DNA from: Clostridia bacterium
GTDB taxonomy: Bacteria; Bacillota; Clostridia; TANB77; CAG-465
Direction: 5' to 3'
Length of the DNA stretch: 64,000 bases
Assembly (NCBI GenBank): GCA_045534225.1
Contig: JAZSJJ010000001.1
Coordinates: 54,800 to 118,799, forward strand
In this document: positions 1 through 64,000 of the stretch, piece by piece
How the letters are laid out: the number at the start of each line of letters is the position of its first letter
Numbering within the stretch: the first letter of the stretch is position 1
The notes under the pieces: model-generated
Told to the model about the DNA's origin: nothing
Databases searched by the model: none
Seen by the model: the letters and a program-made list of their open reading frames with translations, nothing else
Translations under genes and position numbers: made by a program

Positions 1-10
1 TTGCGGCTGT

Positions 11-28
11 ACACACACACACACACAC
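11..28. repeat. (AC)9 dinucleotide microsatellite about 135 bp upstream of the first pilin-like gene
   Basis: Read directly: acacacacacacacacac at 11-28, which is unusual in an AT-rich genome. Confidence 0.9.
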
Positions 29-162
29 AAGTGCACTTACTAATGAAAAAACATTAGTAGCGTTTTCGTACCCTAAAATAATAAGTTAAAACAAGCAAAG
101 TAACATACATAGAAATATGTGTGCGGCTTTGCTTTTTTGCATGCAAAAAGGAGGAATGAGAA

Positions 163-963
163 ATGCAAAAGAAACAAGGTATATCCTTAATAGTTTTAGT
201 CATTACAATAATAGTAATGATAATTTTAGCAGCTAGTGTAGTAATAACACTTAGCAATACTGGTGTAATAAACAGAGCTAGTAACGCAGTGGATTTAACA
301 AATGAAAGACAAGTACAAGATATGGCTGCGTTGATTTGGGCGGATGCGTACATGGATAATTTAAGAGGAACTGCTTTAGTGACTAAAGTAATAGAGGAAT
401 TAGGAAAACAAGGTGTAACAGAAACTGATTGGAATATAACAGTAACTGATAGTGGGATTAGCATAAATAAACCAAATAATATTGAAATCAGAGCTGCTGG
501 ACTGTACAAATCAAATGGTGAATATGTTTCGTGGGAAACATTAATTTCAAATGATGTTATTAGAGTATCTGGAACTGGATTAGTTAGCGGCTTCGATGGT
601 GATGGAAATAATAGAATGAGTTCATATCTAGATGGAGAACTTGTGCTACCAAACGATGGAAGCATAACAGAAATATTAGGTCAAGCATTTTGTTGCTGTG
701 AAAATTTAACTGGACTTGTTGTACCAGAAGGTGTTACCGAAATACCAATGAATATGCTATTTGAAACACAAAAATTAACAACGTTAACACTACCAACAAC
801 AATAACTAGAATAGAAGCATACATTTTTTATAGCCCAAATCTAACAACTATTAACTACAATGGAACTAAAGCACAATGGAATGCAATAGAAAAAGACGAA
901 CTTTGGGATGATTCAACTGGAGAATATATAATTTATTGTTCAGATGGAAATGTAGAAAAATAA
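163..963 (+). CDS. Surface or secreted protein. The N-terminus resembles a class-III (type IV pilin-like) signal peptide (KKQGISLIVLVITIIVMIILA), followed by a conserved helical module and a C-terminal BspA-type leucine-rich repeat region. Paralogue 1 of 3.
   Basis: GGAGG RBS 8 nt before ATG 163. Basic residues then Gly then a 20-aa hydrophobic run, as in prepilins but with no Glu at +5. C-terminal LTxLxxPxxVTxI-type repeats. The N-terminal 65 aa are conserved with ORFs at 23748 and 59496. Confidence 0.6.
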   Translation: MQKKQGISLIVLVITIIVMIILAASVVITLSNTGVINRASNAVDLTNERQVQDMAALIWADAYMDNLRGTALVTKVIEELGKQGVTETDWNITVTDSGISINKPNNIEIRAAGLYKSNGEYVSWETLISNDVIRVSGTGLVSGFDGDGNNRMSSYLDGELVLPNDGSITEILGQAFCCCENLTGLVVPEGVTEIPMNMLFETQKLTTLTLPTTITRIEAYIFYSPNLTTINYNGTKAQWNAIEKDELWDDSTGEYIIYCSDGNVEK

Positions 964-1095
964 TAAATAAAACAAAGGTGGTAAATATACTACCTTTGTT
1001 TTTATATATTTATTTGGTAAAATTTCACATATTTTAGTTTTAGTGTTTATTTTTTTGTCGTAATATGGTATAATGAACTTGTTGGAGGTAAATTA

Positions 1096-2418
1096 ATGAA
1101 GACAGCGTTAGTTATATTAGGGTGTAGCAAAAACGAAGTAGATAGTGAAATGATTTTAGGTTATCTAGGAAGTATTGGTTTTGAGCTTACACAAAATTTA
1201 GATGAAGCAGAATGTATTGTAGTAAATACATGCGGTTTTATAAAATCTGCTAAGGAAGAAGCAATAAGCGTTATTCTAGATATGGCAGAATACAAAAAAA
1301 TAGGAAATCTTAAACATTTAATCGTAGTAGGATGTTTAGCAAAAAGATATAAGCAGGATATAATAAGAGAATTCAAAGAAGTAGATTTAGTCATTGGTGT
1401 AGATGAATATGATAATCTTAACAACATTTTTTCAGAATATTTCAAATTAAATAAAAGCAAAAATGGATTAGACTTTAATAATAGAATTGTATCAACAACT
1501 TTCCCAACAGCGTATATAAGAATTGCAGATGGATGTAATAATAATTGTCATTATTGCGCTATTCCCCTTATTAGAGGACATTTAAAGTCTAGAAAGATTG
1601 AAGATATTGTAGTTGAAGCTAAAGGTTTAGTAGATAAAGGTATACGTGAACTTGTTGTTATAGCTCAAGACACAACATCATATGGCATAGATATATATGG
1701 TAAACCAATGTTATTTAAGCTAATTCAGGAACTATCTAAATTAGAAGATTTGAAATGGATAAGAGTGTTATATATGTATCCAGGAAAGATAACAGATGAA
1801 CTTATTGAGGAATTTAAGACAAATCCTAAACTTGTGACATATTTCGACATACCTTTACAACATATTTCAGATAATATGTTAAAGGCTATGAATAGACATA
1901 CAAGTAAACAAGAAGTTTATGATTTAGTTGCTAAAATAAGAAAAGAGTTACCAGATGCTGTTTTAAGAACAACTTTAATGGTTGGATATCAAGGAGAAAC
2001 TGAACAGGATTTTGAAGAACTATTACAATGTGTAAGAGACTTTAAATTTGAGCGTTTAGGTGCTTTTACATTCTCTAAAGAAGATGATACTAAAGCTTGG
2101 GATATGCCAGGAGACGTACCAGAGAAAACAAAGAAACAAAGATATAAACTTCTTATGGAAGAACAACAAAAGGTTGTAGCAGAATATATGAAGTCTAATA
2201 TAGGAAGAAAAGTAGAAGTTCTTGTATGCGATGTAGACGATGAAGAAAAATATTTTGTATGTAGATCATATATGGATGCACCAGATGTAGATCCAAAAAT
2301 GTTAATTAAGATTAATAAAGAAAGTATATCAAGAGTTGTAGTTGGTGAATGGACTACAGTAGAAATAACAGGAATAAAGAAATACGATTATATATGTAAA
2401 GTAGTGAAGGGAGAATAG
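1096..2418 (+). CDS. rimO: Ribosomal protein S12 methylthiotransferase RimO (radical SAM MTTase with a TRAM domain)
   Basis: MTTase N-terminal domain (LGCSKNEVDSE), a CxxxCxxC radical SAM motif (CNNNCHYC) and a C-terminal TRAM. Extended -10 TGGTATAAT upstream. Confidence 0.75.
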   Translation: MKTALVILGCSKNEVDSEMILGYLGSIGFELTQNLDEAECIVVNTCGFIKSAKEEAISVILDMAEYKKIGNLKHLIVVGCLAKRYKQDIIREFKEVDLVIGVDEYDNLNNIFSEYFKLNKSKNGLDFNNRIVSTTFPTAYIRIADGCNNNCHYCAIPLIRGHLKSRKIEDIVVEAKGLVDKGIRELVVIAQDTTSYGIDIYGKPMLFKLIQELSKLEDLKWIRVLYMYPGKITDELIEEFKTNPKLVTYFDIPLQHISDNMLKAMNRHTSKQEVYDLVAKIRKELPDAVLRTTLMVGYQGETEQDFEELLQCVRDFKFERLGAFTFSKEDDTKAWDMPGDVPEKTKKQRYKLLMEEQQKVVAEYMKSNIGRKVEVLVCDVDDEEKYFVCRSYMDAPDVDPKMLIKINKESISRVVVGEWTTVEITGIKKYDYICKVVKGE

Positions 2419-2419
2419 A

Positions 2420-3754
2420 ATGTACAGTAAAGAAGATTTAAAAGCAAGTACACTTACAGAGCTAAGAGAAATTGCAGATAAAATAAAATTAGATGGATAT
2501 GAAAGATTAAAGAAAGAATATCTAATAGAAGAAATAGCAAATAAACTTGAAGAGAAAAAAGAACTTGAAGTTAAAAACGATATGCAAATAGAGAATCCAG
2601 AAACAGACTTCATAACTGAAGGAATACTTGAAGTATTAAACGATGGATATGGCTTTTTAAGAAGCGATAATTTATTATCTGGTAATAGAGATGTTTATGT
2701 ATCTCAAGTTCAAATAAGAAGATTTAATTTATCTACAGGAGATAAATTAAGAGGTATTGCGAGATTTACAACAGAACCAGCAAACAAATTCCCTTCTATG
2801 ATATTTGTAGAAAGTATAAATGGAGATAGAATAGATGTAGCTTTAAAGAGAAAAAGCTTTGATGCGTTAATACCAATTTATCCAAATGAGAAACTTAAAT
2901 TAGAAACCGAATCTGGAAGCGCTACAATGAGAATTTTAGACATTTTAGCTCCAATAGGTAAAGGAAGCCGTGGTATGATTGTTGCGCCGCCTAAAGCTGG
3001 TAAAACAACAATATTAAAACAAATAGCAACAAGTATTAGAAGAAATAACCCTGAAGTTACGCTTCTCGTATTGTTAATAGATGAAAGACCAGAAGAAGTA
3101 ACAGACATAGAACGTTCTATAGATGCGGAAGTTATTTCATCTACATTTGATGAATCACCAGAACATCATATAAGAGTTGCTAGAATGGTTTTAGAAAGAG
3201 CTAAGAGATTAGTAGAACATAATAAAGATGTTGTCATACTTCTAGATAGTATTACTAGACTTGCCAGAGCAAACAACTTAACAGTTGAACCATCTGGTAG
3301 AACATTATCTGGTGGTATAGATCCAGCATGTTTACATTTTCCTAAGAAATTCTTCGGAGCTGCAAGAAATATAGAAAAAGGCGGAAGCTTAACTATTCTT
3401 GGTACTGCATTAATAGAAACTGGTAGCAGAATGGATGATATTATCTTTGAAGAATTCAAAGGTACAGGTAATATGGAAATACACTTAGATAGAAAACTAA
3501 GTGAAAGAAGAATATTCCCAGCAGTAGATATAATTAAATCTTCAAGTAGAAGAGAAGAATTACTTCTTTCTAATGAAGAAATTGAAGCTAGTACAATTAT
3601 ACGTAAGCTAATAGGAAATCAAGTAGCAAATAGTATGCAAGCAATTGAAACAATAGAAAAAATATTTAATATGTTCGCTAAAACTACAACAAATAAAGAA
3701 TTTATGACATTACTTAAAACACAAGTTGTAAAGAAAAGCAAAGATAAAGAATAA
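2420..3754 (+). CDS. rho: Transcription termination factor Rho
   Basis: N-terminal RNA-binding domain, Walker A GKGSRGMIVAPPKAGKT and the RecA-like core. The start is 1 nt after the rimO stop. Confidence 0.95.
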   Translation: MYSKEDLKASTLTELREIADKIKLDGYERLKKEYLIEEIANKLEEKKELEVKNDMQIENPETDFITEGILEVLNDGYGFLRSDNLLSGNRDVYVSQVQIRRFNLSTGDKLRGIARFTTEPANKFPSMIFVESINGDRIDVALKRKSFDALIPIYPNEKLKLETESGSATMRILDILAPIGKGSRGMIVAPPKAGKTTILKQIATSIRRNNPEVTLLVLLIDERPEEVTDIERSIDAEVISSTFDESPEHHIRVARMVLERAKRLVEHNKDVVILLDSITRLARANNLTVEPSGRTLSGGIDPACLHFPKKFFGAARNIEKGGSLTILGTALIETGSRMDDIIFEEFKGTGNMEIHLDRKLSERRIFPAVDIIKSSSRREELLLSNEEIEASTIIRKLIGNQVANSMQAIETIEKIFNMFAKTTTNKEFMTLLKTQVVKKSKDKE

Positions 3755-4058
3755 TATATAAATAAGGCGGTAGATTAAATAATGTCTATCGCTTTATTTT
3801 TGATTCAGTATTTTATAATATATTGAATATGCAAATAAACCTAATGAAGTAAAGTGACAAGAGGTAAATTCAAGAGATATGTATAGGCAAAGACAAAATA
3901 AATTACATTTTTTTAACAAGAAATTAGAAAAACATGCACAAATTACCAAAATGAGACAAAATTATTTACAAAAAATGTAAATTGTATTATTATATAAATG
4001 ATTTTAGAATTGTGCTGAGTTAAGTAACAAAGCGGTTAGACTGAAAGGAGATATGTTT

Positions 4059-4826
4059 ATGTCTAAGAAAATACTTTCAACGATTTTGGTAATTGGGATG
4101 CTCTTTGCTTTTGGAGCAATGCCGATTAGTGCGTCAGCAAATTTTGTTGTGGAATATGCATATGATACAGCAAGTGATGAAGTAAAAGAGGTTATTACCG
4201 AAGAAGAATATAATGCTCTTGAGCTTTGGCTTAAAAAAAGCTTGTGGAAATATGGCATTCCTAATGCTGAAGAGTGTGAAAATATGGGCAACTCTCGAGC
4301 GGTTACAGACTCGCATTTTATTCCTAATTTTGCATCATTCACATTTTATACAAATGCAAGTTTTTCACAAACTCAAAACGTATGTGTGCCTCTTGCGATG
4401 ACAAATTGTATTTCATATTTTGATTACTTGGGCCGCTCACGCCTAGTATCTGGTAGTAGTGTGTCACAGTCTGAGTTCGATCAAATGTGCAATCTTACTG
4501 GTTGGTCGAACATAGATGGAAGCACACTTAAAGAAGGTGTAAATGGTTTGGCGTCTTACTGTAGATTGAGAAACTATACGGCGACAGATTTTGCACATTA
4601 TTTACAACATTGGGGAGGTGTGAAAGGCAATTTGGATTCCAACTATCCTGTATTTGTAACGCAAGATGTTGCTGGACAAACAAATGGTCATATTAATTTT
4701 GCAGTAGGATACAAAATTGAAGATGGAGAGAAACTTCTGTATGTTTATACTGGAGAATCAACTGCACCTATTGCTTGGCTTAATTTTGATGATGTGAAGC
4801 TTTACGACCGAATTTGGATCGAATAA
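4059..4826 (+). CDS. Secreted papain-like (C39/C1-like) cysteine peptidase candidate with a signal peptide; GC-elevated
   Basis: Signal peptide ending ISASA. Q-x5-C (QTQNVCV) and GHINFAVGY motifs resemble the papain-fold Cys/His dyad. About 40% GC in a roughly 27% GC background. An alternative start is ATG 4053. Confidence 0.45.
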   Translation: MSKKILSTILVIGMLFAFGAMPISASANFVVEYAYDTASDEVKEVITEEEYNALELWLKKSLWKYGIPNAEECENMGNSRAVTDSHFIPNFASFTFYTNASFSQTQNVCVPLAMTNCISYFDYLGRSRLVSGSSVSQSEFDQMCNLTGWSNIDGSTLKEGVNGLASYCRLRNYTATDFAHYLQHWGGVKGNLDSNYPVFVTQDVAGQTNGHINFAVGYKIEDGEKLLYVYTGESTAPIAWLNFDDVKLYDRIWIE

Positions 4827-4881
4827 TTGGCTTACGAAAATGTTAAATAAGTAAAAGTCTCGGCGCAATTTCTAAAATTAT

Positions 4882-4910
4882 ACTCCACAAAGCAAATTGC
4901 TTTGTGGAGT
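4882..4910. terminator. Bidirectional intrinsic terminator hairpin between convergent genes
   Basis: Perfect 12-bp stem actccacaaagc/gctttgtggagt with an AAAT loop. Confidence 0.7.
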
Positions 4911-4921
4911 ATCTATATATC

Positions 4922-5395
4922 TTATGTTAGAAGTTCAGTATAGTTTGTACTTGTATAATAATATGAATTATTTATAAGTATATTAAGTGTATTAATTTTT
5001 ATTGAAAGACTTATATCGTTTGAATGTAATAAGATAGTCACATGTTTTGGACCTAGTTGTAATTTATCACTAGAAATTCTATTGCCTTTAAAATTACCAA
5101 TTTTGTCAAGAAAAGCTTGTATTTTCAAAGTGTTAGTTATAGTTATAATTTCATCTTGCCCTAATTCATTAGAACAAAATTCTGCAGGGATATATACATC
5201 AATTTTTGTAATTTTCTTATTTATAATCTTTTTATAATCTTTGTTATCTGAAATAAATGATATTTTATCACTTTTAAAAGGTATGAATAAAATTCCTTCA
5301 TTAAATAAATAACACAATACTGAGAAGAAAATAATAAAAAATATAGTTAATATAATGGTTGTTATGACAATTATTTTTAACGTTTTGTTTTTCAT
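4922..5395 (-). CDS. Hypothetical membrane-anchored protein
   Basis: AGGAGGTG RBS before ATG at 5395 (MKNKTLKIIVITTII..). One N-terminal TM helix and no recognisable domain. Confidence 0.4.
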   Translation of the reverse strand: MKNKTLKIIVITTIILTIFFIIFFSVLCYLFNEGILFIPFKSDKISFISDNKDYKKIINKKITKIDVYIPAEFCSNELGQDEIITITNTLKIQAFLDKIGNFKGNRISSDKLQLGPKHVTILLHSNDISLSIKINTLNILINNSYYYTSTNYTELLT

Positions 5396-5781
5396 AAAGC
5401 ACCTCCTATTCAAGTATAATTCATAGTTCATATTAATACAATACAAATTAGATAAATTTTAGCTTTAATGGTAAAAAATACAAAATAATGACGTTGTCCG
5501 ACAAATTGCGTAATGGTAAAGCGATATTGTATGTGCAATAAGAAAATTAATATATCAATTTAGCAATGTTAGTATATTTGCGATATAAAGTATACCTCAT
5601 GTAGTATGTTTAAAAACGAGCATGTCAGCAACAGTTGGTGCAACAACAGATTTTAGCCTAGGGAAATAATAAATTTTAATAAAAGATTTAAGAAAAGGTT
5701 AATCTAGCTGTTAATATTTTTATTTATTTTCAAAATATACTTGCTTTTTATAATATAATTATAGTATAATAATTTTCGCAT

Positions 5782-5855
5782 AGGGGTATAGTTCATTGGT
5801 AGAATAAGAGTCTCCAAAACTCCAGAGCTTGGTTCGATTCCAAGTACCCCTGCCA
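5782..5855 (+). tRNA. trnW: tRNA-Trp (anticodon CCA)
   Basis: Folds by hand into a cloverleaf. Acceptor AGGGGTA/TACCCCT, D-arm GTTC..GAAT, anticodon loop CTCCAAA, T-arm CTTGG-TTCGATT-CCAAG, discriminator G and an encoded CCA. Confidence 0.85.
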
Positions 5856-5914
5856 AAGATAGACCCGATAGCAATCGGGTTTTATTATTATACAAAAGAT
5901 ATGAGGTATAACGT

Positions 5915-6532
5915 ATGAAAAAGAATTCATTTTATTATTCAGTTATTTTAATCATAGTATTATTATTAGTATCAACACTTCTTTTGGAAGAACAAATTGC
6001 TTCAAGAATTACAACAATAATTACAGTGTCTACCGCCTTGATAGGTGCAGTTGCTTTGTTTATTCAATATAAAAGGGATAAAGATGTAAATCAAGCAAGT
6101 TTCATAGTAGAATATGCCAAATATTTTTATAGTCTCAACGGTACAGAAGAATTAGTTATGCAGCTTGATGAATATCGTTTGGGAAATAAAGACGTTGTCA
6201 AAGATGTTTCGTATACAGCTATTGTTAACTATTTGTTTTGGTGTGAAGAATTAGCTACACTAGTACAAAAGAATATAATAGATATAGAAACAATAGATAA
6301 TTTATTTGCATATCTATTCTTTCTAATTACAAATAATAAATACATACAAGAAAAGGAACTTATCCCGCAAGCAGAGTTCTATAAAGGGACGTATTATCTT
6401 CATAAAGTTTGGACGGAATATAAGCTTAAGACAAAACAACCAATAATTACACCAGAAGAGAGTTTGGATAGAGTTCCAAAATATGATGAATATGCTAGAA
6501 AAGGAGATATATTCAACAAGAAAGAATATTAG
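5915..6532 (+). CDS. Hypothetical membrane protein: two N-terminal TM helices plus a cytoplasmic domain
   Basis: ORF with an RBS. The hydrophobic N-terminus was read directly; no family recognised. Confidence 0.4.
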   Translation: MKKNSFYYSVILIIVLLLVSTLLLEEQIASRITTIITVSTALIGAVALFIQYKRDKDVNQASFIVEYAKYFYSLNGTEELVMQLDEYRLGNKDVVKDVSYTAIVNYLFWCEELATLVQKNIIDIETIDNLFAYLFFLITNNKYIQEKELIPQAEFYKGTYYLHKVWTEYKLKTKQPIITPEESLDRVPKYDEYARKGDIFNKKEY

Positions 6533-6541
6533 GAGAAACAT

Positions 6542-7222
6542 ATGAAAAAATATTTACATGAGATGTGGATGGGAACAGCGGTAACGCTAATTATAATACT
6601 ATCTATAATAGCAAAAACAGAATTAATAAAAATTATAGCTTCAGTATGTGGAGTAATATATATATTAGGAATAGATAAAGAAAACAGAACAAGTCAAATA
6701 TTTGGTTTCATAAATACGGCAATATATGCGTATCTTATGCTTAAAGATGGAGTATATGGAAGCGCAATATATAACGGTCTTTATTGTCTTCCTATGTTAG
6801 TTTATACATATATAAACTGGGGTAAGAATAGTAATGATAAAGATAACAAAAAATTAAAGGTAGCAACATATTCTGTAAAGACAAGATGTTATCTTATAAT
6901 GGCGGCAATAGCAATAATTACAACATATTATGCAATAGCTGTTAAACTAGGAGTAAATTATGCATTAGTAGATGCTATAGTAATAACATGTGGAGCATTT
7001 GGCATGTATGCTATATCTAAGAAACACATAGAACAATGGTATGCATTTATAATAGTAAATATAGCAAATATTGCTATGTGGACAGTTGAAAGCATAAAAG
7101 ATCCATCAAATGCCACAATGGTTCTTATGTTTGTAATCTATATGATAAACAATATATATGGATTAAAGACATGGAGAGTCAGTAGAAAATACGATAGAAA
7201 TAAGGCTAAAAAAGAGGTTTAA
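6542..7222 (+). CDS. pnuC: PnuC-family nicotinamide riboside transporter-like membrane protein
   Basis: About 225 aa, multi-TM, with a conserved YxYINWGK tryptophan motif typical of PnuC; weak. Confidence 0.4.
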   Translation: MKKYLHEMWMGTAVTLIIILSIIAKTELIKIIASVCGVIYILGIDKENRTSQIFGFINTAIYAYLMLKDGVYGSAIYNGLYCLPMLVYTYINWGKNSNDKDNKKLKVATYSVKTRCYLIMAAIAIITTYYAIAVKLGVNYALVDAIVITCGAFGMYAISKKHIEQWYAFIIVNIANIAMWTVESIKDPSNATMVLMFVIYMINNIYGLKTWRVSRKYDRNKAKKEV

Positions 7223-7413
7223 GCAAATTAACGTCACACGCTAAATTGTGTGGCGTTTTTCTTGACTTTAATACCCCTTAATAGTATAATATATGAGAAT
7301 TGGTATGTATTTAATATACTAAGATTTGTACGGTTATTTATATATATAAAAATATTTAGAAACGGGGATAAAATTTAATATTGGTTTAATAACAAAGAAA
7401 GGATGATAAATGA

Positions 7414-9312
7414 ATGAATAAAACGGATAATGCCGTCTATGAAGAAGGCGTAAGTATGCTTCTTAATAAAGACATTAAGAAGAAACTAGAAAAAGAATCT
7501 AATATAGATATAGATAATATAAGTATAATGAAAACAGAAGAAATTTCTGAAAAAAGAAGAATGAAGAAAAATTTAACTGAAAAGAAGGTAGAAAAACCTG
7601 CTAAACATAACAGTACAAAAGAAAGTATATTTGAAAAGAATAAACTAAAAATAATTCCACTTGGTGGATTACAAGAAGTAGGAAAAAATATAACAGTATT
7701 TGAGTACGGAAACGATATCATAATTGTAGACTGTGGATTAGGATTCCCAGAAGATGATATGTTAGGTGTTGACCTTGTTATACCTGACACAACATATCTA
7801 GAAAAGAATATAACAAAAGTTAAAGGTTTATTTATAACTCACGGTCACGAAGATCATATAGGGGCTATACCATATTTCTTAAAGAAAATGAATGTACCAA
7901 TTTATGCAACAAAGCTTACAGCTGGATTAATTACAGCTAAGCTTGAGGAACATGGTTTAGATAAAACAGCAAAAATAAAAGTAATAGAACCAAGACAAAC
8001 AGTAACACTTGGTAAATTTAAGGTAGAGTTTATACGTACAACTCACTCAATAGCAGACTCAGTAGCGTTTGCTATAACAACACCAGTAGGAGTAGTAGTT
8101 CATACAGGAGACTTTAAGGTAGATTACACTCCAATAGATGGTCAAGTTATGGACTTTGCAAGATTTGCAGAACTTGGAACAAAAGGAGTAACACTTCTTT
8201 TATCTGATTCAACAAACGTTGAAAGACCAGGATATACAATGTCTGAAAGAAATGTTGGCGCGGAGTTTGATAAAATATTTATGAACTCTAACAAGAGAAT
8301 AATAGTTGCAACATTTGCATCTAACATACATAGAATGCAACAAATTGTATCTTCTGCAGCTAAGTTTGGAAGAAAAGTAGCTATAGTTGGACGTAGTATG
8401 ATAAGAGTTATGGGAGTTGCTCAAGAACTTGGATACTTAACAGCACCAGAAGGAACAATAATAGACATAGATAAGATAGGAATATATAACCCAGAACAAT
8501 TAGTAATAATAACTACTGGTTCTCAGGGCGAAACGATGTCTGGTCTTGCCAGAATGTCTCAAGGGGAACACAGAAAAGTAACTATTACAGAAAACGATCT
8601 TGTAATATTCTCATCTTCATCAATACCAGGAAATGAAAAATCTATTGGTAAAGTAATAGATGAGCTTCAAAAAATAGGAGCAGAAGTAATATATAATCAA
8701 CTTGCAGATGTTCACGTTTCAGGACACGCTTGCCAAGAAGAATTAAAATTAATGCTTATGCTTACTAAGCCAAAATACTTTATGCCAGTACACGGTGAAT
8801 ATAGATTCTTAAGACATCATAAAGAACTTGCTAAACAAGTCGGAATGCCATCAGATAATATATTCATATCTCAAAATGGTAGAGTATTAGAAATAGACGA
8901 TAAGTCTGCTAAATTAACTGGTCAAGTTCCATCAGGAGTTGTACTTGTAGATGGTCTTGGAGTAGGAGATGTTGGAAACATAGTTCTAAGAGACAGACAA
9001 ATGCTTTCAGAAAATGGTATGATACTTGTAGTATTCTCTCTTGAAAGTACAACAGGAGCGCTTGTAGGAGGCCCAGACATAATTACAAGAGGTTTTGTAT
9101 ATGTTCGTGAATCTGAAGACCTTGTTGATGAAATAAGAGAATATGCAAAAGAACAAATAGAGAAGCTAATACATGCACATGTTACAGAATGGTCAAGTAT
9201 AAAAGCCGGATTAAGACAAAATCTATGCGACTTTGTATACAAAAAGACTAAACGTAATCCAATGATACTTCCAATAATTACAGAAGTAAAATTAGCTAAA
9301 CCAAAACAATAA
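7414..9312 (+). CDS. rnj: Ribonuclease J (metallo-beta-lactamase/beta-CASP) with a Lys/Glu-rich N-terminal extension of about 75 aa
   Basis: KIIPLGGLQEVGKN, HGHEDHIG (HxHxDH) and beta-CASP motifs. The conserved RNase J core begins near residue 78 of the ORF. Confidence 0.9.
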   Translation: MNKTDNAVYEEGVSMLLNKDIKKKLEKESNIDIDNISIMKTEEISEKRRMKKNLTEKKVEKPAKHNSTKESIFEKNKLKIIPLGGLQEVGKNITVFEYGNDIIIVDCGLGFPEDDMLGVDLVIPDTTYLEKNITKVKGLFITHGHEDHIGAIPYFLKKMNVPIYATKLTAGLITAKLEEHGLDKTAKIKVIEPRQTVTLGKFKVEFIRTTHSIADSVAFAITTPVGVVVHTGDFKVDYTPIDGQVMDFARFAELGTKGVTLLLSDSTNVERPGYTMSERNVGAEFDKIFMNSNKRIIVATFASNIHRMQQIVSSAAKFGRKVAIVGRSMIRVMGVAQELGYLTAPEGTIIDIDKIGIYNPEQLVIITTGSQGETMSGLARMSQGEHRKVTITENDLVIFSSSSIPGNEKSIGKVIDELQKIGAEVIYNQLADVHVSGHACQEELKLMLMLTKPKYFMPVHGEYRFLRHHKELAKQVGMPSDNIFISQNGRVLEIDDKSAKLTGQVPSGVVLVDGLGVGDVGNIVLRDRQMLSENGMILVVFSLESTTGALVGGPDIITRGFVYVRESEDLVDEIREYAKEQIEKLIHAHVTEWSSIKAGLRQNLCDFVYKKTKRNPMILPIITEVKLAKPKQ

Positions 9313-9365
9313 AGAATATATTAATTAAAATATAAAATAAATGTAGACTAGAAGGAGAATATAAA

Positions 9366-11042
9366 ATGGAAGAACTAAATGTAAAACTTGCAAATTTAAT
9401 ATTTCCAGAAATAACTGAAACAATAGAAGACCTAGAAAAAAGATTTCCTAAAAGAAATCTTCCTGAAGGTGCAGAGGTAACTCGTTTCGCACCTTCTCCA
9501 ACAGGTTTCTTACACATTGGTGGACTATTTGGTTCATTAATAGATATGAGAGTTGCCAACCAATCTGGTGGTAAATTCATACTAAGAATAGAAGACACAG
9601 ATAAAAAACGTGAAGTAGAAAATGGAATAACATTACTTGTTAAAGAATTAAAAGCTTTCAATATAAATAATGACGAAGGTGTAACAGGTGAGGATACTGA
9701 AATAGGAGAATACGGTCCTTACAAACAAAGCGCAAGAGAATACATATATAAAGTATGTGCTAAAGAGCTTATTAAACGCGGTAGAGCTTATCCTTGTTTC
9801 TGTACTGCAGAAGAATTAGACAAGCTTCGTGAAGCTCAAGAAAGAAGCAAACAAATACCAGGATATTATGGTACATTTGCTAGATGCAGAAACTATACTG
9901 TAGAAGAAGCAATAGCTAAAATAGAAGCTGGAGATAAATATGTTGTTAGATTTAGATCTTTAGGTTCTCATATGAGAAAAGTTAAAGTTCAAGATATAAT
10001 ACGTGGTAAAATTGAAATGGCAGAAAATGATCAAGATATCGTAATAATAAAATCTGATGGATTACCAACATATCACTTTGCACACGCAGTAGATGATCAC
10101 TTTATGAGAACAACTATTGCAGTAAGAGGAGAAGAATGGATACCATCATCTGCACTTCACTTAGACCTGTTTAATGCTTTAGGATTTGAACAAGTTAAAT
10201 ATGCTCATACTCCAACTATTATGAAAAACGATAATGGTTCTAAGAGAAAGTTGAGTAAAAGAAAAGATCCTGAATCAGCAGTATCATACTTTATAGAAGA
10301 AGGATATCCTGCAGACTCAGTTATAGAATATCTTCTTACAATAATTAACTCAGACTATGAGCTTTGGAGAAAAGCAAACAAAACAGCTAACTGGAGAGAA
10401 TTTGAAGTTAAATTAAACAAACTAAACAGTTCAGGCGCCCTATTTGATATGGTAAAACTTACAGACGTATCTAAAGAAGTAATATCTAGACTAAATAGCG
10501 CAGAACTTTTAGAATTAGTTTTAGCATGGGCTAAGGTTTATGACAATTCTTTATATGAATTATTAAATAACGACCTAGCTTACGCAAAACAAATACTAGG
10601 TATTGAAAGAGACAACGCAACAAAGATTAGAAAAGATATAGCTAAATACAAAGATATATTACCAAATATATTCTATATGTATGATGAATTATTTGAAAAA
10701 GATATAAAAGAAGGATATAACTTTAACCTTAATAATGGTAAATTAACAATGGATGATGTAAAACAAGTTATATCTAACTATATAGAACTTCACAAACAAG
10801 GATTAACAAAGGAAACTTGGTTTGAAGAAGTTAAGAAAGCGGCAGAAGGATTAGGCTATGTGGTTAATATGAAAGAATATAAAGCAAATCCAGATGCATA
10901 TAAAGGAAGTATAGCAGACGTTACAGGAATTATACGTGTAGCTATAACAAATAGACAAAACACACCAGATATATTCTTAATAATGGATGTGTTAGGAAGC
11001 GAGAAGTCGCTTGCAAGACTTGAAAAAGTTTTAAGTATATAA
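9366..11042 (+). CDS. gltX: Glutamyl-tRNA synthetase (unusually long at about 558 aa)
   Basis: Class I HIGH motif (PSPTGFLHIGG), a KLSKR (KMSKS-like) motif and a long C-terminal anticodon-binding extension. Confidence 0.9.
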   Translation: MEELNVKLANLIFPEITETIEDLEKRFPKRNLPEGAEVTRFAPSPTGFLHIGGLFGSLIDMRVANQSGGKFILRIEDTDKKREVENGITLLVKELKAFNINNDEGVTGEDTEIGEYGPYKQSAREYIYKVCAKELIKRGRAYPCFCTAEELDKLREAQERSKQIPGYYGTFARCRNYTVEEAIAKIEAGDKYVVRFRSLGSHMRKVKVQDIIRGKIEMAENDQDIVIIKSDGLPTYHFAHAVDDHFMRTTIAVRGEEWIPSSALHLDLFNALGFEQVKYAHTPTIMKNDNGSKRKLSKRKDPESAVSYFIEEGYPADSVIEYLLTIINSDYELWRKANKTANWREFEVKLNKLNSSGALFDMVKLTDVSKEVISRLNSAELLELVLAWAKVYDNSLYELLNNDLAYAKQILGIERDNATKIRKDIAKYKDILPNIFYMYDELFEKDIKEGYNFNLNNGKLTMDDVKQVISNYIELHKQGLTKETWFEEVKKAAEGLGYVVNMKEYKANPDAYKGSIADVTGIIRVAITNRQNTPDIFLIMDVLGSEKSLARLEKVLSI

Positions 11043-11078
11043 TAATGAATTTAGTATTAAAAAGAGAGGTAGAAAGAA

Positions 11079-13862
11079 ATGGAAAATGAGAAAAAGAACT
11101 ATTCTGAAACACTAAATCTTCCAAAAACTGAATTCCCAATGAGAGGGAATCTTCCAGAAAGAGAACCAGCTGTTTTAGAAAAACAAAATGAAGTAAACGT
11201 ATACAAAAAATTATTAGAGAAAAACAAGAATACAGGTAAGACATTTATGTTACACGATGGACCACCATATGCAAACGGTAACATACATTTAGGTCATGCC
11301 TTTAATAAGATACTAAAAGACATTATTATAAAATACAAAAATATGTCAGGATATTATGCACCATTTATCCCAGGATGGGACACACATGGTCTTCCAATCG
11401 AAAAGAAAGTAGAACAAGTACTTAAAATAAGCAAAGATATGGTTGGAGTTCCTGAGTTTAGAAGAAAATGTGAAGCTTATGCTTTAGAACAAGTTGCTCT
11501 TCAAGAGGGTGGATTCAAACGCCTTGGAGTATTAGCAGATTACGAAAACAAATATGTAACTCTAGCTCACGATTTTGAAGTAGAACAAATTAAAGTATTT
11601 GCAGATATGTACAAAAAAGGATATATCTACAGAGACTTAAAACCAGTTTATTGGTGTGAAGACTGTAGAACAGCCTTAGCAGAAGCAGAAATCGAATACG
11701 AAGACGATACTGCAACAAGTATATTCGTTAAATTCAATGTTGTAGATGACAAAGGATTATTTACAGGAGTAGTAGATTTAAGCACACTATACTTTGTAAT
11801 TTGGACTACAACACCTTGGACAATGCCTGGTAACCAAGCAGTTACTGTAAATCCAGAATTTGATTATAGCATTGTTAAAGTAGGAGAAGAACACTATGTA
11901 CTTGCAACTGAAATGGTAGAATCAGTAATGAAAGAAGCTGGAATTGAAGCTTACACAGTACTAGATAAAACATTTAAAGGTGCTGAGCTAGAAAATATTT
12001 GGTTGAAACATCCAATGTTAGATAAAAAATCTAGAGTAATCTTAGGTTCAGATAATGATCTATTAGTTACACTTGATGCTGGTACTGGTCTAGTACATAC
12101 AGCTCCAGGACATGGACATGAAGACTATCTTGCATGTAAACGTTATGGAGATATAGAAATCATATGCCCAGTAGATGAAAAAGGATATATGACAGCTGAA
12201 GCTGGCGAACTAGAAGGCATGAAATATACTGATGCTAACAAAAGAGTAATCGAAGCTCTAGGTGAGTCTGGCGCGTTACTAGCTTCAAAACAATTAACTC
12301 ACCCATACCCACACTGTTGGAGATGTCACAAACCAGTTATATACAGAGCTAAAACTCAATGGTTTGCATCTGTTAAAGAATTTAGAGATGAAGCACTAGA
12401 AGCTGCAAAAACAGTTAAGTGGTATCCAAAATGGGGAGAAGACAGAATGCTTAACATGCTTAAAGACAGAGGAGACTGGTGTATTTCTCGTCAAAGAGTA
12501 TGGGGTGTTCCAATTCCAATATTCTATTGCGCAGACTGTGGTAAAGAATTAATTAATGAACAAACAATAGAGTTATTAAACAAGATATTTAAAGAACAAG
12601 GAACAAACGCTTGGTATGAATTATCTCCTGAAGAATTACTTAAGGGATATACTCATACTTGCGAATGTGGATGTAAAGAACTTGTTAAAGAAACAGATAT
12701 CATGGACGTTTGGTTCGACTCTGGTTCAAGCCATTTTGCAGTTCTAAACGATAAATTTGGTTTAACTTGGCCTGCAGACCTTTACTTAGAAGGAAATGAC
12801 CAATATAGAGGATGGTTCCAATCATCACTTCTTACATCAGTTGCTGTTAATGGAAAAGCACCATACAGAGAAAACGTAACACACGGATTCCTAATTGATG
12901 AAGATAAGAGAAAAATGTCTAAGAGTCTTGGTAATGGTGTAGATCCACTTAAAGTTTGTAACGAATTTGGCGCAGACATATTAAGATTATGGACAGTATC
13001 ATCAGACTACCATGCAGACGTTAAAGTATCTAACGATATCATAAAAGGTGTTGCAGAAGTATACAAGAAGATAAGAAATACAGCAAGATTTATGCTAGGA
13101 AACTTATCAGACTTTGAACCAAATACAGAATATGTAGAATATAGCTCAAGAGATGAACTAGACAAATACATTATGTACAAAACAAATAATCTTGTAAAAG
13201 ACTGTCTAGCTGGATATGACGAATACTCATTCCATACAGTATTTAATGCAATCCATAAATTCTGTACAGCAGATTTAAGTTCTAGATACTTAGATGTTGT
13301 TAAAGACAGATTATATACATTAAACGCTAAAGATGAACTTCGTAAGAGCATTCAATCCACAATGTATGATGTATTAAAAACTATGACAGCACTTTTAACA
13401 CCAATACTTTCATTTACAACAGAAGAAATCTGGGGTTATATGACTCTTAAAGATGAAGATAAAGTTGAATCTGTACTTCTTGCAGATATGCCTAAGGTAA
13501 ATGATATGTATGATGATGAAGCTTTAGCAGCTAAATGGGATGAAATATATGAATTAAGAGATGCTATACTTGTAGATCTTGAAAAAGCAAGAGCTGAAAA
13601 GATAGTAGGACACCCACTAGATGCTATGGTTACAATCTATGATAATGAAGCTAAGGTAGCTAAATTAACAGAGCTTAAAGATATTATTGAAATGATATTA
13701 ATAGTATCTAAAGTGGAAGTTAAAGTTGGAGATAGACGCGTTGAAGTTACAAAAGCACCTGGAACTAAATGTGAAAGATGCTGGAAGTATAGCGAGGAAG
13801 TAGGAAATCATAAAGAACACAGTACAATCTGTCCAAGATGTATAGACGCTATAACTAAATAA
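11079..13862 (+). CDS. ileS: Isoleucyl-tRNA synthetase
   Basis: TLNLPKTEFPMRGNLP N-terminus, HIGH (NGNIHLGHA), KMSKS and a C-terminal Zn finger CERCW..CPRC. Only 36 nt separate it from gltX, so there is no room for a T-box leader. Confidence 0.9.
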   Translation: MENEKKNYSETLNLPKTEFPMRGNLPEREPAVLEKQNEVNVYKKLLEKNKNTGKTFMLHDGPPYANGNIHLGHAFNKILKDIIIKYKNMSGYYAPFIPGWDTHGLPIEKKVEQVLKISKDMVGVPEFRRKCEAYALEQVALQEGGFKRLGVLADYENKYVTLAHDFEVEQIKVFADMYKKGYIYRDLKPVYWCEDCRTALAEAEIEYEDDTATSIFVKFNVVDDKGLFTGVVDLSTLYFVIWTTTPWTMPGNQAVTVNPEFDYSIVKVGEEHYVLATEMVESVMKEAGIEAYTVLDKTFKGAELENIWLKHPMLDKKSRVILGSDNDLLVTLDAGTGLVHTAPGHGHEDYLACKRYGDIEIICPVDEKGYMTAEAGELEGMKYTDANKRVIEALGESGALLASKQLTHPYPHCWRCHKPVIYRAKTQWFASVKEFRDEALEAAKTVKWYPKWGEDRMLNMLKDRGDWCISRQRVWGVPIPIFYCADCGKELINEQTIELLNKIFKEQGTNAWYELSPEELLKGYTHTCECGCKELVKETDIMDVWFDSGSSHFAVLNDKFGLTWPADLYLEGNDQYRGWFQSSLLTSVAVNGKAPYRENVTHGFLIDEDKRKMSKSLGNGVDPLKVCNEFGADILRLWTVSSDYHADVKVSNDIIKGVAEVYKKIRNTARFMLGNLSDFEPNTEYVEYSSRDELDKYIMYKTNNLVKDCLAGYDEYSFHTVFNAIHKFCTADLSSRYLDVVKDRLYTLNAKDELRKSIQSTMYDVLKTMTALLTPILSFTTEEIWGYMTLKDEDKVESVLLADMPKVNDMYDDEALAAKWDEIYELRDAILVDLEKARAEKIVGHPLDAMVTIYDNEAKVAKLTELKDIIEMILIVSKVEVKVGDRRVEVTKAPGTKCERCWKYSEEVGNHKEHSTICPRCIDAITK

Positions 13863-13921
13863 ATATAACAAAATTATTTTCTGGACATAATATATATAAA
13901 GGATAATAGGTGAAAATATTA

Positions 13922-15091
13922 ATGGACAAAATTATATATGTAGACCATAGTGCTACAACATATGTAAAAAAAGAAGTTTTAGATGAAATGTTACCATACT
14001 TTACAGAGAAGTATGGTAATGCTTCATCACCATATAAAATAGGTGGAGATTCTAGAGAAGCTGTAGAAAAAGCAAGAGAACAAGTAGCAAAAGCAATTAA
14101 TGCAAAAGCGAATGAAATCTACTTTACTGCGGGCGGAAGTGAATCAGATAATATGATAATCCGTGGTATTGCTTATGCAAACAAAAACAAAGGCAATCAT
14201 ATTATAACTTGTAAAATAGAGCATCCAGCAGTTCTAGAAACTTGTAAAGCTTTAGAAAAAGAAGGCTTTGAAGTAACATATCTATCTGTAGATGAAAATG
14301 GCTTTATATCTCTAGATGAACTTAGAAATAGTATTAAGGATACAACTATTCTTGTTTCTATTATGTTTGTAAATAACGAAATAGGAACAATACAAAATAT
14401 TTCAGAAATAACTAAAATAACTAAGTTTAAAGGTATATATTTCCATACAGACGCTGTTCAAGCAGTAGGAAATGTAAATATTGATGTAGACGCATTAGGA
14501 ATAGATGCATTATCTATGTCTGCACACAAATTCTATGGACCAAAGGGAATAGGAGCAGCTTACATAAAAAAGACAGTTAAGTTTACTCCAATTATTACTG
14601 GCGGACACCAAGAAAAAGGTAAACGTGCTGGTACAGAAAATGTTCCTGCTATAGTGGGTATGGGTAAAGCAATAGAGCTTGCCGCAGCCAATATTGAATC
14701 ATACAACAAAAAGCTAATGGAACTTAGAGATTATACAATAGATAGAATTCTAAATGAAATTCCATATGTTAAGCTAAATGGGGATAGAAATTCTCGCCTT
14801 GCAGGTAGCGTAAATATATCTTTCAAAGGGATAGAAGGAGAATCTTTACTTCTTATGCTAGATATGAAGGGAATAGAGGCTTCTAGCGGAAGTGCTTGTA
14901 CATCTGGTTCTTTGGATCCATCGCATGTGCTTTTAGCTATCGGGCTTAAACATGAAATAGCGCACGGTTCATTAAGACTTTCTTATGGTGAATGCAATAC
15001 AATGGAAGATGCAAAGTATATTGTAGATTCTTTAATAGAAATTGTAGCAAGACTTAGAGAAATGTCTCCACTTGATGCAAGCGAAATGTAA
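13922..15091 (+). CDS. nifS: Cysteine desulfurase (NifS/IscS class V aminotransferase)
   Basis: MDKIIYVDHSATT start, PLP-Lys motif SMSAHKFYGPKG and the catalytic Cys loop SSGSACTSG. Confidence 0.85.
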   Translation: MDKIIYVDHSATTYVKKEVLDEMLPYFTEKYGNASSPYKIGGDSREAVEKAREQVAKAINAKANEIYFTAGGSESDNMIIRGIAYANKNKGNHIITCKIEHPAVLETCKALEKEGFEVTYLSVDENGFISLDELRNSIKDTTILVSIMFVNNEIGTIQNISEITKITKFKGIYFHTDAVQAVGNVNIDVDALGIDALSMSAHKFYGPKGIGAAYIKKTVKFTPIITGGHQEKGKRAGTENVPAIVGMGKAIELAAANIESYNKKLMELRDYTIDRILNEIPYVKLNGDRNSRLAGSVNISFKGIEGESLLLMLDMKGIEASSGSACTSGSLDPSHVLLAIGLKHEIAHGSLRLSYGECNTMEDAKYIVDSLIEIVARLREMSPLDASEM

Positions 15092-15190
15092 TAAAACATA
15101 AATTAAAATTGAAAATAATCCGAGAATGTGTTATAATATTTCTCGGATGTTTTTTAGTCCAAATAATAATTTATTTGAAAGGAGATAGTT

Positions 15191-15460
15191 ATGAAAAAAG
15201 CTATCGTTGTCTCGCTCGCTGTAATCGGAGGAATTACTGTTGCTTGTACCGCATTTGTGGGAATCGCAAGTGCTGTACAAGCAGCAAGAGCAAAAAAGCG
15301 TTATGAAAGCATGACTCCCGAAGAACGTGAGGCTCATAACAAGAGGATGGATGGCGTATTGGCAGCCATTTTCGATGCTTATGGCTTTGATAAGGCTAAA
15401 ACAGAGGCTCCAGTGGAAGCTGAAACAGAATCTGCTTTGGCAGAAGAAGTAACGGCTTAA
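15191..15460 (+). CDS. Small membrane protein (N-terminal TM, charged Ala/Glu-rich tail); GC-elevated (about 45%)
   Basis: AGGAGA RBS. The -10 TGTTATAAT is flanked by a perfect inverted repeat CCGAGAA..TTCTCGG. A terminator hairpin follows. Confidence 0.5.
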   Translation: MKKAIVVSLAVIGGITVACTAFVGIASAVQAARAKKRYESMTPEEREAHNKRMDGVLAAIFDAYGFDKAKTEAPVEAETESALAEEVTA

Positions 15461-15470
15461 TGCAAATTAA

Positions 15471-15498
15471 AGGCACAGAAAATTCTGTGCCTTTTTCT
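15471..15498 (+). terminator. Intrinsic terminator
   Basis: aggcacagaaaattctgtgcct hairpin followed by TTTTT. Confidence 0.75.
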
Positions 15499-15583
15499 TT
15501 ATTTGATTTGAAAAATAAACTATTTATATGATATAATCTAGTTCGAAGATATTATATATCTAAATAATAATTTATTTGAAGGG

Positions 15584-15799
15584 ATGGTGGCTTGTTTGAA
15601 AACAGCTATCAAAATTGGATGCGTAGCATTTGGCACATTGGCACTTGCAACAGTTACTGCGTATTTTATGCGTAGAAGAAAAAAAGTTGTGGCAAAGATT
15701 GAACCTGAGACTAGAACAAACTTTTTGACTAAAACGGGAGTTTTGGACAGTAAAGAGTTTGTTGCGAAACTTAAAGAGAGGAAGAAAAAGAGCGTGTAA
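15584..15799 (+). CDS. Small membrane protein (TM plus RRRKK and a basic tail), in tandem with the previous one
   Basis: It shares a roughly 22-nt leader motif (aaataataatttatttgaaRgga) with the upstream small gene. A terminator hairpin agagcgtg..cacgctct overlaps the stop. Confidence 0.4.
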   Translation: MVACLKTAIKIGCVAFGTLALATVTAYFMRRRKKVVAKIEPETRTNFLTKTGVLDSKEFVAKLKERKKKSV

Positions 15800-15965
15800 T
15801 CCACGCTCTTTTTCATGTCTATTAACAGGTTACATAAAAAACCTTGAAACCCTTGTAAATAGCGACTTTTTGAGGTGTATAAAATAACGCTAAAAACACT
15901 TGCAAAAGGTCGTATTTTGGTATATAATGATGTCGTGACAAATCGATTAAAATATGAGGTGTAAA

Positions 15966-18900
15966 ATGCAAGAATATTTATTTGAAATTGATAGCGAGGT
16001 CAAACGTAATTTTAAGTTTATAAAATCAACTTATGATTTACTAAACATGAATAATGAACTTAAAATACCTTCGCATTCAGCAGGTCAATGGTTACTAGAT
16101 AACTTATATATTGTAGAACAAGAATATAATAATGCTAGATTATCATTGGAACACGGAATAAGAGTTGGATTACCAACTGTTAAGCCGGCAGACGGAAAGG
16201 AAACACTAAGAGTAATGTTTATGGCAAATGAGATCGTAAACAGAAACAATGGTGTTGTAGATGACGGTATAGTTAGTAATTACATACGCGAATTCCAAAA
16301 ACATACATATGTCACTTTTGAAGAATTATCTGTTTTACCAATTATGCTAAGAATAGCAGTAATAAGATATATTAAAAGAATATGTGTAAACATTTCTAAC
16401 GCAGAAATGCAGAAATTGAAAGTAGAGAAGAGAATAAACAAATCTATCTCTAAAAATGCAGACAAGGTAACTACAAAAACACTTAAAGGTTTAGGTGGTA
16501 TGAAAGAAGAACTTACTATGGCAAATGGTGTTAAAACAAGCAACACTGCTTACATAGAGTATATGGCATACAAACTAAAAGACTTTGGTGCAGGTGGAGA
16601 AGAATACCTTGAAGAATTAAAAGAGGAAACAAACAAAGCGGGATTTACTATCGATGAAGCTATAGAGAAAGAACATGATGAAATAGCAAAAACAACAAGC
16701 TTAATTGCTAATGCTATTACATCAATGAAAACAATCTCAACTACTAACTGGGGAGATGTTATAGTTCACGTTAACAGAATAGACGAAATCCTAAAAGAAG
16801 ATTACACTAAAGAATATAAAAAGTGTGATCATAAAACAAAATCTAGATATAGAGCAACAGTTATTAAACTGGCTAAAAAATATAAAGTTTCTGAAATGTA
16901 TGTAGCTAAAAAAGCAGTAGAGTGTTCATTTAAATATGAAAAACACGTAGGTCATTTCTTAATAGGAGATGATAAAATACTTCTTATTAAGCTAATGAAA
17001 AAGAATCCTACAGGACTTTGGTTATACAACAATGTTGTTAAACCTCTTAAGGCATATATATACATACTATTAATACTTGGATTCGCAGCAACATTTACTA
17101 TAATAGTAGATAAGTTATTTATAGATAATTATTCTATAGGATTTAGAATAACGCTTAACATAATATTATTTGCGTTCGGTATGGAACTTGCAGATAAGTT
17201 GTATTCATACTTAATAGGAAAGTTTGTTCATCCAGAGCCACTTCCTAGATTTAACTTTGCTAAAACTATAGATGAAGAAACAAGTACAATAATCGCTATG
17301 CCAACAGTTATTAATTCAACTGAAAAGCTAGATAAGATGATTAAGAAGATGGAAACTACATATCTTGCAAATAGATCACAAAATATGTATTACATGCTTT
17401 TAGGTGACTGTACATCTACACAAAAAGAATATATTGACCTTGACGAAAAGGTTGTTAAATATGGTAAAAAATTAATTGATGACCTTAATGCAAAATATCC
17501 AGCAGAACCTAAATTATTCAACTTCTTATATAGAAAAAGAGTATATTCAGAATCTGAAGGATGCTATATGGGTTGGGAAAGAAAACGTGGTGCGTTAACA
17601 CAACTTAACCTATTACTTTTAGGAAAACTTTCTAAAGGACAAATAGCAAACTCAATGTATTTAGTACATAATGAAATACCTAAGGTTAAATACCTTATAA
17701 CAATAGACGAAGATACTGCATTATCTTTAAACTCTGCAAAAGAGCTTGTTGCGATTATTTCGCACCCATTAAATAAAGCAGTACTTGCTAAGAATAAAAA
17801 GATAGTTAAATCTGGTTACGGATTAATCCAACCAGCAGTTGGACTAGACATTGAAGCTGCAAACAGCAGTATATTCTCTAAAGTTTTCGGAGGATTTGGT
17901 GGTCTAGACATATATACAAATGCTATTTCAAATATGTATCAAGACATATTTAAAGAAGCTATATATACAGGTAAAGGTATATATGATATAGGACTATTCG
18001 AACAACTAATAGGAGATAAAGTTCCAGAGAACTTAATTCTAAGTCACGACCTATTAGAAGGAAGCTTTATGAGAACAGGTCTTGCATCTGACGTTGAAGT
18101 ACAAGATGGATTCCCATCAAACTTTATAGCATATATGAAGAGAAATCATAGATGGTATAGAGGAGATATGCAAATCATATCTTGGATATTTAGACCTAAG
18201 AGCGGACTAAACTTACTATCTCGTTTCAAAATATTTGATAACTTAAGAAGAGAAATGCTAGATGTATTCTCGTTATTGTTATTAATAGTATCTATGTTCA
18301 TAAAGGGTAATACATTCGTATATGCGTTTGTTGTTACATTCTGTGTAATGAACTTTGGATATCTTTTATCTACATTTGACCAAATAGTATTTGGTAGAAA
18401 TGCAGAGAGAAAACAAAAACAATATATTCCGGTTATATATGGATTAAGAGCAAACTTACTTAAAATGGTGTTTAATATTATAACGCTTCCATATAAAGCA
18501 TGGATAACAATTCACGCTTTCTGTACGTCAATATATAGAATGCTTGTTTCTAAAAAGAAACTTCTAGAATGGGCAACTGCAGAAACTATAGAAAAAGGCG
18601 CTAAAGAAAAAATGTCATATGTTTACAGAAACATGTGGCCAAACACAATATTTGGTTCTGTTATGTTACTATACGCATTATTACATGGTGTAACAACAGG
18701 TAAAGGTATATTTGTATTAATTATGGGTATATTTATGCTAATAGCTCCGTTTGCAGCATATATAATGAGTAAGAAAGTAATATTCGATGGCGGAAATAAA
18801 TTAGACAAGAAAGAAATAGATTTAGTTAAAGAAGTAGGAGAAAAGACTTGGAAATTCTTCGAACATACAATGACAGATCTTAATAATTACTTACCACCAG

Positions 18901-21500
18901 ATAACTACCAAGAAAATAGAAGACCAAAGATAGTAAATAGAACTTCATCAACAAATATTGGTTATGGTGTACTTGCAATAATAAACGCCTATGACCTTGG
19001 ATATATTCCAGTTGAAGAAGCGGTAAATAAACTATATAACACATTAAAAACAGTAGAAAAACTAGAAAAGTGGAATGGTCACTTATATAACTGGTATAAC
19101 ATTAAAACATTAGAGCCATTAAAGCCTAGATTTGTATCTACAGTAGACAGCGGTAACTTTATAGCATGTATATATGTAACAATATCATTACTTAAAAAGC
19201 TATCAGCTTCTAAAATAGTAATGGAAAAATTATCAGACAAGATAATAGAATTACAAAGAATTTGTAATGAATTAGTAGCAGGAGTGGACTTTACTAAATT
19301 ATATGTAAAATCTAAAAACATATTCTCAATAGGGTTTGATGTAGAGGCAAATAAATGTGTAGACAGTTATTACGATATGTTAATGTCTGAATCAAGATTA
19401 ACAAGCTTAATTGCTATTTCAACATCTCAAATAACTTCAAAACACTGGTTTGCGCTTGCAAGACAACTTGTTAAAGTTGGAAACCTAAAAGGTCTTATTT
19501 CATGGAGTGGTACATCGTTTGAATACTTTATGCCAAACCTATTTACTAAGACACACAAATATACATTGATAGACGAAGCATTAAGTTTTGCATTAAACAG
19601 CCAAATAGATTATGCTAAAACAGCTGGTGTGCCTTGGGGTGTATCTGAATCTGCATTTGCGGTACAAGATAACGAACAACATTACCAATATAAAGCATTT
19701 GGTATTCCATGGCTTGGACTTAAGAGAGGTTTAAATGATAATATGGTAATTTCACCTTATTCATCATTAATTTGCTTACCTTATGCTCCTAAAAAAGTTG
19801 TTAACAACATTAAGCACTTAAAGAAATATAATTCATATTCTCACTATGGTTTCTATGAAGCAATAGACTTCACAAAGAGACATATTGGAAGAGATAGAAA
19901 ATATGAAGTAGTAAGAACATATATGGCTCACCACCAAGGTATGGCTCTTACAGCAATAAATAACTTTATAAATAACGGAATAATACAAACAAGATTCCAC
20001 GAGAATCCAAACATAAATGCTTGTGATATTCTATTAAAAGAAAGAGTGCCGTTATCTGTGCCATTAAAAGAAAGCAAGAACTCAATAGACAACAAATTTG
20101 TAGAACCTGCTAAAGAAGCGTTTACAAGTGGTGTTGCATATGAAGATTTTGCTAAATTTAAGAACAGAACTACAGCTATGATTAATACTCATACTAACGG
20201 TAGACTTTCAACTATAATTAAAGACACTGGTGCAAACTTTATGTACTACAAGAACAATGCAATTACTAAGAACAGATTTGTTAAGGATGAAACTTTAGGA
20301 AATGTTGTAGTATTTACAGATAAAACAAGTGGTAAAGTTTGGTCATCAACATACCATCCATTCTATTCTGAGCCTGAAGAATATTCAGTATCTTACTCAT
20401 TATCTTCAAGTGACTTTAGAAGAAAGGATGGACCAATAGAAACAATAACTAAAATATTAGTAGCTCCTAAATTAGATATGGAAATACGTAAATATACGCT
20501 ATTTAATTCATCTAATGAAAGACGTGAAATACTAATAAATACAGAACTAGAACTTGCAATGGCAGACGAAAACGCAAACATAATACATCCTTCATTTAAT
20601 AATTTATTAATAGAAGAATATTATGATGAAAACTTAGAAGCGTTAGTTGCAAGAAAACGTCCTAGAGGAAACCCAGAAGACGATTTCTATGTATTTACTA
20701 AATTAGTAGGTATAGATTTAGCTTATGAAATAGAAACAGAAAAAACTAAGCTATTAAAGGATAATGCTATGCATGCATATGACGGCAAGGTAACCAAATA
20801 TCCATTATGGCCAGTAATGTCATATAGAGCAAGAATTCTTTTAGATCCTGGCGAATCACAAACATTCTATTACTTAACTGGTGCGGCAGATACTAAATAT
20901 AATGTATCTCACGCAATAGTAAATGCAGATAAAGAAACAATAGAAAAAGAAATTCTATTCTCATTACAAAAAGAAAATGTAAATGCTAAATATCAAAAAC
21001 TTGTTCCAAATAGAGCAGCTGCATATAATGATATACTTTCTAAGATACTATTTGAGCATGATAAAGATATGGATGTAAACAAATATTGGGATTCTAAATA
21101 TAGTCAAGCAATGTTATGGAGATTTGGTATTTCTGGAGATTTACCAATTATAACAGTTCCAATAGGAAGATTAGAAGATTCAGCGTTAATTACAGAAGTT
21201 GTAGAATTTATGGATTACGTTAAATCTAGAAAAGTTGACCTAGATATTATCGTTGTAATGGACGAAGAACTATATAGTGGAGAACCTATCAAAACGCATA
21301 TTGACAAAGTGTTAAGTAAAGTGGTATATATGACTTATACAAGAGGAAATATATATACAGTAAACGTAAATACAATGCCTGAAAATGAAAGAGGAATCTT
21401 TGATTTTGTAAGCAGATTAAAAATTGATGGCGTAGATATATTTATGCCAAAGAAAACAAAAGAAAAACCTATGAGTGAGGTGGATGTGAATGAACTATAA
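15966..21500 (+). CDS. Cyclic beta-1,2-glucan synthase-like protein, part 1: N-terminal TM region, a GT84 glycosyltransferase domain, a second TM cluster and an alpha/alpha cyclisation-type domain
   Basis: LLGDCTST (GT84 DxD region), multi-TM blocks and a RTSSTNIGYGVLAI..KWNGHLYNWYN region like the Cgs/NdvB middle domain. GAGGTG RBS before ATG 15966. A TTGCAA-17-TATAAT promoter lies upstream. Confidence 0.7.
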   Translation: MQEYLFEIDSEVKRNFKFIKSTYDLLNMNNELKIPSHSAGQWLLDNLYIVEQEYNNARLSLEHGIRVGLPTVKPADGKETLRVMFMANEIVNRNNGVVDDGIVSNYIREFQKHTYVTFEELSVLPIMLRIAVIRYIKRICVNISNAEMQKLKVEKRINKSISKNADKVTTKTLKGLGGMKEELTMANGVKTSNTAYIEYMAYKLKDFGAGGEEYLEELKEETNKAGFTIDEAIEKEHDEIAKTTSLIANAITSMKTISTTNWGDVIVHVNRIDEILKEDYTKEYKKCDHKTKSRYRATVIKLAKKYKVSEMYVAKKAVECSFKYEKHVGHFLIGDDKILLIKLMKKNPTGLWLYNNVVKPLKAYIYILLILGFAATFTIIVDKLFIDNYSIGFRITLNIILFAFGMELADKLYSYLIGKFVHPEPLPRFNFAKTIDEETSTIIAMPTVINSTEKLDKMIKKMETTYLANRSQNMYYMLLGDCTSTQKEYIDLDEKVVKYGKKLIDDLNAKYPAEPKLFNFLYRKRVYSESEGCYMGWERKRGALTQLNLLLLGKLSKGQIANSMYLVHNEIPKVKYLITIDEDTALSLNSAKELVAIISHPLNKAVLAKNKKIVKSGYGLIQPAVGLDIEAANSSIFSKVFGGFGGLDIYTNAISNMYQDIFKEAIYTGKGIYDIGLFEQLIGDKVPENLILSHDLLEGSFMRTGLASDVEVQDGFPSNFIAYMKRNHRWYRGDMQIISWIFRPKSGLNLLSRFKIFDNLRREMLDVFSLLLLIVSMFIKGNTFVYAFVVTFCVMNFGYLLSTFDQIVFGRNAERKQKQYIPVIYGLRANLLKMVFNIITLPYKAWITIHAFCTSIYRMLVSKKKLLEWATAETIEKGAKEKMSYVYRNMWPNTIFGSVMLLYALLHGVTTGKGIFVLIMGIFMLIAPFAAYIMSKKVIFDGGNKLDKKEIDLVKEVGEKTWKFFEHTMTDLNNYLPPDNYQENRRPKIVNRTSSTNIGYGVLAIINAYDLGYIPVEEAVNKLYNTLKTVEKLEKWNGHLYNWYNIKTLEPLKPRFVSTVDSGNFIACIYVTISLLKKLSASKIVMEKLSDKIIELQRICNELVAGVDFTKLYVKSKNIFSIGFDVEANKCVDSYYDMLMSESRLTSLIAISTSQITSKHWFALARQLVKVGNLKGLISWSGTSFEYFMPNLFTKTHKYTLIDEALSFALNSQIDYAKTAGVPWGVSESAFAVQDNEQHYQYKAFGIPWLGLKRGLNDNMVISPYSSLICLPYAPKKVVNNIKHLKKYNSYSHYGFYEAIDFTKRHIGRDRKYEVVRTYMAHHQGMALTAINNFINNGIIQTRFHENPNINACDILLKERVPLSVPLKESKNSIDNKFVEPAKEAFTSGVAYEDFAKFKNRTTAMINTHTNGRLSTIIKDTGANFMYYKNNAITKNRFVKDETLGNVVVFTDKTSGKVWSSTYHPFYSEPEEYSVSYSLSSSDFRRKDGPIETITKILVAPKLDMEIRKYTLFNSSNERREILINTELELAMADENANIIHPSFNNLLIEEYYDENLEALVARKRPRGNPEDDFYVFTKLVGIDLAYEIETEKTKLLKDNAMHAYDGKVTKYPLWPVMSYRARILLDPGESQTFYYLTGAADTKYNVSHAIVNADKETIEKEILFSLQKENVNAKYQKLVPNRAAAYNDILSKILFEHDKDMDVNKYWDSKYSQAMLWRFGISGDLPIITVPIGRLEDSALITEVVEFMDYVKSRKVDLDIIVVMDEELYSGEPIKTHIDKVLSKVVYMTYTRGNIYTVNVNTMPENERGIFDFVSRLKIDGVDIFMPKKTKEKPMSEVDVNEL

Positions 21501-23646
21501 AGCATATAATGGATATGGTGGTTTTAATATAACAGGAGACGAGTATGAGGTGTTAAACACCCATACTCCTGTCCCTTGGTGTAATGTATTAACAAACGAG
21601 AGATTCGGTACCTTAGTATCTACATATGGAACGGTTTATTCATTCTATAAAAATGCTGGTGAATTTAAATTAACTCACTGGTGTAATGACTGGGCAGATT
21701 TTGTACCAGGTGAAAAATTTAGAGGTATATATGATACAGGGTATAATCTAACTTTTGGTTTTGGTTATACTAAAGTAAGAGAAGAACACGGCAATATTGA
21801 AAGAAATATGGATATATTTGTTCCAATAGATGATGATGTAAAAGTACATTATATAGAAATTAAGAATAATAGAGCTATAGACAAAGAAGTAACTATAGAA
21901 TACACTCCAGATATGGTTATGGGTGTTGCTAAAGAGAAATCTAGTCCATACGTATTATGCAAATTAGAAGATGATGCAATGTACTTTAAGAATCCATATA
22001 ACGAGTTCTTTGGTGGTGTTACTACATATGTCAAAGGTGTTCTGTTAGAAGGCACAGAAGGCGCTGTGGAATATGACGAAGAAACACATACGGTTAGAGT
22101 AAGATGTATTGCAAAGAAGGATGAAGTAAGAAGCATAGCGATTCTATTTGGCGCTACTGATGAAGGAATAGAAAAGGCTAAGCATGTACTTGAAAAATAT
22201 TCTAGCGAGGCCAATATATTAGCTGAATACGAAAAAACAAAAGCGTACTGGAGAAGTAAAGTTGTACGTAATTTCAAAACTGGAAATGAGTACGTAGATA
22301 TCTTAGCTAATGGGTGGTTAATGTATCAAACATTAGCATCTAGACTATTTGCTAGAACTGGACTTTACCAAGCTGGTGGAGCTTTTGGGTATAGAGATCA
22401 ATTACAAGATACATTAGCATTAATTTCATCTTGGCCAGAAAGAACAAGAGCGCAAATAATAAAACACGCACACAAACAATTTGAAAAAGGTGATGTTTTG
22501 CACTGGTGGCACGAACATAATTCAAGAGGAATTAGAACTCGCTTTAGCGATGACTATCTATGGCTACCATATGTTCTTAGTGAATATATATTTAAGACTA
22601 AAGATATGACTGTATTAAATGAGACAGCTTCATTTTTAGAAGATAAACCTTTAGGCGAACACAAGGAACTTTATGATTACTTTGCGCCTACTGGAGTCTA
22701 TGCTACTGTTTATGAACATGCGGTAAGAGCTATAAAATACGGCTTGTCTAGAAAAGGTAGACATGGGTTGTTAGAAATAGGCGATGGAGATTGGAATGAC
22801 GGTTTCAGCAATATAAACGGTGAATCTGTATGGCTAACATTCTTTATGATAGACATATTAGATAGATTTATTAAACTAGCAGATATGATGAAAAACGAAG
22901 AAGATTCTAAATATTTTGCAAACGAAAGACATATTCTAAAACATACAGTTATAGATTATGCATGGACGGGAGAATACTTTGCAAGGGCATTCTATCCAGA
23001 TGGAACTCCAATAGGAACACCAGATAGTCCAGATTGCAAAATAGACTTAATATCTCAAGCTTGGGCGGCTATAGCTCTTAAAGAATATATAGACTGCAAA
23101 GAAGAGATAGATTTAAGCTTAGAGAGTGCAGAAAAGTATCTAGTAGATAGAGAACATGGAGTAATAAAACTTCTTTATCCACCATTTGATAGTCCTAAGA
23201 ATAACCCAGGGTACATTAAAGCATATGTTCCTGGTGTTAGAGAAAATGGAGGACAATATACACACGCGGCAATATGGCTTGCAAAAGCATATTTTGAAAT
23301 AAATAAGCCAGAAAAAGCGTTAGATATATTAAGTATATTAAACCCAATAAATCATAGCAACGATAAAGAAAGAGCTGAGATTTATCAAGTAGAACCTTAT
23401 GTTGTTGCTGCTGATGTTTATGCAAATCCAGATCATGTTGGACGTGGCGGATGGACTTGGTATACAGGTTCTTCAGGTTGGATGTATAAAGTAATAGAAG
23501 ACAATTTTAATCAAGTAGGAACAGAAACTACTGAACTTAAGGAAGAAAAGAAACCAGTTAAAAGAACTACTAGAAAGAAAAAAGTAGAACCGGTTGCAGA
23601 AGAAGTAAAAGAAGAAACTACTACAGAAGTAGAAAATGTAGAATAA
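21490..23646 (+). CDS. GH94 (cellobiose phosphorylase-like) domain protein, equivalent to the C-terminal part of cyclic beta-1,2-glucan synthase. The ATG overlaps the upstream stop.
   Basis: GAFGYRDQLQD and GDGDWNDG GH94 catalytic-region motifs. The start ATGAACTATAA overlaps the TAA of the preceding ORF. Lys/Glu-rich C-terminal tail. Confidence 0.75.
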   Translation: MNYKAYNGYGGFNITGDEYEVLNTHTPVPWCNVLTNERFGTLVSTYGTVYSFYKNAGEFKLTHWCNDWADFVPGEKFRGIYDTGYNLTFGFGYTKVREEHGNIERNMDIFVPIDDDVKVHYIEIKNNRAIDKEVTIEYTPDMVMGVAKEKSSPYVLCKLEDDAMYFKNPYNEFFGGVTTYVKGVLLEGTEGAVEYDEETHTVRVRCIAKKDEVRSIAILFGATDEGIEKAKHVLEKYSSEANILAEYEKTKAYWRSKVVRNFKTGNEYVDILANGWLMYQTLASRLFARTGLYQAGGAFGYRDQLQDTLALISSWPERTRAQIIKHAHKQFEKGDVLHWWHEHNSRGIRTRFSDDYLWLPYVLSEYIFKTKDMTVLNETASFLEDKPLGEHKELYDYFAPTGVYATVYEHAVRAIKYGLSRKGRHGLLEIGDGDWNDGFSNINGESVWLTFFMIDILDRFIKLADMMKNEEDSKYFANERHILKHTVIDYAWTGEYFARAFYPDGTPIGTPDSPDCKIDLISQAWAAIALKEYIDCKEEIDLSLESAEKYLVDREHGVIKLLYPPFDSPKNNPGYIKAYVPGVRENGGQYTHAAIWLAKAYFEINKPEKALDILSILNPINHSNDKERAEIYQVEPYVVAADVYANPDHVGRGGWTWYTGSSGWMYKVIEDNFNQVGTETTELKEEKKPVKRTTRKKKVEPVAEEVKEETTTEVENVE

Positions 23647-23652
23647 TATTTT

Positions 23653-23683
23653 TAAGAGTGCATAGAAATATGTGCTCTTTTTA
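23653..23683 (+). terminator. Terminator hairpin, copy 1 of an identical 31-bp direct repeat
   Basis: taagagtgcatagaaatatgtgctcttttta; it is repeated exactly at 24913-24943. Confidence 0.7.
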
Positions 23684-23747
23684 TGTTTTTATTGACTAAA
23701 GGCAAAATATAAAATATACTATGTATATATGTGCAAAGGAGAAAAAA

Positions 23748-24902
23748 GTGAACAAGAAACAAGGAATATCATTAATAGTATTAGTAATAACTATAATAGT
23801 TATGATAATATTAGCGTCTGTAGTTGTTATTTCAATAAGCGATACAGGAATAATAAACAGAGCGAATCAAGCAGTAGACGAATCAAACGAGAAGCAGGTA
23901 CAAGATTTAGCTGCGTTGGTTTGGGCTGATTCTTTTATGACTGGAAAAAGGGGTGCTGAGTTAGAAGAAGATGTCTTAGACAAACTAAAAGACTATGTAG
24001 ATAAATATGAGATAATAGTTACAGATACAGGAGCTAGTGTAGTTAACAAAGATTCATTATTAAATACAACACTAGGACACTTAATTACAAGTGCCAAAGA
24101 CTATGGAAAAACTATAAATTATGAAGCGAACGGAGTAACAGATTGGAAAGTATTTTATCATACAGAAAACTATGTATATTTAATAGCCACTGAAGCATTA
24201 GCCATGGATCAACTGCCAATACAAAAGATGGCTGCAGAACATAAAATTCCGTTAGTAACAAAGCTTGTAACTAAACCGAATGGAACAACAAAAGTAATTG
24301 GACATATAAATCTTCAAAGCAGTGCTACCCACAGAGATGTGATAGCGGCAACAATACAACGCCCAGAATTATGGATGGCCAATTTTGGGGATTATTCAAA
24401 AAATTATGGCAAGCTAATATCTTGTTATTTAGATGAAACAATATGGGATTTATATAAGAATACAACATCAAGATACAGTGAGTACATAGAAGGAGCTATA
24501 GGCACTCCCACTGTCGAAATGTTTGTAGCAAGTTGGAATGCTAAAAGAGAAGCAACTGGAGATTTTGAAACGTATAACAAGAAACTTGCATTAGTATCTG
24601 ATGGTAGTAAAGGATACTATGTAAATGATATAACTTCTGGTGAGCCTGCTACAAGTAATACGTCTTACCAATATATCACGCCAACCGATACTTTATATAC
24701 ATGGGATTATTCAAGCCACAATTCGGATATATATTTAGCGGGAATGTCTACCTTCGATAACGGTTCGCAAATGATATTACAAATGGGGTATGGTATTAGA
24801 TATTTCGGAAATAATGGTGCAACAGGTGGATTAAGACCTGTAATTTGCTTAAGAGCAGATGTGCCAGCAGGAACAGGAATAAAAACAGATTTTATAATAT
24901 AA
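23748..24902 (+). CDS. Pilin-like N-terminal module protein, paralogue 2 of 3. The C-terminal domain differs from paralogue 1 and is related to paralogue 3.
   Basis: AAAGGAG RBS then GTG 23748 (NKKQGISLIVLVITIIVMIILA). The N-terminal 65 aa are conserved with 163 and 59496. C-terminal PVICLRA..AGTG..TDF motif shared with paralogue 3. Confidence 0.55.
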   Translation: MNKKQGISLIVLVITIIVMIILASVVVISISDTGIINRANQAVDESNEKQVQDLAALVWADSFMTGKRGAELEEDVLDKLKDYVDKYEIIVTDTGASVVNKDSLLNTTLGHLITSAKDYGKTINYEANGVTDWKVFYHTENYVYLIATEALAMDQLPIQKMAAEHKIPLVTKLVTKPNGTTKVIGHINLQSSATHRDVIAATIQRPELWMANFGDYSKNYGKLISCYLDETIWDLYKNTTSRYSEYIEGAIGTPTVEMFVASWNAKREATGDFETYNKKLALVSDGSKGYYVNDITSGEPATSNTSYQYITPTDTLYTWDYSSHNSDIYLAGMSTFDNGSQMILQMGYGIRYFGNNGATGGLRPVICLRADVPAGTGIKTDFII

Positions 24903-24912
24903 ATTTAATATA

Positions 24913-24943
24913 TAAGAGTGCATAGAAATATGTGCTCTTTTTA
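24913..24943 (+). terminator. Terminator hairpin, copy 2 of the identical 31-bp direct repeat
   Basis: Exact repeat of 23653-23683, immediately after the stop of the 23748 gene. Confidence 0.7.
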
Positions 24944-25083
24944 CACTCCCGTTGATTAAGATGTAAAAGTAATCGTTTTAGACATAAAAACTCCTTATTT
25001 GACCTTTTAGAGCCTTTGTGCTATAATTTTATGTGTAAGATATATGTAAATAAATTATAATTATATATTAGGAGAATTAGCAC

Positions 25084-25377
25084 ATGATGGAAAAAATTGA
25101 AAGCCTATGGAGAGTAGGAATTCGGTTTAATGAAGTTCAGTTTATTGGAATAGCGCCAAGGCTTGGTGGGATATTCGGTAACGCAACTGAGCAAGCTCTT
25201 TTAACCAAAGCTGTAGATTATATTGAACAAGCTCAAAAGTTTGCAGAATGTATACCGGTATCCAAGCTGCCTGACGGAATGGAAGTCGTAAGCAAAAACG
25301 ATGTAATGGTGGGTTTTACGCTAATGTTTAAGGAAGCAGAAAAAGCAAAATTATTCCTTGAAAGCATTAAGCAGTAA
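25084..25377 (+). CDS. Hypothetical small protein, GC-elevated (about 40%)
   Basis: ORF with an AGGAGAA RBS and a downstream hairpin plus T7 terminator (attgtcaca..tgtggcaat). No family recognised. Confidence 0.4.
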   Translation: MMEKIESLWRVGIRFNEVQFIGIAPRLGGIFGNATEQALLTKAVDYIEQAQKFAECIPVSKLPDGMEVVSKNDVMVGFTLMFKEAEKAKLFLESIKQ

Positions 25378-25521
25378 CCATAAAAAGATTGTCACATAAA
25401 TTGTGGCAATTTTTTTGTATATATTCCAATTTTTGTAGTATAAATATTACATAATTGCTTGTAAATAACTTTATTTGTGATATAATTTAGTAGTTACATG
25501 TGAAGAAAGGAAGATATAAAC

Positions 25522-26805
25522 ATGAGTGTTAAAATAGAAAAATTAGAAGGATCAAAAGTAAAATTAGATTTTACAGTAGAATCAGCAAAATTTAATGAAG
25601 CATTAGACCAAGCTTTTAAAGAAAATTCAGGAAAATTCAAAATGCCTGGTTTTAGAAATGGTAAAGTACCAAGAAACGTTATAGAAAAAACATATGGCGA
25701 AAATGTGTTATTTGAAGAAGCTTTTGGAATATTAGCTGAAAAAGAATATATGGCAGCAGTTATAGAAAACAATCTAGAAGTTGTTTCTGAACCAAGACTA
25801 GCTAAAATGGATAAATTAAGCAAAACTGAGGACATAACATTCTCTATCGAAGTATTTGTTAAACCAGAAGCAAAACTTAAAAAATATAAAGGATTAACAA
25901 TAGAAAAAGTAAATACTGAAGTAACAGACGCAGATGTAGATGCTGAACTAGAAAATATGAGAAATAAAAACGCTAGAATAGTAGCTAAAGAAGAAGGCAC
26001 TGTAGAAAAAGGAGATATAGCTAATATAGATTTCGAAGGATTCTTAGATGGCGTAGCATTTGATGGCGGAAAAGCTGAAAAATATGATCTTGAAATAGGA
26101 TCTGGATCATTTATACCGGGATTTGAGGAACAAATCGTTGGAATGAAAGTTGGAGATGAAAAAGATATTACAACTACATTCCCTGAAGAATATGGTAACC
26201 AAGATTTAGCTGGCAAAGAAACAATATTCAAAATCAAATTACATGAAATAAAGAAAAAAGAGTTACCAGCTCTTGATGATGAATTTGCAAAAGACGTATC
26301 AGAATTTGATACATTAGCTGAATACAAAAATTCATTAAAAGAAAAATTAGCTAAAAACAAAGAAACTCAAGCTAAAGCCGAAAGAGAATCTAAAGCAGTA
26401 GAAGCTTTAATTAAAGAATTAGATGTTGAAATACCAGAAGTTATGATTCACAATCAAATTCACAACATGATTCATGAATTTGAACAAAATCTAGCATACC
26501 AAGGTATGACACTTGATCAATATATGGAAATATTAAATATTGACCATAAAGCATTACATGATCAATTCGAAGAACCAGCAGTAAGAGATATCAAATTAAA
26601 TCTTGCTATGGAAGAAGTAGTTAAAGCTGAAAACGTTGAAGTAACTGACGAAGAAGTTATAGCTAAAGTTGAAGAATTATGCGCAGCTTATGGTCAAGAT
26701 GCAACTTCTATGAAAGAAAATGAAAACGTAAAAGAATACATGAGAACTAAATTAAAACAAGAAAAAGCTATGAATGTTGTAGTAGAAAACGTTAAAGAAA
26801 AATAG
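25522..26805 (+). CDS. tig: Trigger factor
   Basis: N-terminal ribosome-binding motif GFRNGKVPR and an FKBP-type PPIase domain. Promoter TTGTAA..TGTGATATAAT. Confidence 0.95.
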   Translation: MSVKIEKLEGSKVKLDFTVESAKFNEALDQAFKENSGKFKMPGFRNGKVPRNVIEKTYGENVLFEEAFGILAEKEYMAAVIENNLEVVSEPRLAKMDKLSKTEDITFSIEVFVKPEAKLKKYKGLTIEKVNTEVTDADVDAELENMRNKNARIVAKEEGTVEKGDIANIDFEGFLDGVAFDGGKAEKYDLEIGSGSFIPGFEEQIVGMKVGDEKDITTTFPEEYGNQDLAGKETIFKIKLHEIKKKELPALDDEFAKDVSEFDTLAEYKNSLKEKLAKNKETQAKAERESKAVEALIKELDVEIPEVMIHNQIHNMIHEFEQNLAYQGMTLDQYMEILNIDHKALHDQFEEPAVRDIKLNLAMEEVVKAENVEVTDEEVIAKVEELCAAYGQDATSMKENENVKEYMRTKLKQEKAMNVVVENVKEK

Positions 26806-26829
26806 TTTTTATTGGAGGTAAAAATATAT

Positions 26830-27426
26830 ATGAAAAATAGTTTAGTACCAATGGTTGTTGAACAAACAAGCAAAGGTGAAAGATCATATGACATTTACTC
26901 AAGACTTCTAAAAGAAAGAATAATATTCTTATCTGAAGAAGTAAATGATGTAACAGCCTCTTTAGTAGTAGCTCAATTACTATTCTTAGATGCTGAAGAT
27001 CCAGGTAAAGATATACATTTATATATCAATAGCCCTGGCGGTAGTGTAACAGCTGGTATGGCTATATATGATACAATGCAATACATCAAATCTGATGTAT
27101 GTACAATATGTATTGGTATGGCAGCAAGTATGGGAGCGTTCCTATTAGCAGCTGGTAAAAAAGGTAAAAGATTTGCATTACCAAATAGTACAATAATGAT
27201 TCACCAACCTTTAGGTGGTGTTCAAGGTCAAGCTAGTGATATTAAAATTCATACAGATTATTTATTAATGATTAAAGATAAATTAAACAGAATTTTAAGC
27301 GAAAATACTGGCAAGCCATTAGAGCAAATTGAAAAAGATACAGATAGAGATAACTTCCTGTCTAGCAAAGAAGCTAAAGAATATGGCTTAATTGATGAAG
27401 TTATGACAAGTATTAACGAGTTATAA
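26830..27426 (+). CDS. clpP: ATP-dependent Clp protease proteolytic subunit
   Basis: Catalytic triad context GMAASMGAF and HQPLGG. GGAGG RBS 10 nt before ATG 26830. Confidence 0.95.
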
Positions 27427-27441
27427 TATAAGGAGATTAAA

Positions 27442-28773
27442 ATGGCAAAGAAAACAAATAATGGTAACAATGATTATGATATATTTTGTTCTTTTTGTGG
27501 AAGATTTAAAGATGAGGTCGGCAAGATGATTGCCGGCCCTAATGGCATCTTTATATGTGAAGACTGTATAGATGTTTGTAATAAGGTAATATTAGAAGAT
27601 TTAATGCTTGGTGAACAAGAGGAAATGGAAAGAGCCGGTTCTAATGGTAAGGCGAAAGCAAAACCTGAAACAAGTGCTTCTTTAACAAGCAAAAAAGAAC
27701 TAATAGAAAACACAGAGCTTCCTACACCAGAACAAATAAAGAAAATACTAGATGAATATGTAGTAGGACAAGATTCTGCTAAAAAGATACTTGCAGTTGC
27801 TGTATATAACCATTATAAAAGAATAAGAAATCTAGATAAAATAGATGATGTAGAAATACAAAAGAGTAATATATTAATGCTAGGACCTACTGGATGTGGT
27901 AAAACACTTATGGCACAAACACTTGCTAAAGTATTAAGAGTACCATTTGCAATAGCAGACGCTACAACCCTTACTGAAGCTGGTTATGTAGGTGAAGACG
28001 TAGAAAACATATTACTTCGTCTAATACAAGCGGCGGACTGGGATATATCTAAAGCAGAAAAAGGTATCATATATATAGATGAGTTAGATAAGATTACAAG
28101 AAAATCTGAAAACCCATCTATAACAAGAGATGTTAGTGGAGAAGGCGTACAACAAGCACTTCTTAAAATAATAGAAGGAACAACTGCTAATGTTCCTCCG
28201 GGGGGCGGAAGAAAACATCCTCAACAAGAATATTTAAAGATAGATACTACAAACATATTATTTATATGTGGTGGTGCATTCGAAGGCTTAGATAAGATTA
28301 TAGAAGCTAGAGTTGGTGAAAAATCTATGGGATTTGGATCTAAACTTGAAGACAAGAAAGATATAGATTATGGAACAATATTTAGTAAGGTATTACCAAA
28401 TGATATTATTAAATTTGGTCTTATACCAGAATTAGTAGGACGTCTTCCAATAATAACATCTTTATCTCAATTAGATGAAAAAGCATTGGTAGATATTCTA
28501 ACTAAACCTAAGAATTCTATACTTAAGCAATATAAAAAACTACTTAAAATGGATAATGTTGAATTAGACTTTAGAAAAGATGCTTTAGAAGAAATAGTAA
28601 GTCTTGCAATAGAAAGAAAAACTGGAGCAAGAGGTCTTAGAGCAATACTTGAAGAGACTATGCTTAATGCAATGTATGATATACCATCTAATAAGAATAT
28701 TAGTAAATGTATAATTACTAAAGAAGTGGTTACAAAAGAATTAGGACCTATATATGAATATAGAAATCAATAA
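27442..28773 (+). CDS. clpX: ATP-dependent Clp protease ATP-binding subunit ClpX
   Basis: Zn-binding C4 N-terminus (CSFCGR..CEDC), Walker A GPTGCGKT and the pore loop GYVGEDV. Confidence 0.95.
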
Positions 28774-28814
28774 TTAATAGTATAATAATTAATAATATTT
28801 AGATATGAAAGAAC

Positions 28815-28845
28815 CCGTAAATTAATACGGGCTCTTATTTTTTTA
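28815..28845. terminator. Bidirectional terminator after clpX
   Basis: cccgtaaattaatacggg hairpin followed by a T-run. Confidence 0.7.
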
Positions 28846-29187
28846 CTCAAAAGCTTCGCTCATGTGAGCAAGTCTTTTAGCATTCCATGAGATGTTTTTG
28901 GCCAAAATTGTCTTAGCTAAAGGAAGGAAGATATCATCATCCTTGATAGCATCGAAGAAACCTTTGAAGTTTGAAAAACTGGTATCTTCACACATAAATC
29001 GGAATACTCTTTCGAAATATTCTGTTGTAAGTTCTAGTTGTCCCTTGCCGGGTTTACGGTATCTGCAGTTTGGCAGATCATCGCTTAAATATTCCTTCCA
29101 AGCCAACATTACAATCTTGCCGTCTAAGCAAGTAAAAGTGTAATGGGTGGGGTTTTTCTTCGAATCAACACATGAAAAGGTCTGCAT
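28843..29187 (-). CDS. Hypothetical small protein, paralogue A of a tandem pair; GC-elevated (about 40%)
   Basis: Shares an FxxxC-DxxF-x-KGF...D-xF scaffold with the 29315 ORF. Has its own RBS (AAAAGGAGAAAC) and terminator. Confidence 0.45.
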   Translation of the reverse strand: MQTFSCVDSKKNPTHYTFTCLDGKIVMLAWKEYLSDDLPNCRYRKPGKGQLELTTEYFERVFRFMCEDTSFSNFKGFFDAIKDDDIFLPLAKTILAKNISWNAKRLAHMSEAFE

Positions 29188-29314
29188 TTTGTTTCTCCTT
29201 TTAAATTATTAATAAGATTTTTTGAAAATGTATATGAATTATATCACAAAACATAAGATTTATCAAATTAGACATATATAAAAAGAGCTCACAGATTACT
29301 GCGAGCCCTTGTTT

Positions 29315-29671
29315 TTACGCTTCTTCGAGCGCAAGTGACATTCTACGGATTTTATTTGCCATGGAACCAATGTATCCAGCAATAATTCTTTCTGCATCCT
29401 TTCTAAATGTCTCATCCATATTCAGTTGTTCAAGAAATCCCTTATAGTCAGTAAAGACAGGATCGGTGCAGACCACTCTAAATGCCTTATCAAACAAAGG
29501 CTTGGAGATAGGGTGCTGCCCTTTTGTGGGATTGGCGTACGCTTCTACGGCAACTACTTTGCTGGAAGCTTTACATACAGAAAGCTTTACCAGTTTGCCT
29601 TCGGAAAATTTGAAGTCGTACCTAATTTTACTGTGATGGTCGGTTGCTTGAAAAGTCTTCAATCTAAACAC
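29315..29671 (-). CDS. Hypothetical small protein, paralogue B of the tandem pair; GC-elevated
   Basis: RBS TTAAGGAG before the ATG. The terminator is a gagctcacag..gcgagccc hairpin. Similar to 28843. Confidence 0.45.
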   Translation of the reverse strand: MFRLKTFQATDHHSKIRYDFKFSEGKLVKLSVCKASSKVVAVEAYANPTKGQHPISKPLFDKAFRVVCTDPVFTDYKGFLEQLNMDETFRKDAERIIAGYIGSMANKIRRMSLALEEA

Positions 29672-29806
29672 TCCTTAAATTATTATAGTGGCTTATAATA
29701 CTGACCATATTTATTATAACATATAAATAGAGCAGAGGTCAAGGAAAATAGTAGACATAATTTCGCTAAATAGATATTTTTGTAAAAACGAGAGGAAAGA
29801 AAAAAA

Positions 29807-29867
29807 GAACAAATATTCGATAATTTTAGCAAAAAGTGTTGACAAACAATTGTTCTTTATATATAAT
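29807..29867 (+). promoter_or_regulatory. Consensus sigma-A promoter (TTGACA-17-TATAAT) with two one-mismatch LexA (Cheo-box-like GAAC-N4-GTTC) dyads
   Basis: TTGACA at 29839-29844 and TATAAT at 29862-29867. Dyads GAACAAATATTC (29807-29818) and AACAATTGTTC (29845-29855, inside the spacer). Confidence 0.45.
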
Positions 29868-29898
29868 TAAAGCAGAACAAAGGTTCGGAGGTAATATT

Positions 29899-30195
29899 AT
29901 GAAAAGATATAGAGTAAATTATAAAAGAGTATGTACAAATATAATAGTATTAGCAGTTATATTCATGATATTTAACGCTTTTACCAATATTACATTTGGT
30001 TCAAGAAATATACAAACTAAAACAATACGTGTAGAACGCAATGATACTTTATGGAGCATCGCTTCAGATATATGCAAAGCTTCTACCGAAGAATTAAACG
30101 TACAAAATGTTATTATACAAATTAAGCATATAAACAACTTAACAGAAAGTACAATATATTGTGGTCAAGAATTGAATGTTCCTATATATATGTAG
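29899..30195 (+). CDS. Small TM-LysM protein, a candidate YneA-like SOS cell-division inhibitor
   Basis: GGAGG RBS. Basic N-terminus then one TM helix then a C-terminal LysM (IRVERNDTLWSIASDI..LNVP). About 98 aa, the same architecture as B. subtilis YneA. Confidence 0.5.
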   Translation: MKRYRVNYKRVCTNIIVLAVIFMIFNAFTNITFGSRNIQTKTIRVERNDTLWSIASDICKASTEELNVQNVIIQIKHINNLTESTIYCGQELNVPIYM

Positions 30196-30293
30196 AAATA
30201 ATATATAATTCCCTTTAGGCAGCTATTAATTTAGTTGCCTTATTTTTATACATATGATAATATGTATTTGTAACACATATATGAGGTGATTGT

Positions 30294-31538
30294 ATGGATG
30301 AAAATAAGAAAAAAGTTGTAGAAAATGATATAAATATAGAAAACCAAGAAAATAATACCAATACTGAAAATACTGAGATAAATCGACTTCCTAAAAGGCC
30401 AAATAAGGCGTTTTTTATTTCAATAGGTGTAATATGTGGTCTGTTATTATGTGCAATTTATATGATTATTCGTCTACCAGATGAAATTCCAACTACATTA
30501 GCTAATACGAGAATTGAGAGGTTTAAGGGTAAAGATTATTACATTTATACATACAATGGTGTATATAGCGGTGAACATCAAAATGTAACATACTTATTAG
30601 ATGCAGAAAATAAAAATGCAAATGAGCATCTTAAAGAAGTTATGACATATGATCAATACGTAGAGTTTTGTACAGAAAGAAATATAGATATTAAATATAC
30701 TGACACAAACAAAAATTATATTGTATTATCTTATACTAGTTATAGCCATTGTTATGGTAGACTTGCAGATGTTGAAAATCTAGGTAAAGTAATAGCACTA
30801 TATGTTTGGGATCAAATAAAAGGAGTTCCTAGTCCTTCTATAGTACATGGATATGCTATAATAATACCTACAGATGCTAGTACACAAACTATAGTTAATG
30901 TTGTACCTATGTATATTGAGCAAGAATTTGAAAAGATTACTAATGCAATAGAGTTCCCCAATATATTAAATCAAGGAGATATGATGGTTAAAAAACCTGT
31001 TATATATCTATACCCTACAAAAGATACTAAAGTAGATGTAAAACTTGTAAATAAGGAGCTGTTAACTTGTACATATCCAAAATACACAAATGGATGGTCT
31101 GTACTTGCTAAACCGAATGGAGATTTAACATATATAGAAACAGGAAGAAGCTTGTATTCGTTATATTATGAGGCGGATAGTTTAATAGACTTTAAAGTTA
31201 CAGATGAAGGCTTTGTAATTAAAGGTGAAGATTCTGCTACATTCTTAGAAGAAAAACTAGAAATATTAGGTTTAAACGCGCATGAAACAGAAGAATTCAT
31301 TATATACTGGTTACCTAAATTAGAAGCTAATGAATATAATTATATAAGATTTGCTACTAAAGAGGAAATTGATGCTAATATGCCTTTAGAGGTTACTCCA
31401 AATCCAGATAGTGTAATTAGAGTCCTAATGACATTTAAAGGCTTAAATTCGCCTATAAGCGTCAAGGAACAAGTATTAGAAACACCTAAAAGAGATGGAT
31501 TTGTTTTAGTAGAGTGGGGCGGTACAGAAATTAAGTAA
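30294..31538 (+). CDS. Hypothetical membrane-anchored protein with a large extracytoplasmic domain
   Basis: Polar Asn/Glu-rich N-terminus, a single TM helix and then about 340 aa with no recognised family. A hairpin terminator lies at about 31588-31615. Confidence 0.4.
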   Translation: MDENKKKVVENDINIENQENNTNTENTEINRLPKRPNKAFFISIGVICGLLLCAIYMIIRLPDEIPTTLANTRIERFKGKDYYIYTYNGVYSGEHQNVTYLLDAENKNANEHLKEVMTYDQYVEFCTERNIDIKYTDTNKNYIVLSYTSYSHCYGRLADVENLGKVIALYVWDQIKGVPSPSIVHGYAIIIPTDASTQTIVNVVPMYIEQEFEKITNAIEFPNILNQGDMMVKKPVIYLYPTKDTKVDVKLVNKELLTCTYPKYTNGWSVLAKPNGDLTYIETGRSLYSLYYEADSLIDFKVTDEGFVIKGEDSATFLEEKLEILGLNAHETEEFIIYWLPKLEANEYNYIRFATKEEIDANMPLEVTPNPDSVIRVLMTFKGLNSPISVKEQVLETPKRDGFVLVEWGGTEIK

Positions 31539-31636
31539 TTATACTTATATAATGTATGATATATATAATAAAATATAAAATAATAAAGAGGTGCTTAAAA
31601 ATATAAGCATCTCTAACTATATATATAATATGTATA

Positions 31637-32596
31637 TTATTTTAATTTATTTAATGGATTATTATCTATAGCAGATTTAACTTCATCACTATCTATATGA
31701 GTATATATTTGAGTTGTAGCTATTGTTTCATGTCCTAATACTTGTTGTAATGTTCTAATATCTACACCAGCGTGTTTATGCATTAATGTAGCTGCAGTGT
31801 GTCTAAGCTTATGTGGTGTATATTTTTTGGGATCAAGCCCAGCACTTATTATATATTGTTTAACCATTATTTCTACCATTCTAGGAGATATACGTTTATA
31901 CTTTTTACTTATAAATAATGCGCGTCTATCGTCGCCTTTAACCTTATCAACCGGTCTAACCTTAAGATAAGCTTCAATAGCGTCTAAACAGGCCTTATTT
32001 AGGTGCACAGAGCGTTCTTTGTTACCTTTACCAATAACGGACAATGTATCGCCTTTAATATGTTCTAAATTGATTCCTACAAGCTCAGAAAGACGCAAAC
32101 CACAGTTTAGAAAGACTGTAAGGATAGCATAATCTCTTTCTTTGAACTCGCCTTGGACAGAGTGGAGTAGGGCAAGTGACTCATCTAGATTTAAATATTT
32201 TGGTAATCTTTTTTCTAATTTTGGTGCTTCAAGCCCAGAAGTTGGATTTCTTTCAATTTTTTTAGAAATATCACATAAATATTTATAAAATGATTTAATT
32301 GATGAAATTTTACGAGCTCTTGAAATTGCTTTAGTATTTTTATCATATAAATAATTATATATATCTGAAGTTTCTACAGATTTAAAAAAATTTAAATCTA
32401 AATCTGAAATATCAATTTCTTTATAATTTTCAATTTTAATATTATATTTATCACGTTTAATAAATTGAAAAATATCTCTAAGATCATAATAATATTCATT
32501 AACAGTATTTTTAGATCTGTTTTTAGTAATGATTAGATAATTCTTAAGGTAATCTTGCAAAATTACCGGCAAATCGTCATAAGACGGATGTTTCAT
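31637..32596 (-). CDS. Tyrosine site-specific recombinase (XerC/XerD-like integrase)
   Basis: C-terminal catalytic motifs R..HxxR..Y (RHTAATLM..LGHETIATTQIYTHI) and an N-terminal SAM-like core-binding domain. GGAGGT RBS before ATG 32596. Confidence 0.8.
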   Translation of the reverse strand: MKHPSYDDLPVILQDYLKNYLIITKNRSKNTVNEYYYDLRDIFQFIKRDKYNIKIENYKEIDISDLDLNFFKSVETSDIYNYLYDKNTKAISRARKISSIKSFYKYLCDISKKIERNPTSGLEAPKLEKRLPKYLNLDESLALLHSVQGEFKERDYAILTVFLNCGLRLSELVGINLEHIKGDTLSVIGKGNKERSVHLNKACLDAIEAYLKVRPVDKVKGDDRRALFISKKYKRISPRMVEIMVKQYIISAGLDPKKYTPHKLRHTAATLMHKHAGVDIRTLQQVLGHETIATTQIYTHIDSDEVKSAIDNNPLNKLK

Positions 32597-33060
32597 AAAT
32601 ACCTCCAAAAAGTGACGCTCTAGAATCGATTTTAAGACGTTTTTATTAATGGGGCCATATAGTTTGACCTTGAAAAAAAGGCCCCTAAAACGCCAAAATG
32701 GAAAATAGGGCTAAAATGACTAATTTTGTATATAGACACATATATAATGTATAAAATTTTATAAAATGTATATACAGATATATAATTATGTAGTAGAATA
32801 ATTAGAGTAAGACAAGTAAGAGAATATATATGTATAAATAAATAAAAAATATATATACGTAATTAGTCAAAGAGCCTAGAAAGGCTTAATATACATATAT
32901 AATATCAGAAGAGGGCTTCATATGCAATAGTTCCTTCTCCAAAATACACAAAATATCTATTTTGCGAAATAACACATAACAAAATAAGAGCCTTTCTTCT
33001 TATGGACTACTTCTTCTATTATGTGTTAATTTCGTTTTTTTAATTTTGTATTCTACTTTA

Positions 33061-33336
33061 CTAATCTATTATTTTTAGTTCTTTATACTCTTCAAATGTT
33101 TCTTTACTTTTATTTATTAAATAAAATAATAACATTCTTAATTCTGAATAATAATTTTCAAAATTATCTGTATCATAAAATTCTTGTATGTCCATATGCT
33201 CTACCTTACCGTAATACATGAACCTACACAGGAGCCCTATACTACATATTAAGACACTTGCATTATGCATATTGAGTTTCAGTATTATATGAACATTTCC
33301 TTGTTTTTTACCGCGTTTAACGCCAATCTCAGCCAT
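33061..33336 (-). CDS. Hypothetical small protein with an apparently chimeric composition
   Basis: Strong RBS AAAGGAGGGAT. The N-terminal 45 aa have moderate GC and the C-terminal half is very AT-rich. Confidence 0.3.
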   Translation of the reverse strand: MAEIGVKRGKKQGNVHIILKLNMHNASVLICSIGLLCRFMYYGKVEHMDIQEFYDTDNFENYYSELRMLLFYLINKSKETFEEYKELKIID

Positions 33337-33472
33337 TTTATCCCTCCTTTCTACTGCAGTTTTAGATATATTATGTATACTTTGTTGTTGAAAGCAGCTT
33401 ATATTTATGATATAATAATCTCCGTAATTAATATTTTATTCCAATAAATAAATTTAAAGGAGATTTAATCGT

Positions 33473-33979
33473 ATGACCTCAAACAAGCAATTCTCACTCA
33501 TCCAGACAGGCAATTTTACAAAAAAGCCTTCTGCTAATCCTTTTAGGATCAAAAATTTCTTTTTGAATGTTGAGTTTAATTATATGGGCTCAAAGGAATT
33601 TTTGATATCTGCTCTTCGTTTAGCTGCAGCTCGTATAATGCACAATAAACATAGGTATGCTATAAGACATACTGGTATCTATGTAAACGATACTGAGGAG
33701 CTTCTTCTCTACTGCGATGTAGAAAATTCTATTACAATTACTAATATGCTAAAAGAATACGTTGCTAAGCCGTATGAACTTGTAGGGCAATCTGCTCCAA
33801 AGCTTACTTCAGATTTATTCTGGTGGTGTATAGACAAATCTCCTATGTTTGGTGATTGGTTTGCATTTACCTCTAATAATATTAGTAGCTTTAAGGAAAG
33901 CCTGGATGCAGCAGATGGAATTTGGATGATGATGCCTAACTATGAACGCGAAATCGCATATCGTAAAGCAGTTTTGTAA
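33473..33979 (+). CDS. Hypothetical protein (168 aa), divergent from the 33061 ORF; GC-elevated
   Basis: AAAGGAG RBS. A TTGAAA/GATATAAT promoter lies in the shared intergenic region. No family recognised. Confidence 0.4.
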   Translation: MTSNKQFSLIQTGNFTKKPSANPFRIKNFFLNVEFNYMGSKEFLISALRLAAARIMHNKHRYAIRHTGIYVNDTEELLLYCDVENSITITNMLKEYVAKPYELVGQSAPKLTSDLFWWCIDKSPMFGDWFAFTSNNISSFKESLDAADGIWMMMPNYEREIAYRKAVL

Positions 33980-34128
33980 TAACAAAAAGCTCACTCATAA
34001 CAATGGGTGGGCTCTTTTTATGTTCATATATATGATATAAATAAAATCAAACCCCTACTAAAAGTAGAGGCTGATATAAGAGGTTATATATGAAAACTAA
34101 AGTTTTCTCTAGTCTGCATTCTGTTTAA

Positions 34129-34659
34129 TTAGTTCCAGATACCTAAACCTTGGTTTCTAGCACTTATTTGAGCTTTTGCTAATACATCTAATTTATTTAT
34201 GTTATTTCTTTCTGCTCTAAGGTTTGCTAAACCATCTTCTAATAATGTTTCATTATAGAAATCATTTTCGATATATAAGTATCCATAAGTTTTACCTTTT
34301 TCTGATTTAACTGTATCGAAGTCTACTATAACATTTTTACCAGTTAAGTCTAATGACATTCTCTTAGTTAATTTTTCAGTATTTTTTGTAGATTCTATAC
34401 CAATTAGATTAATTTCATGTTCTTCACCGTTTGATACTAAAGTTACTGTTATACCATTTACTTCTTTTACTGTCCCTTTTATAGCTTGCTTTGTATATGT
34501 GTATGCATCTTTTTCTACGGGAGTAACGCTAGCTACTTTGTTCTCTGGAGTAAATCCTATAACTAATCCAGTAACTATTAATGCTATTGATATAATAATG
34601 ACCGCTACTGCTGGTCCATATTGTTTAATATAAAACATTTTCTTATTTTCATAATACAT
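34129..34659 (-). CDS. Membrane-anchored staphylococcal-nuclease (SNase/thermonuclease) family protein
   Basis: N-terminal TM helix and an SNase-like core (LIGIE..YGYLYIENDFYNETLLEDGLANL..). GGAGGTAG RBS before ATG 34659. Confidence 0.65.
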   Translation of the reverse strand: MYYENKKMFYIKQYGPAVAVIIISIALIVTGLVIGFTPENKVASVTPVEKDAYTYTKQAIKGTVKEVNGITVTLVSNGEEHEINLIGIESTKNTEKLTKRMSLDLTGKNVIVDFDTVKSEKGKTYGYLYIENDFYNETLLEDGLANLRAERNNINKLDVLAKAQISARNQGLGIWN

Positions 34660-34827
34660 ATTTACTACCTCCATAAAAAATAAAGTCACATAATTTGAGC
34701 CATACTATAATATTATGATACCATAAATATTATGTAAAGTCAATATTATGTAACCAATTATCTATTATTTTCTTCATTTATGTTATATATATTGTTGCGT
34801 TTTTATAAATTATATTGCAATTTTATG

Positions 34828-35547
34828 TTAAATATCTGCGTTGTGCCATACATTTTGGACATCATCATTAGCTTCTAATTTGTCTATAAAGTTTTCAAAT
34901 TTTTCTGCTTCTTCATCAGATAGTTCTTTCTTTAATGTAGGAACCATTTTAATTTCAGCTTCTACTGTAGTATAACCATTCTTTTCTAAGTATTCGCTTA
35001 TCTTAAAGTATGATTCTGGTGCTGCAGTTATTTCTATATATCCATCTTCACTTACAAAATCTTCTGCTCCAACATCTAATACTTCAAGCATTAGTGTATC
35101 TTCATCTATACCAGCGCTTTCTAGTACAAATACAGATTTCTTAGTGAACATGTAACCTACAGAACCTGTTTGTCCCATGCTACCACCGCTTCTATCAAAT
35201 ATGCATCTGATATCTGCTGCAGCTCTATTTTTGTTATCTGTCATAGCGTCAACTATTACAGCTACACCACAAGGACCAAATCCTTCATAAGATATTTCTT
35301 CATAATTTGTTGCATCAGCTGCTCCTGAAGCTTTTTGAATACATCTATTAATGTTATCGTTTGGCATATTATTTGATTTAGCCTTAGCTATAACATCTCT
35401 TAATTTTGCGTTACTTGCCGGATCAGGACCACCTTGCTTTACAGCAACTGTTATTTCTTTACCTAATTTTGAATAAATTTGGGCTTTTTTACCGTCAACG
35501 GCTTCTTTTCTTCTTTTTATATTTGCCCATTTACTATGTCCACTCAT
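34828..35547 (-). CDS. yebC: YebC/PmpR family DNA-binding transcriptional regulator
   Basis: MSGHSKWANIKRRKEAVDGKKAQIYSKL N-terminus. Confidence 0.9.
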   Translation of the reverse strand: MSGHSKWANIKRRKEAVDGKKAQIYSKLGKEITVAVKQGGPDPASNAKLRDVIAKAKSNNMPNDNINRCIQKASGAADATNYEEISYEGFGPCGVAVIVDAMTDNKNRAAADIRCIFDRSGGSMGQTGSVGYMFTKKSVFVLESAGIDEDTLMLEVLDVGAEDFVSEDGYIEITAAPESYFKISEYLEKNGYTTVEAEIKMVPTLKKELSDEEAEKFENFIDKLEANDDVQNVWHNADI

Positions 35548-35661
35548 ATATCCTTCTCCTCCTTCATATGTTTGGTTTATTAACCTTTAATATTGTAACA
35601 CAAATTTACTTATTTGTGTAGTCTTTTTTACTCCAAAATGCGTATTTTAAGCACTTTTTTG

Positions 35662-36702
35662 TTAAAGTGTGTCATTTATTATACCATCAAATAGCTCTAT
35701 ATACTTTTCTACTGTACATTTAGAAGAGTTTTTAGCACCTTCTTTGATGTTTTCTTCTGACAATACTTTTAATAATTCTCTATTGTTATATAATTCTCTT
35801 ATTTTTTCTTTTAATTCTTCTTTATTTCTTTCTTTTAGAATGAATTCTTGACCTTTTTTACCTAAAACTTCATAAGCCAAGCCTACATCAGTTGTTATTA
35901 CTGGTACGCCGCAGCTCATTGATTCTAGAAGCGGTCTTGGAGTTCCTTCTATTAACGATACACATACATATATATCTATATGACTATAGTATTCTTGCAT
36001 TTCTACTGCATTTCTATATTTATCATTTACATCAGCGTAGAAAGGTACAATGTTATATCCTTCCGCCTTAAGCTCTTCTATAGCTGGTTTTAATATTGTA
36101 TGTAGACCTTTATAGTCTATATCGTCTTCAGATTTCTTGTTCCATTTACTATTTCCAACCCAACCAATTACTAATGGTCTATTTTCTACATTTTCACTAT
36201 CAAATCTTTCAAGTTTTGCTGGTACAAATAGATCTGTGTCTATTGTATCTGGTATTTCTGCCCAAGGTAATGGACAATTTGGAACAGCTGCATATATATC
36301 ATATAACTTTTTAGAACATACTAAATATGCTTTAGAATACAGTCTATATAGCTTTGTATAGTCTATTTCAGGATCATTTATTGCTAAATGATCATATACG
36401 CATGTAGTAATTTTTCTTACCATAGATTTTAAGTATTCATCATAGTTATATCCTTTAAGAGCCACTCTTTCTTTGAAACTTTCATCTTCAAATTGAAGTA
36501 AAAGTTTTCTTGCAAGGAAATGTATTACATCATATTCCTTTGTAGCTTCTAAAATGTCAAATAAGTCTTTATTAAAGTCTGTTACACAATAAAATACGTC
36601 TATATCATATTTATCGCTTAATTCCTTTTTTAATAATTGTGCAATTATATCAAAAGACCAATTAGGTATATCTGCAATAATTGCAATTTTATTTTTGCTC
36701 AT
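35662..36702 (-). CDS. Glycosyltransferase family 4 (GT-B)
   Basis: C-terminal EGTPRPLLESMSCGVPVITTDVG motif. AGGAGG RBS before ATG 36702. Overlaps the upstream gene by about 14 nt. Confidence 0.7.
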   Translation of the reverse strand: MSKNKIAIIADIPNWSFDIIAQLLKKELSDKYDIDVFYCVTDFNKDLFDILEATKEYDVIHFLARKLLLQFEDESFKERVALKGYNYDEYLKSMVRKITTCVYDHLAINDPEIDYTKLYRLYSKAYLVCSKKLYDIYAAVPNCPLPWAEIPDTIDTDLFVPAKLERFDSENVENRPLVIGWVGNSKWNKKSEDDIDYKGLHTILKPAIEELKAEGYNIVPFYADVNDKYRNAVEMQEYYSHIDIYVCVSLIEGTPRPLLESMSCGVPVITTDVGLAYEVLGKKGQEFILKERNKEELKEKIRELYNNRELLKVLSEENIKEGAKNSSKCTVEKYIELFDGIINDTL

Positions 36703-38833
36703 TATTCTTTTTAACCTCCTCTTCAAAGGATCTGTTTAATGATTCTAGCATACTGTTTAATAATAAGTATCTTTCTGCGAATTCTATATTGTTACAATAG
36801 TTCTTATCTGTAGTTGAACCTGTTTTAATAAGTTTTGTTAGGTACTTATCCATATCACTTATCATTTTCTCTATAGAGAATAATGTAACAATTTTGTTTC
36901 TACATAATTCTTTATAATCTACTTTATCTTTATTTACTAGTACTTTTTCAATTGCAGCTCTATATTCTTCTATTTCATTTTCAGAATAATCGAACTCAAA
37001 TTGTTGTTCTGGTACTTGATATGGTCTAATTAAGTAACCACAATCTGTTTGTATAAGCTCTTTTTGGCCGCCTATATCACAAGATACTACAGGTACACCC
37101 ATAGACATAGATTCATATGTAGTAAGTGTTAAACCTTCTCTTAAAGAACATACAAGCGTAACCTTAGCTACTTTATAGAAACGTCTAACATCTTCTTGCA
37201 TACCATAAAGGTCGACATATTCTTCTAGATGCTCTTCTGCAATTTTCTTTTTCATATCTTCAAACGCAGGACCATCTCCAACAAATGCTAACCTTACATT
37301 AGGTCTGGTCTTAATAAGTTGTTTTAACACTTCAATTGCAAATAATGGACGCTTGTAATGAACCATACGACCTACAAATAGTATAACTTCTTTACCTTTG
37401 TATTTCTTTTTAAGTTCATCTTCGCCTTCATATTTCTTATTTAAATCATAGAAATCCGGATCAGTACCTATATATACAGGTTTAATGTTCTTAATATTTC
37501 TATTCATAATATTGTACATTATATGTCTTAAATGTTTTGTACAAGTATATGTATTATCTAAGTACATTGCAACCGAGTTGGAATCTTTAGGGAATCCACC
37601 ATTTCTTAACGTCCAGTTTTCTGCGTGTATATAGTCTACGAATGGTATTTCTTTGAAATGGAATTTTAACCATGGTAATACGTAGTATCCGTAGAAACTA
37701 TTTGAAAGAACAACCGCATTTATCTTTCTAGATTTGATTATATGATAAATAAAACTTGCCCAATCTTTTTCTTTTAAGAACGATGTTAAATCGAAATATT
37801 CGTCAACATATTGTTCTACTTTTTGCCTTAAAACATAATCACATTTCTTAGTGGTGATTACACTAATTTCATATCCTTTTGCTCTTAGTCCTTTAATTAG
37901 GTTTAATGCAAATATATCTGCACCACCTACAACAAACCAAGGGACTATGAATAAAAGTCTTTTCTTCTCAGCTAATGGAAAGATGTCTTTTTTAGTTAAT
38001 TCTATCTTTTGTGGTATATCTTTATAGTCTATTTTATAGATTTTATCGAATTCTATAATGTTAGTATCTAATTTTATTTCAGACTTCATTTTATCTATGT
38101 ATTCATCAGAAATCTTAGATTTTTCTTCACTATTTTCTACCATTACATATTTCTCATCAGCTAGTTTTCTATGCCAATATCCATAGTAGTCCATTTTAAT
38201 TGGAACATACTTTTTACTTAAGAAATATAGCCACATATACCAGTCTTCATGTACTTCTGTTGGAAGCGACATAAAGCTATCTAATTCCAAGAATTTATCT
38301 TTTCTAATAAAAGCACATCTAGATATAATGTTCTTTTTAGCCATTTCATAAATAGCTAGTTTCTTGTTAAATAGACCTTGTTTATCGTGGAAATTTACCA
38401 TTCTAGAATATGCCCAAACACCTTCTGGGTTTGTTAGCATAGTAAAATAACCACACTCTAACATTGTTTTGTCTATTAAATCCGATTCGCAAAGAAGTAA
38501 TAACAAATCACTCTTTGCTTCTTTTGCAGCGATGTATTGAGCTTTTGCAACACTATCGTCTTCTTCTAATTTTACAATTCTAATTCTTTTATCTATCTTA
38601 GTTAATTCTTTTAACGTATCATCAATTTCATCTGTTGCTATCAACCATTCCCAATGAGGGAAAGTTTGGTTTAATAATGAGTTATATGTTTGTTTAATAT
38701 AACCCTGGTTTTCATAGTGTGTTATAACACTTACATATATATTATCTACATATGTACTTAATCTAGACTCTTTGTTTTTGCCTGGTTCTAATGTAAAGTC
38801 GAAGTAGTCTAATTCTGTCTTTGGATTATTCAT
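36689..38833 (-). CDS. Fused bifunctional glycosyltransferase (N-terminal GT2 plus C-terminal GT4)
   Basis: N-terminal GT2 signature (YVSVITHYENQGYIKQTYNSLLNQTF..ATDE). C-terminal GT4 (REGLTLTTYESMSMGVPVVSCDIGG). AGGAGGT RBS before ATG 38833. Confidence 0.7.
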   Translation of the reverse strand: MNNPKTELDYFDFTLEPGKNKESRLSTYVDNIYVSVITHYENQGYIKQTYNSLLNQTFPHWEWLIATDEIDDTLKELTKIDKRIRIVKLEEDDSVAKAQYIAAKEAKSDLLLLLCESDLIDKTMLECGYFTMLTNPEGVWAYSRMVNFHDKQGLFNKKLAIYEMAKKNIISRCAFIRKDKFLELDSFMSLPTEVHEDWYMWLYFLSKKYVPIKMDYYGYWHRKLADEKYVMVENSEEKSKISDEYIDKMKSEIKLDTNIIEFDKIYKIDYKDIPQKIELTKKDIFPLAEKKRLLFIVPWFVVGGADIFALNLIKGLRAKGYEISVITTKKCDYVLRQKVEQYVDEYFDLTSFLKEKDWASFIYHIIKSRKINAVVLSNSFYGYYVLPWLKFHFKEIPFVDYIHAENWTLRNGGFPKDSNSVAMYLDNTYTCTKHLRHIMYNIMNRNIKNIKPVYIGTDPDFYDLNKKYEGEDELKKKYKGKEVILFVGRMVHYKRPLFAIEVLKQLIKTRPNVRLAFVGDGPAFEDMKKKIAEEHLEEYVDLYGMQEDVRRFYKVAKVTLVCSLREGLTLTTYESMSMGVPVVSCDIGGQKELIQTDCGYLIRPYQVPEQQFEFDYSENEIEEYRAAIEKVLVNKDKVDYKELCRNKIVTLFSIEKMISDMDKYLTKLIKTGSTTDKNYCNNIEFAERYLLLNSMLESLNRSFEEEVKKNNEQK

Positions 38834-39030
38834 TTTACCTCCTAAAATTTTTAAGGCTACATTTCCATTATACCATTTTTGATATAATAAGTAAAGCTTT
38901 AAGAGCCCTGAAACCCTTGCTATAACTAGCACCTAGTACTAATTATAACAAAGAAACGCTAGTCCCCACTTGAGGTTTAGCGTTTCTGTTTTTACTAAAA
39001 TTTCTTTGAATTTTTTAATATTTTCTTTAA

Positions 39031-39612
39031 TTAATTATATAGTTTTGTATAAATATTATAATAATTTAATACCTTTTCAAAATATGTTTTTGTTTCATTA
39101 TATTCTATATTTTCTAAAAGCTTTGTATAATCTGTATATTCGTTATATTCTGCGTCAAGCCATGTATCTACCCTACCCATTCCTGCGTTATATGCTATTA
39201 TTGCAAGATAATAATTGCCATCAAAATATTTAATAAGATAAGATAAATACTTTGTTCCTATATGTATATTGGTATATGGTTCGAACACATCGTAGTTCTT
39301 ATCATCTATTGAATCTATTCTTTTAGCCATTTGTTTTGATGTAGGATCCATTATTTGCATTAAACCTTTTGCTCCAGCTCCAGATACAGCATTTTTATTG
39401 AAGTTGCTTTCTTGTTTTATTACAGCATATATTAAATTAGGATCTACATTATATATACTTGCCGCCTGTTCTACTATATCTTTATATTTTCTAGGATATA
39501 TTAAATTTATAGCTATAAAGTATATTATAACAGTTACTAATAATATTAACGAAACAATTATACTTAAGCGTATATTATTCTTTTTTCCTTTGTTGTTGTT
39601 TTTCTTTTTCAA
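39031..39612 (-). CDS. Membrane-anchored lytic transglycosylase (SLT domain)
   Basis: SLT catalytic motif AVIKQESNFN and GAKGLMQI; N-terminal TM. Confidence 0.8.
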   Translation of the reverse strand: MKKKNNNKGKKNNIRLSIIVSLILLVTVIIYFIAINLIYPRKYKDIVEQAASIYNVDPNLIYAVIKQESNFNKNAVSGAGAKGLMQIMDPTSKQMAKRIDSIDDKNYDVFEPYTNIHIGTKYLSYLIKYFDGNYYLAIIAYNAGMGRVDTWLDAEYNEYTDYTKLLENIEYNETKTYFEKVLNYYNIYTKLYN

Positions 39613-39629
39613 TTTGCCTCTCCTTAATA

Positions 39630-42365
39630 TTATTTAGCTTCCATCCAGCTTAAGCCAACATTTACATCAGCTTCTAGTGGTAAATTTAGCTTAACCGCAG
39701 ATTCCATTACTTCTTTCATAGTGTTTTTAACTGTTTCTACTTCGCTATCTTTAGCTTCTACTAAAAGTTCGTCATGTACTTGCATTATTATTTTAGCTTC
39801 AAGATTTAATTCTTTGAATTTCTTATATAAATTGTTCATCGCAATTTTCATAATATCTGCAGCAGTACCTTGTATTGGCATATTCATAGCAACTCTTTCA
39901 CCAAACATTCTAGTATTGTAGTTTGCAGATTTTAATTCTAATACTTTTCTTTTACGTCCATATTTAGTAGTTGCATATCCTGTTTCTAAGCCACTTTCAA
40001 TAAGACCTTTCATATATTTTTCTACGCTAGAATAATGTTTAAAGTAGTTTTCTATATATTCTTTAGCCTCATATCTAGAAACATTTATGTTTTTAGCAAG
40101 TCCAAAATCACTTATACCATATACTATACCAAAGTTTACTGCTTTAGCTTTAGAACGAAGTTCTTTTGTTACTTCTGCAAGAGGCACATTAAATACTTGA
40201 GAAGCAGTTATACTATGGATATCTTCTCCATTTGTATATGCATTTATCATAGTAGGATCACCAGACATATCTGCTAGAACTCTTAATTCTATTTGGCTAT
40301 AGTCTGCGTCTACTATTTTGTATCCTTCTTTTTCTGCTACAAAACATTCTCTAATTCTAGAGCCTAAATCTGTTCTTACAGGTATATTTTGAAGGTTTGG
40401 CTCTACACTAGAAAGTCTACCTGTCGCTGTAACTGTTTGCATAAATGTTGTATGTATTCTACCATCTGTATCTATTACATCTATTAAACTATCTATATAT
40501 GTAGATTTAAGTTTAGCAAGTGTTCTATATTCTAATACTAAAGGTACTATTTCGTGTTTATCTTGTACGCTTTCTAGTATTTCCTTATCTGTAGAATAGT
40601 TAGATTTAGTCTTTTTAGGATATTCTATTTCAAGCTTCTCAAATAGGATTTTGCCTAGTTGCATAGGTGAATTTACATTAAATTCTTCACCTGCAAATTC
40701 ATATATTTTAGTCGTTAATTCTGCAATATTCTTTTCTATGTATTCCCCAAATTCTTTAAGCTTAACTTTATCTACATACATTCCATTAGCTTCTATATTA
40801 GCTAGAGTCTCAACTAATGGCATTTCTACTTCGTTATATAGATAATCTAAGCCCATTTCATGAAGAGTTTCTTTTAACTTAGCTTCAGTTTTTACAATTA
40901 CATTTATATATGCAAAAAGTACTTCTTTTTCATTGTCTGTTAAATCTTCTAAAGTTTCCTCTTTAACAGGTGAGTCTAACATATCTAACATGTCAAACAT
41001 CGAAGTTTGCTCTACCTTTTTAGCCTCTTTATTAAGAGACGGGAAATTTGCATTTAACACTTCATAAGTTATCTTATCTATAGATTGGTTATTGTCCGCT
41101 GTATTAATTAAGTAATACATAATCATAAGGTCATCATTAAAACCATATATATCCTTCACATCGTTCCTAAAAGCCAAATTTAAGACGCTTTTTATGTTGT
41201 AACCAATCTTTTCACATCTGCAACCACAAAACTCTTCTAAAATGCTTTTAGCATTTGCATCTGTAAGCTTAATAGTATATATGTTATTTGCTATACTAAA
41301 TATTAATGTATTCTTTAATTTATTTGATTCAAATTTAGAATCTAAGAATATAAATGGGAGTTTTGTATTGTTAATAGGGCTTAATGTATTAAGCGCCACT
41401 TTAACATCCTCTTTAGTGGTAAGGTTAATAAATTTTGTATTACCAAGTTCACTAAAGAAGTCTCCGTTTACATTAACTACTTCTTTGCCTTCTGTATATC
41501 TATCTAAGAACTTCTTAAATTCAAGTCTAGTAAATAACTTAGTAACTTCCTCTAAATTTACATCTTTAACTCTTAATACTTCATAGTCTAAATCTATAGG
41601 CACATTTGTATTAATAGTTGCTAGTGTTTTAGATAAGAATGCCATTTCTTTATTCTCTATTAGATTTGCTCTTAATTTATCTGATACATCTATAGTATCT
41701 ATATTGTTATATAGGTTTTCTATGTTGTCGCACATATTAAGTAATGTAAGTGCTGTCTTCTCTCCTACCTTTGGTACGCCAGGTATATTATCTGATTTAT
41801 CTCCCATTAATGCTTTAAGCTCAATTATTTGGTAAGGTTTAACTCCCATAGCTTCCATTAAAGTTTCGGGATTATATATAGTGTACTCTGTCTTAGCACC
41901 ATTCTTACCAGGCATAACTACATTGCTCATTTCAGATACTAATTGAAGAGTATCTTTATCACCTGTTAGTATATATGTAACTATATCTTTAGTGCTACTC
42001 ACTTTAGCAACTGTACCTAATATATCATCTGCTTCATATCCTTCTAATTCTAATATAGGGATATTCATTGCTCTTAATACATCTTTAATTAGACTCATTT
42101 GTGGTCTAAGTTCATCTGGCATAGATCTACGTCCTGCTTTATATGCATCATACATCTTATGTCTAAATGTTGGTGCAGATATATCAAAAGCCACAGCTAC
42201 ATAGTCTGGCTTTAACATACTTTCCATCATATAGAATATGTTTAAGAAGCCATATACCGCATTTGTATATGTTCCATCTTTTACAGATAGTAATCTTATA
42301 CCATAGAATGCTCTATTCATTATACTATTACCATCTATAACAAGTATTTTCTCTTTGTTCTCCAT
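39630..42365 (-). CDS. polA: DNA polymerase I
   Basis: N-terminal 5'-3' exonuclease (ILVIDGNSIMNRAFYG), the polymerase motif A (DYSQIELR) and motif C (QVHDEL). Confidence 0.95.
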   Translation of the reverse strand: MENKEKILVIDGNSIMNRAFYGIRLLSVKDGTYTNAVYGFLNIFYMMESMLKPDYVAVAFDISAPTFRHKMYDAYKAGRRSMPDELRPQMSLIKDVLRAMNIPILELEGYEADDILGTVAKVSSTKDIVTYILTGDKDTLQLVSEMSNVVMPGKNGAKTEYTIYNPETLMEAMGVKPYQIIELKALMGDKSDNIPGVPKVGEKTALTLLNMCDNIENLYNNIDTIDVSDKLRANLIENKEMAFLSKTLATINTNVPIDLDYEVLRVKDVNLEEVTKLFTRLEFKKFLDRYTEGKEVVNVNGDFFSELGNTKFINLTTKEDVKVALNTLSPINNTKLPFIFLDSKFESNKLKNTLIFSIANNIYTIKLTDANAKSILEEFCGCRCEKIGYNIKSVLNLAFRNDVKDIYGFNDDLMIMYYLINTADNNQSIDKITYEVLNANFPSLNKEAKKVEQTSMFDMLDMLDSPVKEETLEDLTDNEKEVLFAYINVIVKTEAKLKETLHEMGLDYLYNEVEMPLVETLANIEANGMYVDKVKLKEFGEYIEKNIAELTTKIYEFAGEEFNVNSPMQLGKILFEKLEIEYPKKTKSNYSTDKEILESVQDKHEIVPLVLEYRTLAKLKSTYIDSLIDVIDTDGRIHTTFMQTVTATGRLSSVEPNLQNIPVRTDLGSRIRECFVAEKEGYKIVDADYSQIELRVLADMSGDPTMINAYTNGEDIHSITASQVFNVPLAEVTKELRSKAKAVNFGIVYGISDFGLAKNINVSRYEAKEYIENYFKHYSSVEKYMKGLIESGLETGYATTKYGRKRKVLELKSANYNTRMFGERVAMNMPIQGTAADIMKIAMNNLYKKFKELNLEAKIIMQVHDELLVEAKDSEVETVKNTMKEVMESAVKLNLPLEADVNVGLSWMEAK

Positions 42366-42403
42366 TATAACCTCCGTTTGTAGTGTAATTTGTAAATTAT
42401 ACT

Positions 42404-42667
42404 TTACTCTTTAACAATAAAATAACCTTTTTCAAATATATCTTCTATATTGCAATTATTATCCATTAAATATTGTATCACCGCTCCTGCGACTGCGGAT
42501 AATAATATTTTTGCTGTTATTGATAAATTATCTAATGATTCTATTTGATTTGCTGCCATCTCGTTTATCTTAAATTTTTTACCCGTTAATTCGCCAAAAT
42601 ATTCTGATAAAGCCCATTCTATTTTATAATCATTATCTCCTAGCTTTATTTCTATAATTTGTGCCAT
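42404..42667 (-). CDS. Hypothetical small protein (87 aa)
   Basis: ORF with an RBS between polA and hemW; unknown. Confidence 0.3.
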   Translation of the reverse strand: MAQIIEIKLGDNDYKIEWALSEYFGELTGKKFKINEMAANQIESLDNLSITAKILLSAVAGAVIQYLMDNNCNIEDIFEKGYFIVKE

Positions 42668-42700
42668 ATAATTCTCCTTTTCATCTTGTTAAATCAATTA

Positions 42701-43834
42701 TTATATAAACTCTTGCCATACTATATTGGCTAAATCTTCGCCTTTATATGTAAGTCTTATTCCTACATCATCTTTTTCTAGAAGTCCTTCTTCAACTAAT
42801 TTATCTATTTGTACTTTATACATATCTAATACATCTTTCTTAAACTTTAGTTTAAACTCATTAAAATTTAGTCCTTCTTTAAGTCTAAGTCTAAGAATTA
42901 TATATTCTTTCATAGTATCTAGCAAGTCCATTTCTTCTATATCTTGTTTTACACTTATACCTTGTTTCATATATTGTATATACTTAGCCATATCTGGTAT
43001 ATTTGTATATCTAGTACTATTTATGAAGCTGGATGCAGCCGCACCTAATCCTAAATACTCTTGCTGATTCCAATATCCAGTATTATGCTTAGATTCATAT
43101 TTAGGTTTAGCATAATTAGATATTTCGTATCTATTGAAGCCTTTTTCTTCTAACATTTTATCTAAAGTGTATTTCATTTCTCTTTCAGCGTTTTCATCTG
43201 GCAATGTTAAAAAACCACTGTTAAGTAGAAAGTCTAGTTTTGTTCCTTCATGTACTTCTAAGCTATATGCAGATATATGTTTAATCTTATCTAGACTAAG
43301 AATGTATTCTACGGTCTTCTTAAAGTCTTCTAATGTTTCATCTGGAAGACCAATTATTACATCTGTAGAAATATTACTAAATCCAGCTTCTATAGCATCC
43401 ATATATGCTTTTTCAAACATTTCTTTAGTTGCAATACGACCTATTTTCTTTAACATATCGTTATTTGCAGATTGCAAACCTAAACTTAATCTATTTACTC
43501 CTGCTTCTAGATATGCAGTAAGCTTTTCTTTAGTTAAGCTTTCTGGATTCGCTTCTATTGTTATTTCTTCTATACTGTTATTAAATAACCTTATTATATC
43601 TAATATTTTAGCTATATGTTTTGCGTCTATTAAAGAGGGAGTTCCACCACCAAAATATACAGTAGTTATATTTCTTTCTTGTAATAATTCTGAGTTGGCT
43701 AAAAGTTCCATACATATTGTATCTATGTATTCTTCTATGTTGCTATTTGTACATTCTGGTTTAGAATAAAAGTCGCAATAGAAACATTTAGATTTGCAAA
43801 ATGGTATATGTATATATATTCCTAAGTCTTTCAT
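42701..43834 (-). CDS. hemW: Radical SAM heme chaperone HemW (HemN-like oxygen-independent coproporphyrinogen oxidase family)
   Basis: CxxxCxxC radical-SAM cluster (CKSKCFYCDF) and a HemN C-terminal domain. Confidence 0.85.
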   Translation of the reverse strand: MKDLGIYIHIPFCKSKCFYCDFYSKPECTNSNIEEYIDTICMELLANSELLQERNITTVYFGGGTPSLIDAKHIAKILDIIRLFNNSIEEITIEANPESLTKEKLTAYLEAGVNRLSLGLQSANNDMLKKIGRIATKEMFEKAYMDAIEAGFSNISTDVIIGLPDETLEDFKKTVEYILSLDKIKHISAYSLEVHEGTKLDFLLNSGFLTLPDENAEREMKYTLDKMLEEKGFNRYEISNYAKPKYESKHNTGYWNQQEYLGLGAAASSFINSTRYTNIPDMAKYIQYMKQGISVKQDIEEMDLLDTMKEYIILRLRLKEGLNFNEFKLKFKKDVLDMYKVQIDKLVEEGLLEKDDVGIRLTYKGEDLANIVWQEFI

Positions 43835-44529
43835 TCTTCCTCCGCTATTTTTACTATCTTATTTAATCTATGATATACACCAGATTTACTTATTTCATAC
43901 GAGCATTTAGCTGCAAGTTCTTCTAGAGATGCTGCAGGATCATCTTCTCTAAGTTCAGCTATTTCTCTTAGTTTAGCATTTAGAGTATCAAATCTGCCGT
44001 CTGCTTTTAATTTGTTTATTGCTTCTATATGCTTGTATGAAGCTTTGGCTATTTTATTTAAATTAGCTGTCTCACAGTTTACTGTACGATTTATATCATT
44101 TTTAATGCTTTTGTTTATACGAACATCCTCAAACTTAAAGACTGCTTTATTCGCTTCAAATATTCTAAGCATAGTAGCAATTTGTTCCGATTCTTTTATA
44201 TATACCACATAATCTTGATTTCTTTTAATTGTCTTAGGTAAAAGGCCAAATTCTTCCATTATTTTCATAACATAGTTTGCATGTGTTTTACCTTTTAGGG
44301 ATACTTCAAAATGGTAATCTGATTCTGGGTTCACTAAACAACCACTACCTAAAAACACTCCTTTTAGGAATGCTTTTTTGCAGCAGGATTTAGTTATTAG
44401 CTTCTTTAATTCTGTTACAGTTATATCTTTAGATTCCGTAATTAACTCACCATATCTTAAAGGTATAACACAACATTTTTTGTTCTTAGTTTCTAGTATT
44501 TCGTTTTTTATTTCTTCTGAAAACGACAT
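43831..44529 (-). CDS. whiA: WhiA-family DNA-binding protein, a short form (232 aa) lacking the first LAGLIDADG-like domain
   Basis: MSFSEEIKNEI N-terminus, KKAFLKGVFLGSG..NPESDYHFEV and a C-terminal HTH (VNCETANLNK..ISKSGVYHRL). Canonical WhiA is about 315 aa. Confidence 0.6.
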   Translation of the reverse strand: MSFSEEIKNEILETKNKKCCVIPLRYGELITESKDITVTELKKLITKSCCKKAFLKGVFLGSGCLVNPESDYHFEVSLKGKTHANYVMKIMEEFGLLPKTIKRNQDYVVYIKESEQIATMLRIFEANKAVFKFEDVRINKSIKNDINRTVNCETANLNKIAKASYKHIEAINKLKADGRFDTLNAKLREIAELREDDPAASLEELAAKCSYEISKSGVYHRLNKIVKIAEEE

Positions 44530-45380
44530 TTTACCACCCTATCTTTTGAATTAATATCTTTAATTATCTTAATATCTGTATATTCTTTATGTTCCTTAAT
44601 GATGTTTACAACATCTTCACCCTGAAGGTGTCCTATTTCTACAAGAATACTTCCACCATCATTTAAGAAGTTTTTAGCTTCGTTATATATAACTCTATAT
44701 GGTTCTAAACCGTCTTTTCCGCCTCTTAATGCTAGTTCTGGTTCTTGTTTTACAAAGTCTGAAATTTCATTCATTTCATCATCTGTTAAGTACGGCGGAT
44801 TTGACGTTATTATATCATACTTGTTTGTAGTTTTGTATAGTGATTCAAACATATCTGATTTAATTACTTCGCATTTGTCTTTTACATCATTTATATCTAT
44901 ATTTTTAGTAGCTACTCTAATCGCTACGTCCGAAATATCTATTAGCGTTGCACTTTCAATATTTGAATTCTTCATTACGGATATTGCAACACATCCTGTG
45001 CCCGTACAAAGGTCTAGAAGGCTTAAATAACCGTTTTCTTTTATACAGTTAATACTTTCTTCTATTAATGTTTCAGTGTCTTGTCTTGGTATTAAAACAC
45101 CGTCTTCTATATAGTATTCCTCGTTATATATATATGCTTTATGTGTTAGATACTGTGGTGGCATTTTATCCACAGCTATTTTTTCCATCATTCGATCTAA
45201 TACTTGTATGTCTTCATCTGTTATTTCTACCATATTAAGCTTTATATCTGATAATTTTACACATTTTATCTCAGCAAGTAATAAAACAACAAGTTCCCTA
45301 GGGGTACTTGTTATATCTAGGGAATCTATATTGTACTTATTTATATATTCTTCTGTTAGTTTATTTAATATATTACTCAT
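44508..45380 (-). CDS. prmC: Release factor glutamine N5-methyltransferase
   Basis: SAM-binding DLCTGTGC and the NPPY catalytic motif. Confidence 0.85.
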   Translation of the reverse strand: MSNILNKLTEEYINKYNIDSLDITSTPRELVVLLLAEIKCVKLSDIKLNMVEITDEDIQVLDRMMEKIAVDKMPPQYLTHKAYIYNEEYYIEDGVLIPRQDTETLIEESINCIKENGYLSLLDLCTGTGCVAISVMKNSNIESATLIDISDVAIRVATKNIDINDVKDKCEVIKSDMFESLYKTTNKYDIITSNPPYLTDDEMNEISDFVKQEPELALRGGKDGLEPYRVIYNEAKNFLNDGGSILVEIGHLQGEDVVNIIKEHKEYTDIKIIKDINSKDRVVKCRFQKK

Positions 45381-46173
45381 TATTTCTTTCCTTTATATTA
45401 TCTAAAACTTTCTTTATTTCTATATCTAGGTTACTTCCTTCTTCGTAATTTGCAGGTACCGTTAAATTAACACGTCCGTCCGCAAACAACTTAGTAGAAA
45501 GTCTATCACTATCTTTATGTACAGCCACTGCTACTCCGCCGTTATCCTTTACAAGTTTCATGCATGGTACATCTGTAAGGCCATCGCCGAAGTATACCAT
45601 ATTGTTAAATGGAATTGCTTTCTTATCTTCTTCCATTTTATCGTTTATTGCTTCATCATACACCTCAAATATGCCTTTGTTTATTCTATATAAAAATTGT
45701 GTCTTGTTAGTATAGTTTACGCATACTGCAGGCCATTTTGCGATATCGTCTATGTTGTATAAAAAGCTACAAGCATATATTCTTTCAAACTTATCTTTTA
45801 TACTTGTTCCTTCAATCATTTCCTTTATACCAGATGATACTATATAATGGTGTATATTAAGGCCTAATGCAGCACCATAGTTGTTTATTCTATCAAACCA
45901 GTCTTCTACACCCGGATAAAAAGTAACGCTTTTTCCATACTCTACAAACGCACTTTTCTTAACAGATATATTCTTTTCTTCTGCTTTCTTTAGCATTAAA
46001 TACATATATGCTAGAACGCCTTCCATATTGTTTTTAATTTTAAGTTCATTTGCTTCTTCCCAAAACTCTTTAGATGTCATTTTAAGAGCTGGTATAAAGT
46101 TATATTCTTGTATATTGCCATGAGCTAATGTTCCGTCAAAGTCATATATAAATGCTACATTATTGTTTTTCAT
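45373..46173 (-). CDS. HAD-superfamily hydrolase
   Basis: Motif I FIYDFDGTL and a later GDGLTD (motif IV). Confidence 0.6.
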   Translation of the reverse strand: MKNNNVAFIYDFDGTLAHGNIQEYNFIPALKMTSKEFWEEANELKIKNNMEGVLAYMYLMLKKAEEKNISVKKSAFVEYGKSVTFYPGVEDWFDRINNYGAALGLNIHHYIVSSGIKEMIEGTSIKDKFERIYACSFLYNIDDIAKWPAVCVNYTNKTQFLYRINKGIFEVYDEAINDKMEEDKKAIPFNNMVYFGDGLTDVPCMKLVKDNGGVAVAVHKDSDRLSTKLFADGRVNLTVPANYEEGSNLDIEIKKVLDNIKERNNE

Positions 46174-46228
46174 ATATCCTCCTTATTTTGAGTAAAATAA
46201 AAGTGCTACATTATGCAGCACCGTTATA

Positions 46229-46432
46229 TTACTTATTTGTTCCGTATTTTTCCATGAATTTTGCGGCTCTACCTTTAGAAGAAACTGCTTGTTTTAATCC
46301 AGTAAAGAATGGATGACATGCGCTACAAGTATCAGTCTTCATATCTTTCTTAGTTGAACCTACTTCAATTACGTTACCGCAAGCGCAAGTAATTGTTGTT
46401 TTTTCATATTTTGGTTGTATTTCGCTTTTCAT
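46229..46432 (-). CDS. rpmE: 50S ribosomal protein L31
   Basis: Zn-ribbon form, with CxC..C..C (CACGNV..CSACHPF) and a KFMEKYG tail. Confidence 0.9.
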   Translation of the reverse strand: MKSEIQPKYEKTTITCACGNVIEVGSTKKDMKTDTCSACHPFFTGLKQAVSSKGRAAKFMEKYGTNK

Positions 46433-46545
46433 TATTTGTCCCTCCTTATTAATAAGATTCGCTTTTACCTAATATATTCTAACATAAGTTTATTTAAATT
46501 ACAACTTTTTTATGATATTTATGCAAATATTTTTTTATTAAGAGA

Positions 46546-46935
46546 TTACTTAATCCAAGCTCCTAACATCCACTTATTAAATAGCTTAAATTCACCGCTT
46601 ACTATATTGTTGTTTGATATAGCTTCTGTTGAGTTTTGATATTCCTCAAATTTTTTGTCATACTTATATGAAACTGTATAGCCAATTCCGGAATATATAA
46701 CAGTGTCATCTGTATATGTCTCTCCAGTTATTTTGCCAGGTAATACACCTAAATTTTTATTAAATCTAACAAGCTCCATGATTATAAAAAGAATAAATGC
46801 AACTAATAATATAACTGCTATTTTTATTGTTGCTTTTAAGAATCTTTTTGTTTCCTTTTTTATTGCCTCTTTTTTAGCTATTTTCATGTCTCTTTCTATT
46901 GCTTTTCTTGTTCTTACGTTCATTTTACCTTCCAT
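46546..46935 (-). CDS. Hypothetical membrane-anchored protein
   Basis: Basic N-terminus, a single TM helix and then about 70 extracytoplasmic aa; unknown. Confidence 0.35.
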   Translation of the reverse strand: MEGKMNVRTRKAIERDMKIAKKEAIKKETKRFLKATIKIAVILLVAFILFIIMELVRFNKNLGVLPGKITGETYTDDTVIYSGIGYTVSYKYDKKFEEYQNSTEAISNNNIVSGEFKLFNKWMLGAWIK

Positions 46936-46997
46936 ATATTATCCCTCGATATGTGTATTATATCACATTAAGAATATATTGCAAGAAATCTAATAGA

Positions 46998-47324
46998 TTA
47001 AACCGCATAAATTAAGCTTACTGTTTCGTTTACTTCAAGGCTATTATTTTTCATGCGACCATCTAAAAAATACAACATATGTATTTCGTCACCATCAATT
47101 TTATATATTATTGCAAATTTGTTTTTTATAACAAACCTTCTAACATTTTTGTTTGAATTATACTTAGGAGCCAAGTATGGAAATTTAGAAATTATATTAA
47201 TAACTGCTTTTAGCTCATCTATAATAGTTTTTACATAACTTTCACTATATAAATAATAATATTCTAACCTGTTATAAAACATATTTTTAAAGTCATGAGT
47301 TAAAATTATTTTGAATTTATTCAT
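46998..47324 (-). CDS. Type II toxin, ParE/RelE family
   Basis: 108 aa. C-terminal IYKIDGDEIHMLYFLDGR matches the ParE/RelE fold signature. Its ATG overlaps the upstream stop by 1 nt (TAATG). Confidence 0.65.
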   Translation of the reverse strand: MNKFKIILTHDFKNMFYNRLEYYYLYSESYVKTIIDELKAVINIISKFPYLAPKYNSNKNVRRFVIKNKFAIIYKIDGDEIHMLYFLDGRMKNNSLEVNETVSLIYAV

Positions 47325-47527
47325 TAACGTGCCTCCTTTTTTATAAAAATTTGCTCTAATTCTGCAATTGCAACATCAGCAGGTATTCCTTTCCCATCAC
47401 GTATTTGTTTTTCCCCATTTCGTATAACTTCAATCATTTTATCGATATCTGTATATGGCATTGTTCCTTGCATCATATCGTTTAATAAACGTTCTTTTAA
47501 ATCCTCATAATCAATTTTATTGTCCAT
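47324..47527 (-). CDS. Cognate antitoxin (small helical protein)
   Basis: 67 aa. Strong RBS AAAGGGGGGG before ATG 47527. Position and size fit the antitoxin of the TA pair. Confidence 0.55.
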   Translation of the reverse strand: MDNKIDYEDLKERLLNDMMQGTMPYTDIDKMIEVIRNGEKQIRDGKGIPADVAIAELEQIFIKKEAR

Positions 47528-47627
47528 AATATTTTCGCCCCCCTTTTCAACACTGCAAGTATACCAAATCACACAGTGATTGTCAATCGTTTTTGAAAAC
47601 GTTTGTTCTTTTTGCTAAAAATATATT

Positions 47628-47660
47628 ACGGTACCTTTATATATAAATATATCGGTACCG
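47628..47660. promoter_or_regulatory. Near-palindromic operator candidate upstream of the TA operon
   Basis: ACGGTACC-N17 (AT-only)-CGGTACCG. The two GGTACC cores flank a TATATATAAATATAT spacer. Confidence 0.4.
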
Positions 47661-47684
47661 TTTTATCATTTAATTATTAAATTT

Positions 47685-48446
47685 CTATGATCCTGTACTC
47701 TTGTATTTCTTCATTCCGGCATTAAATGTTAAACATGCTGGAATTAGTGTTATTAGACTTAGTATTGGTAGTAGTATGTACCACCATCTGTCCGATGAGC
47801 CAGTTATATATAGCATTGGATAGTATGATGTAAGTCCTATTGGAACTATATATGTAAAGAATGTTTTTACTATTTTGTTATATATTCCTATAGGATATTG
47901 AGCGAAGTCTCTTGTTCCATATATGAATATGTTTATTACTTCAAGTCCCTCTATTGTTACAAAACACATTGCGGCGCTTAGTATTAGAAATGCTCCAAAT
48001 ACTATTGTGCTTCCTATCATCATCATAAGTATTACAGGATAATATATTAATTTAATTTTTAGATTTATTAGTGCATATCCTAATATTATTAAAGATATTA
48101 CACATTTAATTAATTTAGATAGCTCTATCTTATACCCTATTATTTGTAGGTATATATTTTGTGGCCTTACTAGAAGTTGATCTAAATGTCCGTGCTTAAT
48201 TATTTCGGAAAATTTATCAAAACCTCTAAGTATTCCTTCAGCTAAATTCTCTCCAAATTGCACTACTGCAAAGCAAAGTATTACTTGATAAATATTAAAT
48301 GATTTAACAAGTCCAAACTTTGCAAATAGCGAATAGAATACTACGCAGTAGCCAAAAAACGCAGCTATTTGAGCTATTATTAGGAATATAAAGGAGCTTT
48401 TATATTCCATTTGCGATTTCAAATGCATTGAAATATATTTAAACAT
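47685..48446 (-). CDS. ABC-2 family transporter permease
   Basis: Six-TM ABC-2 type permease, in an operon with the next two genes. Confidence 0.7.
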   Translation of the reverse strand: MFKYISMHLKSQMEYKSSFIFLIIAQIAAFFGYCVVFYSLFAKFGLVKSFNIYQVILCFAVVQFGENLAEGILRGFDKFSEIIKHGHLDQLLVRPQNIYLQIIGYKIELSKLIKCVISLIILGYALINLKIKLIYYPVILMMMIGSTIVFGAFLILSAAMCFVTIEGLEVINIFIYGTRDFAQYPIGIYNKIVKTFFTYIVPIGLTSYYPMLYITGSSDRWWYILLPILSLITLIPACLTFNAGMKKYKSTGS

Positions 48447-48447
48447 T

Positions 48448-49251
48448 TTAACCTCCTTGTATATATACTTTCTTCATGGCGTACTTTAATATTTTTGCTC
48501 CTATGAATATTAAAGCTACTACCCAGAATATTTGTAATCCTAAATATTTTAATCCATCTGCAACTGGTATATCTCCTGAGTAAATTCTAAATGGGAAATC
48601 TCCTATTAGCCAGAATGGAAAGATTAAGCATATATTTTGTACAATCGTTGGTAATAATGGTAGCGGCAAGCTTGTCCCACTTAATATTTCAGCAAAGTTA
48701 TATATTACAGTTGCTATTCCCTTATCTTCGTACGTAAAGAACGCTATTGAGTGTATTATTACCATTATAGCAGTCACTATTAATGCTCCTAAGAATAGAT
48801 TTAATAGGAACAATAAGAATGCTCCAAACGATATTGGCAAAGACAAATTGTATGGCGCTGGTAAAAATAACGTTACAGCTATTAGAACTCCCGAACGTAA
48901 TGTTACTGCTGCAAGTCTTCCAGCAATACATTTAATAAACCACCATATATATAGGTTATATGGTCTTACAAGTTCATATGCTACGGTGCCATTTTTAATG
49001 CTTTTTGCTATACTCTCATCTCTTATTCTTACAAATACAAGCGTTAGTAGTGCCTGTTGTAGCCATATATACGTTACTAATTTTTCAAAGTCCATTGGAA
49101 CATTTTGTCCTGTTCCTGCATAAAATGCTTGATAGATAAATATTTGTAGAAAGCCCCAGAAAAATTGAGTACATATTCCAGCTATTGCAGCTGTCTTGTA
49201 TTGGAGTCCTGAAACGAGAGTAGTCTTAAAATAACTTAAATATCCCTTCAT
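48448..49251 (-). CDS. ABC-2 family transporter permease
   Basis: Multi-TM protein; its stop is 1 nt from the next start. Confidence 0.7.
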   Translation of the reverse strand: MKGYLSYFKTTLVSGLQYKTAAIAGICTQFFWGFLQIFIYQAFYAGTGQNVPMDFEKLVTYIWLQQALLTLVFVRIRDESIAKSIKNGTVAYELVRPYNLYIWWFIKCIAGRLAAVTLRSGVLIAVTLFLPAPYNLSLPISFGAFLLFLLNLFLGALIVTAIMVIIHSIAFFTYEDKGIATVIYNFAEILSGTSLPLPLLPTIVQNICLIFPFWLIGDFPFRIYSGDIPVADGLKYLGLQIFWVVALIFIGAKILKYAMKKVYIQGG

Positions 49252-50225
49252 AACTCATACTCCTTATACATTTCTAGAATAATATTATCTATATTATTTT
49301 CATGTATGTTTACATCTTCTATTTGACATACTCTACTATATTTTTCTATTATGCTAGATATACTTTCTTTCTTAGTATTTACTTCTATTAATACTTTCTT
49401 ATTATCTTTTTCTAGAATCTTTGATTCTATTTTTGGAGCGGCTTGTAATTTTTTATATATTATTTCTAATTTTTTAGTTGATTGAAATTTGTGTTTGATT
49501 TTTTCTAAGCTTCCATCATACAATAGTTTTCCTTTACCTATTACTACTACTCTTGAGGCTAATTCTTCGATATCTGTCATATCGTGTGTTGTAAGAATTA
49601 TGGTCGTCTTTTTCTCTTTGTTTAGTTCTTTAATAAATTCTCTTAATTGTACTTTTGAAACTGCATCGAGCCCAATTGTCGGCTCATCCAAGAATAAAAT
49701 ATCTGGATCATGTAACAGTGCTGCGGCTAATTCGCATCTCATCCTCTGGCCTAAGCTTAATTGTCTAACTGGTACATCTAACAAATCTTGCAGATTTAAT
49801 TTTGTGATTAATTGTTGTTTTGTCTTTTGGTATTTCTCTTCAGGTATCTTGTATATTGCTTTTAGTAGTTCAAATGATTCGATAACCGGTATGTCCCACC
49901 ATAATTGAGATTTCTGTCCGAATACAACGCCAATGTTAGCAACATATTCTTTCCTGTTCTTAAATGGATTAATGTTTCCTACTACGCATGTGCCACTATC
50001 TGGTTGCATTATTCCGCATAGCATTTTAATTGTCGTTGATTTACCGGCTCCATTCGGCCCTATAAATCCAAGGATTTCTCCTTTTTCAATACCGAATGAT
50101 ATGTTGTCTACTGCTTTAATCGTTCGGTATTTCGGTTTAACAAATGCTTTAATTGCATTTACTAACCCTTTGTCTCTTACCTTGATCTTAAAGTGTTTGG
50201 TAAGATTCTGTACGTTAATATACAT
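49248..50225 (-). CDS. ABC transporter ATP-binding protein with a C-terminal accessory domain
   Basis: Walker A GPNGAGKST, signature LSLGQRMR, Walker B ILFLDEPT. The likely start is ATG 50225 (MYINVQNLTKHF). Confidence 0.85.
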   Translation of the reverse strand: MYINVQNLTKHFKIKVRDKGLVNAIKAFVKPKYRTIKAVDNISFGIEKGEILGFIGPNGAGKSTTIKMLCGIMQPDSGTCVVGNINPFKNRKEYVANIGVVFGQKSQLWWDIPVIESFELLKAIYKIPEEKYQKTKQQLITKLNLQDLLDVPVRQLSLGQRMRCELAAALLHDPDILFLDEPTIGLDAVSKVQLREFIKELNKEKKTTIILTTHDMTDIEELASRVVVIGKGKLLYDGSLEKIKHKFQSTKKLEIIYKKLQAAPKIESKILEKDNKKVLIEVNTKKESISSIIEKYSRVCQIEDVNIHENNIDNIILEMYKEYEL

Positions 50226-50467
50226 AAAAACACCTACCTTTCTACGCGCAAAAAAATACATTACCTGAGGTAACTTAAAGATTAAAGATTCTTTGTATTT
50301 TTCCTTTCTTCTTTTTACTCTACTGTAATGTATTTTTGTAACGTATGCCACAGACTATATCACAAACAGAATTATTTGTAAATAGTTTTTTATAAAATAT
50401 TTTAGAAAAATTAAAATATTGTATATTGTCTACTTTTATGTTAATATTTTCATATGAGGTGTATACT

Positions 50468-50890
50468 ATGAAGAAAAATGAAATGTTTAGATATATAATA
50501 ATAGCCGTTCTAATATGTGTGTTAGTATTTATAATTCCATTACTGATGATTAATAGATATCTAAATGTAAATAACACAGGAGCATTAGGCGTTACTTTTA
50601 AGGACTTATACGAATCTAATCTTACTAATGATCAAAAAACAACCCTTACTATATTAAGGAACTCTTGTAATAGCAACTTAATTATTATGAAAAAAGGATT
50701 TCAGCTTATGTTTATATATTTTGTAACATTGATAAGCATGATTTTATTAATTTCAGGTGTATCTTTAATGAAAGAACAGCCTGTTAGATTCAAAGTTTAT
50801 TTATGCTTGTTTTTTGCATTGATAATCGGTGTAATTGTTTTTACTTTACTCTTCCCTTCAATGTTACAATCAACATTTAAACTTTATTAA
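50468..50890 (+). CDS. Hypothetical membrane protein
   Basis: GAGGTG RBS before ATG 50468. Several TM helices. Confidence 0.4.
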   Translation: MKKNEMFRYIIIAVLICVLVFIIPLLMINRYLNVNNTGALGVTFKDLYESNLTNDQKTTLTILRNSCNSNLIIMKKGFQLMFIYFVTLISMILLISGVSLMKEQPVRFKVYLCLFFALIIGVIVFTLLFPSMLQSTFKLY

Positions 50891-50934
50891 TGTAAAAAGG
50901 AACCTTGAATTTCTTCTTGGCTCCTTCTTTTTTA

Positions 50935-51621
50935 TTAATTCAACTTACTAAGTTCAAACTTTGTATAATCTCCACTAACCATTTTGTATTCTACTCCATC
51001 TATGTTACCCTCTTTTATCATGTAGTGTCCATCTCCGTGCAGATGTCCATAGATACATAGTTTTACATTGTATTTCTTAAACATTTCTTTTATCTCATAT
51101 CTAAATGGCGGGAAGTGTGTCATTACTATTATTGGTTTGTCTTTATCCTCTTCTTTAATACTGTTTAAAGATAATTCTAAACGTACCAATTCTCTTTTAT
51201 ATACCTTGCTGTCATCTACAGTATCATCATCTGTATTTCCCCAGCCTCTAAAACCACATATATTGTATCCTTCTACTAGATATGAATCATTGTTTAATAC
51301 AGTTATTGTGTCAAAGTTATTATCCTTTAAGAATTTGTTTACTTTAGTTAGTGTTGAGAAATAATAATCATGGTTTCCTTTAATTATTATTTTCTTTCCG
51401 GGTAGGCTATTTAAATAGCTAAAATCTTCATATGCGGCTTCTAGTGTTAATGCCCAAGATATATCTCCTGGAATTAAAACAGTATCATCATCTGTTACAG
51501 TCTTTTTCCAATTCTCATCTATTTTAGCTTCATAGTCTTTCCATTCTTCTCCAAAGACTTCCATAGATTTATTCTTTATCGCTTTGGATAAATGTAAATC
51601 TGATAGTGCATATATAGCCAT
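50935..51621 (-). CDS. Metallophosphoesterase (calcineurin-like)
   Basis: DLHLS, GDISW and GNHDYY motifs. Confidence 0.75.
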   Translation of the reverse strand: MAIYALSDLHLSKAIKNKSMEVFGEEWKDYEAKIDENWKKTVTDDDTVLIPGDISWALTLEAAYEDFSYLNSLPGKKIIIKGNHDYYFSTLTKVNKFLKDNNFDTITVLNNDSYLVEGYNICGFRGWGNTDDDTVDDSKVYKRELVRLELSLNSIKEEDKDKPIIVMTHFPPFRYEIKEMFKKYNVKLCIYGHLHGDGHYMIKEGNIDGVEYKMVSGDYTKFELSKLN

Positions 51622-51662
51622 TTAAATCCCCTCCTTTTCTTTCTTCTTTGTTTTCTTTCTAT

Positions 51663-52676
51663 TTATTCATTTTCTATATTCATACTTGCTTTTGCATTTA
51701 AGCTTAGATCGTTTGTGAAGTTTCCTTCTCTAAACTTAAATATACCTGCTGCAGTTATCATAGCAGCGTTGTCTGTGCAGTATTTCATTTCAGGTAAATA
51801 TATATCTATGTTGTTTTCTTTACCTTTATTTTGTAATTCTTCTCTAAGTCTTGTATTTGCAGATACACCACCTGCTAATACTATCTGTTTGATACCTTTT
51901 TCTTTAGCTATTGCAAGCGTGTGATCTACTAATACTTCTGCTACATTGTTTTCAAAGCTACGACACATATCTGCAATTCTTAGCTTGTCCTTCTCTTTAT
52001 TTGCAATGTTAAGTACAGCTGTCTTTACTCCACTAAAGCTAAAGTCATAATTTTCTTCAAATCTAGTTTTAGGTAATTTGTATGTGTCTTGTCCATCCTT
52101 TGCCATTTTGCTTACTTCAGGGCCACCTGGATAGCCTAAGCCTAATACTCTTGCCACTTTGTCAAACGCTTCTCCTACTGCATCATCACGTGTTTTAGCT
52201 AGTATTCTAAATTTTGTATAATCGCTAACTTCTATAACATGAGAATGCCCTCCAGAGACTACTAGAGCCAAAAATGGAGGTTTTAACTCTGGATGAGTTA
52301 AATAATTCGCTGCAATATGTCCAGCTATGTGATGAACTGGTACAAGCGGAATATCTAGTGCATACGCTATTGCTTTTGCAAAAGACACACCTACTAGAAG
52401 TGCCCCTACAAGACCTGGTCCTACTGTAACTGCTACAGCAGAAATATCTTCTAATTTAATATCCGCTGTAGATAACGCTTCATCTAACACCCATCCTATG
52501 TTTTTTACATGATGCCTAGATGCTATTTCTGGTACAACTCCACCAAAAGCTTTATGTATATCTATTTGTGAAGATACTGTATTAGCTAGCACCTTAAAGT
52601 TGTTATTGTTTTCCTCAAATTCTAATATAGCTATTGATGTTTCATCACAGCTACTTTCTATTCCTAATATATACAT
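51663..52676 (-). CDS. tsaD: tRNA N6-adenosine threonylcarbamoyltransferase TsaD
   Basis: MYILGIESSCDETS N-terminus and the HxxxH Fe-binding motifs (HHIAGH). Confidence 0.9.
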   Translation of the reverse strand: MYILGIESSCDETSIAILEFEENNNNFKVLANTVSSQIDIHKAFGGVVPEIASRHHVKNIGWVLDEALSTADIKLEDISAVAVTVGPGLVGALLVGVSFAKAIAYALDIPLVPVHHIAGHIAANYLTHPELKPPFLALVVSGGHSHVIEVSDYTKFRILAKTRDDAVGEAFDKVARVLGLGYPGGPEVSKMAKDGQDTYKLPKTRFEENYDFSFSGVKTAVLNIANKEKDKLRIADMCRSFENNVAEVLVDHTLAIAKEKGIKQIVLAGGVSANTRLREELQNKGKENNIDIYLPEMKYCTDNAAMITAAGIFKFREGNFTNDLSLNAKASMNIENE

Positions 52677-52688
52677 TTTATATCCCTT

Positions 52689-53342
52689 CTAAATACTTAG
52701 TATTAATCCTAGTACAAAGTATATTGCCATACTCGCTGGCACCATTATATAGTCTATTAAATCTGTAAAGAATAATATTGCTAGAAATATAAACGAATAT
52801 TCTTCCATCTTCGCCATTATATTTTTAGCGTTATATGGTAAGAAATAATATAATATCTTTGAACCATCTAAAGGCGGAAATGGTATTAAGTTAAACACTG
52901 CAAAACTTACATTAAACATTATTGTATACATTAATATTTCTAATATTATTGAACCAGTGCTATTAGATATTAGCCATGCATCTAATCCAAATACCATACA
53001 TAGTTTTAACAATACTGTTATTACTATTGCAAGTATAACGTTAAAGGCTGGTCCAGCAAGTGCAACTAGCATATTCCCCTTGCCTCTTTTTTCGAAGTTT
53101 CTATCATCTACCATAACAGGTTTACCCCAACCAATACCTATTAACGCAATTGCTGCAAAGCCTATAGGATCTATATGCGCCCAAGGCGTGAGCGTAAGTC
53201 TTCCTCTTGCCTTTTGTGAATTATCTCCTAGTTTATATGCTACCCACGCATGTCCAAATTCATGTATAGATAGTGAAAGTAGTAATGCTGGTAGAAAATA
53301 CAAGAATTGTATTAGTCCACCTTCCTCAAATATACTTATCAT
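52689..53342 (-). CDS. Site-2 protease family (M50) membrane metalloprotease
   Basis: HEFGH zinc motif inside a TM helix and NLIPFPPLDG. Confidence 0.75.
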   Translation of the reverse strand: MISIFEEGGLIQFLYFLPALLLSLSIHEFGHAWVAYKLGDNSQKARGRLTLTPWAHIDPIGFAAIALIGIGWGKPVMVDDRNFEKRGKGNMLVALAGPAFNVILAIVITVLLKLCMVFGLDAWLISNSTGSIILEILMYTIMFNVSFAVFNLIPFPPLDGSKILYYFLPYNAKNIMAKMEEYSFIFLAILFFTDLIDYIMVPASMAIYFVLGLILSI

Positions 53343-53366
53343 TTATATCTCCTTTTATTTAATTAT

Positions 53367-53855
53367 TTAAGAATTTATTATTTCATCTAATATATTCTTA
53401 ACTCCTTTTATAAAGTTATCTGTATTACTAGTATATACTTTAGGTTCAAAATTTGCAATCTCTTTAATCTTATCTACAATTAGATTTTCATCTTCTGTAC
53501 TTAGTATATACCCATCATCTGTCATCTTTTTAATTACTTGTAACTGATGATCATTTACGTGTTCGTTATATTTTGCAAGTCTTGGTACTGCAATTACCTT
53601 TTTGCCAAGTTTAACTGCATTTAGTATAGAACCCACTCCACCGTGAGTTATTATTATGTCTGCTTTTTCCATAAAGCCTGCAAATTCTTCAAACGGAATA
53701 TAATTTAATATTTTTACATATTCAGATTCATACTTAGTGTTTCCTGCTTGCACAATAACTTCATCAGTTATCTTTTTATCTATTACTGCTTTTTCAACAG
53801 CTTCTATAAGTCTCTTAAAAGACCAATCTTGTGTTCCTACTGTAACAAATATCAT
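53367..53855 (-). CDS. Alg13-like glycosyltransferase subunit (GT28 C-terminal-domain-like; PssE/Cps14G type)
   Basis: MIFVTVGTQDWSFKRL N-terminus; about 160 aa. Confidence 0.7.
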   Translation of the reverse strand: MIFVTVGTQDWSFKRLIEAVEKAVIDKKITDEVIVQAGNTKYESEYVKILNYIPFEEFAGFMEKADIIITHGGVGSILNAVKLGKKVIAVPRLAKYNEHVNDHQLQVIKKMTDDGYILSTEDENLIVDKIKEIANFEPKVYTSNTDNFIKGVKNILDEIINS

Positions 53856-54334
53856 TAAAAGGCACCTCCTAAATGTATACCATTAGGATATACTTCTCTT
53901 AATTCTTCCCATTGGATTATGAACTTATCTGCATATTTGTATAAAAATTTACCTGTTCCGGTTGGTGTATATACATTTGCAAACGTTTCTATAAACACAA
54001 GTTTTGCGCCAAATAGCTTTCCTATAATACATAAAGGCATTGCTGTATGAGCGCCTGTTGTAACTATTACTTTTGGTCTAATTTTAATATACAATCCAAG
54101 TAATTTAATTGTATTTAATATTACCTTAAATACATATTCAATCTTTTTAGTTCTTATACCTAATATAACATAGTGTATACGCTTGCCATATTCTTTTTTA
54201 AGTGATTTTGTAGAGCCTGTCTTCTCTGTTACTATATGATAATCATAATCCTTAAAAATTGGTTTTAGAACCATTAATTCAGATAAATGTCCACCTGTGC
54301 TAGAGATAAATATTACTCTATTATTTTTCTTCAT
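53855..54334 (-). CDS. Alg14-like glycosyltransferase membrane-associated subunit (PssD/Cps14F type)
   Basis: About 159 aa. Its position, paired with the Alg13-like gene with a 1-nt stop/start overlap, fits the split UDP-GlcNAc transferase arrangement. Confidence 0.6.
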   Translation of the reverse strand: MKKNNRVIFISSTGGHLSELMVLKPIFKDYDYHIVTEKTGSTKSLKKEYGKRIHYVILGIRTKKIEYVFKVILNTIKLLGLYIKIRPKVIVTTGAHTAMPLCIIGKLFGAKLVFIETFANVYTPTGTGKFLYKYADKFIIQWEELREVYPNGIHLGGAF

Positions 54335-54347
54335 ATGTCCTCCGTTT

Positions 54348-55325
54348 TTATTTACTAACGATGTAGTTTATATTAGCAATGAATTTATTAAAGCTTTTTA
54401 TATATCTTCCCTTTATGCCCATAGTCTTAAAGTATCTATTCTTTTTATATTCTGGGAAGTTTTCGTTCACTTTATTTATTGCAAAGTTAATTCCCTCTTT
54501 ATATTTTTTCTTGTCTTTACACTTAGCAAGTCTTTTAGGGAATGTTGCATAGGCATATCTTAAATATAGATACTCAAGCTCCTCTTTATATTCTTCGTAT
54601 ATACCTTGCTCTTTGTAATACCTAATTACTGTATCCATATTTGTAATTATATCATAAAGCTTATCGTTATATGTGTATGTTATAGAGTTTCCTCTTTGAA
54701 GATAATTATATAAAGGTTCTTTTACTACACCTATACTATTTATTCTTGGATACACCTTAAGGTTGAACTCCATATCCTCATACCATACACCTTTAGAAAA
54801 TTCTACACAATCAAGTATGCTCTTTTTATATATTTTATTCCATACTACAGGATAATATACAAGCATTGTTTGTTTAATTTCATCTTTACTAAAGAGGTCT
54901 TTCTCATATGCTGAAGAGACTATCTTTTCCTTATCACTATTTTCATAAACAAGTCTTACATCACATGCTACTATATCATAATCTTTTTCTAAAGCTTTAT
55001 TCATCATAAGCTCATACATATTAGGTTCAATATAGTCATCGCTATCTACAAAAGCTATGTACTCCCCTTTTGCTTTAGACATACCAAGATTTCTAGTATC
55101 ACTTAAGCCAGTATTTTCTTTAGATATATATGTTATTTTATCTTTGTATTCTTCTTTTTCTAAATATTTAGTTATAATTTGTTCAGAATTGTCTTTAGTA
55201 CCATCATTTATTACTATAAGTTCAAAATCTTTATATGTACTATTTAATATTCTATCTAAACATTTATCCAAATATTTTTCTACATTGTATACTGGTACAA
55301 TGATACTAAGTTTTGGTAAACTCAT
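54348..55325 (-). CDS. Glycosyltransferase family 2
   Basis: LSIIVPVYNVEKYLDKCLDSI-type N-terminus and a DSDD (DxD) motif. Confidence 0.8.
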   Translation of the reverse strand: MSLPKLSIIVPVYNVEKYLDKCLDRILNSTYKDFELIVINDGTKDNSEQIITKYLEKEEYKDKITYISKENTGLSDTRNLGMSKAKGEYIAFVDSDDYIEPNMYELMMNKALEKDYDIVACDVRLVYENSDKEKIVSSAYEKDLFSKDEIKQTMLVYYPVVWNKIYKKSILDCVEFSKGVWYEDMEFNLKVYPRINSIGVVKEPLYNYLQRGNSITYTYNDKLYDIITNMDTVIRYYKEQGIYEEYKEELEYLYLRYAYATFPKRLAKCKDKKKYKEGINFAINKVNENFPEYKKNRYFKTMGIKGRYIKSFNKFIANINYIVSK

Positions 55326-56942
55326 TTATTTTCCCTCTTTTCTTGTTAACTTGTTAAATTCATTTATTAAGGCTCCTGTCATAATAGCCATATATATTGT
55401 AACTATATATTCATCTATTACATGTCCAGCAAAGAAACCAATTACATACATCATAAATATCGCTAAAACATACGCCATTATTCTTGCATTAAATAACATT
55501 TTAATTTTCCTTAAACCTGCTACTACTACATAAAGCACTGCAATAGCATATGGTGATACAAATAATATAATTCCTATTACACCTATATTGTAATAATGAG
55601 ATATTAAATCGTTTTCAATCATATACTCTCTTTGATTCATAGGTGTTGCGCCCATTCCAACAAGAGTATCTTTCAATGTATTGTTATTTAATTCCTTAAT
55701 TCTTTTAATAATAACTGATTGTCTTGAACGATTATCTCCTTTTACAGAAATAGGTTGTTCAAACAAATTAACCCAAAACTCTGGATCTTCTGTATAAGGA
55801 TATATATTCATAACATACTTTTTAGCAATAGCGTGTTGTCTGTAATTTGTTTCAATATATTTACACATTGTTCGATATGTCAATTCATCCAAAGTAATAT
55901 TCTTATTCTTTTTGGCTTTCAAATATTCTCTCATCTTAGCTTCATCTGAAACAATTTCATTATACGCTTCAATCGTTATATATTCATTTTTTGCAGCTTC
56001 TTCATCAGATAGTTCTACATACATTTCGCTATTAACTGATGCAAATGTTCTGCTATTTGATGGCGAATATTTATATATTAAAATACCCACGGCTAATATA
56101 CTCAATATCGCTAATATTCTTTCAAAATGTATTTTACGTTTCTTTATTATAGATATTACTATATAACCTAAAACCATTGCAACTATACACAACACACATC
56201 CATATGTTGCAACTCTTGTTCCTACAAGCACCATAGATATCACTTGTAATAACAAAACAATATATACTAGTGTTTTATTATATTTTACGACATAAAGCAG
56301 TGTTATTGGTAACAGTACCACAAGCAATGCGCCTATTTGATTTGCAGATACAAAGTATCCCTTAGATAAGGTTTCTCTATACGAAAGCTCATCATATTTA
56401 AACCAGTCAAAAACATTATATTCAATAAAAGCATTTGTTGGTGAATATGATGCATATGAAATCTTGAATACATTTGTTGTAACTATTATTAATGCTATTA
56501 TAGCAACTGATACTAGTATTGCTTTTTCTATGCGCTCTTTCTTTGGTTTGGTTATAACAACAACATACATTAGAATTATTGGCACTACCAAACGTAATAC
56601 ATACATTAGCTCAGTAGTAAAGCTATATAACCCGTTTGTTATATAATATCCACCACTATTTACTATGTTCATGTGATGGAAAGTTGCATATATTCCAACT
56701 ACTGCTAAATAGCCAATAAGGGTGTATAACCAATTTAATTTGTATTTGTATATAATTTGGCTTATACCAACTATAATAACCAAAGCTACTATTGTTATTG
56801 TTCTTGTGAAAGTTACTATTGAGATTCCTAATATATCTAAATCTTCACCTATAACTCCCATATATATATCGCAAAGAGGCTGCATAATTAAAAATATAAC
56901 TAGTATAACATTTATTATTCTATTTATCTTTTTATTTTTCAC
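55326..56942 (-). CDS. Wzy-type polysaccharide polymerase or O-antigen ligase-like multi-TM protein
   Basis: 538 aa with more than 10 TM helices and a large loop; sits inside the EPS operon. Confidence 0.5.
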   Translation of the reverse strand: MKNKKINRIINVILVIFLIMQPLCDIYMGVIGEDLDILGISIVTFTRTITIVALVIIVGISQIIYKYKLNWLYTLIGYLAVVGIYATFHHMNIVNSGGYYITNGLYSFTTELMYVLRLVVPIILMYVVVITKPKKERIEKAILVSVAIIALIIVTTNVFKISYASYSPTNAFIEYNVFDWFKYDELSYRETLSKGYFVSANQIGALLVVLLPITLLYVVKYNKTLVYIVLLLQVISMVLVGTRVATYGCVLCIVAMVLGYIVISIIKKRKIHFERILAILSILAVGILIYKYSPSNSRTFASVNSEMYVELSDEEAAKNEYITIEAYNEIVSDEAKMREYLKAKKNKNITLDELTYRTMCKYIETNYRQHAIAKKYVMNIYPYTEDPEFWVNLFEQPISVKGDNRSRQSVIIKRIKELNNNTLKDTLVGMGATPMNQREYMIENDLISHYYNIGVIGIILFVSPYAIAVLYVVVAGLRKIKMLFNARIMAYVLAIFMMYVIGFFAGHVIDEYIVTIYMAIMTGALINEFNKLTRKEGK

Positions 56943-58125
56943 AGTCTACCTCCAGTACTTCCTTTATCTTATTTATTATTCTCTTGTTCTCTCCTTCATA
57001 TGTATAGTACTTGGCGTTTTCTGTTAATTTCATCACCATTTCATCGTTAGTTAATATTTTTTTAATTCCCAAATATACACCTTCGTCTGTATTATCTACA
57101 ACTATGCCTAAATCTTTAGTTACCATCTTATTCGTATTGGCAACATTAGTTGTAATTACCGGAAGTCCTAGCACTAAGGCTTCTATTCTAACCATACCAA
57201 AAGATTCGCTTCTAGACGGCATAATATATAAATCACAATTTTTCATAAATGAATAAGGATTGTTTTCTAGTTCAGACATTGTAATTAATTCTATATTATC
57301 TTTTAAGTTATATTCTTCAATTTGTCTATTAAGTTTATCTTGCTCTTTTCCATAGCCTAAAATATATATCTTTAACTTGTCTATTTTTATATTATCTTCT
57401 TTTAACTTATTTAATGCAGTTATTATTCTGTCAAAACCTTTTTCATAGCAAAATCTCCCTAGTGTTACAACATTTAATTTATTTTTGTTAACAGCTATAT
57501 CCGATTCACATTTTGCTCTTTCTAATATACCTACTTCATCTATATAATTTTCTATAACTTCTGTTCTATCTTTTAGTCCATATATATCATTAAAAGATTT
57601 TGCTGCATCTTCAGACACAATAATATGCTTATTAAAAGCATTAAAAACGATTCTAAAGAATTTTTCGTATCTTTTGGTCATATTATATGTCTTATAATCT
57701 TCATGCACCCAATTTATCTTATATTTTGCATTACCACTTGCAACAAACACAGAACATATTCCAGCCTTAAATGCCACTTCTACGTCATATTCTTCAAGCT
57801 TCATATCTTTTCTTATCTTCGCCATGTATTTAGTTGCTTGGGCAGTCTTCATAAGAAATGATAGATATAACTTTCTTAGAGCACCAAATATATTTCCAGA
57901 TAAAAGCAACTCTTTTACCCCTATATCTACTATGTTTAATTTTTTAGGCCCATAAATAACCCTTATTTCTGGTCTTAGATTAGAAAGTCTTGTTCCGTTG
58001 TTGTGCAACACAAGAACTGTTATATCTAATCTTTTTAGATCTATTTTGTTTAATATGTTTTCTAGAACTATACTTACGCCGCCTAATTTTCTTTCATCAA
58101 CAACGAACAACACTTTTTTCTTCAT
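56932..58125 (-). CDS. Glycosyltransferase family 4
   Basis: GT-B C-terminal motif (SRSESFGMVRIEALVLGLPVITT). Confidence 0.75.
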   Translation of the reverse strand: MKKKVLFVVDERKLGGVSIVLENILNKIDLKRLDITVLVLHNNGTRLSNLRPEIRVIYGPKKLNIVDIGVKELLLSGNIFGALRKLYLSFLMKTAQATKYMAKIRKDMKLEEYDVEVAFKAGICSVFVASGNAKYKINWVHEDYKTYNMTKRYEKFFRIVFNAFNKHIIVSEDAAKSFNDIYGLKDRTEVIENYIDEVGILERAKCESDIAVNKNKLNVVTLGRFCYEKGFDRIITALNKLKEDNIKIDKLKIYILGYGKEQDKLNRQIEEYNLKDNIELITMSELENNPYSFMKNCDLYIMPSRSESFGMVRIEALVLGLPVITTNVANTNKMVTKDLGIVVDNTDEGVYLGIKKILTNDEMVMKLTENAKYYTYEGENKRIINKIKEVLEVDCEK

Positions 58126-58165
58126 ACATTTCTCCTTTCTAATCTAATATATTTTGTACAAATAT

Positions 58166-59371
58166 TTATTTAATTATCTTTATTCTTTTAAGAAATCTTC
58201 TTAAAAATCTTTCTTTAGACATGTTATTTATTAATTTGATAACATCTTTATCTTCAACTTTGTCCAATCTATTGAAGAACTTTTCTCTATTTCTGTGTTC
58301 TTTTACAGGTGCATGATGGTTATACATCAAATAGTTTAGATTTTCGTCTAGTTCATGTTTTGTTACACCTTTTAGTTTATTTATTTTATCTAGTCCTTTT
58401 TTAGTATTTGCATACACTAAAGATATTCCATTTTCTATTTTTGAAATGTTTGTTAATTTTTCCACACCCCAAAAATCTCCCATTGTTATATCTGCTACTT
58501 TATATGGTTCTGTAAATTTGCAGTCACTGCAACTTGGTCTAGATATTAATGTGCGCGAAAACGCTTTTGCGAATGTATCTTCTTCAAACTTAACGCCGTT
58601 TTCTAATTCTATAACTGGAGTTGCATTTCTCCAACCCGTTTCTTTTGCTCTAAATGTTACAGACCTAACTTTATTTCCTTTAGTTAATTCCAAACATTTA
58701 ATATATTTATTAAACACCTTTGGAGATGGGTTAGAATGACAGATTATGTTACATGTAAGCAAATTATCTGCATCTCTTTTTAGATATGTATAAAGTCCCG
58801 CTGTCATACAAGGGGTTCCTGTAAATAATACATTCATACCGGCAAGCAAATCTTTTTTCACAAGTTCATATACACCTTCTATGTTACTTCTTACATATTT
58901 AGATCCCATAAATTTCACTGCTTCTTCTAATGTTTCTGCCCTCATGTGTTTTACTTCTAACGCATCATCATATGCGGCACCGTAACACACTGAGTTTGGT
59001 TTGGTAAATAAATCTGTTATTAAAGCATAGAACACTCCGCCAGAAGTGCTTTTGTTTAATATTTCTTTATTATTGTGTACTATACCAAAAGGAGTTATTT
59101 TTCTTTTTTCGTCTTGTTTATATGTATTACTACATACCGTTAAGCATTTATTACAATGAACGCAATTGGTTTCATCTATTACAGGATATATAAATCCTTC
59201 ATTATCTTCCTTCATTGTAATACAATTTTTAGGACAAACATATACGCATGCTGTACATCCGTTGCATTCTTTTTTGTTTTTAGTTTTAAGATAAATATTC
59301 TCCAATTTATTTACTCCTTTAGCTCCAAAATGGCTTCTATTTATTATATCAAAAAAGTGGCGATATATCAA
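58166..59371 (-). CDS. Coenzyme F420 hydrogenase/dehydrogenase beta-subunit-like Fe-S protein, the kind found next to polysaccharide pyruvyl transferases
   Basis: Two 4Fe-4S ferredoxin motifs (CNGCTACVYVCP and CVHCNKCLTVC) and a FrhB-like C-terminal domain. Confidence 0.6.
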   Translation of the reverse strand: MIYRHFFDIINRSHFGAKGVNKLENIYLKTKNKKECNGCTACVYVCPKNCITMKEDNEGFIYPVIDETNCVHCNKCLTVCSNTYKQDEKRKITPFGIVHNNKEILNKSTSGGVFYALITDLFTKPNSVCYGAAYDDALEVKHMRAETLEEAVKFMGSKYVRSNIEGVYELVKKDLLAGMNVLFTGTPCMTAGLYTYLKRDADNLLTCNIICHSNPSPKVFNKYIKCLELTKGNKVRSVTFRAKETGWRNATPVIELENGVKFEEDTFAKAFSRTLISRPSCSDCKFTEPYKVADITMGDFWGVEKLTNISKIENGISLVYANTKKGLDKINKLKGVTKHELDENLNYLMYNHHAPVKEHRNREKFFNRLDKVEDKDVIKLINNMSKERFLRRFLKRIKIIK

Positions 59372-59455
59372 GGAAAGGTGGTGTTTTTTTGTTGCATCTT
59401 TTTTATTAATTTATCCACACACAAATTTATGCAAAAATGTTATAGAAAATATTAA

Positions 59456-59476
59456 AGAGGGACTTAAAATCCCTCT
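59456..59476. terminator. Hairpin (perfect 7-bp stem) between the pilin-like gene 3 and the downstream EPS genes
   Basis: agaggga-cttaaaa-tccctct. Confidence 0.45.
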
Positions 59477-59495
59477 TATATTTGTTTTATTTTAA

Positions 59496-60515
59496 TTATT
59501 TTATTAAAGAAAAATCTGTTGTTGTTCCTGCTTTAGCAAGTATTGAAGCTTTTAAGCACACAACAGGATATATACCATAAGCTTCAGTATTAGTATATGA
59601 CGACTCATGCTTTATAGCCGAATCACCCGCTACCAGCACGCCAGTATTGCTATTACCCACAGGCGAAGTTGTCCAACAATAACCACTTTTAGGTATATAT
59701 AAGCCGTCATTCATAAATCCTGATCCGTTTATATTATAACCCCATTTAGTATCACTTAAAACCGGTGTTATGCGTGGCATATAACCCTTAGCGTTCCAGC
59801 CAGCAGCTAGTAATTCTATAGGCGGACCACCTATCGCACCAACAACATTATCCCCATAGTCTGTATAATTAGCAAATGTCGAATATGTTCTTATTAAATA
59901 TGCAACTCCTCGTGCGCTATATGTATATGGATCTGTTATATCAACTTTTTCATTATTGCCTACTCTAAACACATCGTAAAGTTCTAATTCTGCCGCCGTA
60001 AGTTCGTCTGGTGAAACTCCAAGCGAATTAACGTTTCCAAAGGTGCCATAATGTCCAACCTTCTCGCCAGCTATTAAATACACATATTCTTCGTTGTGAT
60101 AATATATTCGCCAATTATTATATGTAGCGCCATTCACAGTTACCGTATAGTCTATCGTATCACCATAATTATCTGGTGTGATTAGTGAGCCTAAAGGTGT
60201 TCTATTTTTAACGCTTGAAATTGATATATTTGTGTTAGAAATACTAATATCCCAGTTAGCATCTGTTATGCCTTGTTCGTCAAGTCGTAATTTTACCTCA
60301 TTTACTAGTTCTTGATCTGTTAGTCCCTTCATATACGAATCCGCCCATATTAATGCCGCTAAATCTTGCACTTGCTTTTCATTAGTTAATTCTACCGCTT
60401 GATTAGCTCTCTCTATTATACCGGTATTACTAAGCGTTATTAATATACTCACTGATAGTATTATCATAACTATTATTGTTATTACTAATACTATTAAAGA
60501 TATTCCTTTTTTCAT
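59496..60515 (-). CDS. Pilin-like N-terminal module protein, paralogue 3 of 3, embedded in the EPS operon
   Basis: MKKGISLIVLVITIIVMIIL.. The N-terminal 65 aa are conserved with 163 and 23748. The C-terminal region is related to paralogue 2 (YVYLIA, PVVCLKA..AGT..TDF). AAGGAGAAAC RBS. Confidence 0.55.
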   Translation of the reverse strand: MKKGISLIVLVITIIVMIILSVSILITLSNTGIIERANQAVELTNEKQVQDLAALIWADSYMKGLTDQELVNEVKLRLDEQGITDANWDISISNTNISISSVKNRTPLGSLITPDNYGDTIDYTVTVNGATYNNWRIYYHNEEYVYLIAGEKVGHYGTFGNVNSLGVSPDELTAAELELYDVFRVGNNEKVDITDPYTYSARGVAYLIRTYSTFANYTDYGDNVVGAIGGPPIELLAAGWNAKGYMPRITPVLSDTKWGYNINGSGFMNDGLYIPKSGYCWTTSPVGNSNTGVLVAGDSAIKHESSYTNTEAYGIYPVVCLKASILAKAGTTTDFSLIK

Positions 60516-60572
60516 CTTCTGTTTCTCCTTAATAAAAATATAGCATTATATATTTAATATTTTTACAATACC

Positions 60573-61982
60573 TTATTCTTTTGACTTCCTATTCTTTATT
60601 ATTCTAATTATCTTTTTGAATCCGTTTTTGTTATATATAACTGTAAATGCTAATACACCTACTAACATTAATATATTTGTAACTATGTTATTTATATAGA
60701 ATGCTACAAATGTTAGTACAAACATTATAGCAAGTTTTATAAGCATTCTTATATCCATTTTGAAATTTACATATTTTTTACAATCTACCGCTCTATATAT
60801 AAACATTGCAAGATATGCAACTATTGTAGATATTGATGCTGCATAAAGCCCTATATGTTTAATTAACAATAAATTAACCACTACATTTATTATAGCAGAT
60901 ATAAATGATGTTTTCGATATATCTAAAGAACGTTTTTTAGCTATATATATAACACTTACAAGTCCTACTCCAACATTAAATAACGATGCTAACATTAAAA
61001 GCGGTATTTGATTATATGCTTCTCCAAACTTAGCATTTATTATTAATGGGAATAAGAATGGTGTTAACGCTATTACAAGAAGTGCTATGCTTCCAAATAC
61101 TTGAAATCCCGTATTTATTATATTTGTAAAGTATCTATCTCTATCTTCACTATCTATATTTACTGCAGCAGATTCTGTCCATGCTATATTAAATATATTA
61201 TATGCATTTATATATACTCCTGAAAATTTATTTGCAGCTGCATATATACCATTTGCCCCTATGCTTAATAAACTAGATATTATTGCCCTATCTGATACAT
61301 TTATTACCCACCAAGATATAGCATTTGGTATTAACGCTATAGAATATTTTAACATTGTTTTTAATGCACTAAATCTAAATCCTGTACGTTTAATGTATTT
61401 ATATGTTTTACAAGCAAAGAATAAATAAATACTTGCTAACATATTTGCTATAAAGATAGATAGGAACATTCCTTCTACTCTAAACTTTAATACAACTATT
61501 AATAAAACATTTAATATTACTGTAAAACCAGCGACTATAAAGCTACCAATAGAATATTCCTTATTCTTTCCAAGACCTCTAGCTAATTGCAACATTAATC
61601 CAGAAGACATATTTGCTATTACATTTAGCAGCAAGAAGTGCTTATATTCACTATTTATATAATTTTGTATTATGCTATATAGTCCAACATAAATTAGTGT
61701 TTGAAATATAAATAATATAGCTGTGCTTGTTATTAATTTTGTTTTACCAGTATCATCATCACGTGCATCTATAAGGAATCTAAATAATCCTTGTTCAATT
61801 TGTAATGTTACTATAGGTAATATACACGCTACTATCGTATTAAATAAATCTACTATACCGTATTCATCTGTACTAAATATAGCAGTATATAACGGTAATA
61901 GGAAAAAGCTAATAAACTGCGTACAAACCTTACCTATTGTGATAATAGCCGTATTCTTCATGAGTTGTTTTTCTTTCGACAT
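60573..61982 (-). CDS. wzx: Wzx-type polysaccharide flippase (MOP superfamily)
   Basis: 469 aa, about 12-14 TM helices and the typical N-terminus MKNTAIITIGKVCTQFISFFLLPLYT. Confidence 0.75.
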   Translation of the reverse strand: MSKEKQLMKNTAIITIGKVCTQFISFFLLPLYTAIFSTDEYGIVDLFNTIVACILPIVTLQIEQGLFRFLIDARDDDTGKTKLITSTAILFIFQTLIYVGLYSIIQNYINSEYKHFLLLNVIANMSSGLMLQLARGLGKNKEYSIGSFIVAGFTVILNVLLIVVLKFRVEGMFLSIFIANMLASIYLFFACKTYKYIKRTGFRFSALKTMLKYSIALIPNAISWWVINVSDRAIISSLLSIGANGIYAAANKFSGVYINAYNIFNIAWTESAAVNIDSEDRDRYFTNIINTGFQVFGSIALLVIALTPFLFPLIINAKFGEAYNQIPLLMLASLFNVGVGLVSVIYIAKKRSLDISKTSFISAIINVVVNLLLIKHIGLYAASISTIVAYLAMFIYRAVDCKKYVNFKMDIRMLIKLAIMFVLTFVAFYINNIVTNILMLVGVLAFTVIYNKNGFKKIIRIIKNRKSKE

Positions 61983-61999
61983 TTATATATTTACCCTTT

Positions 62000-62503
62000 C
62001 TAAATTCTTTCTTTAATTTCTTTTATTTTTTCTTCATCATGTATGTATTCTTGTCTTTCTTTTACAAAATTTTTAGAACCTCTTTTTTCAAAATCATATC
62101 TAGGTATTAGTTGTATGTGGAAGTGATTCCTAGGTCCATCACACATAGTACATAAATATACACTTTCAGAACCATATACTTCTTTTAGTATGTTCATCAT
62201 TTTCTTTGCAAAAACAAATATCTTATTACATAAATCATCTGGAATATCCATCATATCTTTATAATGTGCCTTAGAAGATATTGCGGTATGTCCCTTTGCT
62301 CTTGGATTGCCTACTAAAAAGCATTCTATTTCCTCATCTTCATATATCACTTTATCTGTGTTCTCTCCGTATAGACAATTATTATGAGTCCTATCAAAGC
62401 AAGTAGGACAAATGCCGTTATCTACTAAATCTGGCATTTTAACTTCACCTTTAATTATTAGTTCTTCTAATTCTTTATCAGATAGTCCCTTTAGCCCTTG
62501 CAT
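62000..62503 (-). CDS. HIT-superfamily protein of the GalT-like H-x-H-x-Q branch, a putative nucleotidyl transferase or phosphorylase
   Basis: HFHIQLIP motif, a CxxC near the N-terminus, and a setting inside the EPS operon. Confidence 0.5.
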   Translation of the reverse strand: MQGLKGLSDKELEELIIKGEVKMPDLVDNGICPTCFDRTHNNCLYGENTDKVIYEDEEIECFLVGNPRAKGHTAISSKAHYKDMMDIPDDLCNKIFVFAKKMMNILKEVYGSESVYLCTMCDGPRNHFHIQLIPRYDFEKRGSKNFVKERQEYIHDEEKIKEIKERI

Positions 62504-63594
62504 ACTCCACCTCTTAAATATTTTATAGACTTTTCTTTTTCAACATTTAACTTATCTTTTACTGGTGCGTATTCTATTTCTTCATCTATTTTTTTGCTTG
62601 TAACATCGTCTAATGAATTTACAGCCCTTTTCTCTAGTCCAGTAAGACTAATTAAGTCTTTTAATCGTCCACCTCTAGATTTAGGCATTACGGCATAAAA
62701 TTTTCTTTCGAATATTATACTAAATACCAAGCCGTGGAATGAGTTTGTAACAATATACTCTGCGTTCTTAAAAGCATTTATAAAATCCGCAGGCCCTTTT
62801 GTATACATAGACATCAGTTCATTTTTATATGCATTATATTTTCTAAAATGAATAACTCTAATACCAGTTTTTTGAGATAAATAATCTGCTATTTTAGTTA
62901 TTTCTGGATTTTCAAACAACGTGTATACAAGTATATATTTTGTATTATCTAACTCTACCGTTTTTTCTTTACTAACCAGTTCTTCCCACTTATCTTTTTC
63001 AAGAAGCAGTGTGGGATCAAGTACTTTCTCTACTTTTTTGCTAAGAATACTTTCTAAACCTTTTGCAATATTTTCTTCTCTTACAGATATATATTCTAAG
63101 TCTTTTAATTTATCCTTAAACTTATCTTTATTTACTTCTAAAAGTTCATCGTTTCCAACACTTGCACCATATATTATTTTATTTTCATTTTCTTTCTTTA
63201 GATTTAAGGTATATATATCTGAAAGTCCGCCTGTAAGGTCTGGATTAAATATTTGATCGCTTCCAGCAACAAGTGTGTACTCATTAGTTATATCTTTTTC
63301 TATATCTTCTTTTGTATAATATTTTTTAGTGTTTCCATCTAGATATCTACCACAAAAGCTCTTAAAACTTTTCTTCCTTTTTAAGTTCCTTGGCATATAC
63401 CATAAACTAGAGAAAAAAGATTTAAGAGAGTTAGTTCTTATTAATTTGTAATCCTTAAGAATATGCTTATCTTGATAGTTAATAAACGATGGTTCTGTGT
63501 CCATATCCTTTAGCACCTCTTTTAATGCATACGCTTGAAGATTTGCTCCATAATTTTCTGCGTTATGGAATGTTAAAATCTTTACTTTTTTCAT
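62491..63594 (-). CDS. Polysaccharide pyruvyl transferase
   Basis: MKKVKILTFHNAENYGANLQAYAL N-terminus typical of the PS_pyruv_trans family. First gene of the minus-strand EPS operon. Confidence 0.7.
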   Translation of the reverse strand: MKKVKILTFHNAENYGANLQAYALKEVLKDMDTEPSFINYQDKHILKDYKLIRTNSLKSFFSSLWYMPRNLKRKKSFKSFCGRYLDGNTKKYYTKEDIEKDITNEYTLVAGSDQIFNPDLTGGLSDIYTLNLKKENENKIIYGASVGNDELLEVNKDKFKDKLKDLEYISVREENIAKGLESILSKKVEKVLDPTLLLEKDKWEELVSKEKTVELDNTKYILVYTLFENPEITKIADYLSQKTGIRVIHFRKYNAYKNELMSMYTKGPADFINAFKNAEYIVTNSFHGLVFSIIFERKFYAVMPKSRGGRLKDLISLTGLEKRAVNSLDDVTSKKIDEEIEYAPVKDKLNVEKEKSIKYLRGGVCKG

Positions 63595-63772
63595 AAAAAT
63601 CTCCTTTTTTAATTATACCAAAATACATATGTTTTAGCAATATATTAAGTGTATTTTGCCATGTTTTATGTCTACCTATACTTGATGAATTTGCAATTAT
63701 ATATTTTTTGTGATATAATCCATTTGCGTTATACCCCAAAAATTTATTCATAATTATGAGAAAGGACAGCCT

Positions 63773-64000
63773 ATGAAGTATGTAGTAGGAAAAATCGGTA
63801 GCATGTTAGGTGATGAATTCCGAGTTCGTTACACTAATCCCAAACCAATCGAAGCCAATTCCGAAAGCGAAGCAATTGACTTCTACAACAAAAATTATCT
63901 TCTCTCATCTGATGGTCGCCCCAAATTTTCGCTGAAGGCAGCAATGGAATTTTCAAGATGCATAGGTTATATGGATGATGACGGCAGATTGCTCATCCCC
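63773..64000 (+). CDS. Hypothetical protein, 5' part only (it continues beyond the window); GC-elevated (about 42%)
   Basis: GAAAGGA RBS and a GATATAAT -10 upstream. No family recognised. Confidence 0.35.
   Translation, partial: MKYVVGKIGSMLGDEFRVRYTNPKPIEANSESEAIDFYNKNYLLSSDGRPKFSLKAAMEFSRCIGYMDDDGRLLIP

Follow-up and report, generated by a model that had tools for sequence, protein, structure and literature searches.

The three genes described here probably (at roughly 0.7) encode modular type IV pilins that belong to a lineage-specific, type IVa-like pilus system, because the ~100-aa unit at their N-termini aligns with small pilins that stand at the major-pilin position of pilus operons in related genomes. 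They belong to a very large, unannotated family of uncultured gut Clostridia, in which a complete and unusually invariant pilin-like unit is fused to many different binding domains, most likely for display on the pilus. The homology of paralogue 1 to the operon-encoded small pilins spans their whole length, modular genes co-occur with pilus machinery in relatives, and the C-terminal modules are binding-type domains, which we count in favour of this reading. From these observations we infer cleavage, methylation, filament incorporation, and an adhesive role of the modular proteins.

The three genes and their common N-terminal module

All three open reading frames that a preliminary description had listed for the window (the whole 64-kb stretch of DNA analysed) are present at the coordinates it gave (Table 1). 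The conserved helical segment that it reported is seen in the protein alignment of the three paralogues, where the N-terminus reads M(x)KK(Q)G followed by ISLIVLVITIIVMIIL, with G-ISLIVLVITIIVMIIL invariant. In the window, a degenerate DNA pattern for GISLIVLVITIIV occurs at the three paralogues and nowhere else, where 100 shuffles gave an expectation of 0. Of the 59 residues that follow the Gly, each pair of paralogues shares 44-47; 18-21 of these identical residues have different codons, and nucleotide identity is 75-79%. The differing synonymous codons imply that the segment was kept by selection on the protein and that the genes are therefore not recent duplicates, which upholds the view that they are old paralogues.

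Table 1. Features of the window, with positions counted from its first nucleotide.
Feature	Position	Strand	Remarks
Conserved structured 5' leader of paralogue 1, 3' part	1..162	+	5' end cut off by the window start; order: P2 3' half, (AC)9 tract, hairpin P3, P1 3' strand, terminator-like hairpin, RBS
(AC)9 dinucleotide tract in the leader	11..29	+	
Terminator-like hairpin of the leader	94..138	+	AGCAAAGTAACATACAT-AGAA-ATATGTGTGCGGCTTTGC, then T6; just upstream of RBS 148-154
Paralogue 1	163..963	+	266 aa; modular pilin-like protein
Leader peptide of paralogue 1	163-180		MQKKQG
Pilin module of paralogue 1	163-~468		aa 1-~102
BspA-type LRR module of paralogue 1	661-861	+	aa 167-233 matched; profile match
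Terminator-like hairpin before the promoter-like site of paralogue 2	23654-23679		consensus match only
Promoter-like site of paralogue 2	23692..23720	+	TTGACT-17-TATACT; consensus match only
Paralogue 2	23748..24902	+	384 aa, GTG start; pilin module, then domain common with paralogue 3
Terminator-like hairpin directly 3' of paralogue 3	59455..59477	-	within polysaccharide gene cluster; consensus match only
Paralogue 3	59496..60515	-	339 aa; leader peptide MKKG
Pilin module of paralogue 3	60515-~60213		aa 1-~101
Predicted enlarged C-type-lectin-like domain of paralogue 3			aa ~105-339

Paralogue 2 starts at GTG 23748, which is preceded by an AAGGAG ribosome-binding site. An ATG at 23721 was ruled out as its start by this ribosome-binding site and by the position after the promoter-like site. 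Paralogue 3 has a Polysacc_synt (Wzx-like) gene on one side and an FrhB/4Fe-4S gene on the other. Thus, of its earlier placement between wzx and Fe-S/pyruvyl-transferase genes, the Wzx-like and Fe-S flanks stand, while the pyruvyl transferase lies two genes upstream.

The N-terminal module is common to all three paralogues, as proposed, but it is longer than the ~65 aa first assigned to it. Alignment with stand-alone small pilins extends the unit to ~100 aa, that is, to a whole pilin-sized domain. Specifically, the stand-alone pilin P0198 matches aa 4-97 of paralogue 1 (E 1e-16), and alignments of its pilin module with 60 small pilins run from one end to the other. An AF2 model of paralogue 1 aa 1-108 (pLDDT 82.8) shows two helices, the first of them long, and a beta-hairpin.

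Statistics for the N-terminus were drawn from 356 family proteins. All leaders end in Gly; 344 are 4-10 aa long and the remaining 12 reach up to 26 aa, those of the window being MKKG, MQKKQG, and M(V)NKKQG. In all 356 proteins, the hydrophobic stretch after the Gly (ISLIVLVITIIVMIILAASVVITL) has zero charged residues in its first 24 mature positions. Mature position +1 is Ile and position +5 is Val (355 of 356), so that the Glu5 frequent, though not obligatory, in type IV pilins is absent. A 16-residue N-terminal stretch is identical in 68% of the proteins despite an overall identity of ~50%, which is the pattern expected of a common machine and filament core. An ordinary uncleaved signal anchor, which would make these type II membrane proteins whose helix is pilin-like by chance and has no link to a pilus, is very unlikely. 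The missing Glu5, the lack of a prepilin profile match, and the lack of a peptidase domain in the examined loci would all suit it, but a generic anchor would hardly stay unchanged over 16-20 residues in proteins of ~50% identity and in the face of synonymous divergence, or coincide exactly with the helix of a small protein at the pilin position of a pilus operon.

No model of Pfam, NCBIfam, or PHROGs matches the pilin module of the three proteins, the only match being LRR_5. N_methyl (PF07963) and TIGR02532 give no match at E <= 1 for paralogues 1-3 and none at E <= 0.001 among 96 family members. Furthermore, sequence and profile searches of the PDB with the module found no pilin, and Foldseek against the PDB returned nothing significant. 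TadF, holin, FliL, and DUF3566 models aligned with the hydrophobic helix at scores under their thresholds, which we regard as an effect of composition; a likeness between the end of the helix (..ITLSNTGVINRA..) and archaellin N-termini was dropped, as no profile result supports it. Phage-derived receptor-binding or lysis-type proteins might be hinted at by weak matches of PHROGs and holin models, which fall on the hydrophobic N-terminus and the LRR region. Such an origin is extremely improbable, for every match to the N-terminus is below threshold and the neighbours are housekeeping and polysaccharide genes, with no phage structural genes nearby.

Pilus operons of related genomes

We linked the module to pilus machinery through PilD-like homologues and their contigs. 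Type IVa-like pilus operons with a small pilin occur in six related assemblies (L001, L002, L083/84, L086/87, L088, L089), in the order PilM/N-like genes, small pilin, then PilD-like, PilB, PilT, and PilC genes. The small proteins at the major-pilin position have 105-128 aa and the identical N-terminus MKKGISLIVLVITIIVMIII. The assembly L089 (JAZTYX) is a congener with 88-92% nucleotide identity to the window over >25 kb, and in it a gene of the paralogue-2/3 type (364 aa) lies directly 3' of pilC. A modular gene directly follows pilC in L002, L086, and L088 as well. The association of the pilin N-terminus with a machinery operon is thus found in these relatives (six operons), and the 64-kb window contains no pilus operon.

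The preliminary description had read the N-terminus as pilin-like and of class III type (signal peptide class as defined in PMC10191384), without Glu5. The same N-terminus on small proteins in the PilB/PilT/PilC operons of relatives, including the congener, bears this out. It had also held that the finding should be downgraded if no prepilin-type profile matched and the genes fell into a well-characterised family. The first of these is what we observe, while the genes fall into no well-characterised non-pilin family and the operon context favours a pilin.

The PilD-like protein of the operon has the A24 N-terminal (methylase-type) domain only, and a peptidase domain is lacking in all 120 homologues listed. 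A regex search of 1.26 Mb of related loci for membrane ORFs with the GxGD-type A24 peptidase motif gave none that was genuine, the matches being Asp23-like false positives. Several observations count against a pilin: there is no Glu5, no N_methyl or TIGR02532 match, and no pilin match in the PDB, and the sole PilD-like gene found is without a peptidase domain. To our knowledge, ~two dozen minor pilins per genome are also far above any studied system.

In the proposed mechanism, the precursor would be inserted by SRP/Sec with its leader staying in the cytoplasm, and the leader would be cut off after the Gly by a putative prepilin-type peptidase. The common helix would then let the PilB/PilC machine put the modular protein into the filament or at its tip. 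The filament itself would be built mainly from the stand-alone pilin of 105-128 aa with the same N-terminus, and PilT would retract it. The module grafted on the C-terminus, a BspA-type LRR in paralogue 1 and a predicted enlarged C-type-lectin-like domain in paralogues 2 and 3, would bind the ligand. With a large and variable repertoire of ~two dozen such proteins per genome, a single pilus would be able to bind many different targets in the gut.

C-terminal modules, family size, and known systems

The BspA-type leucine-rich repeats reported for paralogue 1 are confirmed by a match to LRR_5 (PF13306; E 6.4e-11, 42.7 bits against the Pfam cut-off of 27.7), which also matches in the family at large (10 of 96 members). 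We take IPR026906 to be the entry for BspA-type LRR. The C-terminal domain said to be common to paralogues 2 and 3 is likewise seen in the protein alignment, and both copies fall in the same BLAST cluster. Its predicted structure is best read as an enlarged C-type-lectin-like fold. The domain shares ~13% identity with the N-terminal domain of the Thomasclavelia ramosa IgA peptidase and the C-terminal domain of Legionella Lcl, which are DUF1566-type C-type-lectin-like folds (PMC12237041), and has no sequence-profile match to DUF1566-type C-type-lectin-like domains. Thus, the combination that defines a modular pilin, a complete pilin module plus an extra non-pilus domain, is found here by way of LRR_5 and the putative C-type-lectin-like fold.

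The family is matched at E <= 1e-10 by at least 2,451 clusters (50% identity). Each genome has at least 12-26 copies, and BLAST clustering separates the C-terminal parts into at least 25 clusters. At the orthologous locus of a close relative, an unrelated C-terminal module follows the same pilin module. The idea of a conserved N-module with exchangeable C-termini is thereby borne out. A genome scan with the N-module found only modular loci among the 76 loci listed; none of these 76 contains machinery genes, and the less similar major-pilin loci lie outside these matches. The family had been called undescribed. This is largely correct in that its module is matched by none of the Pfam, NCBIfam, and PHROGs models and by no sequence of the PDB, but some homologues have been auto-annotated as 'type II secretion system protein' or 'pseudopilin PulG', and the concept of a modular pilin is published (PMC8179133).

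Indeed, modular type IV pilins with adhesive modules are an established mechanism, exemplified by PilB and PilC of Streptococcus sanguinis and surveyed in the census of Raynaud et al. 2021 (PMC8179133; PMC9934059). Architectures of a pilin plus an extra domain are known and rank among the commoner ones, and IPR026906 is listed in that census (PMC8179133). The present family would have escaped it, as it matches no models of the IPR012902 type. Like the S. sanguinis proteins, those described here have a small pilin module, a short linker, and a functional binding module, and are coded with or near type IVa machinery including PilT in a monoderm bacterium. In contrast, the S. sanguinis pilins have Phe/Met1 and Glu5 where this family has Ile1 and Val5, and they number two, whereas this family has at least 12-26 members per genome, most of them outside the operon. 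Furthermore, the presumed major pilin here has the same helix as the modular pilins.

The family resembles canonical type IV pilins in its hydrophilic leader ending in Gly, the 20-25 hydrophobic residues that follow, and the linkage to PilB/PilC/PilT. Its predicted shape may be that of a lollipop. The family differs from them in an N-terminal helix without any acidic residue, even in the presumed major pilin, and in a minimal globular head (one helix and one hairpin), with no profile or sequence match. The uncultured gut order TANB77 is known to have a conserved Tad-type pilus cluster with TadZ/CpaE, TadA, and TadB/C (PMC11680825). That cluster too has pilin-like proteins of uncultured low-G+C gut Clostridia that escape standard annotation, but the system described here has PilB, PilT, PilC, and PilM/N-like proteins. 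We rejected the TANB77 cluster (PMC11680825) as a direct precedent, since it is Tad-type. A search for Tad/Flp pilin identity in the window proteins gave TadF at 14.4 bits against a cut-off of 27.3 and no Glu-Tyr motif.

[quoted passage not shown] On that model, the N-terminus would be a general targeting and anchoring signal, and the proteins would be processed and stand at the surface as monomers or short, pseudopilus-like assemblies instead of forming part of long pili, much as the sugar-binding proteins of Sulfolobus do. In the number and variety of carriers per genome, the N-terminus resembles a targeting signal more than the mark of minor pilins, class III signal peptides serve archaea in this way (PMC3047682), and most copies are scattered in the genome with their own promoters and terminators. 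Even so, we consider this quite unlikely. What the proteins share is a whole pilin domain and not a signal alone, several modular genes directly follow pilC, and the operon has a PilT-type retraction ATPase, which implies dynamic filaments. The machinery is, moreover, bacterial and type IVa-like, and no homology to the bindosome was detected.

The leader RNA of paralogue 1 and wider implications

The 162 nucleotides upstream of paralogue 1, which the preliminary description had passed over, form the 3' part of a structured leader. This leader has ~80-89% DNA identity to regions upstream of ~28 other N-module genes in 5 MAGs. Its consensus structure comprises 36 pairs, with 98% of cells paired and compensatory changes at 6 pairs. 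The helix of the terminator-like hairpin has 16 pairs, three of which show compensatory changes across 22 leaders. The (AC)n tract varies from ~3 to 13 repeats among otherwise conserved leaders. No Rfam family matches the leader, and exact-pattern scans of JGI metagenomes for it found nothing. With its (AC)n tract, the common leader RNA may represent a new kind of element for regulation in cis.

A broader reading, which we put forward tentatively and hold to be unlikely as a whole, would make the type IVa-like machine a general display platform, to whose filament the invariant, uncharged, Glu5-less module targets dozens of different effector modules per genome. It would bring in split-enzyme processing, and the choice of the module expressed would be set by the leader with its (AC)n tract and by recombination with the pilin module as homology anchor. 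One part of the split enzyme would be the methylase-type domain, which in the operon is joined to a Glu5-bearing pilin; the other would be a peptidase that is encoded elsewhere or is of a novel type. The leader would be a common attenuator-type RNA, in which the variable (AC)n tract could lead to phase-variable or combinatorial expression.

Type IV pili are generally held to need Glu5, which would neutralise the amine of the N-terminus inside the filament core, and to have no more than a few minor pilins. Both expectations appear to be broken in this lineage of gut Clostridia, with a charge-free helix in the presumed major pilin and ~two dozen modular pilins per genome. If the modular proteins are assembled into filaments, they would provide a natural test of the role of Glu5 and of N-methylation, and they would show the reach of the strategy of grafting modules onto pilins. 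Assembly would also mean that current domain models overlook thousands of surface proteins in uncultured gut Clostridia.

A conserved pilin-like module in the three paralogues

The preliminary description had claimed three ORFs sharing an N-terminal module, and these were confirmed in the window as described (paralogues 1 to 3). A back-translated GISLIVLVITIIV pattern gave three matches in 64 kb, all at the three paralogues, and none in 100 shuffles. In protein alignment the paralogues are 37-39% identical overall, the stretch from Gly to ...MIIL being invariant and the helical segment conserved. Of the 59 residues past Gly, 44-47 are identical per pair, with different codons at 18-21 of the identical ones; thus, selection on the protein has kept the N-terminal identity. 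A search with residues 1-69 matched many proteins of 105-121 aa starting MKKGISLIVLVITIIVMIII. One aligned to residues 4-97 of paralogue 1 (E 1e-16), and an alignment of 60 such small proteins covered its first 108 residues end to end. Therefore, the module is conserved as claimed, but its extent is that of a complete small domain of ~100 aa, not just a signal plus 40 residues.

Across 356 family members, the N-terminal leader spans 4-10 residues in 344 and as many as 26 in the remaining 12; its commonest forms are MKKG and MQKK[KQ]G, and its final residue is always Gly (356/356). Mature position +1 is Ile in 353 and position +5 Val in 355, mature positions 1-24 hold no charged residue in any member, and a 16-residue stretch is identical in 68%. 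A plain signal anchor is very unlikely, as it would leave unexplained both this N-terminal invariance and the identity to the small pilin of the operon described below.

The G+C content of 30.5%, together with housekeeping genes (rimO/miaB-like, rho, RNase J, gltX, ileS, tig, clpP, clpX, polA, yebC) and polysaccharide genes, shows that the window is chromosomal and comes from a Clostridia-type organism of low G+C; a phage origin found no support and is exceedingly improbable. Paralogue 2 begins with GTG; an AAGGAG ribosome-binding site ends seven bases before this codon, and a TTGACT-17-TATACT site lies upstream. Paralogue 3 forms its own unit within a polysaccharide cluster encoded on the same strand (pyruvyl transferase, HIT, Wzx-like, FrhB/4Fe-4S, GT1, O-antigen-ligase-like, GT2), which, with the hairpin after its stop codon, suggests that it was inserted there.

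Directly upstream of paralogue 2, a gene for an 1848-aa protein is followed by a GH94 gene (Glyco_hydro_94, E 9e-97); the two resemble a split cyclic beta-1,2-glucan synthase or a glycan phosphorylase pair. Elsewhere in the window, a neighbouring pair of small paralogous ORFs of 114 and 118 aa, to which no function was assigned, lies near a tyrosine recombinase gene, in a region aligning more weakly to relatives (84% vs ~90%).

Coordinates of the features discussed
Feature	Sequence	Position	Remark
Paralogue 1	window	163-963 (+)	LRR C-terminal module
Paralogue 2	window	23748-24902 (+)	putative C-type-lectin-like module
Paralogue 3	window	59496-60515 (-)	putative C-type-lectin-like module
Paralogue 3 unit	window	59455-60572	terminator-like hairpin directly 3' of stop codon
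1848-aa and GH94 genes	window	15954-23646	
Small ORF pair	window	28843-29187; 29315-29671 (-)	
Tyrosine recombinase	window	31637-32608	
Site of the JAZTYX member	window	50403-50935	~530 bp; small ORF from 50687
Paralogue 1 counterpart	L021 (JAZOWO contig 100)	363-977	
Additional family member	L057 (JAZTYX contig 8)	7196-8560	
PilD-like gene	L001	10506-11333	
PilD-like gene	L002	10965-11762	
PilD-like gene	L086	10001-10828	
PilD-like gene	L089 (JAZTYX contig 52)	6001-6828	
Further operon pilin-like genes	L001	5496-6512; 11335-11766; 11770-11946	
Relative of 338-aa protein	L032	4773-5234	153 aa
5' leader	window	1-162	
5' leader	L012	8945-9158	
5' leader	L086	15560-15756	

A pilus operon in relatives

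The small pilins are encoded in a conserved operon in two related loci, L001 and L002, and the same operon occurs in L083/L084, L086/L087, L088 and L089. Its genes encode, in order, a PilM/N-like product (PilN match, E 1e-5), a pair of small membrane proteins, one or two copies of the small pilin, a PilD-like protein, another two pilin-like proteins (~143 and ~58 aa), PilB (T2SSE; TIGR02538, 393 bits), PilT (TIGR01420, 275 bits) and PilC (T2SSF). None was found within the 64-kb window, and we infer its presence in the window's own genome. Contigs of the MAGs JAZOWO and JAZTYX are 88-93% identical to the window in nucleotides across tens of kilobases, and JAZTYX carries the whole operon in L089, with a pilin of 124 aa. 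Directly 3' of its pilC lies a gene for a 364-aa protein with a C-terminal domain of the paralogue-2/3 type (terminus ...GIRPVVCLKASIPATVGTTTDFSLVK); L002, L086 and L088 likewise have modular genes after pilC, and the MAG JAFXHJ holds, besides the operon, at least 19 modular genes. We read paralogues 1 to 3 as modular minor pilins shown by a retractile pilus (probability about 0.7). That the class-III-type signal serves, bindosome-like, for surface display without long filaments is unlikely.

In the PilD-like protein (265-290 aa), only the A24 N-terminal domain is recognised (E 8e-28), with no Peptidase_A24 match; among the matches listed, 120 of 120 homologues have PF06750 alone and none has Peptidase_A24. 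In prepilin peptidase, the methylase part corresponds to the N-terminal domain, and cleavage requires two Asp residues (PMC10191384). Across 34 aligned PilD-like proteins, the four zinc-site Cys are invariant, Asp is not conserved at the first catalytic position and the GxGD motif is absent. A Lys/Glu-rich linker joins the A24 N-terminal domain to a C-terminal half that reads KKAG|ALNxE/D and continues with a hydrophobic helix, then a small domain; this half is a pilin-like unit in its own right, acidic at +5. A search of related loci totalling 1.26 Mb gave no candidate for a leader-removing peptidase.

Three further operon pilin-like proteins of L001, with equivalents in L002, L083, L086 and L089, begin MKKG|ITIASL.., KHG|ITVSSL.. 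and KRG|SATLVV.., all lacking Glu5; for the one of 338 aa, L032 encodes a family-sized relative.

Repertoire, turnover and a structured 5' leader

A one-genome-per-species scan gave at least 567 pattern matches, with 290 confirmed among the matches listed; its best 76 loci are confined to five MAGs, each with at least 12-26 distinct N-module ORFs, mostly of 160-610 aa. A few shorter ones in one MAG are probably truncated ORFs. By BLAST, the C-terminal parts fall into at least 25 clusters, with 30 members of the paralogue-2/3 type, 18 of a second type and 12 of the LRR type. Few are recognised by Pfam (LRR_5 in 10, DUF6273 in 9), with single matches in the family to Beta_helix, DUF285 and Sialidase N-terminal. 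Searched against 1.84 billion cluster representatives, the pilin-module profile matched 2,451 at E <= 1e-10 and 20,756 at E <= 1e-3, the best 150 being 107-660 aa long.

The JAZOWO locus orthologous to paralogue 1, upstream of rimO, has flanks ~93% identical to the window. Its pilin module is 73% identical over 99 residues, and the C-terminal 100 residues and the upstream region and leader are unrelated. JAZTYX carries a 430-aa family member at a site where the window has none. Thus, the repertoire turns over between congeners, the pilin module being its constant part. The window site holds a small ORF (67 aa, MKKGFQLMFIYF...) whose start is vaguely pilin-like.

A common 5' leader of ~200 nt precedes paralogue 1 and ~28 other family genes of differing C-terminal types, including the gene after pilC in L086; paralogues 2 and 3 do not have it. 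Its elements are a 9-pair helix around a small hairpin, an (AC)n tract that varies from ~3 to 13 repeats, another hairpin and, just 5' of the ribosome-binding site, a 16-pair terminator-like hairpin with a T run. In 22 sequences, 98% of cells were paired, against 30-49% with partners slid, and six pairs showed compensatory changes. An Rfam search gave no match, and JGI metagenomes, scanned twice by pattern, gave no exact one. The leader looks like an attenuator; a role of the (AC)n repeat in phase variation is speculation.

Relation to known modular pilins

We take IPR026906 to be the BspA-type LRR entry. Modular pilins are already known, and pilin fusions to extra domains, including IPR026906, are among their common architectures (PMC8179133, PMC9934059). 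TANB77 has a Tad-type pilus cluster (PMC11680825), which is a different system. What is new here is a class-III-type module missed by standard models; an N-terminal helix lacking any acidic residue, that of the presumed major pilin included; the fusion of a truncated PilD-like protein; the leader common to many family genes; and a repertoire of this size and turnover.

Follow-up and report, generated by a model that had tools for sequence, protein, structure and literature searches.

Several kinds of short, self-standing bacterial gene have been described with which the genes reported here can be compared. Prophage morons are single-gene units, each with a promoter and terminator of its own, whose composition is unlike that of the neighbouring DNA. 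The dual-function genes of Firmicutes, SR1/SR1P and RNAIII/hld, which specify both a small RNA and a small protein, are short intergenic stand-alone units, and the orphan immunity arrays of polymorphic toxins consist of tandem, diverged paralogues whose copy number varies. The orphan genes of gut bacteria are short, limited to narrow lineages and under purifying selection, use sub-optimal codons and frequently encode membrane segments; their GC and GC3 follow the values of conserved genes nearly one for one, and those that are phage-derived or arose de novo are lower in GC (Vakirlis & Kupczok 2024, PMC11293555).

The window examined here covers 64 kb of a genome of ~30% GC from an uncultured gut member of the Clostridia, in which eight short ORFs, A to H, occupy variable intergenic positions on a conserved housekeeping backbone (rho, ileS, nifS and tig-clpP-clpX, with a Xer-type recombinase also among the flanking genes). 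They share with morons the single-gene layout, the promoter and terminator of their own and the deviating composition; unlike morons they have housekeeping neighbours and no prophage, and most are positionally fixed in several species. Like the orphans and genomic islets of gut bacteria (PMC11293555) they are short, lineage-restricted, under purifying selection, sub-optimal in their codons and frequently provided with membrane segments, but the GC3 measured here amounts to 1.4-2 times the value of the host core genes. Unlike for integron-type or other repeat-bounded cassettes, no shared recombination site or repeats were found to bound them. Our best reading, to which we would give slightly less than an even chance, is that these are genus-limited accessory genes, putatively of horizontal origin, whose acquisition or exchange took place at intergenic positions that vary in content.

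Composition and codon usage

A first-pass annotation of this DNA had listed the eight ORFs as GC-elevated, at 38-45% GC over a background of roughly 27%. All eight are present at or near the coordinates that it gave, with the starts of C and F corrected (see below), whereas the background figure does not hold: GC is 30.5% in the window and 24.5% in its intergenic DNA. Six of the ORFs fall within the range proposed and two lie slightly below it, the whole set spanning 0.357-0.452 (GC and GC3, respectively: A, 0.374 and 0.27; B, 0.452 and 0.31; C, 0.380 and ~0.34; D, 0.384 and 0.33; E, 0.386 and 0.41; F, 0.412 and 0.40; G, 0.357 and 0.32; H, 0.412 and 0.40). The lowest gene GC among the eight is 0.357 and the highest among the other genes of the window 0.356, and the eight have a GC3 of 0.27-0.41, against 0.135-0.258 in the 46 other genes (mean 0.194, sd 0.031, maximum 0.258); the binomial P for GC3 ranges per gene from 7e-3 to 1e-7. 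They are outliers by these per-gene measures, but not by total GC in 200-bp windows, where peaks of 0.40-0.44 also occur within ileS, tsaD and other ordinary genes. GC3, not total GC, is the clean signal that sets the eight ORFs apart.

The high GC is mostly a matter of codon choice, in which the A-ending codons that dominate in the host (ATA, TTA, AGA, CCA and ACA) are avoided. In the candidates ATA makes up 0.17 of Ile codons, compared with 0.68 in the host, and the corresponding fractions are 0.12 and 0.51 for TTA, 0.41 and 0.81 for AGA, and 0.26 and 0.05 for TTG. Two-fold pyrimidine-ending codons are not shifted, the shift being specifically away from A-ending codons. With all candidates pooled, codon usage agrees better with Firmicutes of ~34-39% GC (-1.03 to -1.05 nats per codon, on loci of that GC) than with the host (-1.16), as one would expect of acquired genes; however, unbiased codon choice, at -1.10, fits only slightly worse than the -1.03 of a 35-39% GC genome, and a plain difference in donor GC would predict something other than a shift away from A-ending codons only.

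Two further explanations of the codon usage were rejected. Genes such as tig, clpP and rpmE keep the host's usual codons, which speaks against a usage typical of highly expressed genes, and the fast-evolving genes at 30294-31538, 23721-24902 and 5915-6532 keep a GC3 of 0.16-0.23, which speaks against fast evolution as the cause.

The individual genes

We take the eight ORFs to be separate, genuine small protein-coding genes of seven unrelated families, not one system. When the proteins were clustered against each other, as the first-pass annotation had proposed, E and F were the sole related pair, a paralogy missed when all were described as orphans. That none has an obvious family fails for gene A (4059..4826, + strand), which encodes a 255-aa Peptidase_C39_2-like protein with a ribosome-binding site, AGGAG, at 4046-4050. 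Its residues 105-228 align to positions 7-136 of the 143 of Pfam PF13529 (E = 1.7e-5; 25.9 bits, cut-off 24), that is, above the gathering threshold over 130 profile positions. The motifs Q-x2-N-x-C (QTQNVC) and G-H-x5-G-Y (within NGHINFAVGY), read from the translation, place the Cys and His in the expected order, and the N-terminus has a signal-like hydrophobic stretch, so that A is predicted to be a secreted protein with the fold of C39-like cysteine peptidases. Nevertheless the match is weak, and A stands alone, with no ABC-transporter fusion and no bacteriocin neighbour; it had no match in NCBIfam or among PDB sequences, and the exact protein is not on record. Downstream, a 16-bp perfect inverted repeat (4880..4912; 100% complementary, 1-nt loop) lies between A and the convergent gene 4922-5446(-) and likely terminates transcription in both directions.

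B (15191..15460, +; 89 aa, acidic tail) and C (15596..15799, +; 67 aa, basic tail) each have one N-terminal membrane helix and are predicted to yield two small single-membrane-helix proteins. The B promoter (15109..15137, +; TTGAAA, 17 nt, TG-n-TATAAT; 11 of 12 consensus positions, with TG) fits our strict pattern, lies 54 nt ahead of the start codon and is conserved in the related loci L163 and L166; the C promoter (15508..15537, +; TTGAAA, 18 nt, TG-n-TATAAT; likewise 11 of 12 with TG) also matches strictly. An 11-pair stem followed by a T run (15469..15494, +) ends the B unit, and a 13-pair stem followed by a T run (15784..15814, +), overlapping the stop codon, ends that of C. The ORF of C is open from 15584, but its start is most likely the TTG at 15596, since this is the called start in L163 and L164 and gives the same leader spacing as in B; a 23-nt leader, AAATAATAATTTATTTGAARGGA, is common to the two genes (two matches, 0.02 expected). 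We place C on the + strand because its promoter, its terminator and its conserved N- and C-terminal ends all lie there, although differences counted by codon position do not, by themselves, tell one strand from the other. B is 100% identical at the amino-acid level in L163 and L164 and 69% identical in L166-L168 (differences from L166 by codon position 21/21/40; dN/dS 0.27), while C is 63-65% identical in L163 and L164 and absent in L166.

Within the coding region of B, whose folding z-score is -4.1 to -4.7, lies a 22-bp RNA hairpin (15238-15286) with two compensatory changes in its favour, and B may have a dual role as mRNA and RNA structure. The own promoter and terminator, the intergenic position and the conserved hairpin of B recall the dual-function RNAs; however, transcripts of the other seven candidates fold no better than shuffled controls, with ordinary z-scores of -2.0 to +0.6 (-0.8 +/- 1.1 in controls), and we know of no base-pairing target or RNA family for any candidate. 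Type I toxin-antitoxin genes pair a small hydrophobic peptide with an overlapping antisense RNA; B and C have one membrane helix each, and B a strong internal hairpin, but with 89 and 67 residues and long charged tails both exceed the usual size of such toxins.

D (25084..25377, +) encodes a 97-aa soluble protein upstream of tig, and its promoter (24999..25027, +; TTGACC, 17 nt, TG-n-TATAAT) is almost invariant across four sister species. Orthologues at the same position are 92% (L001), 90% (L004), 91% (L002) and 73% (L005) identical; differences from L001 by codon position are 3/4/30, with dN/dS of 0.05-0.10 and dS of 0.77-1.8 over the comparisons made.

E (28843..29187, -; 114 aa; promoter 29238-29266, -, a strict match; terminator hairpin ~28806-28838, read on the - strand) and F (29315..29662, -; promoter 29713-29742, -; terminator 29283-29310, -) are paralogues with 31% identity (E = 2e-17), alike at the protein level only. 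The most likely start of F is the TTG at 29662, which yields a protein of 115 aa, as its homologues begin MKTFQ and a ribosome-binding site lies 8 nt upstream. The E/F family is a rare, unannotated family of ~115 aa, for which we found no detectable fold relative and no match to any immunity family, and the AlphaFold2 model of F has a pLDDT of 92.9. E is 89% identical in L001 and L005 (codon-position differences 10/3/52), and its whole ~470-bp unit is missing from L002 and L004, a clean indel; F orthologues are 97% (L001), 92% (L004), 86% (L005) and 82% (L002) identical, and remote homologues of F lie downstream of clpX in L007 and L010. As in orphan immunity arrays, the two are tandem, diverged, cytosolic by prediction, ~115 aa long and variable in copy number, here with promoters of their own; unlike in such arrays, no toxin gene lies nearby, and dN/dS is 0.05-0.19, with no diversifying selection.

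G (33473..33979, +; promoter 33388..33416, +, TTGAAA, 17 nt, TG-n-TATAAT; terminator 33988-34013) encodes a 168-aa soluble protein, 87% identical in L004 and 62% in L002 (codon-position differences 14/9/55); at its position L005 has an allele of only 35% identity (GC 0.47, GC3 0.59). It had no Pfam match at E <= 0.1, and its best PDB-sequence match (E = 0.023) was not significant. D, E, F and G would be four small cytosolic proteins. H (63773..64000, +) is a partial ORF of 76 codons cut by the window end, with a strict promoter match (63691..63719, +; TTGCAA, 17 nt, TG-n-TATAAT) 54 nt before its start codon; the part present had no family match in Pfam, NCBIfam, PHROGs or PADLOC. G is located in a zone where the GC skew switches sign.

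One may ask whether these GC-rich patches are structured non-coding RNAs or chance ORFs instead of protein genes. GC is almost flat over codon positions in C, E and G, and B folds far better than shuffled sequences, as such a reading would have it. Against this, Rfam finds only a tRNA-Trp, folding is ordinary outside B, all eight ORFs have a strong ribosome-binding site, the likeness of E and F exists only at the protein level and F has a confident predicted fold. Moreover, B, D, E, F and G change chiefly at third positions and have a dN/dS well below 1, and such substitutions, dN/dS of 0.05-0.4 and positionally matching orthologues in related species show B to G to be coding. We therefore hold this reading to be highly improbable, and for D to G it is essentially refuted.

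Promoters, leaders and flanks

A near-consensus extended -10 promoter lies 47-57 nt upstream of the ORF starts of B to H as used in the scan. Seven of the ten strict matches to this pattern in the 64 kb belong to B-H, and the best six TG-containing promoters within 15000-34200 are exactly those of B-G; A has no strict match. A terminator hairpin follows every complete gene, the 3' end of H lying beyond the window. The earlier claim that each ORF has its own ribosome-binding site, promoter and terminator is thus borne out in full for B-G, for promoter and ribosome-binding site in H, and not for the promoter of A. B to H are autonomous single-gene units with a near-consensus housekeeping-sigma promoter and an AU-rich leader of ~50 nt, and their expression is predicted to be constitutive. 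The motif TAATAATTTA has six copies in the window; in B, C, E and F a copy immediately precedes the ribosome-binding site, which accounts for four of the six. Across 22 related loci, GC3 is at least 0.27 in 27 of 47 ORFs with this promoter and in 22 of 326 without it, counts that include orthologues and are hence not independent, and the association extends to unrelated small genes in L006, L007, L008 and L011, which represent sister genera.

Such a shared architecture, recurring in sister genera, is more suggestive of a native class than of genes imported independently. The eight could belong to a clade-specific class of strongly, autonomously transcribed small-protein genes in which GC-enriched, third-position-A-depleted coding is actively maintained, whether by selection on a short single-gene mRNA (resistance to nucleases that attack AU-rich RNA, folding, translation rate) or by a gene-specific regime of mutation or repair. 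Besides the promoters, the leader motif and the specific loss of A-ending codons, the persistence of high GC3 in orthologues (see below) argues for this. Yet strong promoters may mark any stand-alone gene (they also precede rpmE, tig and a LysM gene, whose GC3 is normal), folding is ordinary in seven of eight messages, and the proteins are unrelated and differ in predicted location, and so share no evident function. Altogether we regard a native class as possible but rather doubtful. The narrower proposition that short, autonomous, strongly transcribed messages have a codon usage of their own, kept by selection or gene-specific mutation and not owed to foreign origin, we consider unlikely. If it were true, this Clostridia clade would have a distinct small-gene class, each member with an extended -10 promoter and an AU-rich leader, and in B a conserved hairpin within the coding sequence would come in addition.

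Comparison of all flanks against each other showed only the promoter and ribosome-binding-site consensus and the short leader motif in common. No flanking repeats, att-like sites or integration scars were found at the units, one weak AT-rich 26-nt repeat near A being the only repeat of its sort.

Distribution, exchange and the persistence of high GC3

Of the seven testable genes, six keep their position in one to four sister species and evolve under purifying selection; they are therefore not recent strain-specific insertions. Nor are they all conserved core genes: every congener examined has B, D and F, whereas in some species C, E or G is missing or has been replaced, and A had no tblastn match in any of the four relatives that cover its rho-pnuC interval (L161, L162, L163 and L166). 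Outside the genus, the candidates that were looked for there went undetected, save for remote E/F relatives. The same intergenic positions hold unrelated genes in sister genomes. Backbone identity is a mosaic of 78% to 99% in 300-bp windows, indicating that recombination between these species is common. The dS order of E and F conflicts with that of ClpX and Tig, and for E, dS is saturated in the comparison with the closest species but 0.74 in that with a more distant one, a pattern that suggests allele exchange.

Together with a GC3 above that of all 46 other genes, this patchiness favours acquisition: the genes would have entered, some of them before the genus diversified, continued to be exchanged at recombination-prone positions, and been kept after entry by purifying selection. 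The small horizontal insertions (for example, moron-like cargo) envisaged by the first-pass annotation agree with the autonomous units, foreign codons and patchy presence, but not with the missing recency, flanking repeats and phage or plasmid context. No phage match was obtained by tblastn among 50,697 records or below E = 0.03 in PHROGs, no plasmid match among 72,556 records and none in the PADLOC defence library, and IMG/VR held no relatives of E/F or G, the two families tested there; these searches yielded neither donor lineage nor mobile vector. The remote E/F relatives examined at the DNA level (L007, L010, L169-L171) are found in AT-rich Clostridia, in loci of 26-31% GC and not in GC-richer ones. 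In L007, L010 and L169 their GC3 is just 0.03-0.06 above that of the hosts, so the offset is not an intrinsic trait of the family, which also tells against a native class.

At a dS of 0.5-1.8, acquired genes should have drifted towards host composition. In F, however, GC3 stays at 0.36-0.41 in all five orthologues, and polarised single-species changes in D and F, a small sample polarised by parsimony, comprise 24 AT-to-GC and 11 GC-to-AT, with no sign of decay. The alternative of a genome-specific class with atypical codons, also raised in the first pass, gains from this, from the shared promoter and leader and from the sister genera, and loses by the unrelatedness of all proteins except E and F.

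An excess of AT-to-GC changes (24, with ~10 expected from the per-site rates of core genes) is also what GC-biased gene conversion would give, if intergenic recombination hot spots raised synonymous-site GC in resident genes. The mosaic identity and incongruent dS order around these genes would fit, as would their synonymous divergence, mostly 2-4 times that of neighbouring genes. We nevertheless think this improbable. The rise in GC ends sharply at the borders of the coding sequences, with promoters, leaders and spacers very AT-rich and highly conserved; core segments with signs of recombination show no raised GC3; and other accessory genes in such positions are AT-rich, as are 4922-5446(-), with a GC of 0.215, and a 167-aa gene of L166, with a GC of 0.286.

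Composition of the window and of the candidate genes

The gene content is that of an ordinary Firmicute housekeeping region: rimO, rho, tRNA-Trp, pnuC, an RNase J gene, gltX, ileS and nifS; genes for a 1848-aa cyclic beta-1,2-glucan synthase-like protein and then a GH94 enzyme; tig, clpP, clpX, a LysM protein gene and an Xer-type recombinase gene; and yebC, polA, whiA, rpmE, tsaD and a polysaccharide-synthesis cluster. GC content is 30.5% over the whole window and 24.5% in intergenic DNA, and the background of about 27% assumed in the first-pass annotation was wrong. The eight GC-elevated ORFs that it listed all exist: A (4059-4826, +), B (15191-15460, +), C (15596-15799 from its likely start, +), D (25084-25377, +), E (28843-29187, -), F (29315-29662 from its likely start, -), G (33473-33979, +) and H (63773-64000, +, partial, cut by the window end). 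Their GC is 0.357-0.452, the lower end falling below the claimed range of about 38-45%.

When windowed GC is used as a check, total GC in 200-bp windows separates the candidates poorly, since values of 0.40-0.44 also occur in ileS, tsaD and other genes, whereas per gene they are clear outliers in both GC and GC3 (third-codon-position GC). Each lies above all other genes in GC (maximum elsewhere 0.356), and their GC3 is 0.27-0.41, compared with 0.194 +/- 0.031 (maximum 0.258) in the 46 other genes, with a binomial P for the excess of 7e-3 to 1e-7 per gene. Total-GC windows mislead here, GC3 does not, and the compositional signal is real. Third-position A drops from 0.46 in the other genes to 0.30 in the candidates; as shares of their amino acids, ATA falls from 0.68 to 0.17, TTA from 0.51 to 0.12, AGA from 0.81 to 0.41 and CCA from 0.59 to 0.17, TTG rises from 0.05 to 0.26, and the pyrimidine-ending pairs AAC/AAT, GAC/GAT, TTC/TTT and CAC/CAT show no shift.

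Orthologues and coding status

Sister-species regions were fetched with ClpX and IleS as anchors (loci of related genomes are numbered L001-L011 and L161-L171). For ClpX, identity is 97% with a Clostridia metagenome-assembled genome from sheep rectum, 93-95% with the species-level genomes L002, L004 and L005, and 76-82% with sister genera, and all ClpX-matched relatives have about 29-31% GC. An IleS-seeded metagenome scan gave only relatives of <=61% identity, useless for gene-position checks, and a look-up of exact proteins for E, ClpP and A found none on record.

Same-position orthologues were found for B in L163/L164 (100% amino-acid identity) and L166-L168 (69%), for C in L163/L164 only (65%), for D and F in L001, L002, L004 and L005 (73-92% and 82-97%, respectively), for E in L001 and L005 (89%), and for G in L004 (87%), L002 (62%) and L005 (35%). 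Differences at codon positions 1/2/3 number 3/4/30 in D, 10/3/52 in E, 7/3/35 in F, 14/9/55 in G and 21/21/40 in B; dN/dS of the candidates with orthologues is 0.05-0.4, and an Rfam search over the window returned tRNA only. B-G are therefore protein genes under purifying selection and are rejected as chance ORFs or RNA genes; that the candidates as a whole are non-coding RNAs or chance ORFs is extremely improbable. For C, the codon-position counts fail to separate the two strands, and its placement on the plus strand is supported by a predicted promoter and terminator and by conserved N- and C-terminal ends. The gene status of A and H, which have no orthologue to compare, is suggested by the anatomy of their units and, for A, by a Pfam match.

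Transcription-unit anatomy

We scanned the 64 kb for a strict promoter pattern, TTGNNN-N14-16-TGNTANAAT. Seven of its ten sites lie 47-57 nt 5' of the starts of B-H used in the scan, and the remaining three are before rpmE, before a pyruvyl-transferase gene and within a gene. In a separate promoter scan of 15000-34200, the six best TG-containing sites were the promoters of B-G. An AAGGAG-type ribosome-binding site is present in every candidate and a terminator hairpin in every complete gene, so that the proposal that each has its own expression signals holds for these two elements and, as regards the strict promoter, for B-H, A not being among the seven. B and C share an exact 23-nt leader. 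The window contains TAATAATTTA six times, and four of these copies fall in the leaders of B, C, E and F. Apart from these signals, the flanks of the candidates have nothing in common, and no bounding repeats were found. These candidate genes are real, autonomous and lineage-restricted.

The mRNA structure is ordinary in seven of the eight candidates. B contains a 22-bp hairpin (15238-15286) in the part that encodes its membrane helix, and its whole coding sequence has a folding z of -4.1 to -4.7. In the L166 orthologue one pair is U-A instead of C-G and another C-G instead of U-A; these two double changes preserve the stem and also affect the encoded amino acids. As two distinct sequences are compared, this covariation would be suggestive at best.

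The encoded proteins

Protein A exceeds the Peptidase_C39_2 threshold; its N-terminus resembles a signal peptide, and it contains Cys and His motifs. In both B and C, a single N-terminal membrane helix is combined with a charged tail. Searches of Pfam, NCBIfam, PHROGs and PADLOC gave no significant match for D, G or H; nor does G match any PDB sequence, and its model, folded from a single sequence (pLDDT 41), was set aside. E and F are paralogues, of a family with only 27 matches in a profile search of 1.84 billion representative proteins, one of which (a repeat protein) seems spurious. AlphaFold2 predicts for F, with confidence (pLDDT 92.9), a four-strand meander and then three helices, and this model has no significant relative in PDB or among viral models. 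Remote members of the family lie 3' of clpX in L007 and L010, and on a 26.5% GC contig (L169:3486-4230) two members on the same strand, 20 nt apart, probably form an operon. This pair sits in a sporulation-gene neighbourhood, with spoIIID on one side and, on the other, a cluster that ends in mreB/mbl. This rare, confidently folding family of about 115 aa, without known relative and often in tandem pairs, may be a useful by-product of the analysis.

Distribution and mobile-element context

In a joined tblastn query, none of the eight proteins matched any of 50,697 phage or 72,556 plasmid records, and E/F and G have no relative in IMG/VR; the suggestion of moron-like cargo is therefore unsupported in its literal sense, and such a moron or phage reading fails. 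A comparison of relatives for presence and absence gave a mixed picture, with B-G kept at their positions in some relatives, C and E missing and G diverged in others. A is absent in all four relatives that cover the rho-pnuC interval (L161, L162, L163 and L166), L002 and L004 lack E, the difference being a clean 470-bp unit, C is replaced by an unrelated 167-aa gene in the L166 species, and the L005 version of G, at only 35% identity, has a GC3 of 0.59. After nifS and clpX, the sister genomes have a recurring family of 147-171 aa with an N- and a C-terminal membrane helix and a GC3 of 0.26-0.41 (L161:14107-14622, L162:14225-15192, L007:11332-11811 and L008:11321-11764). Such patchy occupancy marks the candidates as accessory genes at variable positions, and by these comparisons several appear to be older than the genus split.

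The two-helix proteins are weakly alike among themselves and are not related to the candidates of the window. Around tRNA-Trp, the genus has a hypervariable rho-pnuC interval: it measures 244 bp in one species, elsewhere holds unrelated genes (501 aa, or 546 aa plus a NUDIX gene), and here (3755-6541) contains A, a very AT-rich membrane-protein ORF (4922-5446, -, GC 0.215) and a 205-aa gene. A, that ORF and the tRNA are flanked by an imperfect 26-nt direct repeat (3982-4007 and 5880-5905), which may be due to chance.

Cause of the odd composition

High expression was rejected as a cause, since codon choice in tig, clpP and rpmE is that typical of the host and there is no enrichment of NNC codons. 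So were fast evolution or relaxed constraint, as the fast genes 30294-31538, 23721-24902 and 5915-6532 keep a GC3 of 0.16-0.23, and lagging-strand orientation, as the recombinase gene 31637-32608 and the ORF 4922-5446, also lagging, have a GC3 of 0.16-0.17; lagging-strand position explains only the excess of third-position C over G in E, F and H.

We favor, tentatively, accessory genes that were acquired or exchanged at variable positions. Genomes of 34-39% GC give the best fit to the pooled candidate codons (-1.03 nats per codon, compared with -1.10 for unbiased choice and -1.16 for the host), and the patchy distribution, the high-GC allele of G found in L005 and the incongruent dS values of E and F point the same way. 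Simple import with subsequent decay, however, is difficult to reconcile with several observations. dS is mostly 2-4 times that of neighboring genes (with the exceptions of B in L163 and F in L001), reaching 0.77-1.8 in D versus 0.17-0.37 in tig; the high GC3 persists in every orthologue; among polarised single-species changes, D and F show 24 from AT to GC versus 11 from GC to AT; and no donor or vector is visible. Furthermore, the association of this promoter type with GC3-rich small genes recurs in sister genera (27/47 versus 22/326, a difference that orthologues inflate). One may also consider a native class of genes whose atypical codon usage is maintained, along the lines of the genome-specific class of small proteins raised in the first-pass annotation; we deem this rather unlikely, though if true it would offer a natural system to study synonymous-site selection on short mRNAs. 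Biased gene conversion, as the source of the raised GC, appears improbable. Under the favored reading of acquisition or exchange, the persistence of foreign codon usage is the one unexplained feature of an otherwise known kind of case.

When core genes (tig, clpP, clpX and the Xer-type recombinase gene) are compared with L001, L002, L004 and L005, synonymous single-species changes number 101 from AT to GC and 37 from GC to AT, which implies an equilibrium GC3 of about 0.39, the actual value being 0.19. This excess may be a parsimony artefact, may reflect segregating mildly harmful variants, or may be due to real selection for A/T-ending codons.

Foreign DNA is usually AT-rich. If the candidates are indeed acquired or exchanged accessory genes, the result is a routine one, of very AT-rich gut Clostridia with small accessory genes at fixed intergenic positions, in which higher GC marks the accessory genes, the reverse of that rule, and GC3 combined with a promoter scan would become a cheap finder of such genes in metagenome-assembled genomes. 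According to a survey of gut-bacterial orphan genes, their GC normally tracks the host and is lower if the genes are phage-derived or de novo (PMC11293555). The shift observed in the candidates thus goes in an unusual direction, although precedents exist among rare genes.

Other features of the window

Compared with L163 and L166, the segment 6526-23691 is an identity mosaic, ranging from 78% to 99% per 300-bp window (mean 92-93%), a pattern that indicates frequent homologous exchange among these nominal species. That B is nearly identical in the window and in L163 is not special, as core genes also have tracts of 97-99% identity. At 15954-23646, the 1848-aa protein has GT2, glucoamylase-like and GH94 supersandwich domains and is followed by a 718-aa GH94 phosphorylase-like protein; glucan-synthase-like cargo of this kind is unusual where a gut Clostridia genome is small and AT-rich, but here it is clade-conserved.

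At about 32.6-33.5 kb, within 31600-34100, both the GC skew and the direction of the genes switch; genes converge and cumulative skew peaks at this point, a picture that resembles a replication terminus. A dif-site search with the B. subtilis and E. coli consensus sequences gave no match within 8 mismatches. The Xer-type tyrosine recombinase gene (31637-32608, -) adjoins the switch, and the zone also holds G and a small HTH-like ORF (33061-33336, -).

Follow-up and report, generated by a model that had tools for sequence, protein, structure and literature searches.

A conserved two-gene form of the synthase for cyclic beta-1,2-glucans in uncultured Clostridia

The synthase for cyclic beta-1,2-glucans (Cgs) is usually one polypeptide of ~2,800 residues. 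The window analyzed here, a stretch of 64,000 nucleotides from a Clostridia bacterium, carries a Cgs-like system on two overlapping open reading frames, which raises the question as to whether these encode the parts of a natural two-subunit enzyme or are the remains of a gene broken by a frameshift. Both ORFs, and all features described below, are on the + strand. The ORF1 frame ends at 21500 and has possible starts at 15954 and 15966; a database protein 98% identical to ORF1 is 1844 aa long, which fits the start at ATG 15966. ORF1 (15966..21500) is thus predicted to encode a membrane subunit of 1844 aa (match to Cgs 8rf9, E=1.7e-251), and ORF2 (21490..23646) a predicted soluble GH94 subunit of 718 aa. 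The two share 11 nt, ATGAACTATAA (21490..21500), which include the start codon of ORF2 (ATG, 21490) and the stop codon of ORF1 (TAA, 21498-21500); relative to ORF1, ORF2 lies in the +1 frame. A TGA closes the ORF2 frame directly before this ATG, so that 21490 is the earliest possible ORF2 start; an A5 run lies just 5' of the overlap at 21463-21467. Both ORFs are as the first-pass annotation described them, except that ORF1 had been given as 1845 aa, and all of the motifs it listed are found (LLGDCTST, RTSSTNIGYGVLAI, WNGHLYNWYN, GAFGYRDQLQD, GDGDWNDG, NGYGGFNITGDEYEV, PVPWCNVLTNE and a Lys/Glu-rich tail).

The ORF1 product is ordered as an N-terminal domain, transmembrane (TM) helices, GT84, further TM helices, a GH189 cyclisation (CY) domain, GP1, a Rossmann-fold-like subdomain (RFL) and a disordered tail, with Pfam matches to Glyco_trans_2_3, Glycoamylase and the GH94 supersandwich. 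The GT84 glycosyltransferase domain (17253..18245) is defined by alignment to 8rf0 (211 bits) and by Pfam Glyco_trans_2_3, and its D581/D583 (IDEDT) and D695 (SHD) correspond in the 8rf0 alignment to Agrobacterium tumefaciens D624/D626/D739. A Kyte-Doolittle scan places hydrophobic segments flanking and after GT84 (17034..18785), where the strong peaks fall near residues 363-381, 767-801 and 915-933 and weaker ones were judged by eye; the same scan finds no hydrophobic segments in ORF2. The GH189-type CY domain (18798..20090; alignments to 8wy1, E=1.9e-127, and 8rf0) lacks a 4-helix insertion, and its E1142, E1186, E1228 and H1322/H1323 match E1356, E1400, E1442 and H1536/H1537 of TiCGS, in which E1442 is the nucleophile and E1356 the acid/base (PMC10834661). 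GP1, the first GH94-type beta-supersandwich (20181..20882; Pfam PF06165, E=6.4e-31; a beta-sandwich in the AF2 model), is homologous to Ndom1 of LpSOGP. The RFL (21135..21452), with four strands and flanking helices in the AF2 model, ends the folded part of ORF1 and carries a conserved LWxFGISGDxPI motif; the ORF1 alignment reaches native Cgs residue 1946, within RFL 1847-2012. An AF2 model of ORF1 residues 1385-1844 comprises GP1, a linker and the RFL, with a Foldseek TM of 0.82 to Cgs. The disordered tail (21459..21497; pLDDT about 32), a remnant of the RFL-GP2 linker, is poorly conserved, with a mean identity in the clade of 27% versus 50-70% in the domains; the 50-51% of GP1 and the RFL points to continuing constraint on both. 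Invariant residues group at the GP1 HPxF helix, a motif also present in A. tumefaciens, and we infer that this helix is the counterpart of LpSOGP alpha1/alpha2.

ORF2 begins with the GP2 beta-sandwich (residues 1-223), followed by a helical linker (227-258), the (alpha/alpha)6 catalytic domain GP3 (about 267-672) and a charged tail; Pfam reports the GH94 supersandwich and the GH94 catalytic domain. The AF2 model (pTM 0.80) has the fold of GP2 plus GP3, and Foldseek matches it to Cgs with a TM of 0.80 and to cellobiose phosphorylases with 0.74-0.75. The GH94 catalytic motifs (22393..22800) were placed by 8rf0 alignment with a numbering check: D2393 of A. tumefaciens is matched by R302/D303 in YRDQLQD, and its catalytic acid D2528 by D437 in GDGDWND. 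Because ORF2 residues 9-64 align to cellobiose phosphorylase residues 3-58, the proposal that ORF2 starts like a cellobiose phosphorylase holds. The C-terminal tail (23515..23643) has 43 aa, including K8 R2 E12, and is predicted to be disordered (pLDDT about 30). The earlier description of it as unusual and Lys/Glu-rich is borne out, with the qualification that it is limited to the subclade of the window, where it stands in place of a C-terminal beta domain of roughly 80 aa that is absent from ORF2 and lost in the entire split clade. The missing beta domain was counted against a two-subunit reading.

The structure of A. tumefaciens Cgs shows a GH94-type region composed of GP1-RFL-GP2-GP3 (PMC10901819). 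ORF2 holds only GP2 and GP3, and GP1 and the RFL are on ORF1, so that the split cuts into the phosphorylase module at the RFL|GP2 linker instead of bordering it; the initial division into GT84 plus cyclisation followed by GH94 is incomplete, omitting these two ORF1 subdomains. ORF1 and ORF2 (E=6.8e-128) together cover A. tumefaciens Cgs along its length, and by E value both Cgs matches are far above chance. All checked catalytic residues of GT84, GH189 and GH94 are intact, and in the junction alignment the break falls within a variable linker, where no conserved residue or motif has been lost.

The expression signals are consistent with an operon: a promoter-like site precedes ORF1 and a terminator-like site follows ORF2, and the junction has no terminator-like site. 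The promoter-like site (TTGCAA-17-TATAAT, 15900..15928, from a consensus scan) is only a candidate, because shuffled sequence yields such matches at least as often. The terminator-like site, a hairpin with a T-run (23654..23679), lies just 3' of ORF2; the scan called 11 terminator-like sites versus 3.0 expected from shuffles, with no site called at the ORF1/ORF2 junction. Shine-Dalgarno-like GAGGTG motifs precede both genes, at 15956..15961 ahead of ATG 15966, and at 21477..21482, within coding sequence of ORF1, 7 nt 5' of ATG 21490; such a motif stands ahead of ORF2 in nearly all related loci. ORF2 would be translated from this site of its own, embedded in the 3' end of ORF1, and it is plausible that its translation is probably coupled to that of ORF1 via the stop/start overlap.

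The two-gene layout recurs across a clade of Clostridia that are uncultured and come from gut and rumen samples. Among homologue clusters, the 120 best for ORF2 have 615-722 aa (57-100% identity), and the 120 best for ORF1 about 1800-1886 aa (49-98% identity), with two partial exceptions; both sets are drawn from independent NCBI, ENA, JGI and Logan assemblies. With clustering at 50%, a single 686-aa representative (894 bits) stands for the ORF2 clade, and the next hits, at <=547 bits, are mostly fused proteins of 2500-2990 aa, the shorter ones being contig fragments and four standalone proteins of 669-769 aa (P0124, P0133, P0214 and P0250). The gene pair is adjacent in 34 metagenome loci and two others; all of the 34 assessable metagenome loci are split, and 23 have a complete upstream ORF, of 1825-1886 codons. 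Among these relatives the junctions range from spacers of 4-37 nt to overlaps of 1-17 nt, with all three relative frames represented; in L001-L004 the spacers are 17 and 21 nt long, each with a Shine-Dalgarno motif, and L003 has consecutive stops, TAA TAG. An independent metagenome contig (L085) has a 42-nt junction identical to that of the window. In a simple distance (NJ) tree, the split clade is monophyletic with bootstrap 100/100, also when the deep split lineage L152 is included; its nearest relatives are fused, and 83 (63 + 20) more distant loci are single ORFs. Both halves are under purifying selection. From these sequence comparisons, we conclude that the split is natural and conserved and not a frameshift artefact, with fused relatives lying further out; of the two possibilities raised at the outset, a genuine two-subunit variant is supported by the clade-wide layout and its varied junction geometries.

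We consider it likely, taken as a whole, that the locus encodes a two-subunit Cgs with the phosphorylase pocket formed across the ORF1:ORF2 interface. The two proteins would reassemble non-covalently into a Cgs-like machine making cyclic beta-1,2-glucan from UDP-glucose, with the GH94 pocket (GP1 against GP3) spanning the subunit interface, and ORF2 would trim the growing chain for length control as well as act as a scaffold. Cgs GP1-3 correspond to the LpSOGP subdomains, and the glucan-binding track runs along RFL-GP2-GP3 (PMC10901819); here, the track from the RFL to GP2 to GP3 would also cross the interface. In A. tumefaciens Cgs, truncation at 1846 abolishes function, although the catalytic mutation D2528A does not (PMC10901819).

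An alternative, which we regard as unlikely, is that the two products are functionally uncoupled, ORF1 being a complete synthase plus cyclase and ORF2 an independent soluble GH94 beta-1,2-oligoglucan phosphorylase. Such an enzyme, probably homodimeric in the manner of cellobiose phosphorylase, would only share a transcript with ORF1 and could, for example, recycle or trim released glucans. ORF2 has the full Ndom plus catalytic architecture of the dimeric GH94 enzymes, and this resemblance means that an ORF2 homodimer could complete the pocket. GP catalysis is dispensable in A. tumefaciens, TiCGS-Cy by itself cyclises linear glucans (PMC10834661), and an orphan GP2-GP3 protein without a neighbouring ORF1 (L151), which counts against the two-subunit reading, indicates that this module can evidently live alone. 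However, adjacency is strict in all of the split-clade loci examined, where the junctions are tight or overlap; GP1 and the RFL remain constrained in ORF1, yet have no known role without GP2-GP3; and ORF2 finds its best structural and sequence match in the Cgs GP region, not in free phosphorylases. Furthermore, loss of the C terminus inactivates the A. tumefaciens enzyme, and ORF2 lacks the C-terminal beta domain, which is kept in free GH94 enzymes and in the orphan.

That a programmed ribosomal frameshift or stop-codon readthrough yields a single fused Cgs, as the short overlap and the +1 frame of ORF2 might suggest, is very improbable: a slippery heptamer was looked for in GATGTGAATGAACTATAA and none was found, ORF2 has a separate Shine-Dalgarno motif and ATG nearly everywhere, and one recoding mechanism could not be conserved across the varied junctions of the relatives, among them the double stop of L003. 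A fused cgs broken by a 1-nt linker indel, whether through sequencing or assembly error or as a recent pseudogene, is effectively refuted by the split-sized homologues from independent assemblies, the differing junctions, the dedicated Shine-Dalgarno motifs, the matching independent contig, and the intact conserved residues and purifying selection in both halves, despite the different frames, the nearby A5 run and other Cgs loci that do look error-broken (L153 with a 47-nt overlap, L081 in three pieces).

The two-subunit Cgs proposed here can be compared with several known systems. A. tumefaciens Cgs/ChvB (8RF0, 8RF9, 8RFE; PMC10901819) shares the order NTD, TM, GT84, TM, CY, GP1, RFL, GP2, GP3; all of its mutationally defined catalytic residues, D624/D626/D739, S1101/D1104 and D2393/D2528 are conserved in ORF1 and ORF2, and the AF2 models superpose with TM 0.80-0.82. 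It differs in that the Clostridia system is divided within the RFL|GP2 linker, near native residue 2030-2042, into two polypeptides that total 2562 aa versus about 2820-2830, lacks the CY 4-helix insertion of roughly 120 aa, has the disordered charged tail where A. tumefaciens has its beta domain, and, unlike A. tumefaciens, has no ChvA-like exporter gene adjacent to ORF1 or ORF2. Among solved structures, the closest relative of the ORF1 middle domain is Thermoanaerobacter italicus TiCGS-Cy (8WY1; PMC10834661), the GH189 founder, whose E1442, E1356, E1400 and H1536/H1537 are all conserved; it was studied as a single domain cut from a larger CGS, and between the conserved CY halves the crystallised chain has about 160 residues, whereas ORF1 has about 13. 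In the GP2-GP3 tree, the fused neighbours that lie closest are 'short' Cgs proteins of other Clostridia, such as those of Clostridium sp. CAG:780 (L063) and two MAGs (L067, L073). These also lack the CY 4-helix insertion, but each is one ORF, open for 1901-1939 codons upstream of GP2, in which the C-terminal beta domain is kept, and identity over the ORF2 region is only about 38-39%. LpSOGP/LiSOGP (GH94; 5H3Z; PMC5309861) have an Ndom1-linker-Ndom2-catalytic arrangement equivalent to GP1-(RFL)-GP2-GP3 (Foldseek TM 0.66 for LpSOGP versus ORF2); LpSOGP is soluble and monomeric, carries every domain on a single chain and has no synthase, whereas the Clostridia system has the counterpart of Ndom1 on ORF1 and the remaining domains on ORF2. 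Finally, the homodimeric GH94 phosphorylases (cellobiose, chitobiose; 3QDE, 2CQS, 1V7V) share the protomer architecture of ORF2 at about 22% identity, but act on beta-1,4 disaccharides, retain the C-terminal beta domain and have no link to a synthase. In those enzymes the pocket forms between subunits, an arrangement that the split Cgs would re-create.

The Cgs modules are encoded here, with their catalytic residues intact, by a two-gene operon on the forward strand in which ORF2 has its own start codon and SD sequence. Two starts are possible for ORF1 (15954/15966..21500), which is best read from 15966 because a GAGGTG SD-like motif precedes that ATG and because a 98%-identical database protein is 1844 aa long; the product is thus 1844 aa, one residue fewer than in the first-pass annotation, all of whose quoted sequence motifs are present in ORF1 or ORF2. 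ORF2 (21490..23646) begins at ATG 21490, with its frame closed by a TGA directly before this codon, and a second GAGGTG motif (21477-21482, +) lies 7 nt ahead of it within ORF1. The string ATGAACTATAA is common to the ORF2 ATG and the ORF1 TAA (21498-21500). The ORF2 start therefore overlaps the ORF1 stop, with the SD inside ORF1 and no terminator-like site called at the junction, as in a coupled gene pair; a promoter-like site precedes ORF1 and a terminator-like hairpin follows ORF2. An Rfam scan of the window returned a single tRNA and nothing at the junction, and an internal promoter for ORF2 was rejected, as matches inside ORF1 (20874-20903 and 21076-21104) are no commoner than in shuffled sequences. 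The presence of relatives with 21- to 37-nt spacers suggests that translation of ORF2 is not obligatorily coupled to that of ORF1.

Pfam identifies Glyco_trans_2_3, Glycoamylase (PF10091), and a GH94 supersandwich in ORF1, and a second GH94 supersandwich (PF06165, 89.6 bits) and the GH94 catalytic domain (PF17167, 324.9 bits; cutoff 27) in ORF2; NCBIfam gives only subthreshold MdoH matches for ORF1 and none for ORF2. ORF1 residues 19-1075 align with residues 46-1095 of Cgs (N-terminal domain, TM, and GT84), and the middle of ORF1 matches the cyclization domain of Thermoanaerobacter italicus CGS (TiCGS; 8wy1). At residue level, GT84 residues D624/D626/D739 of Agrobacterium tumefaciens Cgs correspond to ORF1 D581/D583/D695, S1101/D1104 of its CY domain fall in the VSTVDSGN motif conserved in ORF1, and GH189 residues E1356/E1400/E1442/H1536/H1537 of TiCGS align with ORF1 E1142/E1186/E1228/H1322/H1323, so that the nucleophile and acid/base glutamates are kept. 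In ORF2, alignment to 8rf0 matches D303/D437 with A. tumefaciens D2393/D2528, and the DWND catalytic Asp, RDQLQD, and GGQYTHAA motifs, recognized by alignment with 8rf0 and cellobiose phosphorylases, are invariant among the relatives with the two-gene layout (the split clade). Hydrophobic segments lie on both sides of GT84 in ORF1, the number of TM helices being approximate and six not firmly counted; none were seen in ORF2. Because catalytic residues are intact in all three modules, we infer that the product is cyclic beta-1,2-glucan made from UDP-glucose. ORF2 is assigned to CAZy family GH94, with an N-terminal beta-sandwich and an (alpha/alpha)6 barrel in its AF2 fold and Foldseek matches to GH94 structures; phosphorolysis of beta-glucosides with inversion is a predicted activity only. 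We note that the lowest-confidence internal segments of the ORF2 model (residues 26-29, 292-299, 432-441, 562-588, and 633-659; nt ~21565-23466) coincide with its most invariant motifs (TPxPWCN, GGAxGYRDQLQD, GDGDWND, PGYIKAYVPGxRENGGQYTHA, and VEPYV..GRGGWxWYTG), a coincidence that could stem from an alignment only 18 sequences deep or from loops becoming ordered only with a partner domain or ligand.

In A. tumefaciens Cgs, the C-terminal half opens with GP1 at residue 1536, followed in order by a Rossmann-fold-like insertion (RFL, 1847-2012), GP2, and GP3 (PMC10901819). With native numbering calibrated on D2393, the ORF1 alignment reaches at least residue 1946, which lies within RFL, and ORF2 Met1 falls at approximately residue 2042. 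In the AF2 model of ORF1 1385-1844 (pTM 0.81), a helical linker joins a beta-sandwich to a four-strand alpha/beta unit, and the final 13 residues are disordered; the model superposes on Cgs over its whole length (TM 0.82). In that of ORF2 (pTM 0.80), a helical linker connects a beta-sandwich with an (alpha/alpha)6 barrel, and the tail is disordered from residue 678 onward; structurally, ORF2 is closest to Cgs (TM 0.80), with cellobiose phosphorylases next (TM 0.74-0.75). The alignment numbering and the two models thus agree in placing the split at the RFL/GP2 linker. GP1, RFL, GP2, and GP3 are thus all present but divided between the two proteins. The first-pass annotation had the GH94 part starting at the GH94 N-terminal boundary, which holds insofar as ORF2 residues 9-64 align with residues 3-58 of cellobiose phosphorylase, but GP1 and RFL stay on ORF1, and therefore the GH94-type module is itself divided. 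The linker that holds the break is poorly conserved and ~20 to 45 residues long, bounded by the final RFL element (F.FVSR..I) on one side and by the GP2 motif AFN.YGGF..GDEY on the other, and when split pairs are aligned with fused relatives, no conserved position is lost at the junction.

We propose that the two proteins would reassemble. Both the phosphorylase pocket and the glucan track would straddle the ORF1:ORF2 interface in the split enzyme, because GP1-3 of Cgs correspond to the subdomains of LpSOGP, a single-chain GH94 1,2-beta-oligoglucan phosphorylase, and the track that binds the glucan leads from RFL over GP2 into the GP3 pocket (PMC10901819), and because LpSOGP Ndom1 occupies the place of the partner subunit's N-domain in dimeric GH94 enzymes (PMC5309861). 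GP1 and RFL are still constrained, with mean identities of 50-51% versus 27% for the ORF1 tail, and the densest invariant run in GP1 is a helix with an HPxF motif that is also present in A. tumefaciens, which supports a pocket and track shared across the interface. A further-reaching interpretation, to which we give somewhat less than even weight, is that fission restored a true intersubunit GH94 site from a pseudodimeric single chain, such that the pocket and track would form only when GP1 of ORF1 docks with GP2-GP3 of ORF2; subunit association would then set length control and scaffolding, and in the window's subclade a polybasic tail might hold ORF2 near the membrane, yielding a natural two-component Cgs. 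The main rival, that ORF2 works alone as a homodimer and ORF1 is a self-sufficient synthase and cyclase, seems unlikely given that the two genes are strictly adjacent, that ORF1 retains GP1 and RFL, and that C-terminal truncation of the A. tumefaciens protein leads to loss of function.

The division into two genes was earlier left open between a genuine variant and a frameshift or pseudogene, and the relatives decide in favor of the former. For ORF2, the best 120 homologue clusters (57-100% identity) all have lengths of 615-722 aa; for ORF1, the best 120 (49-98% identity) are ~1800-1886 aa, except for two partial ones. In an exhaustive ORF2 search of 1.84 billion 50%-cluster representatives, its clade collapses to a single 686-aa representative (894 bits); the next hits score at most 547 bits, the majority of them fused proteins of 2500-2990 aa and the remainder contig fragments and four standalone proteins of 669-769 aa. 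This gene pair also occurs in two relatives (66% and 58% identity), with spacers of 17 and 21 nt and an SD in each, and a metagenome scan yielded 35 split-clade loci, all 34 assessable ones being split; the upstream ORF is complete in 23 of these (1825-1886 codons), cut by contig ends in 9, and interrupted by extra breaks in 2 low-coverage loci. Across related loci the two genes are either separated by 4-37 nt or overlap by 1-17 nt, all three relative frames occur, and an SD-like motif lies ahead of ORF2 at nearly every junction; in one independent contig (L085) the junction is identical to the window's, base for base. Taken with the linker alignment, these homologue sizes, uniformly split loci, and variable junctions exclude, at the level of sequence comparison, a sequencing frameshift, a pseudogene, and any conserved recoding mechanism. 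Programmed frameshifting or readthrough in particular is rejected because junction frame and length differ among relatives.

An exact-sequence lookup of the window's ORF2 (P0001) gave no contig match, and the matches listed in a genome-contig scan comprise fused comparators and one split-clade locus at a contig edge (L005). Cgs genes are also broken elsewhere: in three pieces in L081 (1922-10023), with a 47-nt overlap in L153 (1823-10271), and with short upstream frames on low-coverage contigs in L087 and L088. These look like frameshift errors or pseudogenes, unlike the clean split clade, and the L153 protein (P0214) is probably a frameshift.

In place of a single polypeptide of ~2500-3000 aa, the split clade thus has two ORFs, of 1844 and 718 aa in the window, and the arrangement is conserved clade-wide. 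More distant relatives (24-40% identity) with enough upstream sequence, at least 63 genome loci and 20 metagenome loci, are single ORFs, including those of Clostridium ganghwense, Clostridium niameyense, Paenibacillus, and Xanthomonas. In a neighbor-joining tree of the GP2-GP3 region (87 sequences, 100 bootstraps) the split clade is monophyletic (100/100), and it stays so (100/100) when L152 is added. L152 (1-2614; P0250), from a Logan SRR24319152 contig, is a very divergent split lineage, with 39% identity in ORF2 and 25% in RFL, in which the ORF1 counterpart ends directly after the last RFL element and a 28-nt spacer containing an SD comes next; L152 groups as sister of the main split clade (100/100), and it too is without the C-terminal beta domain. 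The nearest tree neighbors of the split clade are L151 and the fused Cgs of Clostridium sp. CAG:780 and two Clostridia MAGs. Because the split clade is monophyletic even with divergent L152, and the distant relatives are fused, the fission is derived on this phylogeny, most simply of single origin, and old. L151 (764-3073; P0124), the closest nonsplit neighbor of ORF2 by distance, is an orphan GP2-GP3 protein of 769 aa in which the C-terminal beta domain is kept, and no Cgs ORF1-like gene is present within its 10.5-kb contig. We also note that L049 (4683-12406), from a gammaproteobacterial MAG (JABCZS010000001.1), has its Cgs divided between ORFs of 1767 aa and 807 aa, which share an ATGA overlap at this same RFL/GP2 boundary; its linker is deleted, it groups with fused gammaproteobacterial Cgs in the tree, and an independent fission or an assembly error is possible.

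ORF2 has no GH94 C-terminal beta-sheet domain, and this ~80-residue domain is missing from all of the split-clade ORF2 proteins. Fused Cgs, L049, L151, and L153 have ~80 residues after the barrel and keep the beta domain; the split-clade proteins stop 0-11 residues past the barrel or bear a charged, predicted-disordered tail of 26-46 aa in its place, the latter in the window's subclade only. We rejected this K/E tail as a conserved functional element, as it is limited to one subclade and conserved in composition only. A further difference is the absence, at 19134-19380 (ORF1 ~1064-1139), of the four-helix CY insertion of ~120-160 aa found in A. tumefaciens and T. italicus Cgs; VDSGN-to-YDxLxSE spacing is 71-90 residues in insertion-less Cgs versus ~200-290 in most Cgs. 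This was rejected as a hallmark of the split because the nearest fused relatives also have no insertion, and therefore its loss predates the split; fused Clostridia Cgs without it include L051, L063, L067, L073, and L131.

The operon lies in an ordinary chromosomal neighborhood of ~30% GC. Upstream are genes for RNase J, GluRS, IleRS, and a class-V aminotransferase, with a small membrane ORF adjoining the operon; downstream are a pilin-like ORF, tig, clpP, and clpX, and the tig-clpP-clpX synteny is common to relatives. The small ORF (15191-15460, +; 89 aa), between the aminotransferase gene and the operon, has an N-terminal hydrophobic segment and no Pfam match, and is followed by a strong bidirectional terminator-like hairpin (15469-15494). 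The pilin-like ORF (23721-24902, +; 393 aa), between ORF2 and tig, has a prepilin-like hydrophobic N terminus (KKQGISLIVLVITIIVMIILA) and no Pfam match; it is absent from the syntenic loci L001 and L003, where ORF2 is followed directly by tig or by a NUDIX gene and then tig. No ChvA/NdvA/Cgt-type ABC exporter was found beside the operon or among the 28 window ORFs scanned. At ~31600-32000, GC and AT skews change sign, gene orientation switches from + to - (convergent), and cumulative GC skew peaks, which looks like a replication terminus or strand-bias boundary. The reverse strand (~35600-38900 and ~44000-63600) has a separate surface-polysaccharide gene set that bears no relation to the Cgs operon; it includes a GT2/GT4 fusion and several GT4s, together with an O-antigen-ligase-like membrane protein and a Wzx-like flippase. 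Database names for the source are only "Clostridia bacterium" MAGs; several related contigs are labeled human gut metagenome, and the fused, more distant L048 is from a sheep-rumen MAG.

Gene fission at domain linkers is common, and a split Cgs is therefore not conceptually surprising; a literature search for any split Cgs found no description, which is absence of evidence only. Database labels for the gene pairs are generic ("hypothetical," "glucoamylase family protein," and "glycosyl transferase family 36"), and the pairs should be annotated as two halves of one enzyme, not as pseudogenes. Cgs is a large multidomain membrane machine in which the role of the GH94 region is still debated, and cyclic beta-1,2-glucans are known best from Proteobacteria, as factors in host interaction. 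In A. tumefaciens, Cgs needs its GH94 domain but can dispense with GH94 catalysis (PMC10901819). The split Cgs amounts to a natural experiment, solid and useful both for Cgs mechanism and for annotation, and provides a ready means to separate the GH94 region genetically and biochemically; it also marks a cut-tolerant site, of use in engineering and in producing a difficult protein as separate pieces, and indicates that Cgs-type enzymes occur in a lineage of uncultured Clostridia sampled from human gut and rumen. By its predicted function the locus works like, and descends from, Cgs/ChvB/NdvB: it has the GT84, GH189, and GH94 catalytic features of those enzymes, and differs from them in that these are carried on two polypeptides and not on one.

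Follow-up and report, generated by a model that had tools for sequence, protein, structure and literature searches.

The locus examined here lies within a 64-kb window (the whole stretch of DNA analyzed), in which a GH94 gene, the pilin-like gene pil2, and a small gene that we call ORF97 follow one another on the + strand ahead of tig. The GH94 gene (21490 to 23646) is the second open reading frame (ORF) of a split cyclic-glucan-synthase-like pair (Pfam Glyco_hydro_94, 8.6e-97). pil2 (23748 to 24902) encodes a 384-aa modular pilin-like surface protein with a signal/helix and a globular C-terminal module, and ORF97 (25084 to 25377) encodes a 97-aa protein that orthologue comparison showed to be clade restricted. 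The 31-mer TAAGAGTGCATAGAAATATGTGCTCTTTTTA is present in exactly two copies, at 23653 to 23683 and at 24913 to 24943, both on the + strand, and the resulting repeat period of 1,260 nt holds a sigma-70-like promoter, a ribosome binding site (RBS), and one gene.

Both copies of the repeat fold into a hairpin with an 11-bp stem (including two G-U pairs) and a GAAA loop, with energies of -13.8 kcal/mol for copy 1, which we designate the termA type, and -12.3 kcal/mol for copy 2 (z scores of -3.6 to -4.2). Copy 1 begins 7 nt past the stop codon of GH94, with TTTTTATGTTTTT after it; copy 2 begins 11 nt past that of pil2, with just TTTTTA after it. A terminator scan listed copy 1 and did not list copy 2, which has only five T residues. 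Each nevertheless combines a G+C stem-loop with a U-run just past a stop codon on the coding strand, as intrinsic terminators do. These features suggest that copy 1 stops GH94 transcription and that copy 2 stops pil2 transcription, which would insulate ORF97 and tig from read-through. A first-pass annotation of this DNA had described the same arrangement, with the 31-mer found exactly twice, each time as a hairpin with a T-run, and a single pilin-like gene and its RBS in between, and our analysis confirmed it. The repeat reaches 5 nt farther to the left with 2 mismatches (36 nt at 94% identity) and ends abruptly on the right. With up to 3 mismatches allowed, the 64-kb window contains no further copy (0 were expected from shuffles), and the 20-nt core of the 31-mer gave the same outcome there, with two copies and no third.

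The predicted cassette promoter, TTGACT-17-TATACT (23692 to 23720, + strand), matches the consensus at 10 of 12 positions. It is conserved ahead of a different pilin-like gene in a related locus (L001), and it is probably active. The RBS AAGGAG (23736 to 23741, + strand), read from the sequence, lies 6 nt ahead of a GTG codon at 23748, which is the start of pil2 rather than the ATG at 23721. Beyond copy 2 lies a 35-nt spacer (24944 to 24978, + strand) that occurs only in pil2-type alleles, i.e., in the window and in the related loci L021, L022, and L038. The idea that this spacer, or the spacers of L002 and L005, could be the remnant of a second cassette's promoter or leader was rejected, as the alignments were no better than those of shuffles (p 0.16 to 0.69). 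The ends of the cassette carry no terminal inverted repeats, the ORF scan of the window yielded no transposase and no recombinase dedicated to the cassette, and an Rfam search of 13 to 33 kb gave no match above threshold. A phage or mobile-element origin was likewise rejected: IMG/VR contained neither the exact hairpin nor a relative of the family, and a holin match in the profile searches stayed below threshold.

ORF97 appears to have a strong promoter of its own, predicted as TTGACC-17-TATAAT with a TG (24999 to 25027, + strand) and conserved in all relatives. The first-pass annotation had called this gene a GC-rich orphan. It is indeed GC elevated (38.4% versus 30.5% for the window, within the top 2.7% of 294-nt windows), but it is not an orphan, having orthologues of 73 to 93% identity in all related loci examined. 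Synonymous substitutions outnumber nonsynonymous ones by ~3:1 in most comparisons, and only 17 clusters were found among 5.8 billion proteins, a pattern indicating that ORF97 is conserved under purifying selection, within a small clade only.

The pilin-like protein family

The product of pil2 begins with a class-III-type signal (MNKKQG/ISLIVLVITIIVMIILA) followed by a hydrophobic helix, with Val at +5. It thus has the short basic leader ending in Gly and the ~20 hydrophobic residues of such signals (MNKKQG / ISLIVLVITIIVMIILASVVV), and the leader and helix are nearly invariant across 56 homologues. The canonical Glu5 is replaced by Val in pil2, in its paralogues par1 and par3, and in every homologue inspected. 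Searches with pilin HMMs (N_methyl and the Pfam and NCBIfam pilin families, with E values up to 1 to 5) gave no match save a weak TadF match for par1. A homologue with 51% identity to pil2 (P0006, in L010) lies directly after genes for an A24 peptidase, two T2SSE proteins, and a T2SSF protein, corresponding to a PilD-PilB-PilT-PilC operon. The label “pilin-like” holds only in part, backed by the position of this homologue and weakened by the lack of an HMM match and by the Val in place of Glu5. pil2 itself has no genetic linkage to a pilus operon, and a scan of 37 window ORFs (30 larger ORFs plus small ORFs that included 15191 to 15460, 15538 to 15816, 28843 to 29187, and 29315 to 29671) turned up no gene for a prepilin peptidase, an assembly ATPase, or a platform protein.

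The paralogue par1 (163 to 963, + strand) is 59% identical to pil2 over the N-terminal 96 aa and carries a BspA-type leucine-rich-repeat C-terminal module (Pfam LRR_5). par3 (59496 to 60515, - strand) shares the C-terminal module of pil2, with 33.5% identity over the full length, and its neighbors form a polysaccharide-synthesis cluster. L002 alone carries a second member of the family as an insert behind clpX. The family as a whole comprises more than 900 database clusters and has no Pfam or NCBIfam model. A paper on TANB77 pilins (PMC11680825) concerns a Tad-type cluster and was rejected as a basis for assigning the family. The size of the family, its lack of both an HMM model and Glu5, and its adhesin-type modules make its members candidate variable pilus-tip or surface adhesins of animal-gut bacteria.

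A hairpin that shares the apical core ACATAGAAATATGTG and a T-run lies 24 nt upstream of par1 (91 to 138, + strand) and is kept in L040 and L041. Hairpins with this apical core precede three different pilin-like genes (pil2, the L001 gene, and par1), with the apical part kept and the base of the stem variable. Across 41 related loci (309 kb), the core of the 31-mer was confined to the pil2 site and to a position ahead of one further pilin-like gene. Within the window and these 41 loci, the 31-mer is thus no terminator in general use, whereas the first-pass annotation had named such general use as a finding that would weaken its cassette reading. The possibility that terminator duplication is a general trait of the family was rejected, since par1, par3, the clpX insert of L002, and the family members in L010 and L011 are flanked by unrelated terminators.

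Site occupancy and divergence among related loci

Related loci were drawn from cluster members of ORF97 and pil2 and from a metagenome scan anchored on ORF97, which contributed one locus. In 18 of 25 related loci, no gene lies between GH94 and ORF97, and most of these have a different terminator, termB. Empty alleles with termB (L003, L004, L023 to L037, L039, and L042) include both the background to which the occupied contigs belong (L004, L030 to L037, and L039) and the loci closest to the window (L023 and L024). Three species have a single hairpin of the 31-mer type at the site (L002, L005, and L013), and in one species (L001) a gene for a 712-aa PARCEL-repeat pilin-like protein and a gene for a 147-aa protein lie between termA and termB. 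The pil2 cassette is shared by three metagenome contigs (L021, L022, and L038), which are identical where they overlap and count as one independent sister allele. An empty site in the window's own species was not found among the related loci examined; the occupied L021 and the empty L039 come from one sample, ERZ27256853.

These comparisons bear out the earlier proposal that the segment is a discrete, dispensable cassette. Relatives run from GH94 through one terminator and ORF97 to tig, so the expectation that GH94 would lead directly to tig with a single terminator copy was right except that ORF97 intervenes and that the terminator is mostly termB. Junction comparison with L004, L023, L030, and L038 delimited the whole variable intergenic block to 23647 to 24978 (+ strand), where it stands in place of a ~60-nt termB-bearing stretch of the empty alleles. 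On the left it is anchored by the final 18 nt of GH94, which are conserved, and on the right by ORF97. Empty alleles of the same background have termB at this point, which means that the intergenic region was exchanged in its entirety rather than interrupted.

Divergence across the locus is mosaic. Compared with L021, the window is 93.5% identical at the 3′ end of GH94, 99.3% identical from 23629 to 24912 (9 differences in 1,284 nt), 93.6% identical in the spacer and ORF97 promoter, and 88.1% identical in ORF97, with 4 differences in hairpin 2; the contrasts in identity between unit and flanks gave Fisher p values of 1e-7 to 7e-19. The flanks of the three occupied contigs are 87 to 94% identical to those of the window and match a lineage that is otherwise empty at the site. 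The left flank of L021 is 98.4% identical to L004 and switches from L004-like to window-like sequence within 23629 to 23646, while ORF97 of L038 is identical (294/294 nt) to that of the empty L004, L030, and L039. Between L038 and L030, 47 differences lie to the left of a point 4 nt ahead of the ORF97 start codon (ATG), and a single one lies in the ~930 nt after it. In pil2, the window and L021 differ by 3 synonymous and 6 nonsynonymous changes, which means that the low divergence of this gene is not due to purifying selection. The 99.3% tract ends at 24912, and the right breakpoint is bounded to 24403 to 24913; its placement at the edge of the hairpin assumes that any background-level divergence to the left of that edge would have shown. 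At the par1 locus, identity is distributed in the same way (98.5% for par1 versus 91.4% for miaB). The pil2 block is a strain-variable insert that was recently exchanged between related uncultured gut Clostridia, and its polymorphism is of the ordinary accessory-gene kind, followed here at an unusual level of detail.

Between the hairpins of the sister allele, identity is incomplete: in L021, L022, and L038, copy 2 departs from the upstream hairpin at 4 of 31 positions. An exact 31-nt match is therefore confined to this genome, as a secondary trait.

Origin and spread of the cassette

We propose, with a probability of roughly 0.6, that the stretch from the GH94 stop codon to ORF97 acts as a hot spot of recombination in this genus of low-GC Clostridia, at which alternative alleles replace one another by flank-mediated homologous recombination, with a recent exchange superimposed on an older two-hairpin architecture. 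The allele in this genome, comprising a hairpin, its own sigma-70-type promoter, an RBS, pil2, a second hairpin, and the 35-nt spacer, would be a self-contained unit, gained or lost whole through crossovers in the terminal 18 nt of GH94 on one side and at the start of ORF97 on the other. Very recently, the part running from hairpin 1 through the promoter to pil2 would have been swapped between lineages whose flanks differ by 6 to 13%, with the right breakpoint at the left edge of hairpin 2. The two-hairpin architecture would predate that exchange, and the 31-nt identity may be the product of local gene conversion, one copy having overwritten the other, or of a crossover resolved inside the hairpin. 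Either event probably explains the identity better than a fresh target duplication would, in a comparison with one sister allele that polarizes neither the direction of transfer nor gene conversion against a faster divergence of copy 2. The most probable route of spread is homologous replacement via the conserved flanks.

A less probable route is excision and integration mediated by the repeats. A 1,260-bp circle would form via the 31-bp repeats, through RecA-dependent recombination or replication slippage, and would reintegrate in Campbell fashion at a resident hairpin, a model already put forward for wzy of Salmonella. The exchanged tract corresponds almost exactly to one repeat period, includes copy 1, and ends at the first base of copy 2, and 31 bp exceeds the 23- to 27-bp minimal RecA/RecBC processing segment (PMC12074656). 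The single termA-type hairpin at the site in three species and the L001 cassette behind the same hairpin type would fit as well. The single-hairpin alleles, however, have flanks unlike those of the window and lack the 35-nt spacer, so that simple excision from the window allele does not account for them. Moreover, the imported block in L021 and L038 extends to the start of ORF97, ~140 nt past hairpin 2.

It is quite unlikely that the termA hairpin serves as the recombination handle of integrase-less pilin-like cassettes, which would hop hairpin to hairpin between sites and species by way of uptaken single-stranded DNA or a housekeeping Xer-type recombinase. If they did, termA cassettes, with their conserved N-terminal and variable adhesive modules, would be a Gram-positive counterpart of integron and dif modules, diversifying pilus tips. 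We regard as very unlikely a dedicated cassette system, similar to integron attC sites or to Xer/dif modules, in which a tyrosine recombinase would act in trans on the hairpin. The common apical core ahead of pil2, the L001 gene, and par1, the constancy of the apex over a varying stem base, and the presence of a Xer-type tyrosine recombinase 6.7 kb downstream are all compatible with such a system. That recombinase, however, is 94 to 99% conserved in relatives with occupied and with empty sites alike, as would be the case for housekeeping XerC/D, and par3, the clpX insert of L002, L010, and L011 have no such hairpin. The arms of the hairpin are 4 nt (GAAA) apart, less than the 6- to 8-bp overlap of tyrosine recombinase sites and unlike dif/pdif sites, which are 28 to 31 bp long with two 11-bp arms around a 6- to 8-bp center. 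Finally, there are two copies only and no array, the scan of the 30 larger window ORFs showed no intI-like gene, and the cassette, unlike integron cassettes, has its own promoter.

The first-pass annotation had proposed that a gene cassette was inserted by duplication or recombination at a terminator. Spelled out as a transposon-type or staggered-cut event that left the GH94 terminator duplicated as a 31-bp target site, this model would suit the perfect direct repeats immediately around a single-gene insert. We find it scarcely credible. The closest empty backgrounds carry a different terminator, termB, and the hairpins of the sister allele differ at 4 of 31 positions. Neither the inverted repeats or transposase of a transposable element nor an empty site with one target copy was found here, 31 bp far exceeds known target duplications, and an additional 35-nt spacer comes with the insert. 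The repeats here predate their identity, a caution for annotators that a perfectly repeated border is not in itself a sign of target duplication. An assembly artifact, in which unlinked or circular pil2 DNA would have been spliced into the chromosomal contig through a de Bruijn loop at the 31-mer, is very unlikely: the window comes from a metagenome-assembled genome and the repeat length of exactly 31 nt coincides with a widely used k-mer, but the repeat continues imperfectly to 36 nt, and the same architecture recurs in three other assemblies (L021, L022, and L038, two of them with MEGAHIT-style k141 names), where the nonidentical hairpins make such a loop impossible.

Comparison with known systems

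Read as flank-mediated homologous replacement, the locus would offer a base-resolved case of surface-protein turnover in an uncultured low-GC gut Clostridia lineage, in which single pilin-like genes with their own promoter and terminators are swapped at housekeeping intergenic sites across species-level lineages. The Salmonella Typhimurium wzy locus, bordered by the 113-bp perfect direct repeats attL/attR-wzy (PMC12074656), likewise occupies an intergenic position flanked by housekeeping genes and likewise holds a single gene for a surface structure, present or absent among close relatives, with no dedicated recombinase identified. At wzy, the gene can be regained from neighboring cells, the deleted allele keeps exactly one repeat, and the circle has been detected (PMC12074656). 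The borders of pil2 are instead 31-bp terminator-hairpin repeats, perfect in the window (31/31) and imperfect (27/31) in L021, L022, and L038; the co-occurring empty allele carries termB, and no deleted allele with a single repeat and the same flanks was seen.

The protein itself resembles the modular type IV pilins of monoderms, such as PilB of Streptococcus sanguinis (PMC8179133), and the products of orphan pilin genes located outside pilus operons. The shared traits are a short, charged leader whose last residue is Gly, a hydrophobic N-terminal helix, and a functional module grafted onto the C terminus. In the pil2 family, the grafted modules are leucine-rich repeats, PARCEL repeats, or an unassigned fold. 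The family differs in having Val for Glu5 and in consisting of numerous genes that stand singly at dispersed sites, each behind a promoter of its own.

Integron attC cassettes and Acinetobacter pdif modules share with this locus the bordering of single-gene modules by imperfectly palindromic sites, in which the ends of the palindrome are kept and the rest varies. Integron cassettes are promoterless ORFs next to intI with attC sites of 57 to 141 bp and R''/L''-L'/R' boxes; the pil2 cassette has its own promoter and two copies of a 26-nt hairpin with a 4-nt loop, and the only tyrosine recombinase found is the conserved Xer-type core gene, not an integron integrase. The likeness to replacement islands, such as capsule, O-antigen, and pilin glycosylation loci, is that nonhomologous alleles occupy one site with crossovers in conserved flanks and that mosaic divergence reveals transfer across species-level lineages. 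What sets the pil2 block apart from such islands is its tiny size (one gene, 1.3 kb), its duplicated terminator hairpins, and an internal breakpoint that falls at a hairpin.

Paired hairpins and the gene between them

The 31-mer TAAGAGTGCATAGAAATATGTGCTCTTTTTA occurs exactly twice in the window, at 23653-23683 and 24913-24943, both on the plus strand; allowing as many as 3 mismatches turns up no further copy there, and chance alone would give none. The repeat extends imperfectly by 5 nt leftward (36 nt at 94%) and has a sharp right end. Each copy folds (-12.3 to -13.8 kcal/mol) as a hairpin whose 11-bp stem includes two G-U pairs and is capped by a GAAA loop. This agrees with the first-pass annotation, which described two hairpins with T-runs, though the T-run is good only at copy 1 and is just TTTTTA at copy 2; a consensus terminator scan of the window listed copy 1 and not copy 2. 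Also as annotated, pilin-like gene pil2 (23748-24902) is the sole gene between the copies, accompanied by one ribosome-binding site, AAGGAG; a predicted promoter is present as well (TTGACT-17-TATACT, 23692-23720), all on the plus strand.

The GTG at 23748 is the real start of pil2, which encodes 384 aa. Its N terminus, MNKKQG/ISLIVLVITIIVMIILA, has a class III (prepilin) signal layout with Val at the position of type IV pilin Glu5, and no Pfam or NCBIfam pilin model matched the protein. The AlphaFold model (pLDDT 89) consists of a helix (residues 5-64) and then a globular part. The family comprises 940 clusters at E <= 1e-3, nearly all metagenomic or from "Clostridia bacterium" MAGs, and some members are labeled "type II secretion system protein" by NCBI. 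One homologue, P0006 (51% identical to pil2), is encoded directly 3' of A24 prepilin peptidase, two T2SSE ATPase and T2SSF platform genes.

Occupancy of the GH94-ORF97 site

A Tig-anchored search yielded 5 related MAG loci (Tig identity, 93-99%; DNA identity, about 89-93%), and cluster members of ORF97 and pil2 supplied 20 more. The interval from the GH94 stop codon to ORF97 took four forms. The first (L003; L004 with L030-L037 and L039; L023/L024/L028; L025/L029; L042) has a single terminator, termB (GAGGTATAAAGA...TCTTTATGCCTC), unlike the 31-mer-type hairpin, termA, in sequence. The second (L005, L013, L002) has a single termA hairpin. In the third (L001), termA and a homologous promoter precede another pilin-like gene, of 712 aa with PARCEL repeats; a 147-aa gene and termB follow. 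The fourth (L021, L022, L038) is arranged as in the window. L026 and L027 start too near ORF97 to show the terminator or GH94 end and so are not assigned to a form; their remaining sequence matches L023. These four forms indicate that the pilin-like gene is dispensable here and that the site acts as a hot spot capturing different family members. The earlier idea of a cassette is supported in that relatives do carry the GH94 gene, one terminator, and then ORF97 and tig (first and second forms), but most of these single-terminator sites hold termB rather than the 31-mer.

ORF97 (25084-25377) had been called a GC-elevated orphan. Its GC content is high (38.4%, top 2.7% of windows), but it is not an orphan: orthologues at 73-93% identity are present in every related locus examined, always directly upstream of tig. 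Synonymous codon changes exceed non-synonymous ones by ~3:1 in 5 of 6 comparisons, and the predicted promoter is near consensus. A database of 5.8 billion proteins has only 17 clusters of it, every one of them from this clade, and searches against Pfam and NCBIfam gave no match. ORF97 is thus a real, lineage-restricted small gene.

To the left, two ORFs overlapping by 11 nt make up the cyclic-glucan-synthase-like gene: one of 1,848 aa with GT2, glucoamylase and GH94 sandwich domains (15954-21500) and a GH94 ORF of 718 aa (21490-23646). The same split and overlap are called in L025, L030-L033, and L042, which rules out sequencing error and indicates a conserved two-gene (or frameshift) arrangement. 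Another presence/absence difference adjoins a terminator at 28846-29276: judged from alignment coordinates only, this ~430-nt stretch aligns in L002 and L004 and is missing from L001 and L003. It contains a 114-aa ORF (28843-29187, minus strand) with no Pfam match.

Probable recent exchange and the perfect repeat

L021 and L022 are identical throughout their overlap. Compared with the window, L021 is 93.5% identical at the GH94 3' end but differs at only 9 of 1,284 nt (99.3%) over 23629-24912, which spans hairpin 1, the promoter, and pil2. Hairpin 2 then has 4 differences, and identity is 93.6% in the spacer and ORF97 promoter, 88.1% in ORF97, and 86.7% in the ORF97-tig spacer (9/1284 versus 13/171, p = 1e-7; 0/510 versus 13/171, p = 1e-8). 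Purifying selection cannot account for the low divergence of pil2, since the 9 differences comprise 3 synonymous and 6 non-synonymous changes.

The flanks of L021 are those of the L004 lineage (left flank, 98.4%); a single sample yielded both this occupied contig and the empty L039. In occupied L038, ORF97 is identical to that of empty L004, L030, and L039 (294/294 nt); L038 and L030 show 47 differences in the stretch that ends 4 nt ahead of the ORF97 start codon and then 1 in the next ~930 nt. The L004-like flanks and this abrupt switch indicate that, in the occupied contigs of this lineage, the whole intergenic region from GH94 stop to ORF97 start was replaced by a foreign block, probably through crossovers in the conserved coding flanks. 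The block itself has a second discontinuity, at the left-hand boundary of hairpin 2: sequence to the right is ~7% diverged from the window, and the unit to the left appears to have passed very recently between this lineage and the window's.

The first-pass annotation took the identical flanking repeat as the mark of an insertion by duplication or recombination at a terminator. The relatives argue against duplication. L021, L022, and L038 share the window's copy 1 exactly, whereas their copy 2, AAAGAGCACATAGAAATATGCGCTCTTTTTA, matches at 27/31 positions; the two-hairpin layout with its 35-nt spacer therefore arose before these alleles diverged in their right-hand parts, and the perfect identity in the window is secondary. 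Moreover, empty alleles of the same background carry termB, so neither copy is an insertion-time duplicate of a resident terminator. The identity is most economically explained by gene conversion across the 1.26 kb that separates the copies, or by the recent exchange having been resolved within the hairpin. Nor can the single-hairpin alleles be claimed as excision scars of the window allele, because their flanks and spacer differ from the window's and their spacers have no significant similarity to cassette leaders.

A dispersed family and its analogues

The window holds two paralogues of pil2: par1 (163-963, plus strand), with a BspA-type LRR module, and par3 (59496-60515, minus strand), which shares its C-terminal module with pil2 and lies within a polysaccharide-synthesis cluster. 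Homologues in other loci lie 3' of addB, rpoD, clpX or an HTH gene. Together, these placements and differing modules point to a family of scattered single-gene units in which the N-terminal module is nearly invariant and the C-terminal modules are interchangeable. At the 5' end, the leader and the N-terminal coding region form a conserved module with about 75% DNA identity between paralogues. Among the contigs carrying homologue P0020 (L016-L020), 5/6 stop with only 118-135 nt of sequence ahead of the pilin-like start codon, which suggests that this module is a dispersed repeat that breaks assemblies. In L002 (13245-14766, corresponding to window 28773-28803), another family member, 484 aa long and served by a promoter of its own, separates the clpX stop codon from the bidirectional terminator that the loci share; the terminator is not duplicated, and the gene is absent from the window and the other relatives. 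This site is a second insertion hot spot of the family.

The apical core ACATAGAAATATGTG recurs at 107-121, as part of a longer hairpin that resembles a terminator and lies 24 nt upstream of par1; this core is conserved in L040 and L041, and across 41 loci (309 kb) it is confined to these two sites. Hairpins of the termA type precede three different pilin-like genes and are lacking from other members, which hints at a 5' module that some members share but that is not general across the family. Upstream of par1 (window 1-162; L040 5825-6000), a promoter-like site and an ORF of 33 codons, which is called in L040 and L041, precede the termA-like hairpin, and no promoter lies between that hairpin and the ribosome-binding site, a layout that resembles a leader-peptide attenuator. 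A (CA)9 microsatellite in the ORF (~12-29) is TATACACACAAAAAAG in L040, altering length and reading frame. The par1 locus shows the same recent-exchange signature as pil2: par1 is 98.5% identical to L040 6001-6801 (12 differences/801 nt), versus 91.4% (114/1,323) for the adjoining miaB-like gene.

We found no inverted terminal repeats at the cassette, no transposase, and, in viral contigs, no pil2-family relative or hairpin match. A scan of the 30 larger ORFs turned up one recombinase, an Xer-type tyrosine recombinase of 323 aa (31637-32608, minus strand; Phage_integrase and SAM-like N domain); it is 94-99% identical in L001-L004 whatever the site occupancy and is most likely a housekeeping XerC/D. 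The 4-nt loop does not fit an Xer or integrase core site. Ordinary homologous replacement via conserved flanks is thus the best-supported mechanism, and the hairpins may supply short internal homology.

In layout, the family resembles the modular pilins described in Streptococcus sanguinis (PMC8179133). The pil2 cassette itself groups with small replacement islets that carry genes for variable surface proteins. Its closest documented analogue is the Salmonella wzy locus, where a single surface-structure gene between 113-bp perfect repeats excises and can be regained (PMC12074656); the empty allele here, however, does not retain the single repeat copy that is the key diagnostic of wzy. The duplicated terminator hairpins and the internal breakpoint at one hairpin are the uncommon traits of the pil2 cassette.
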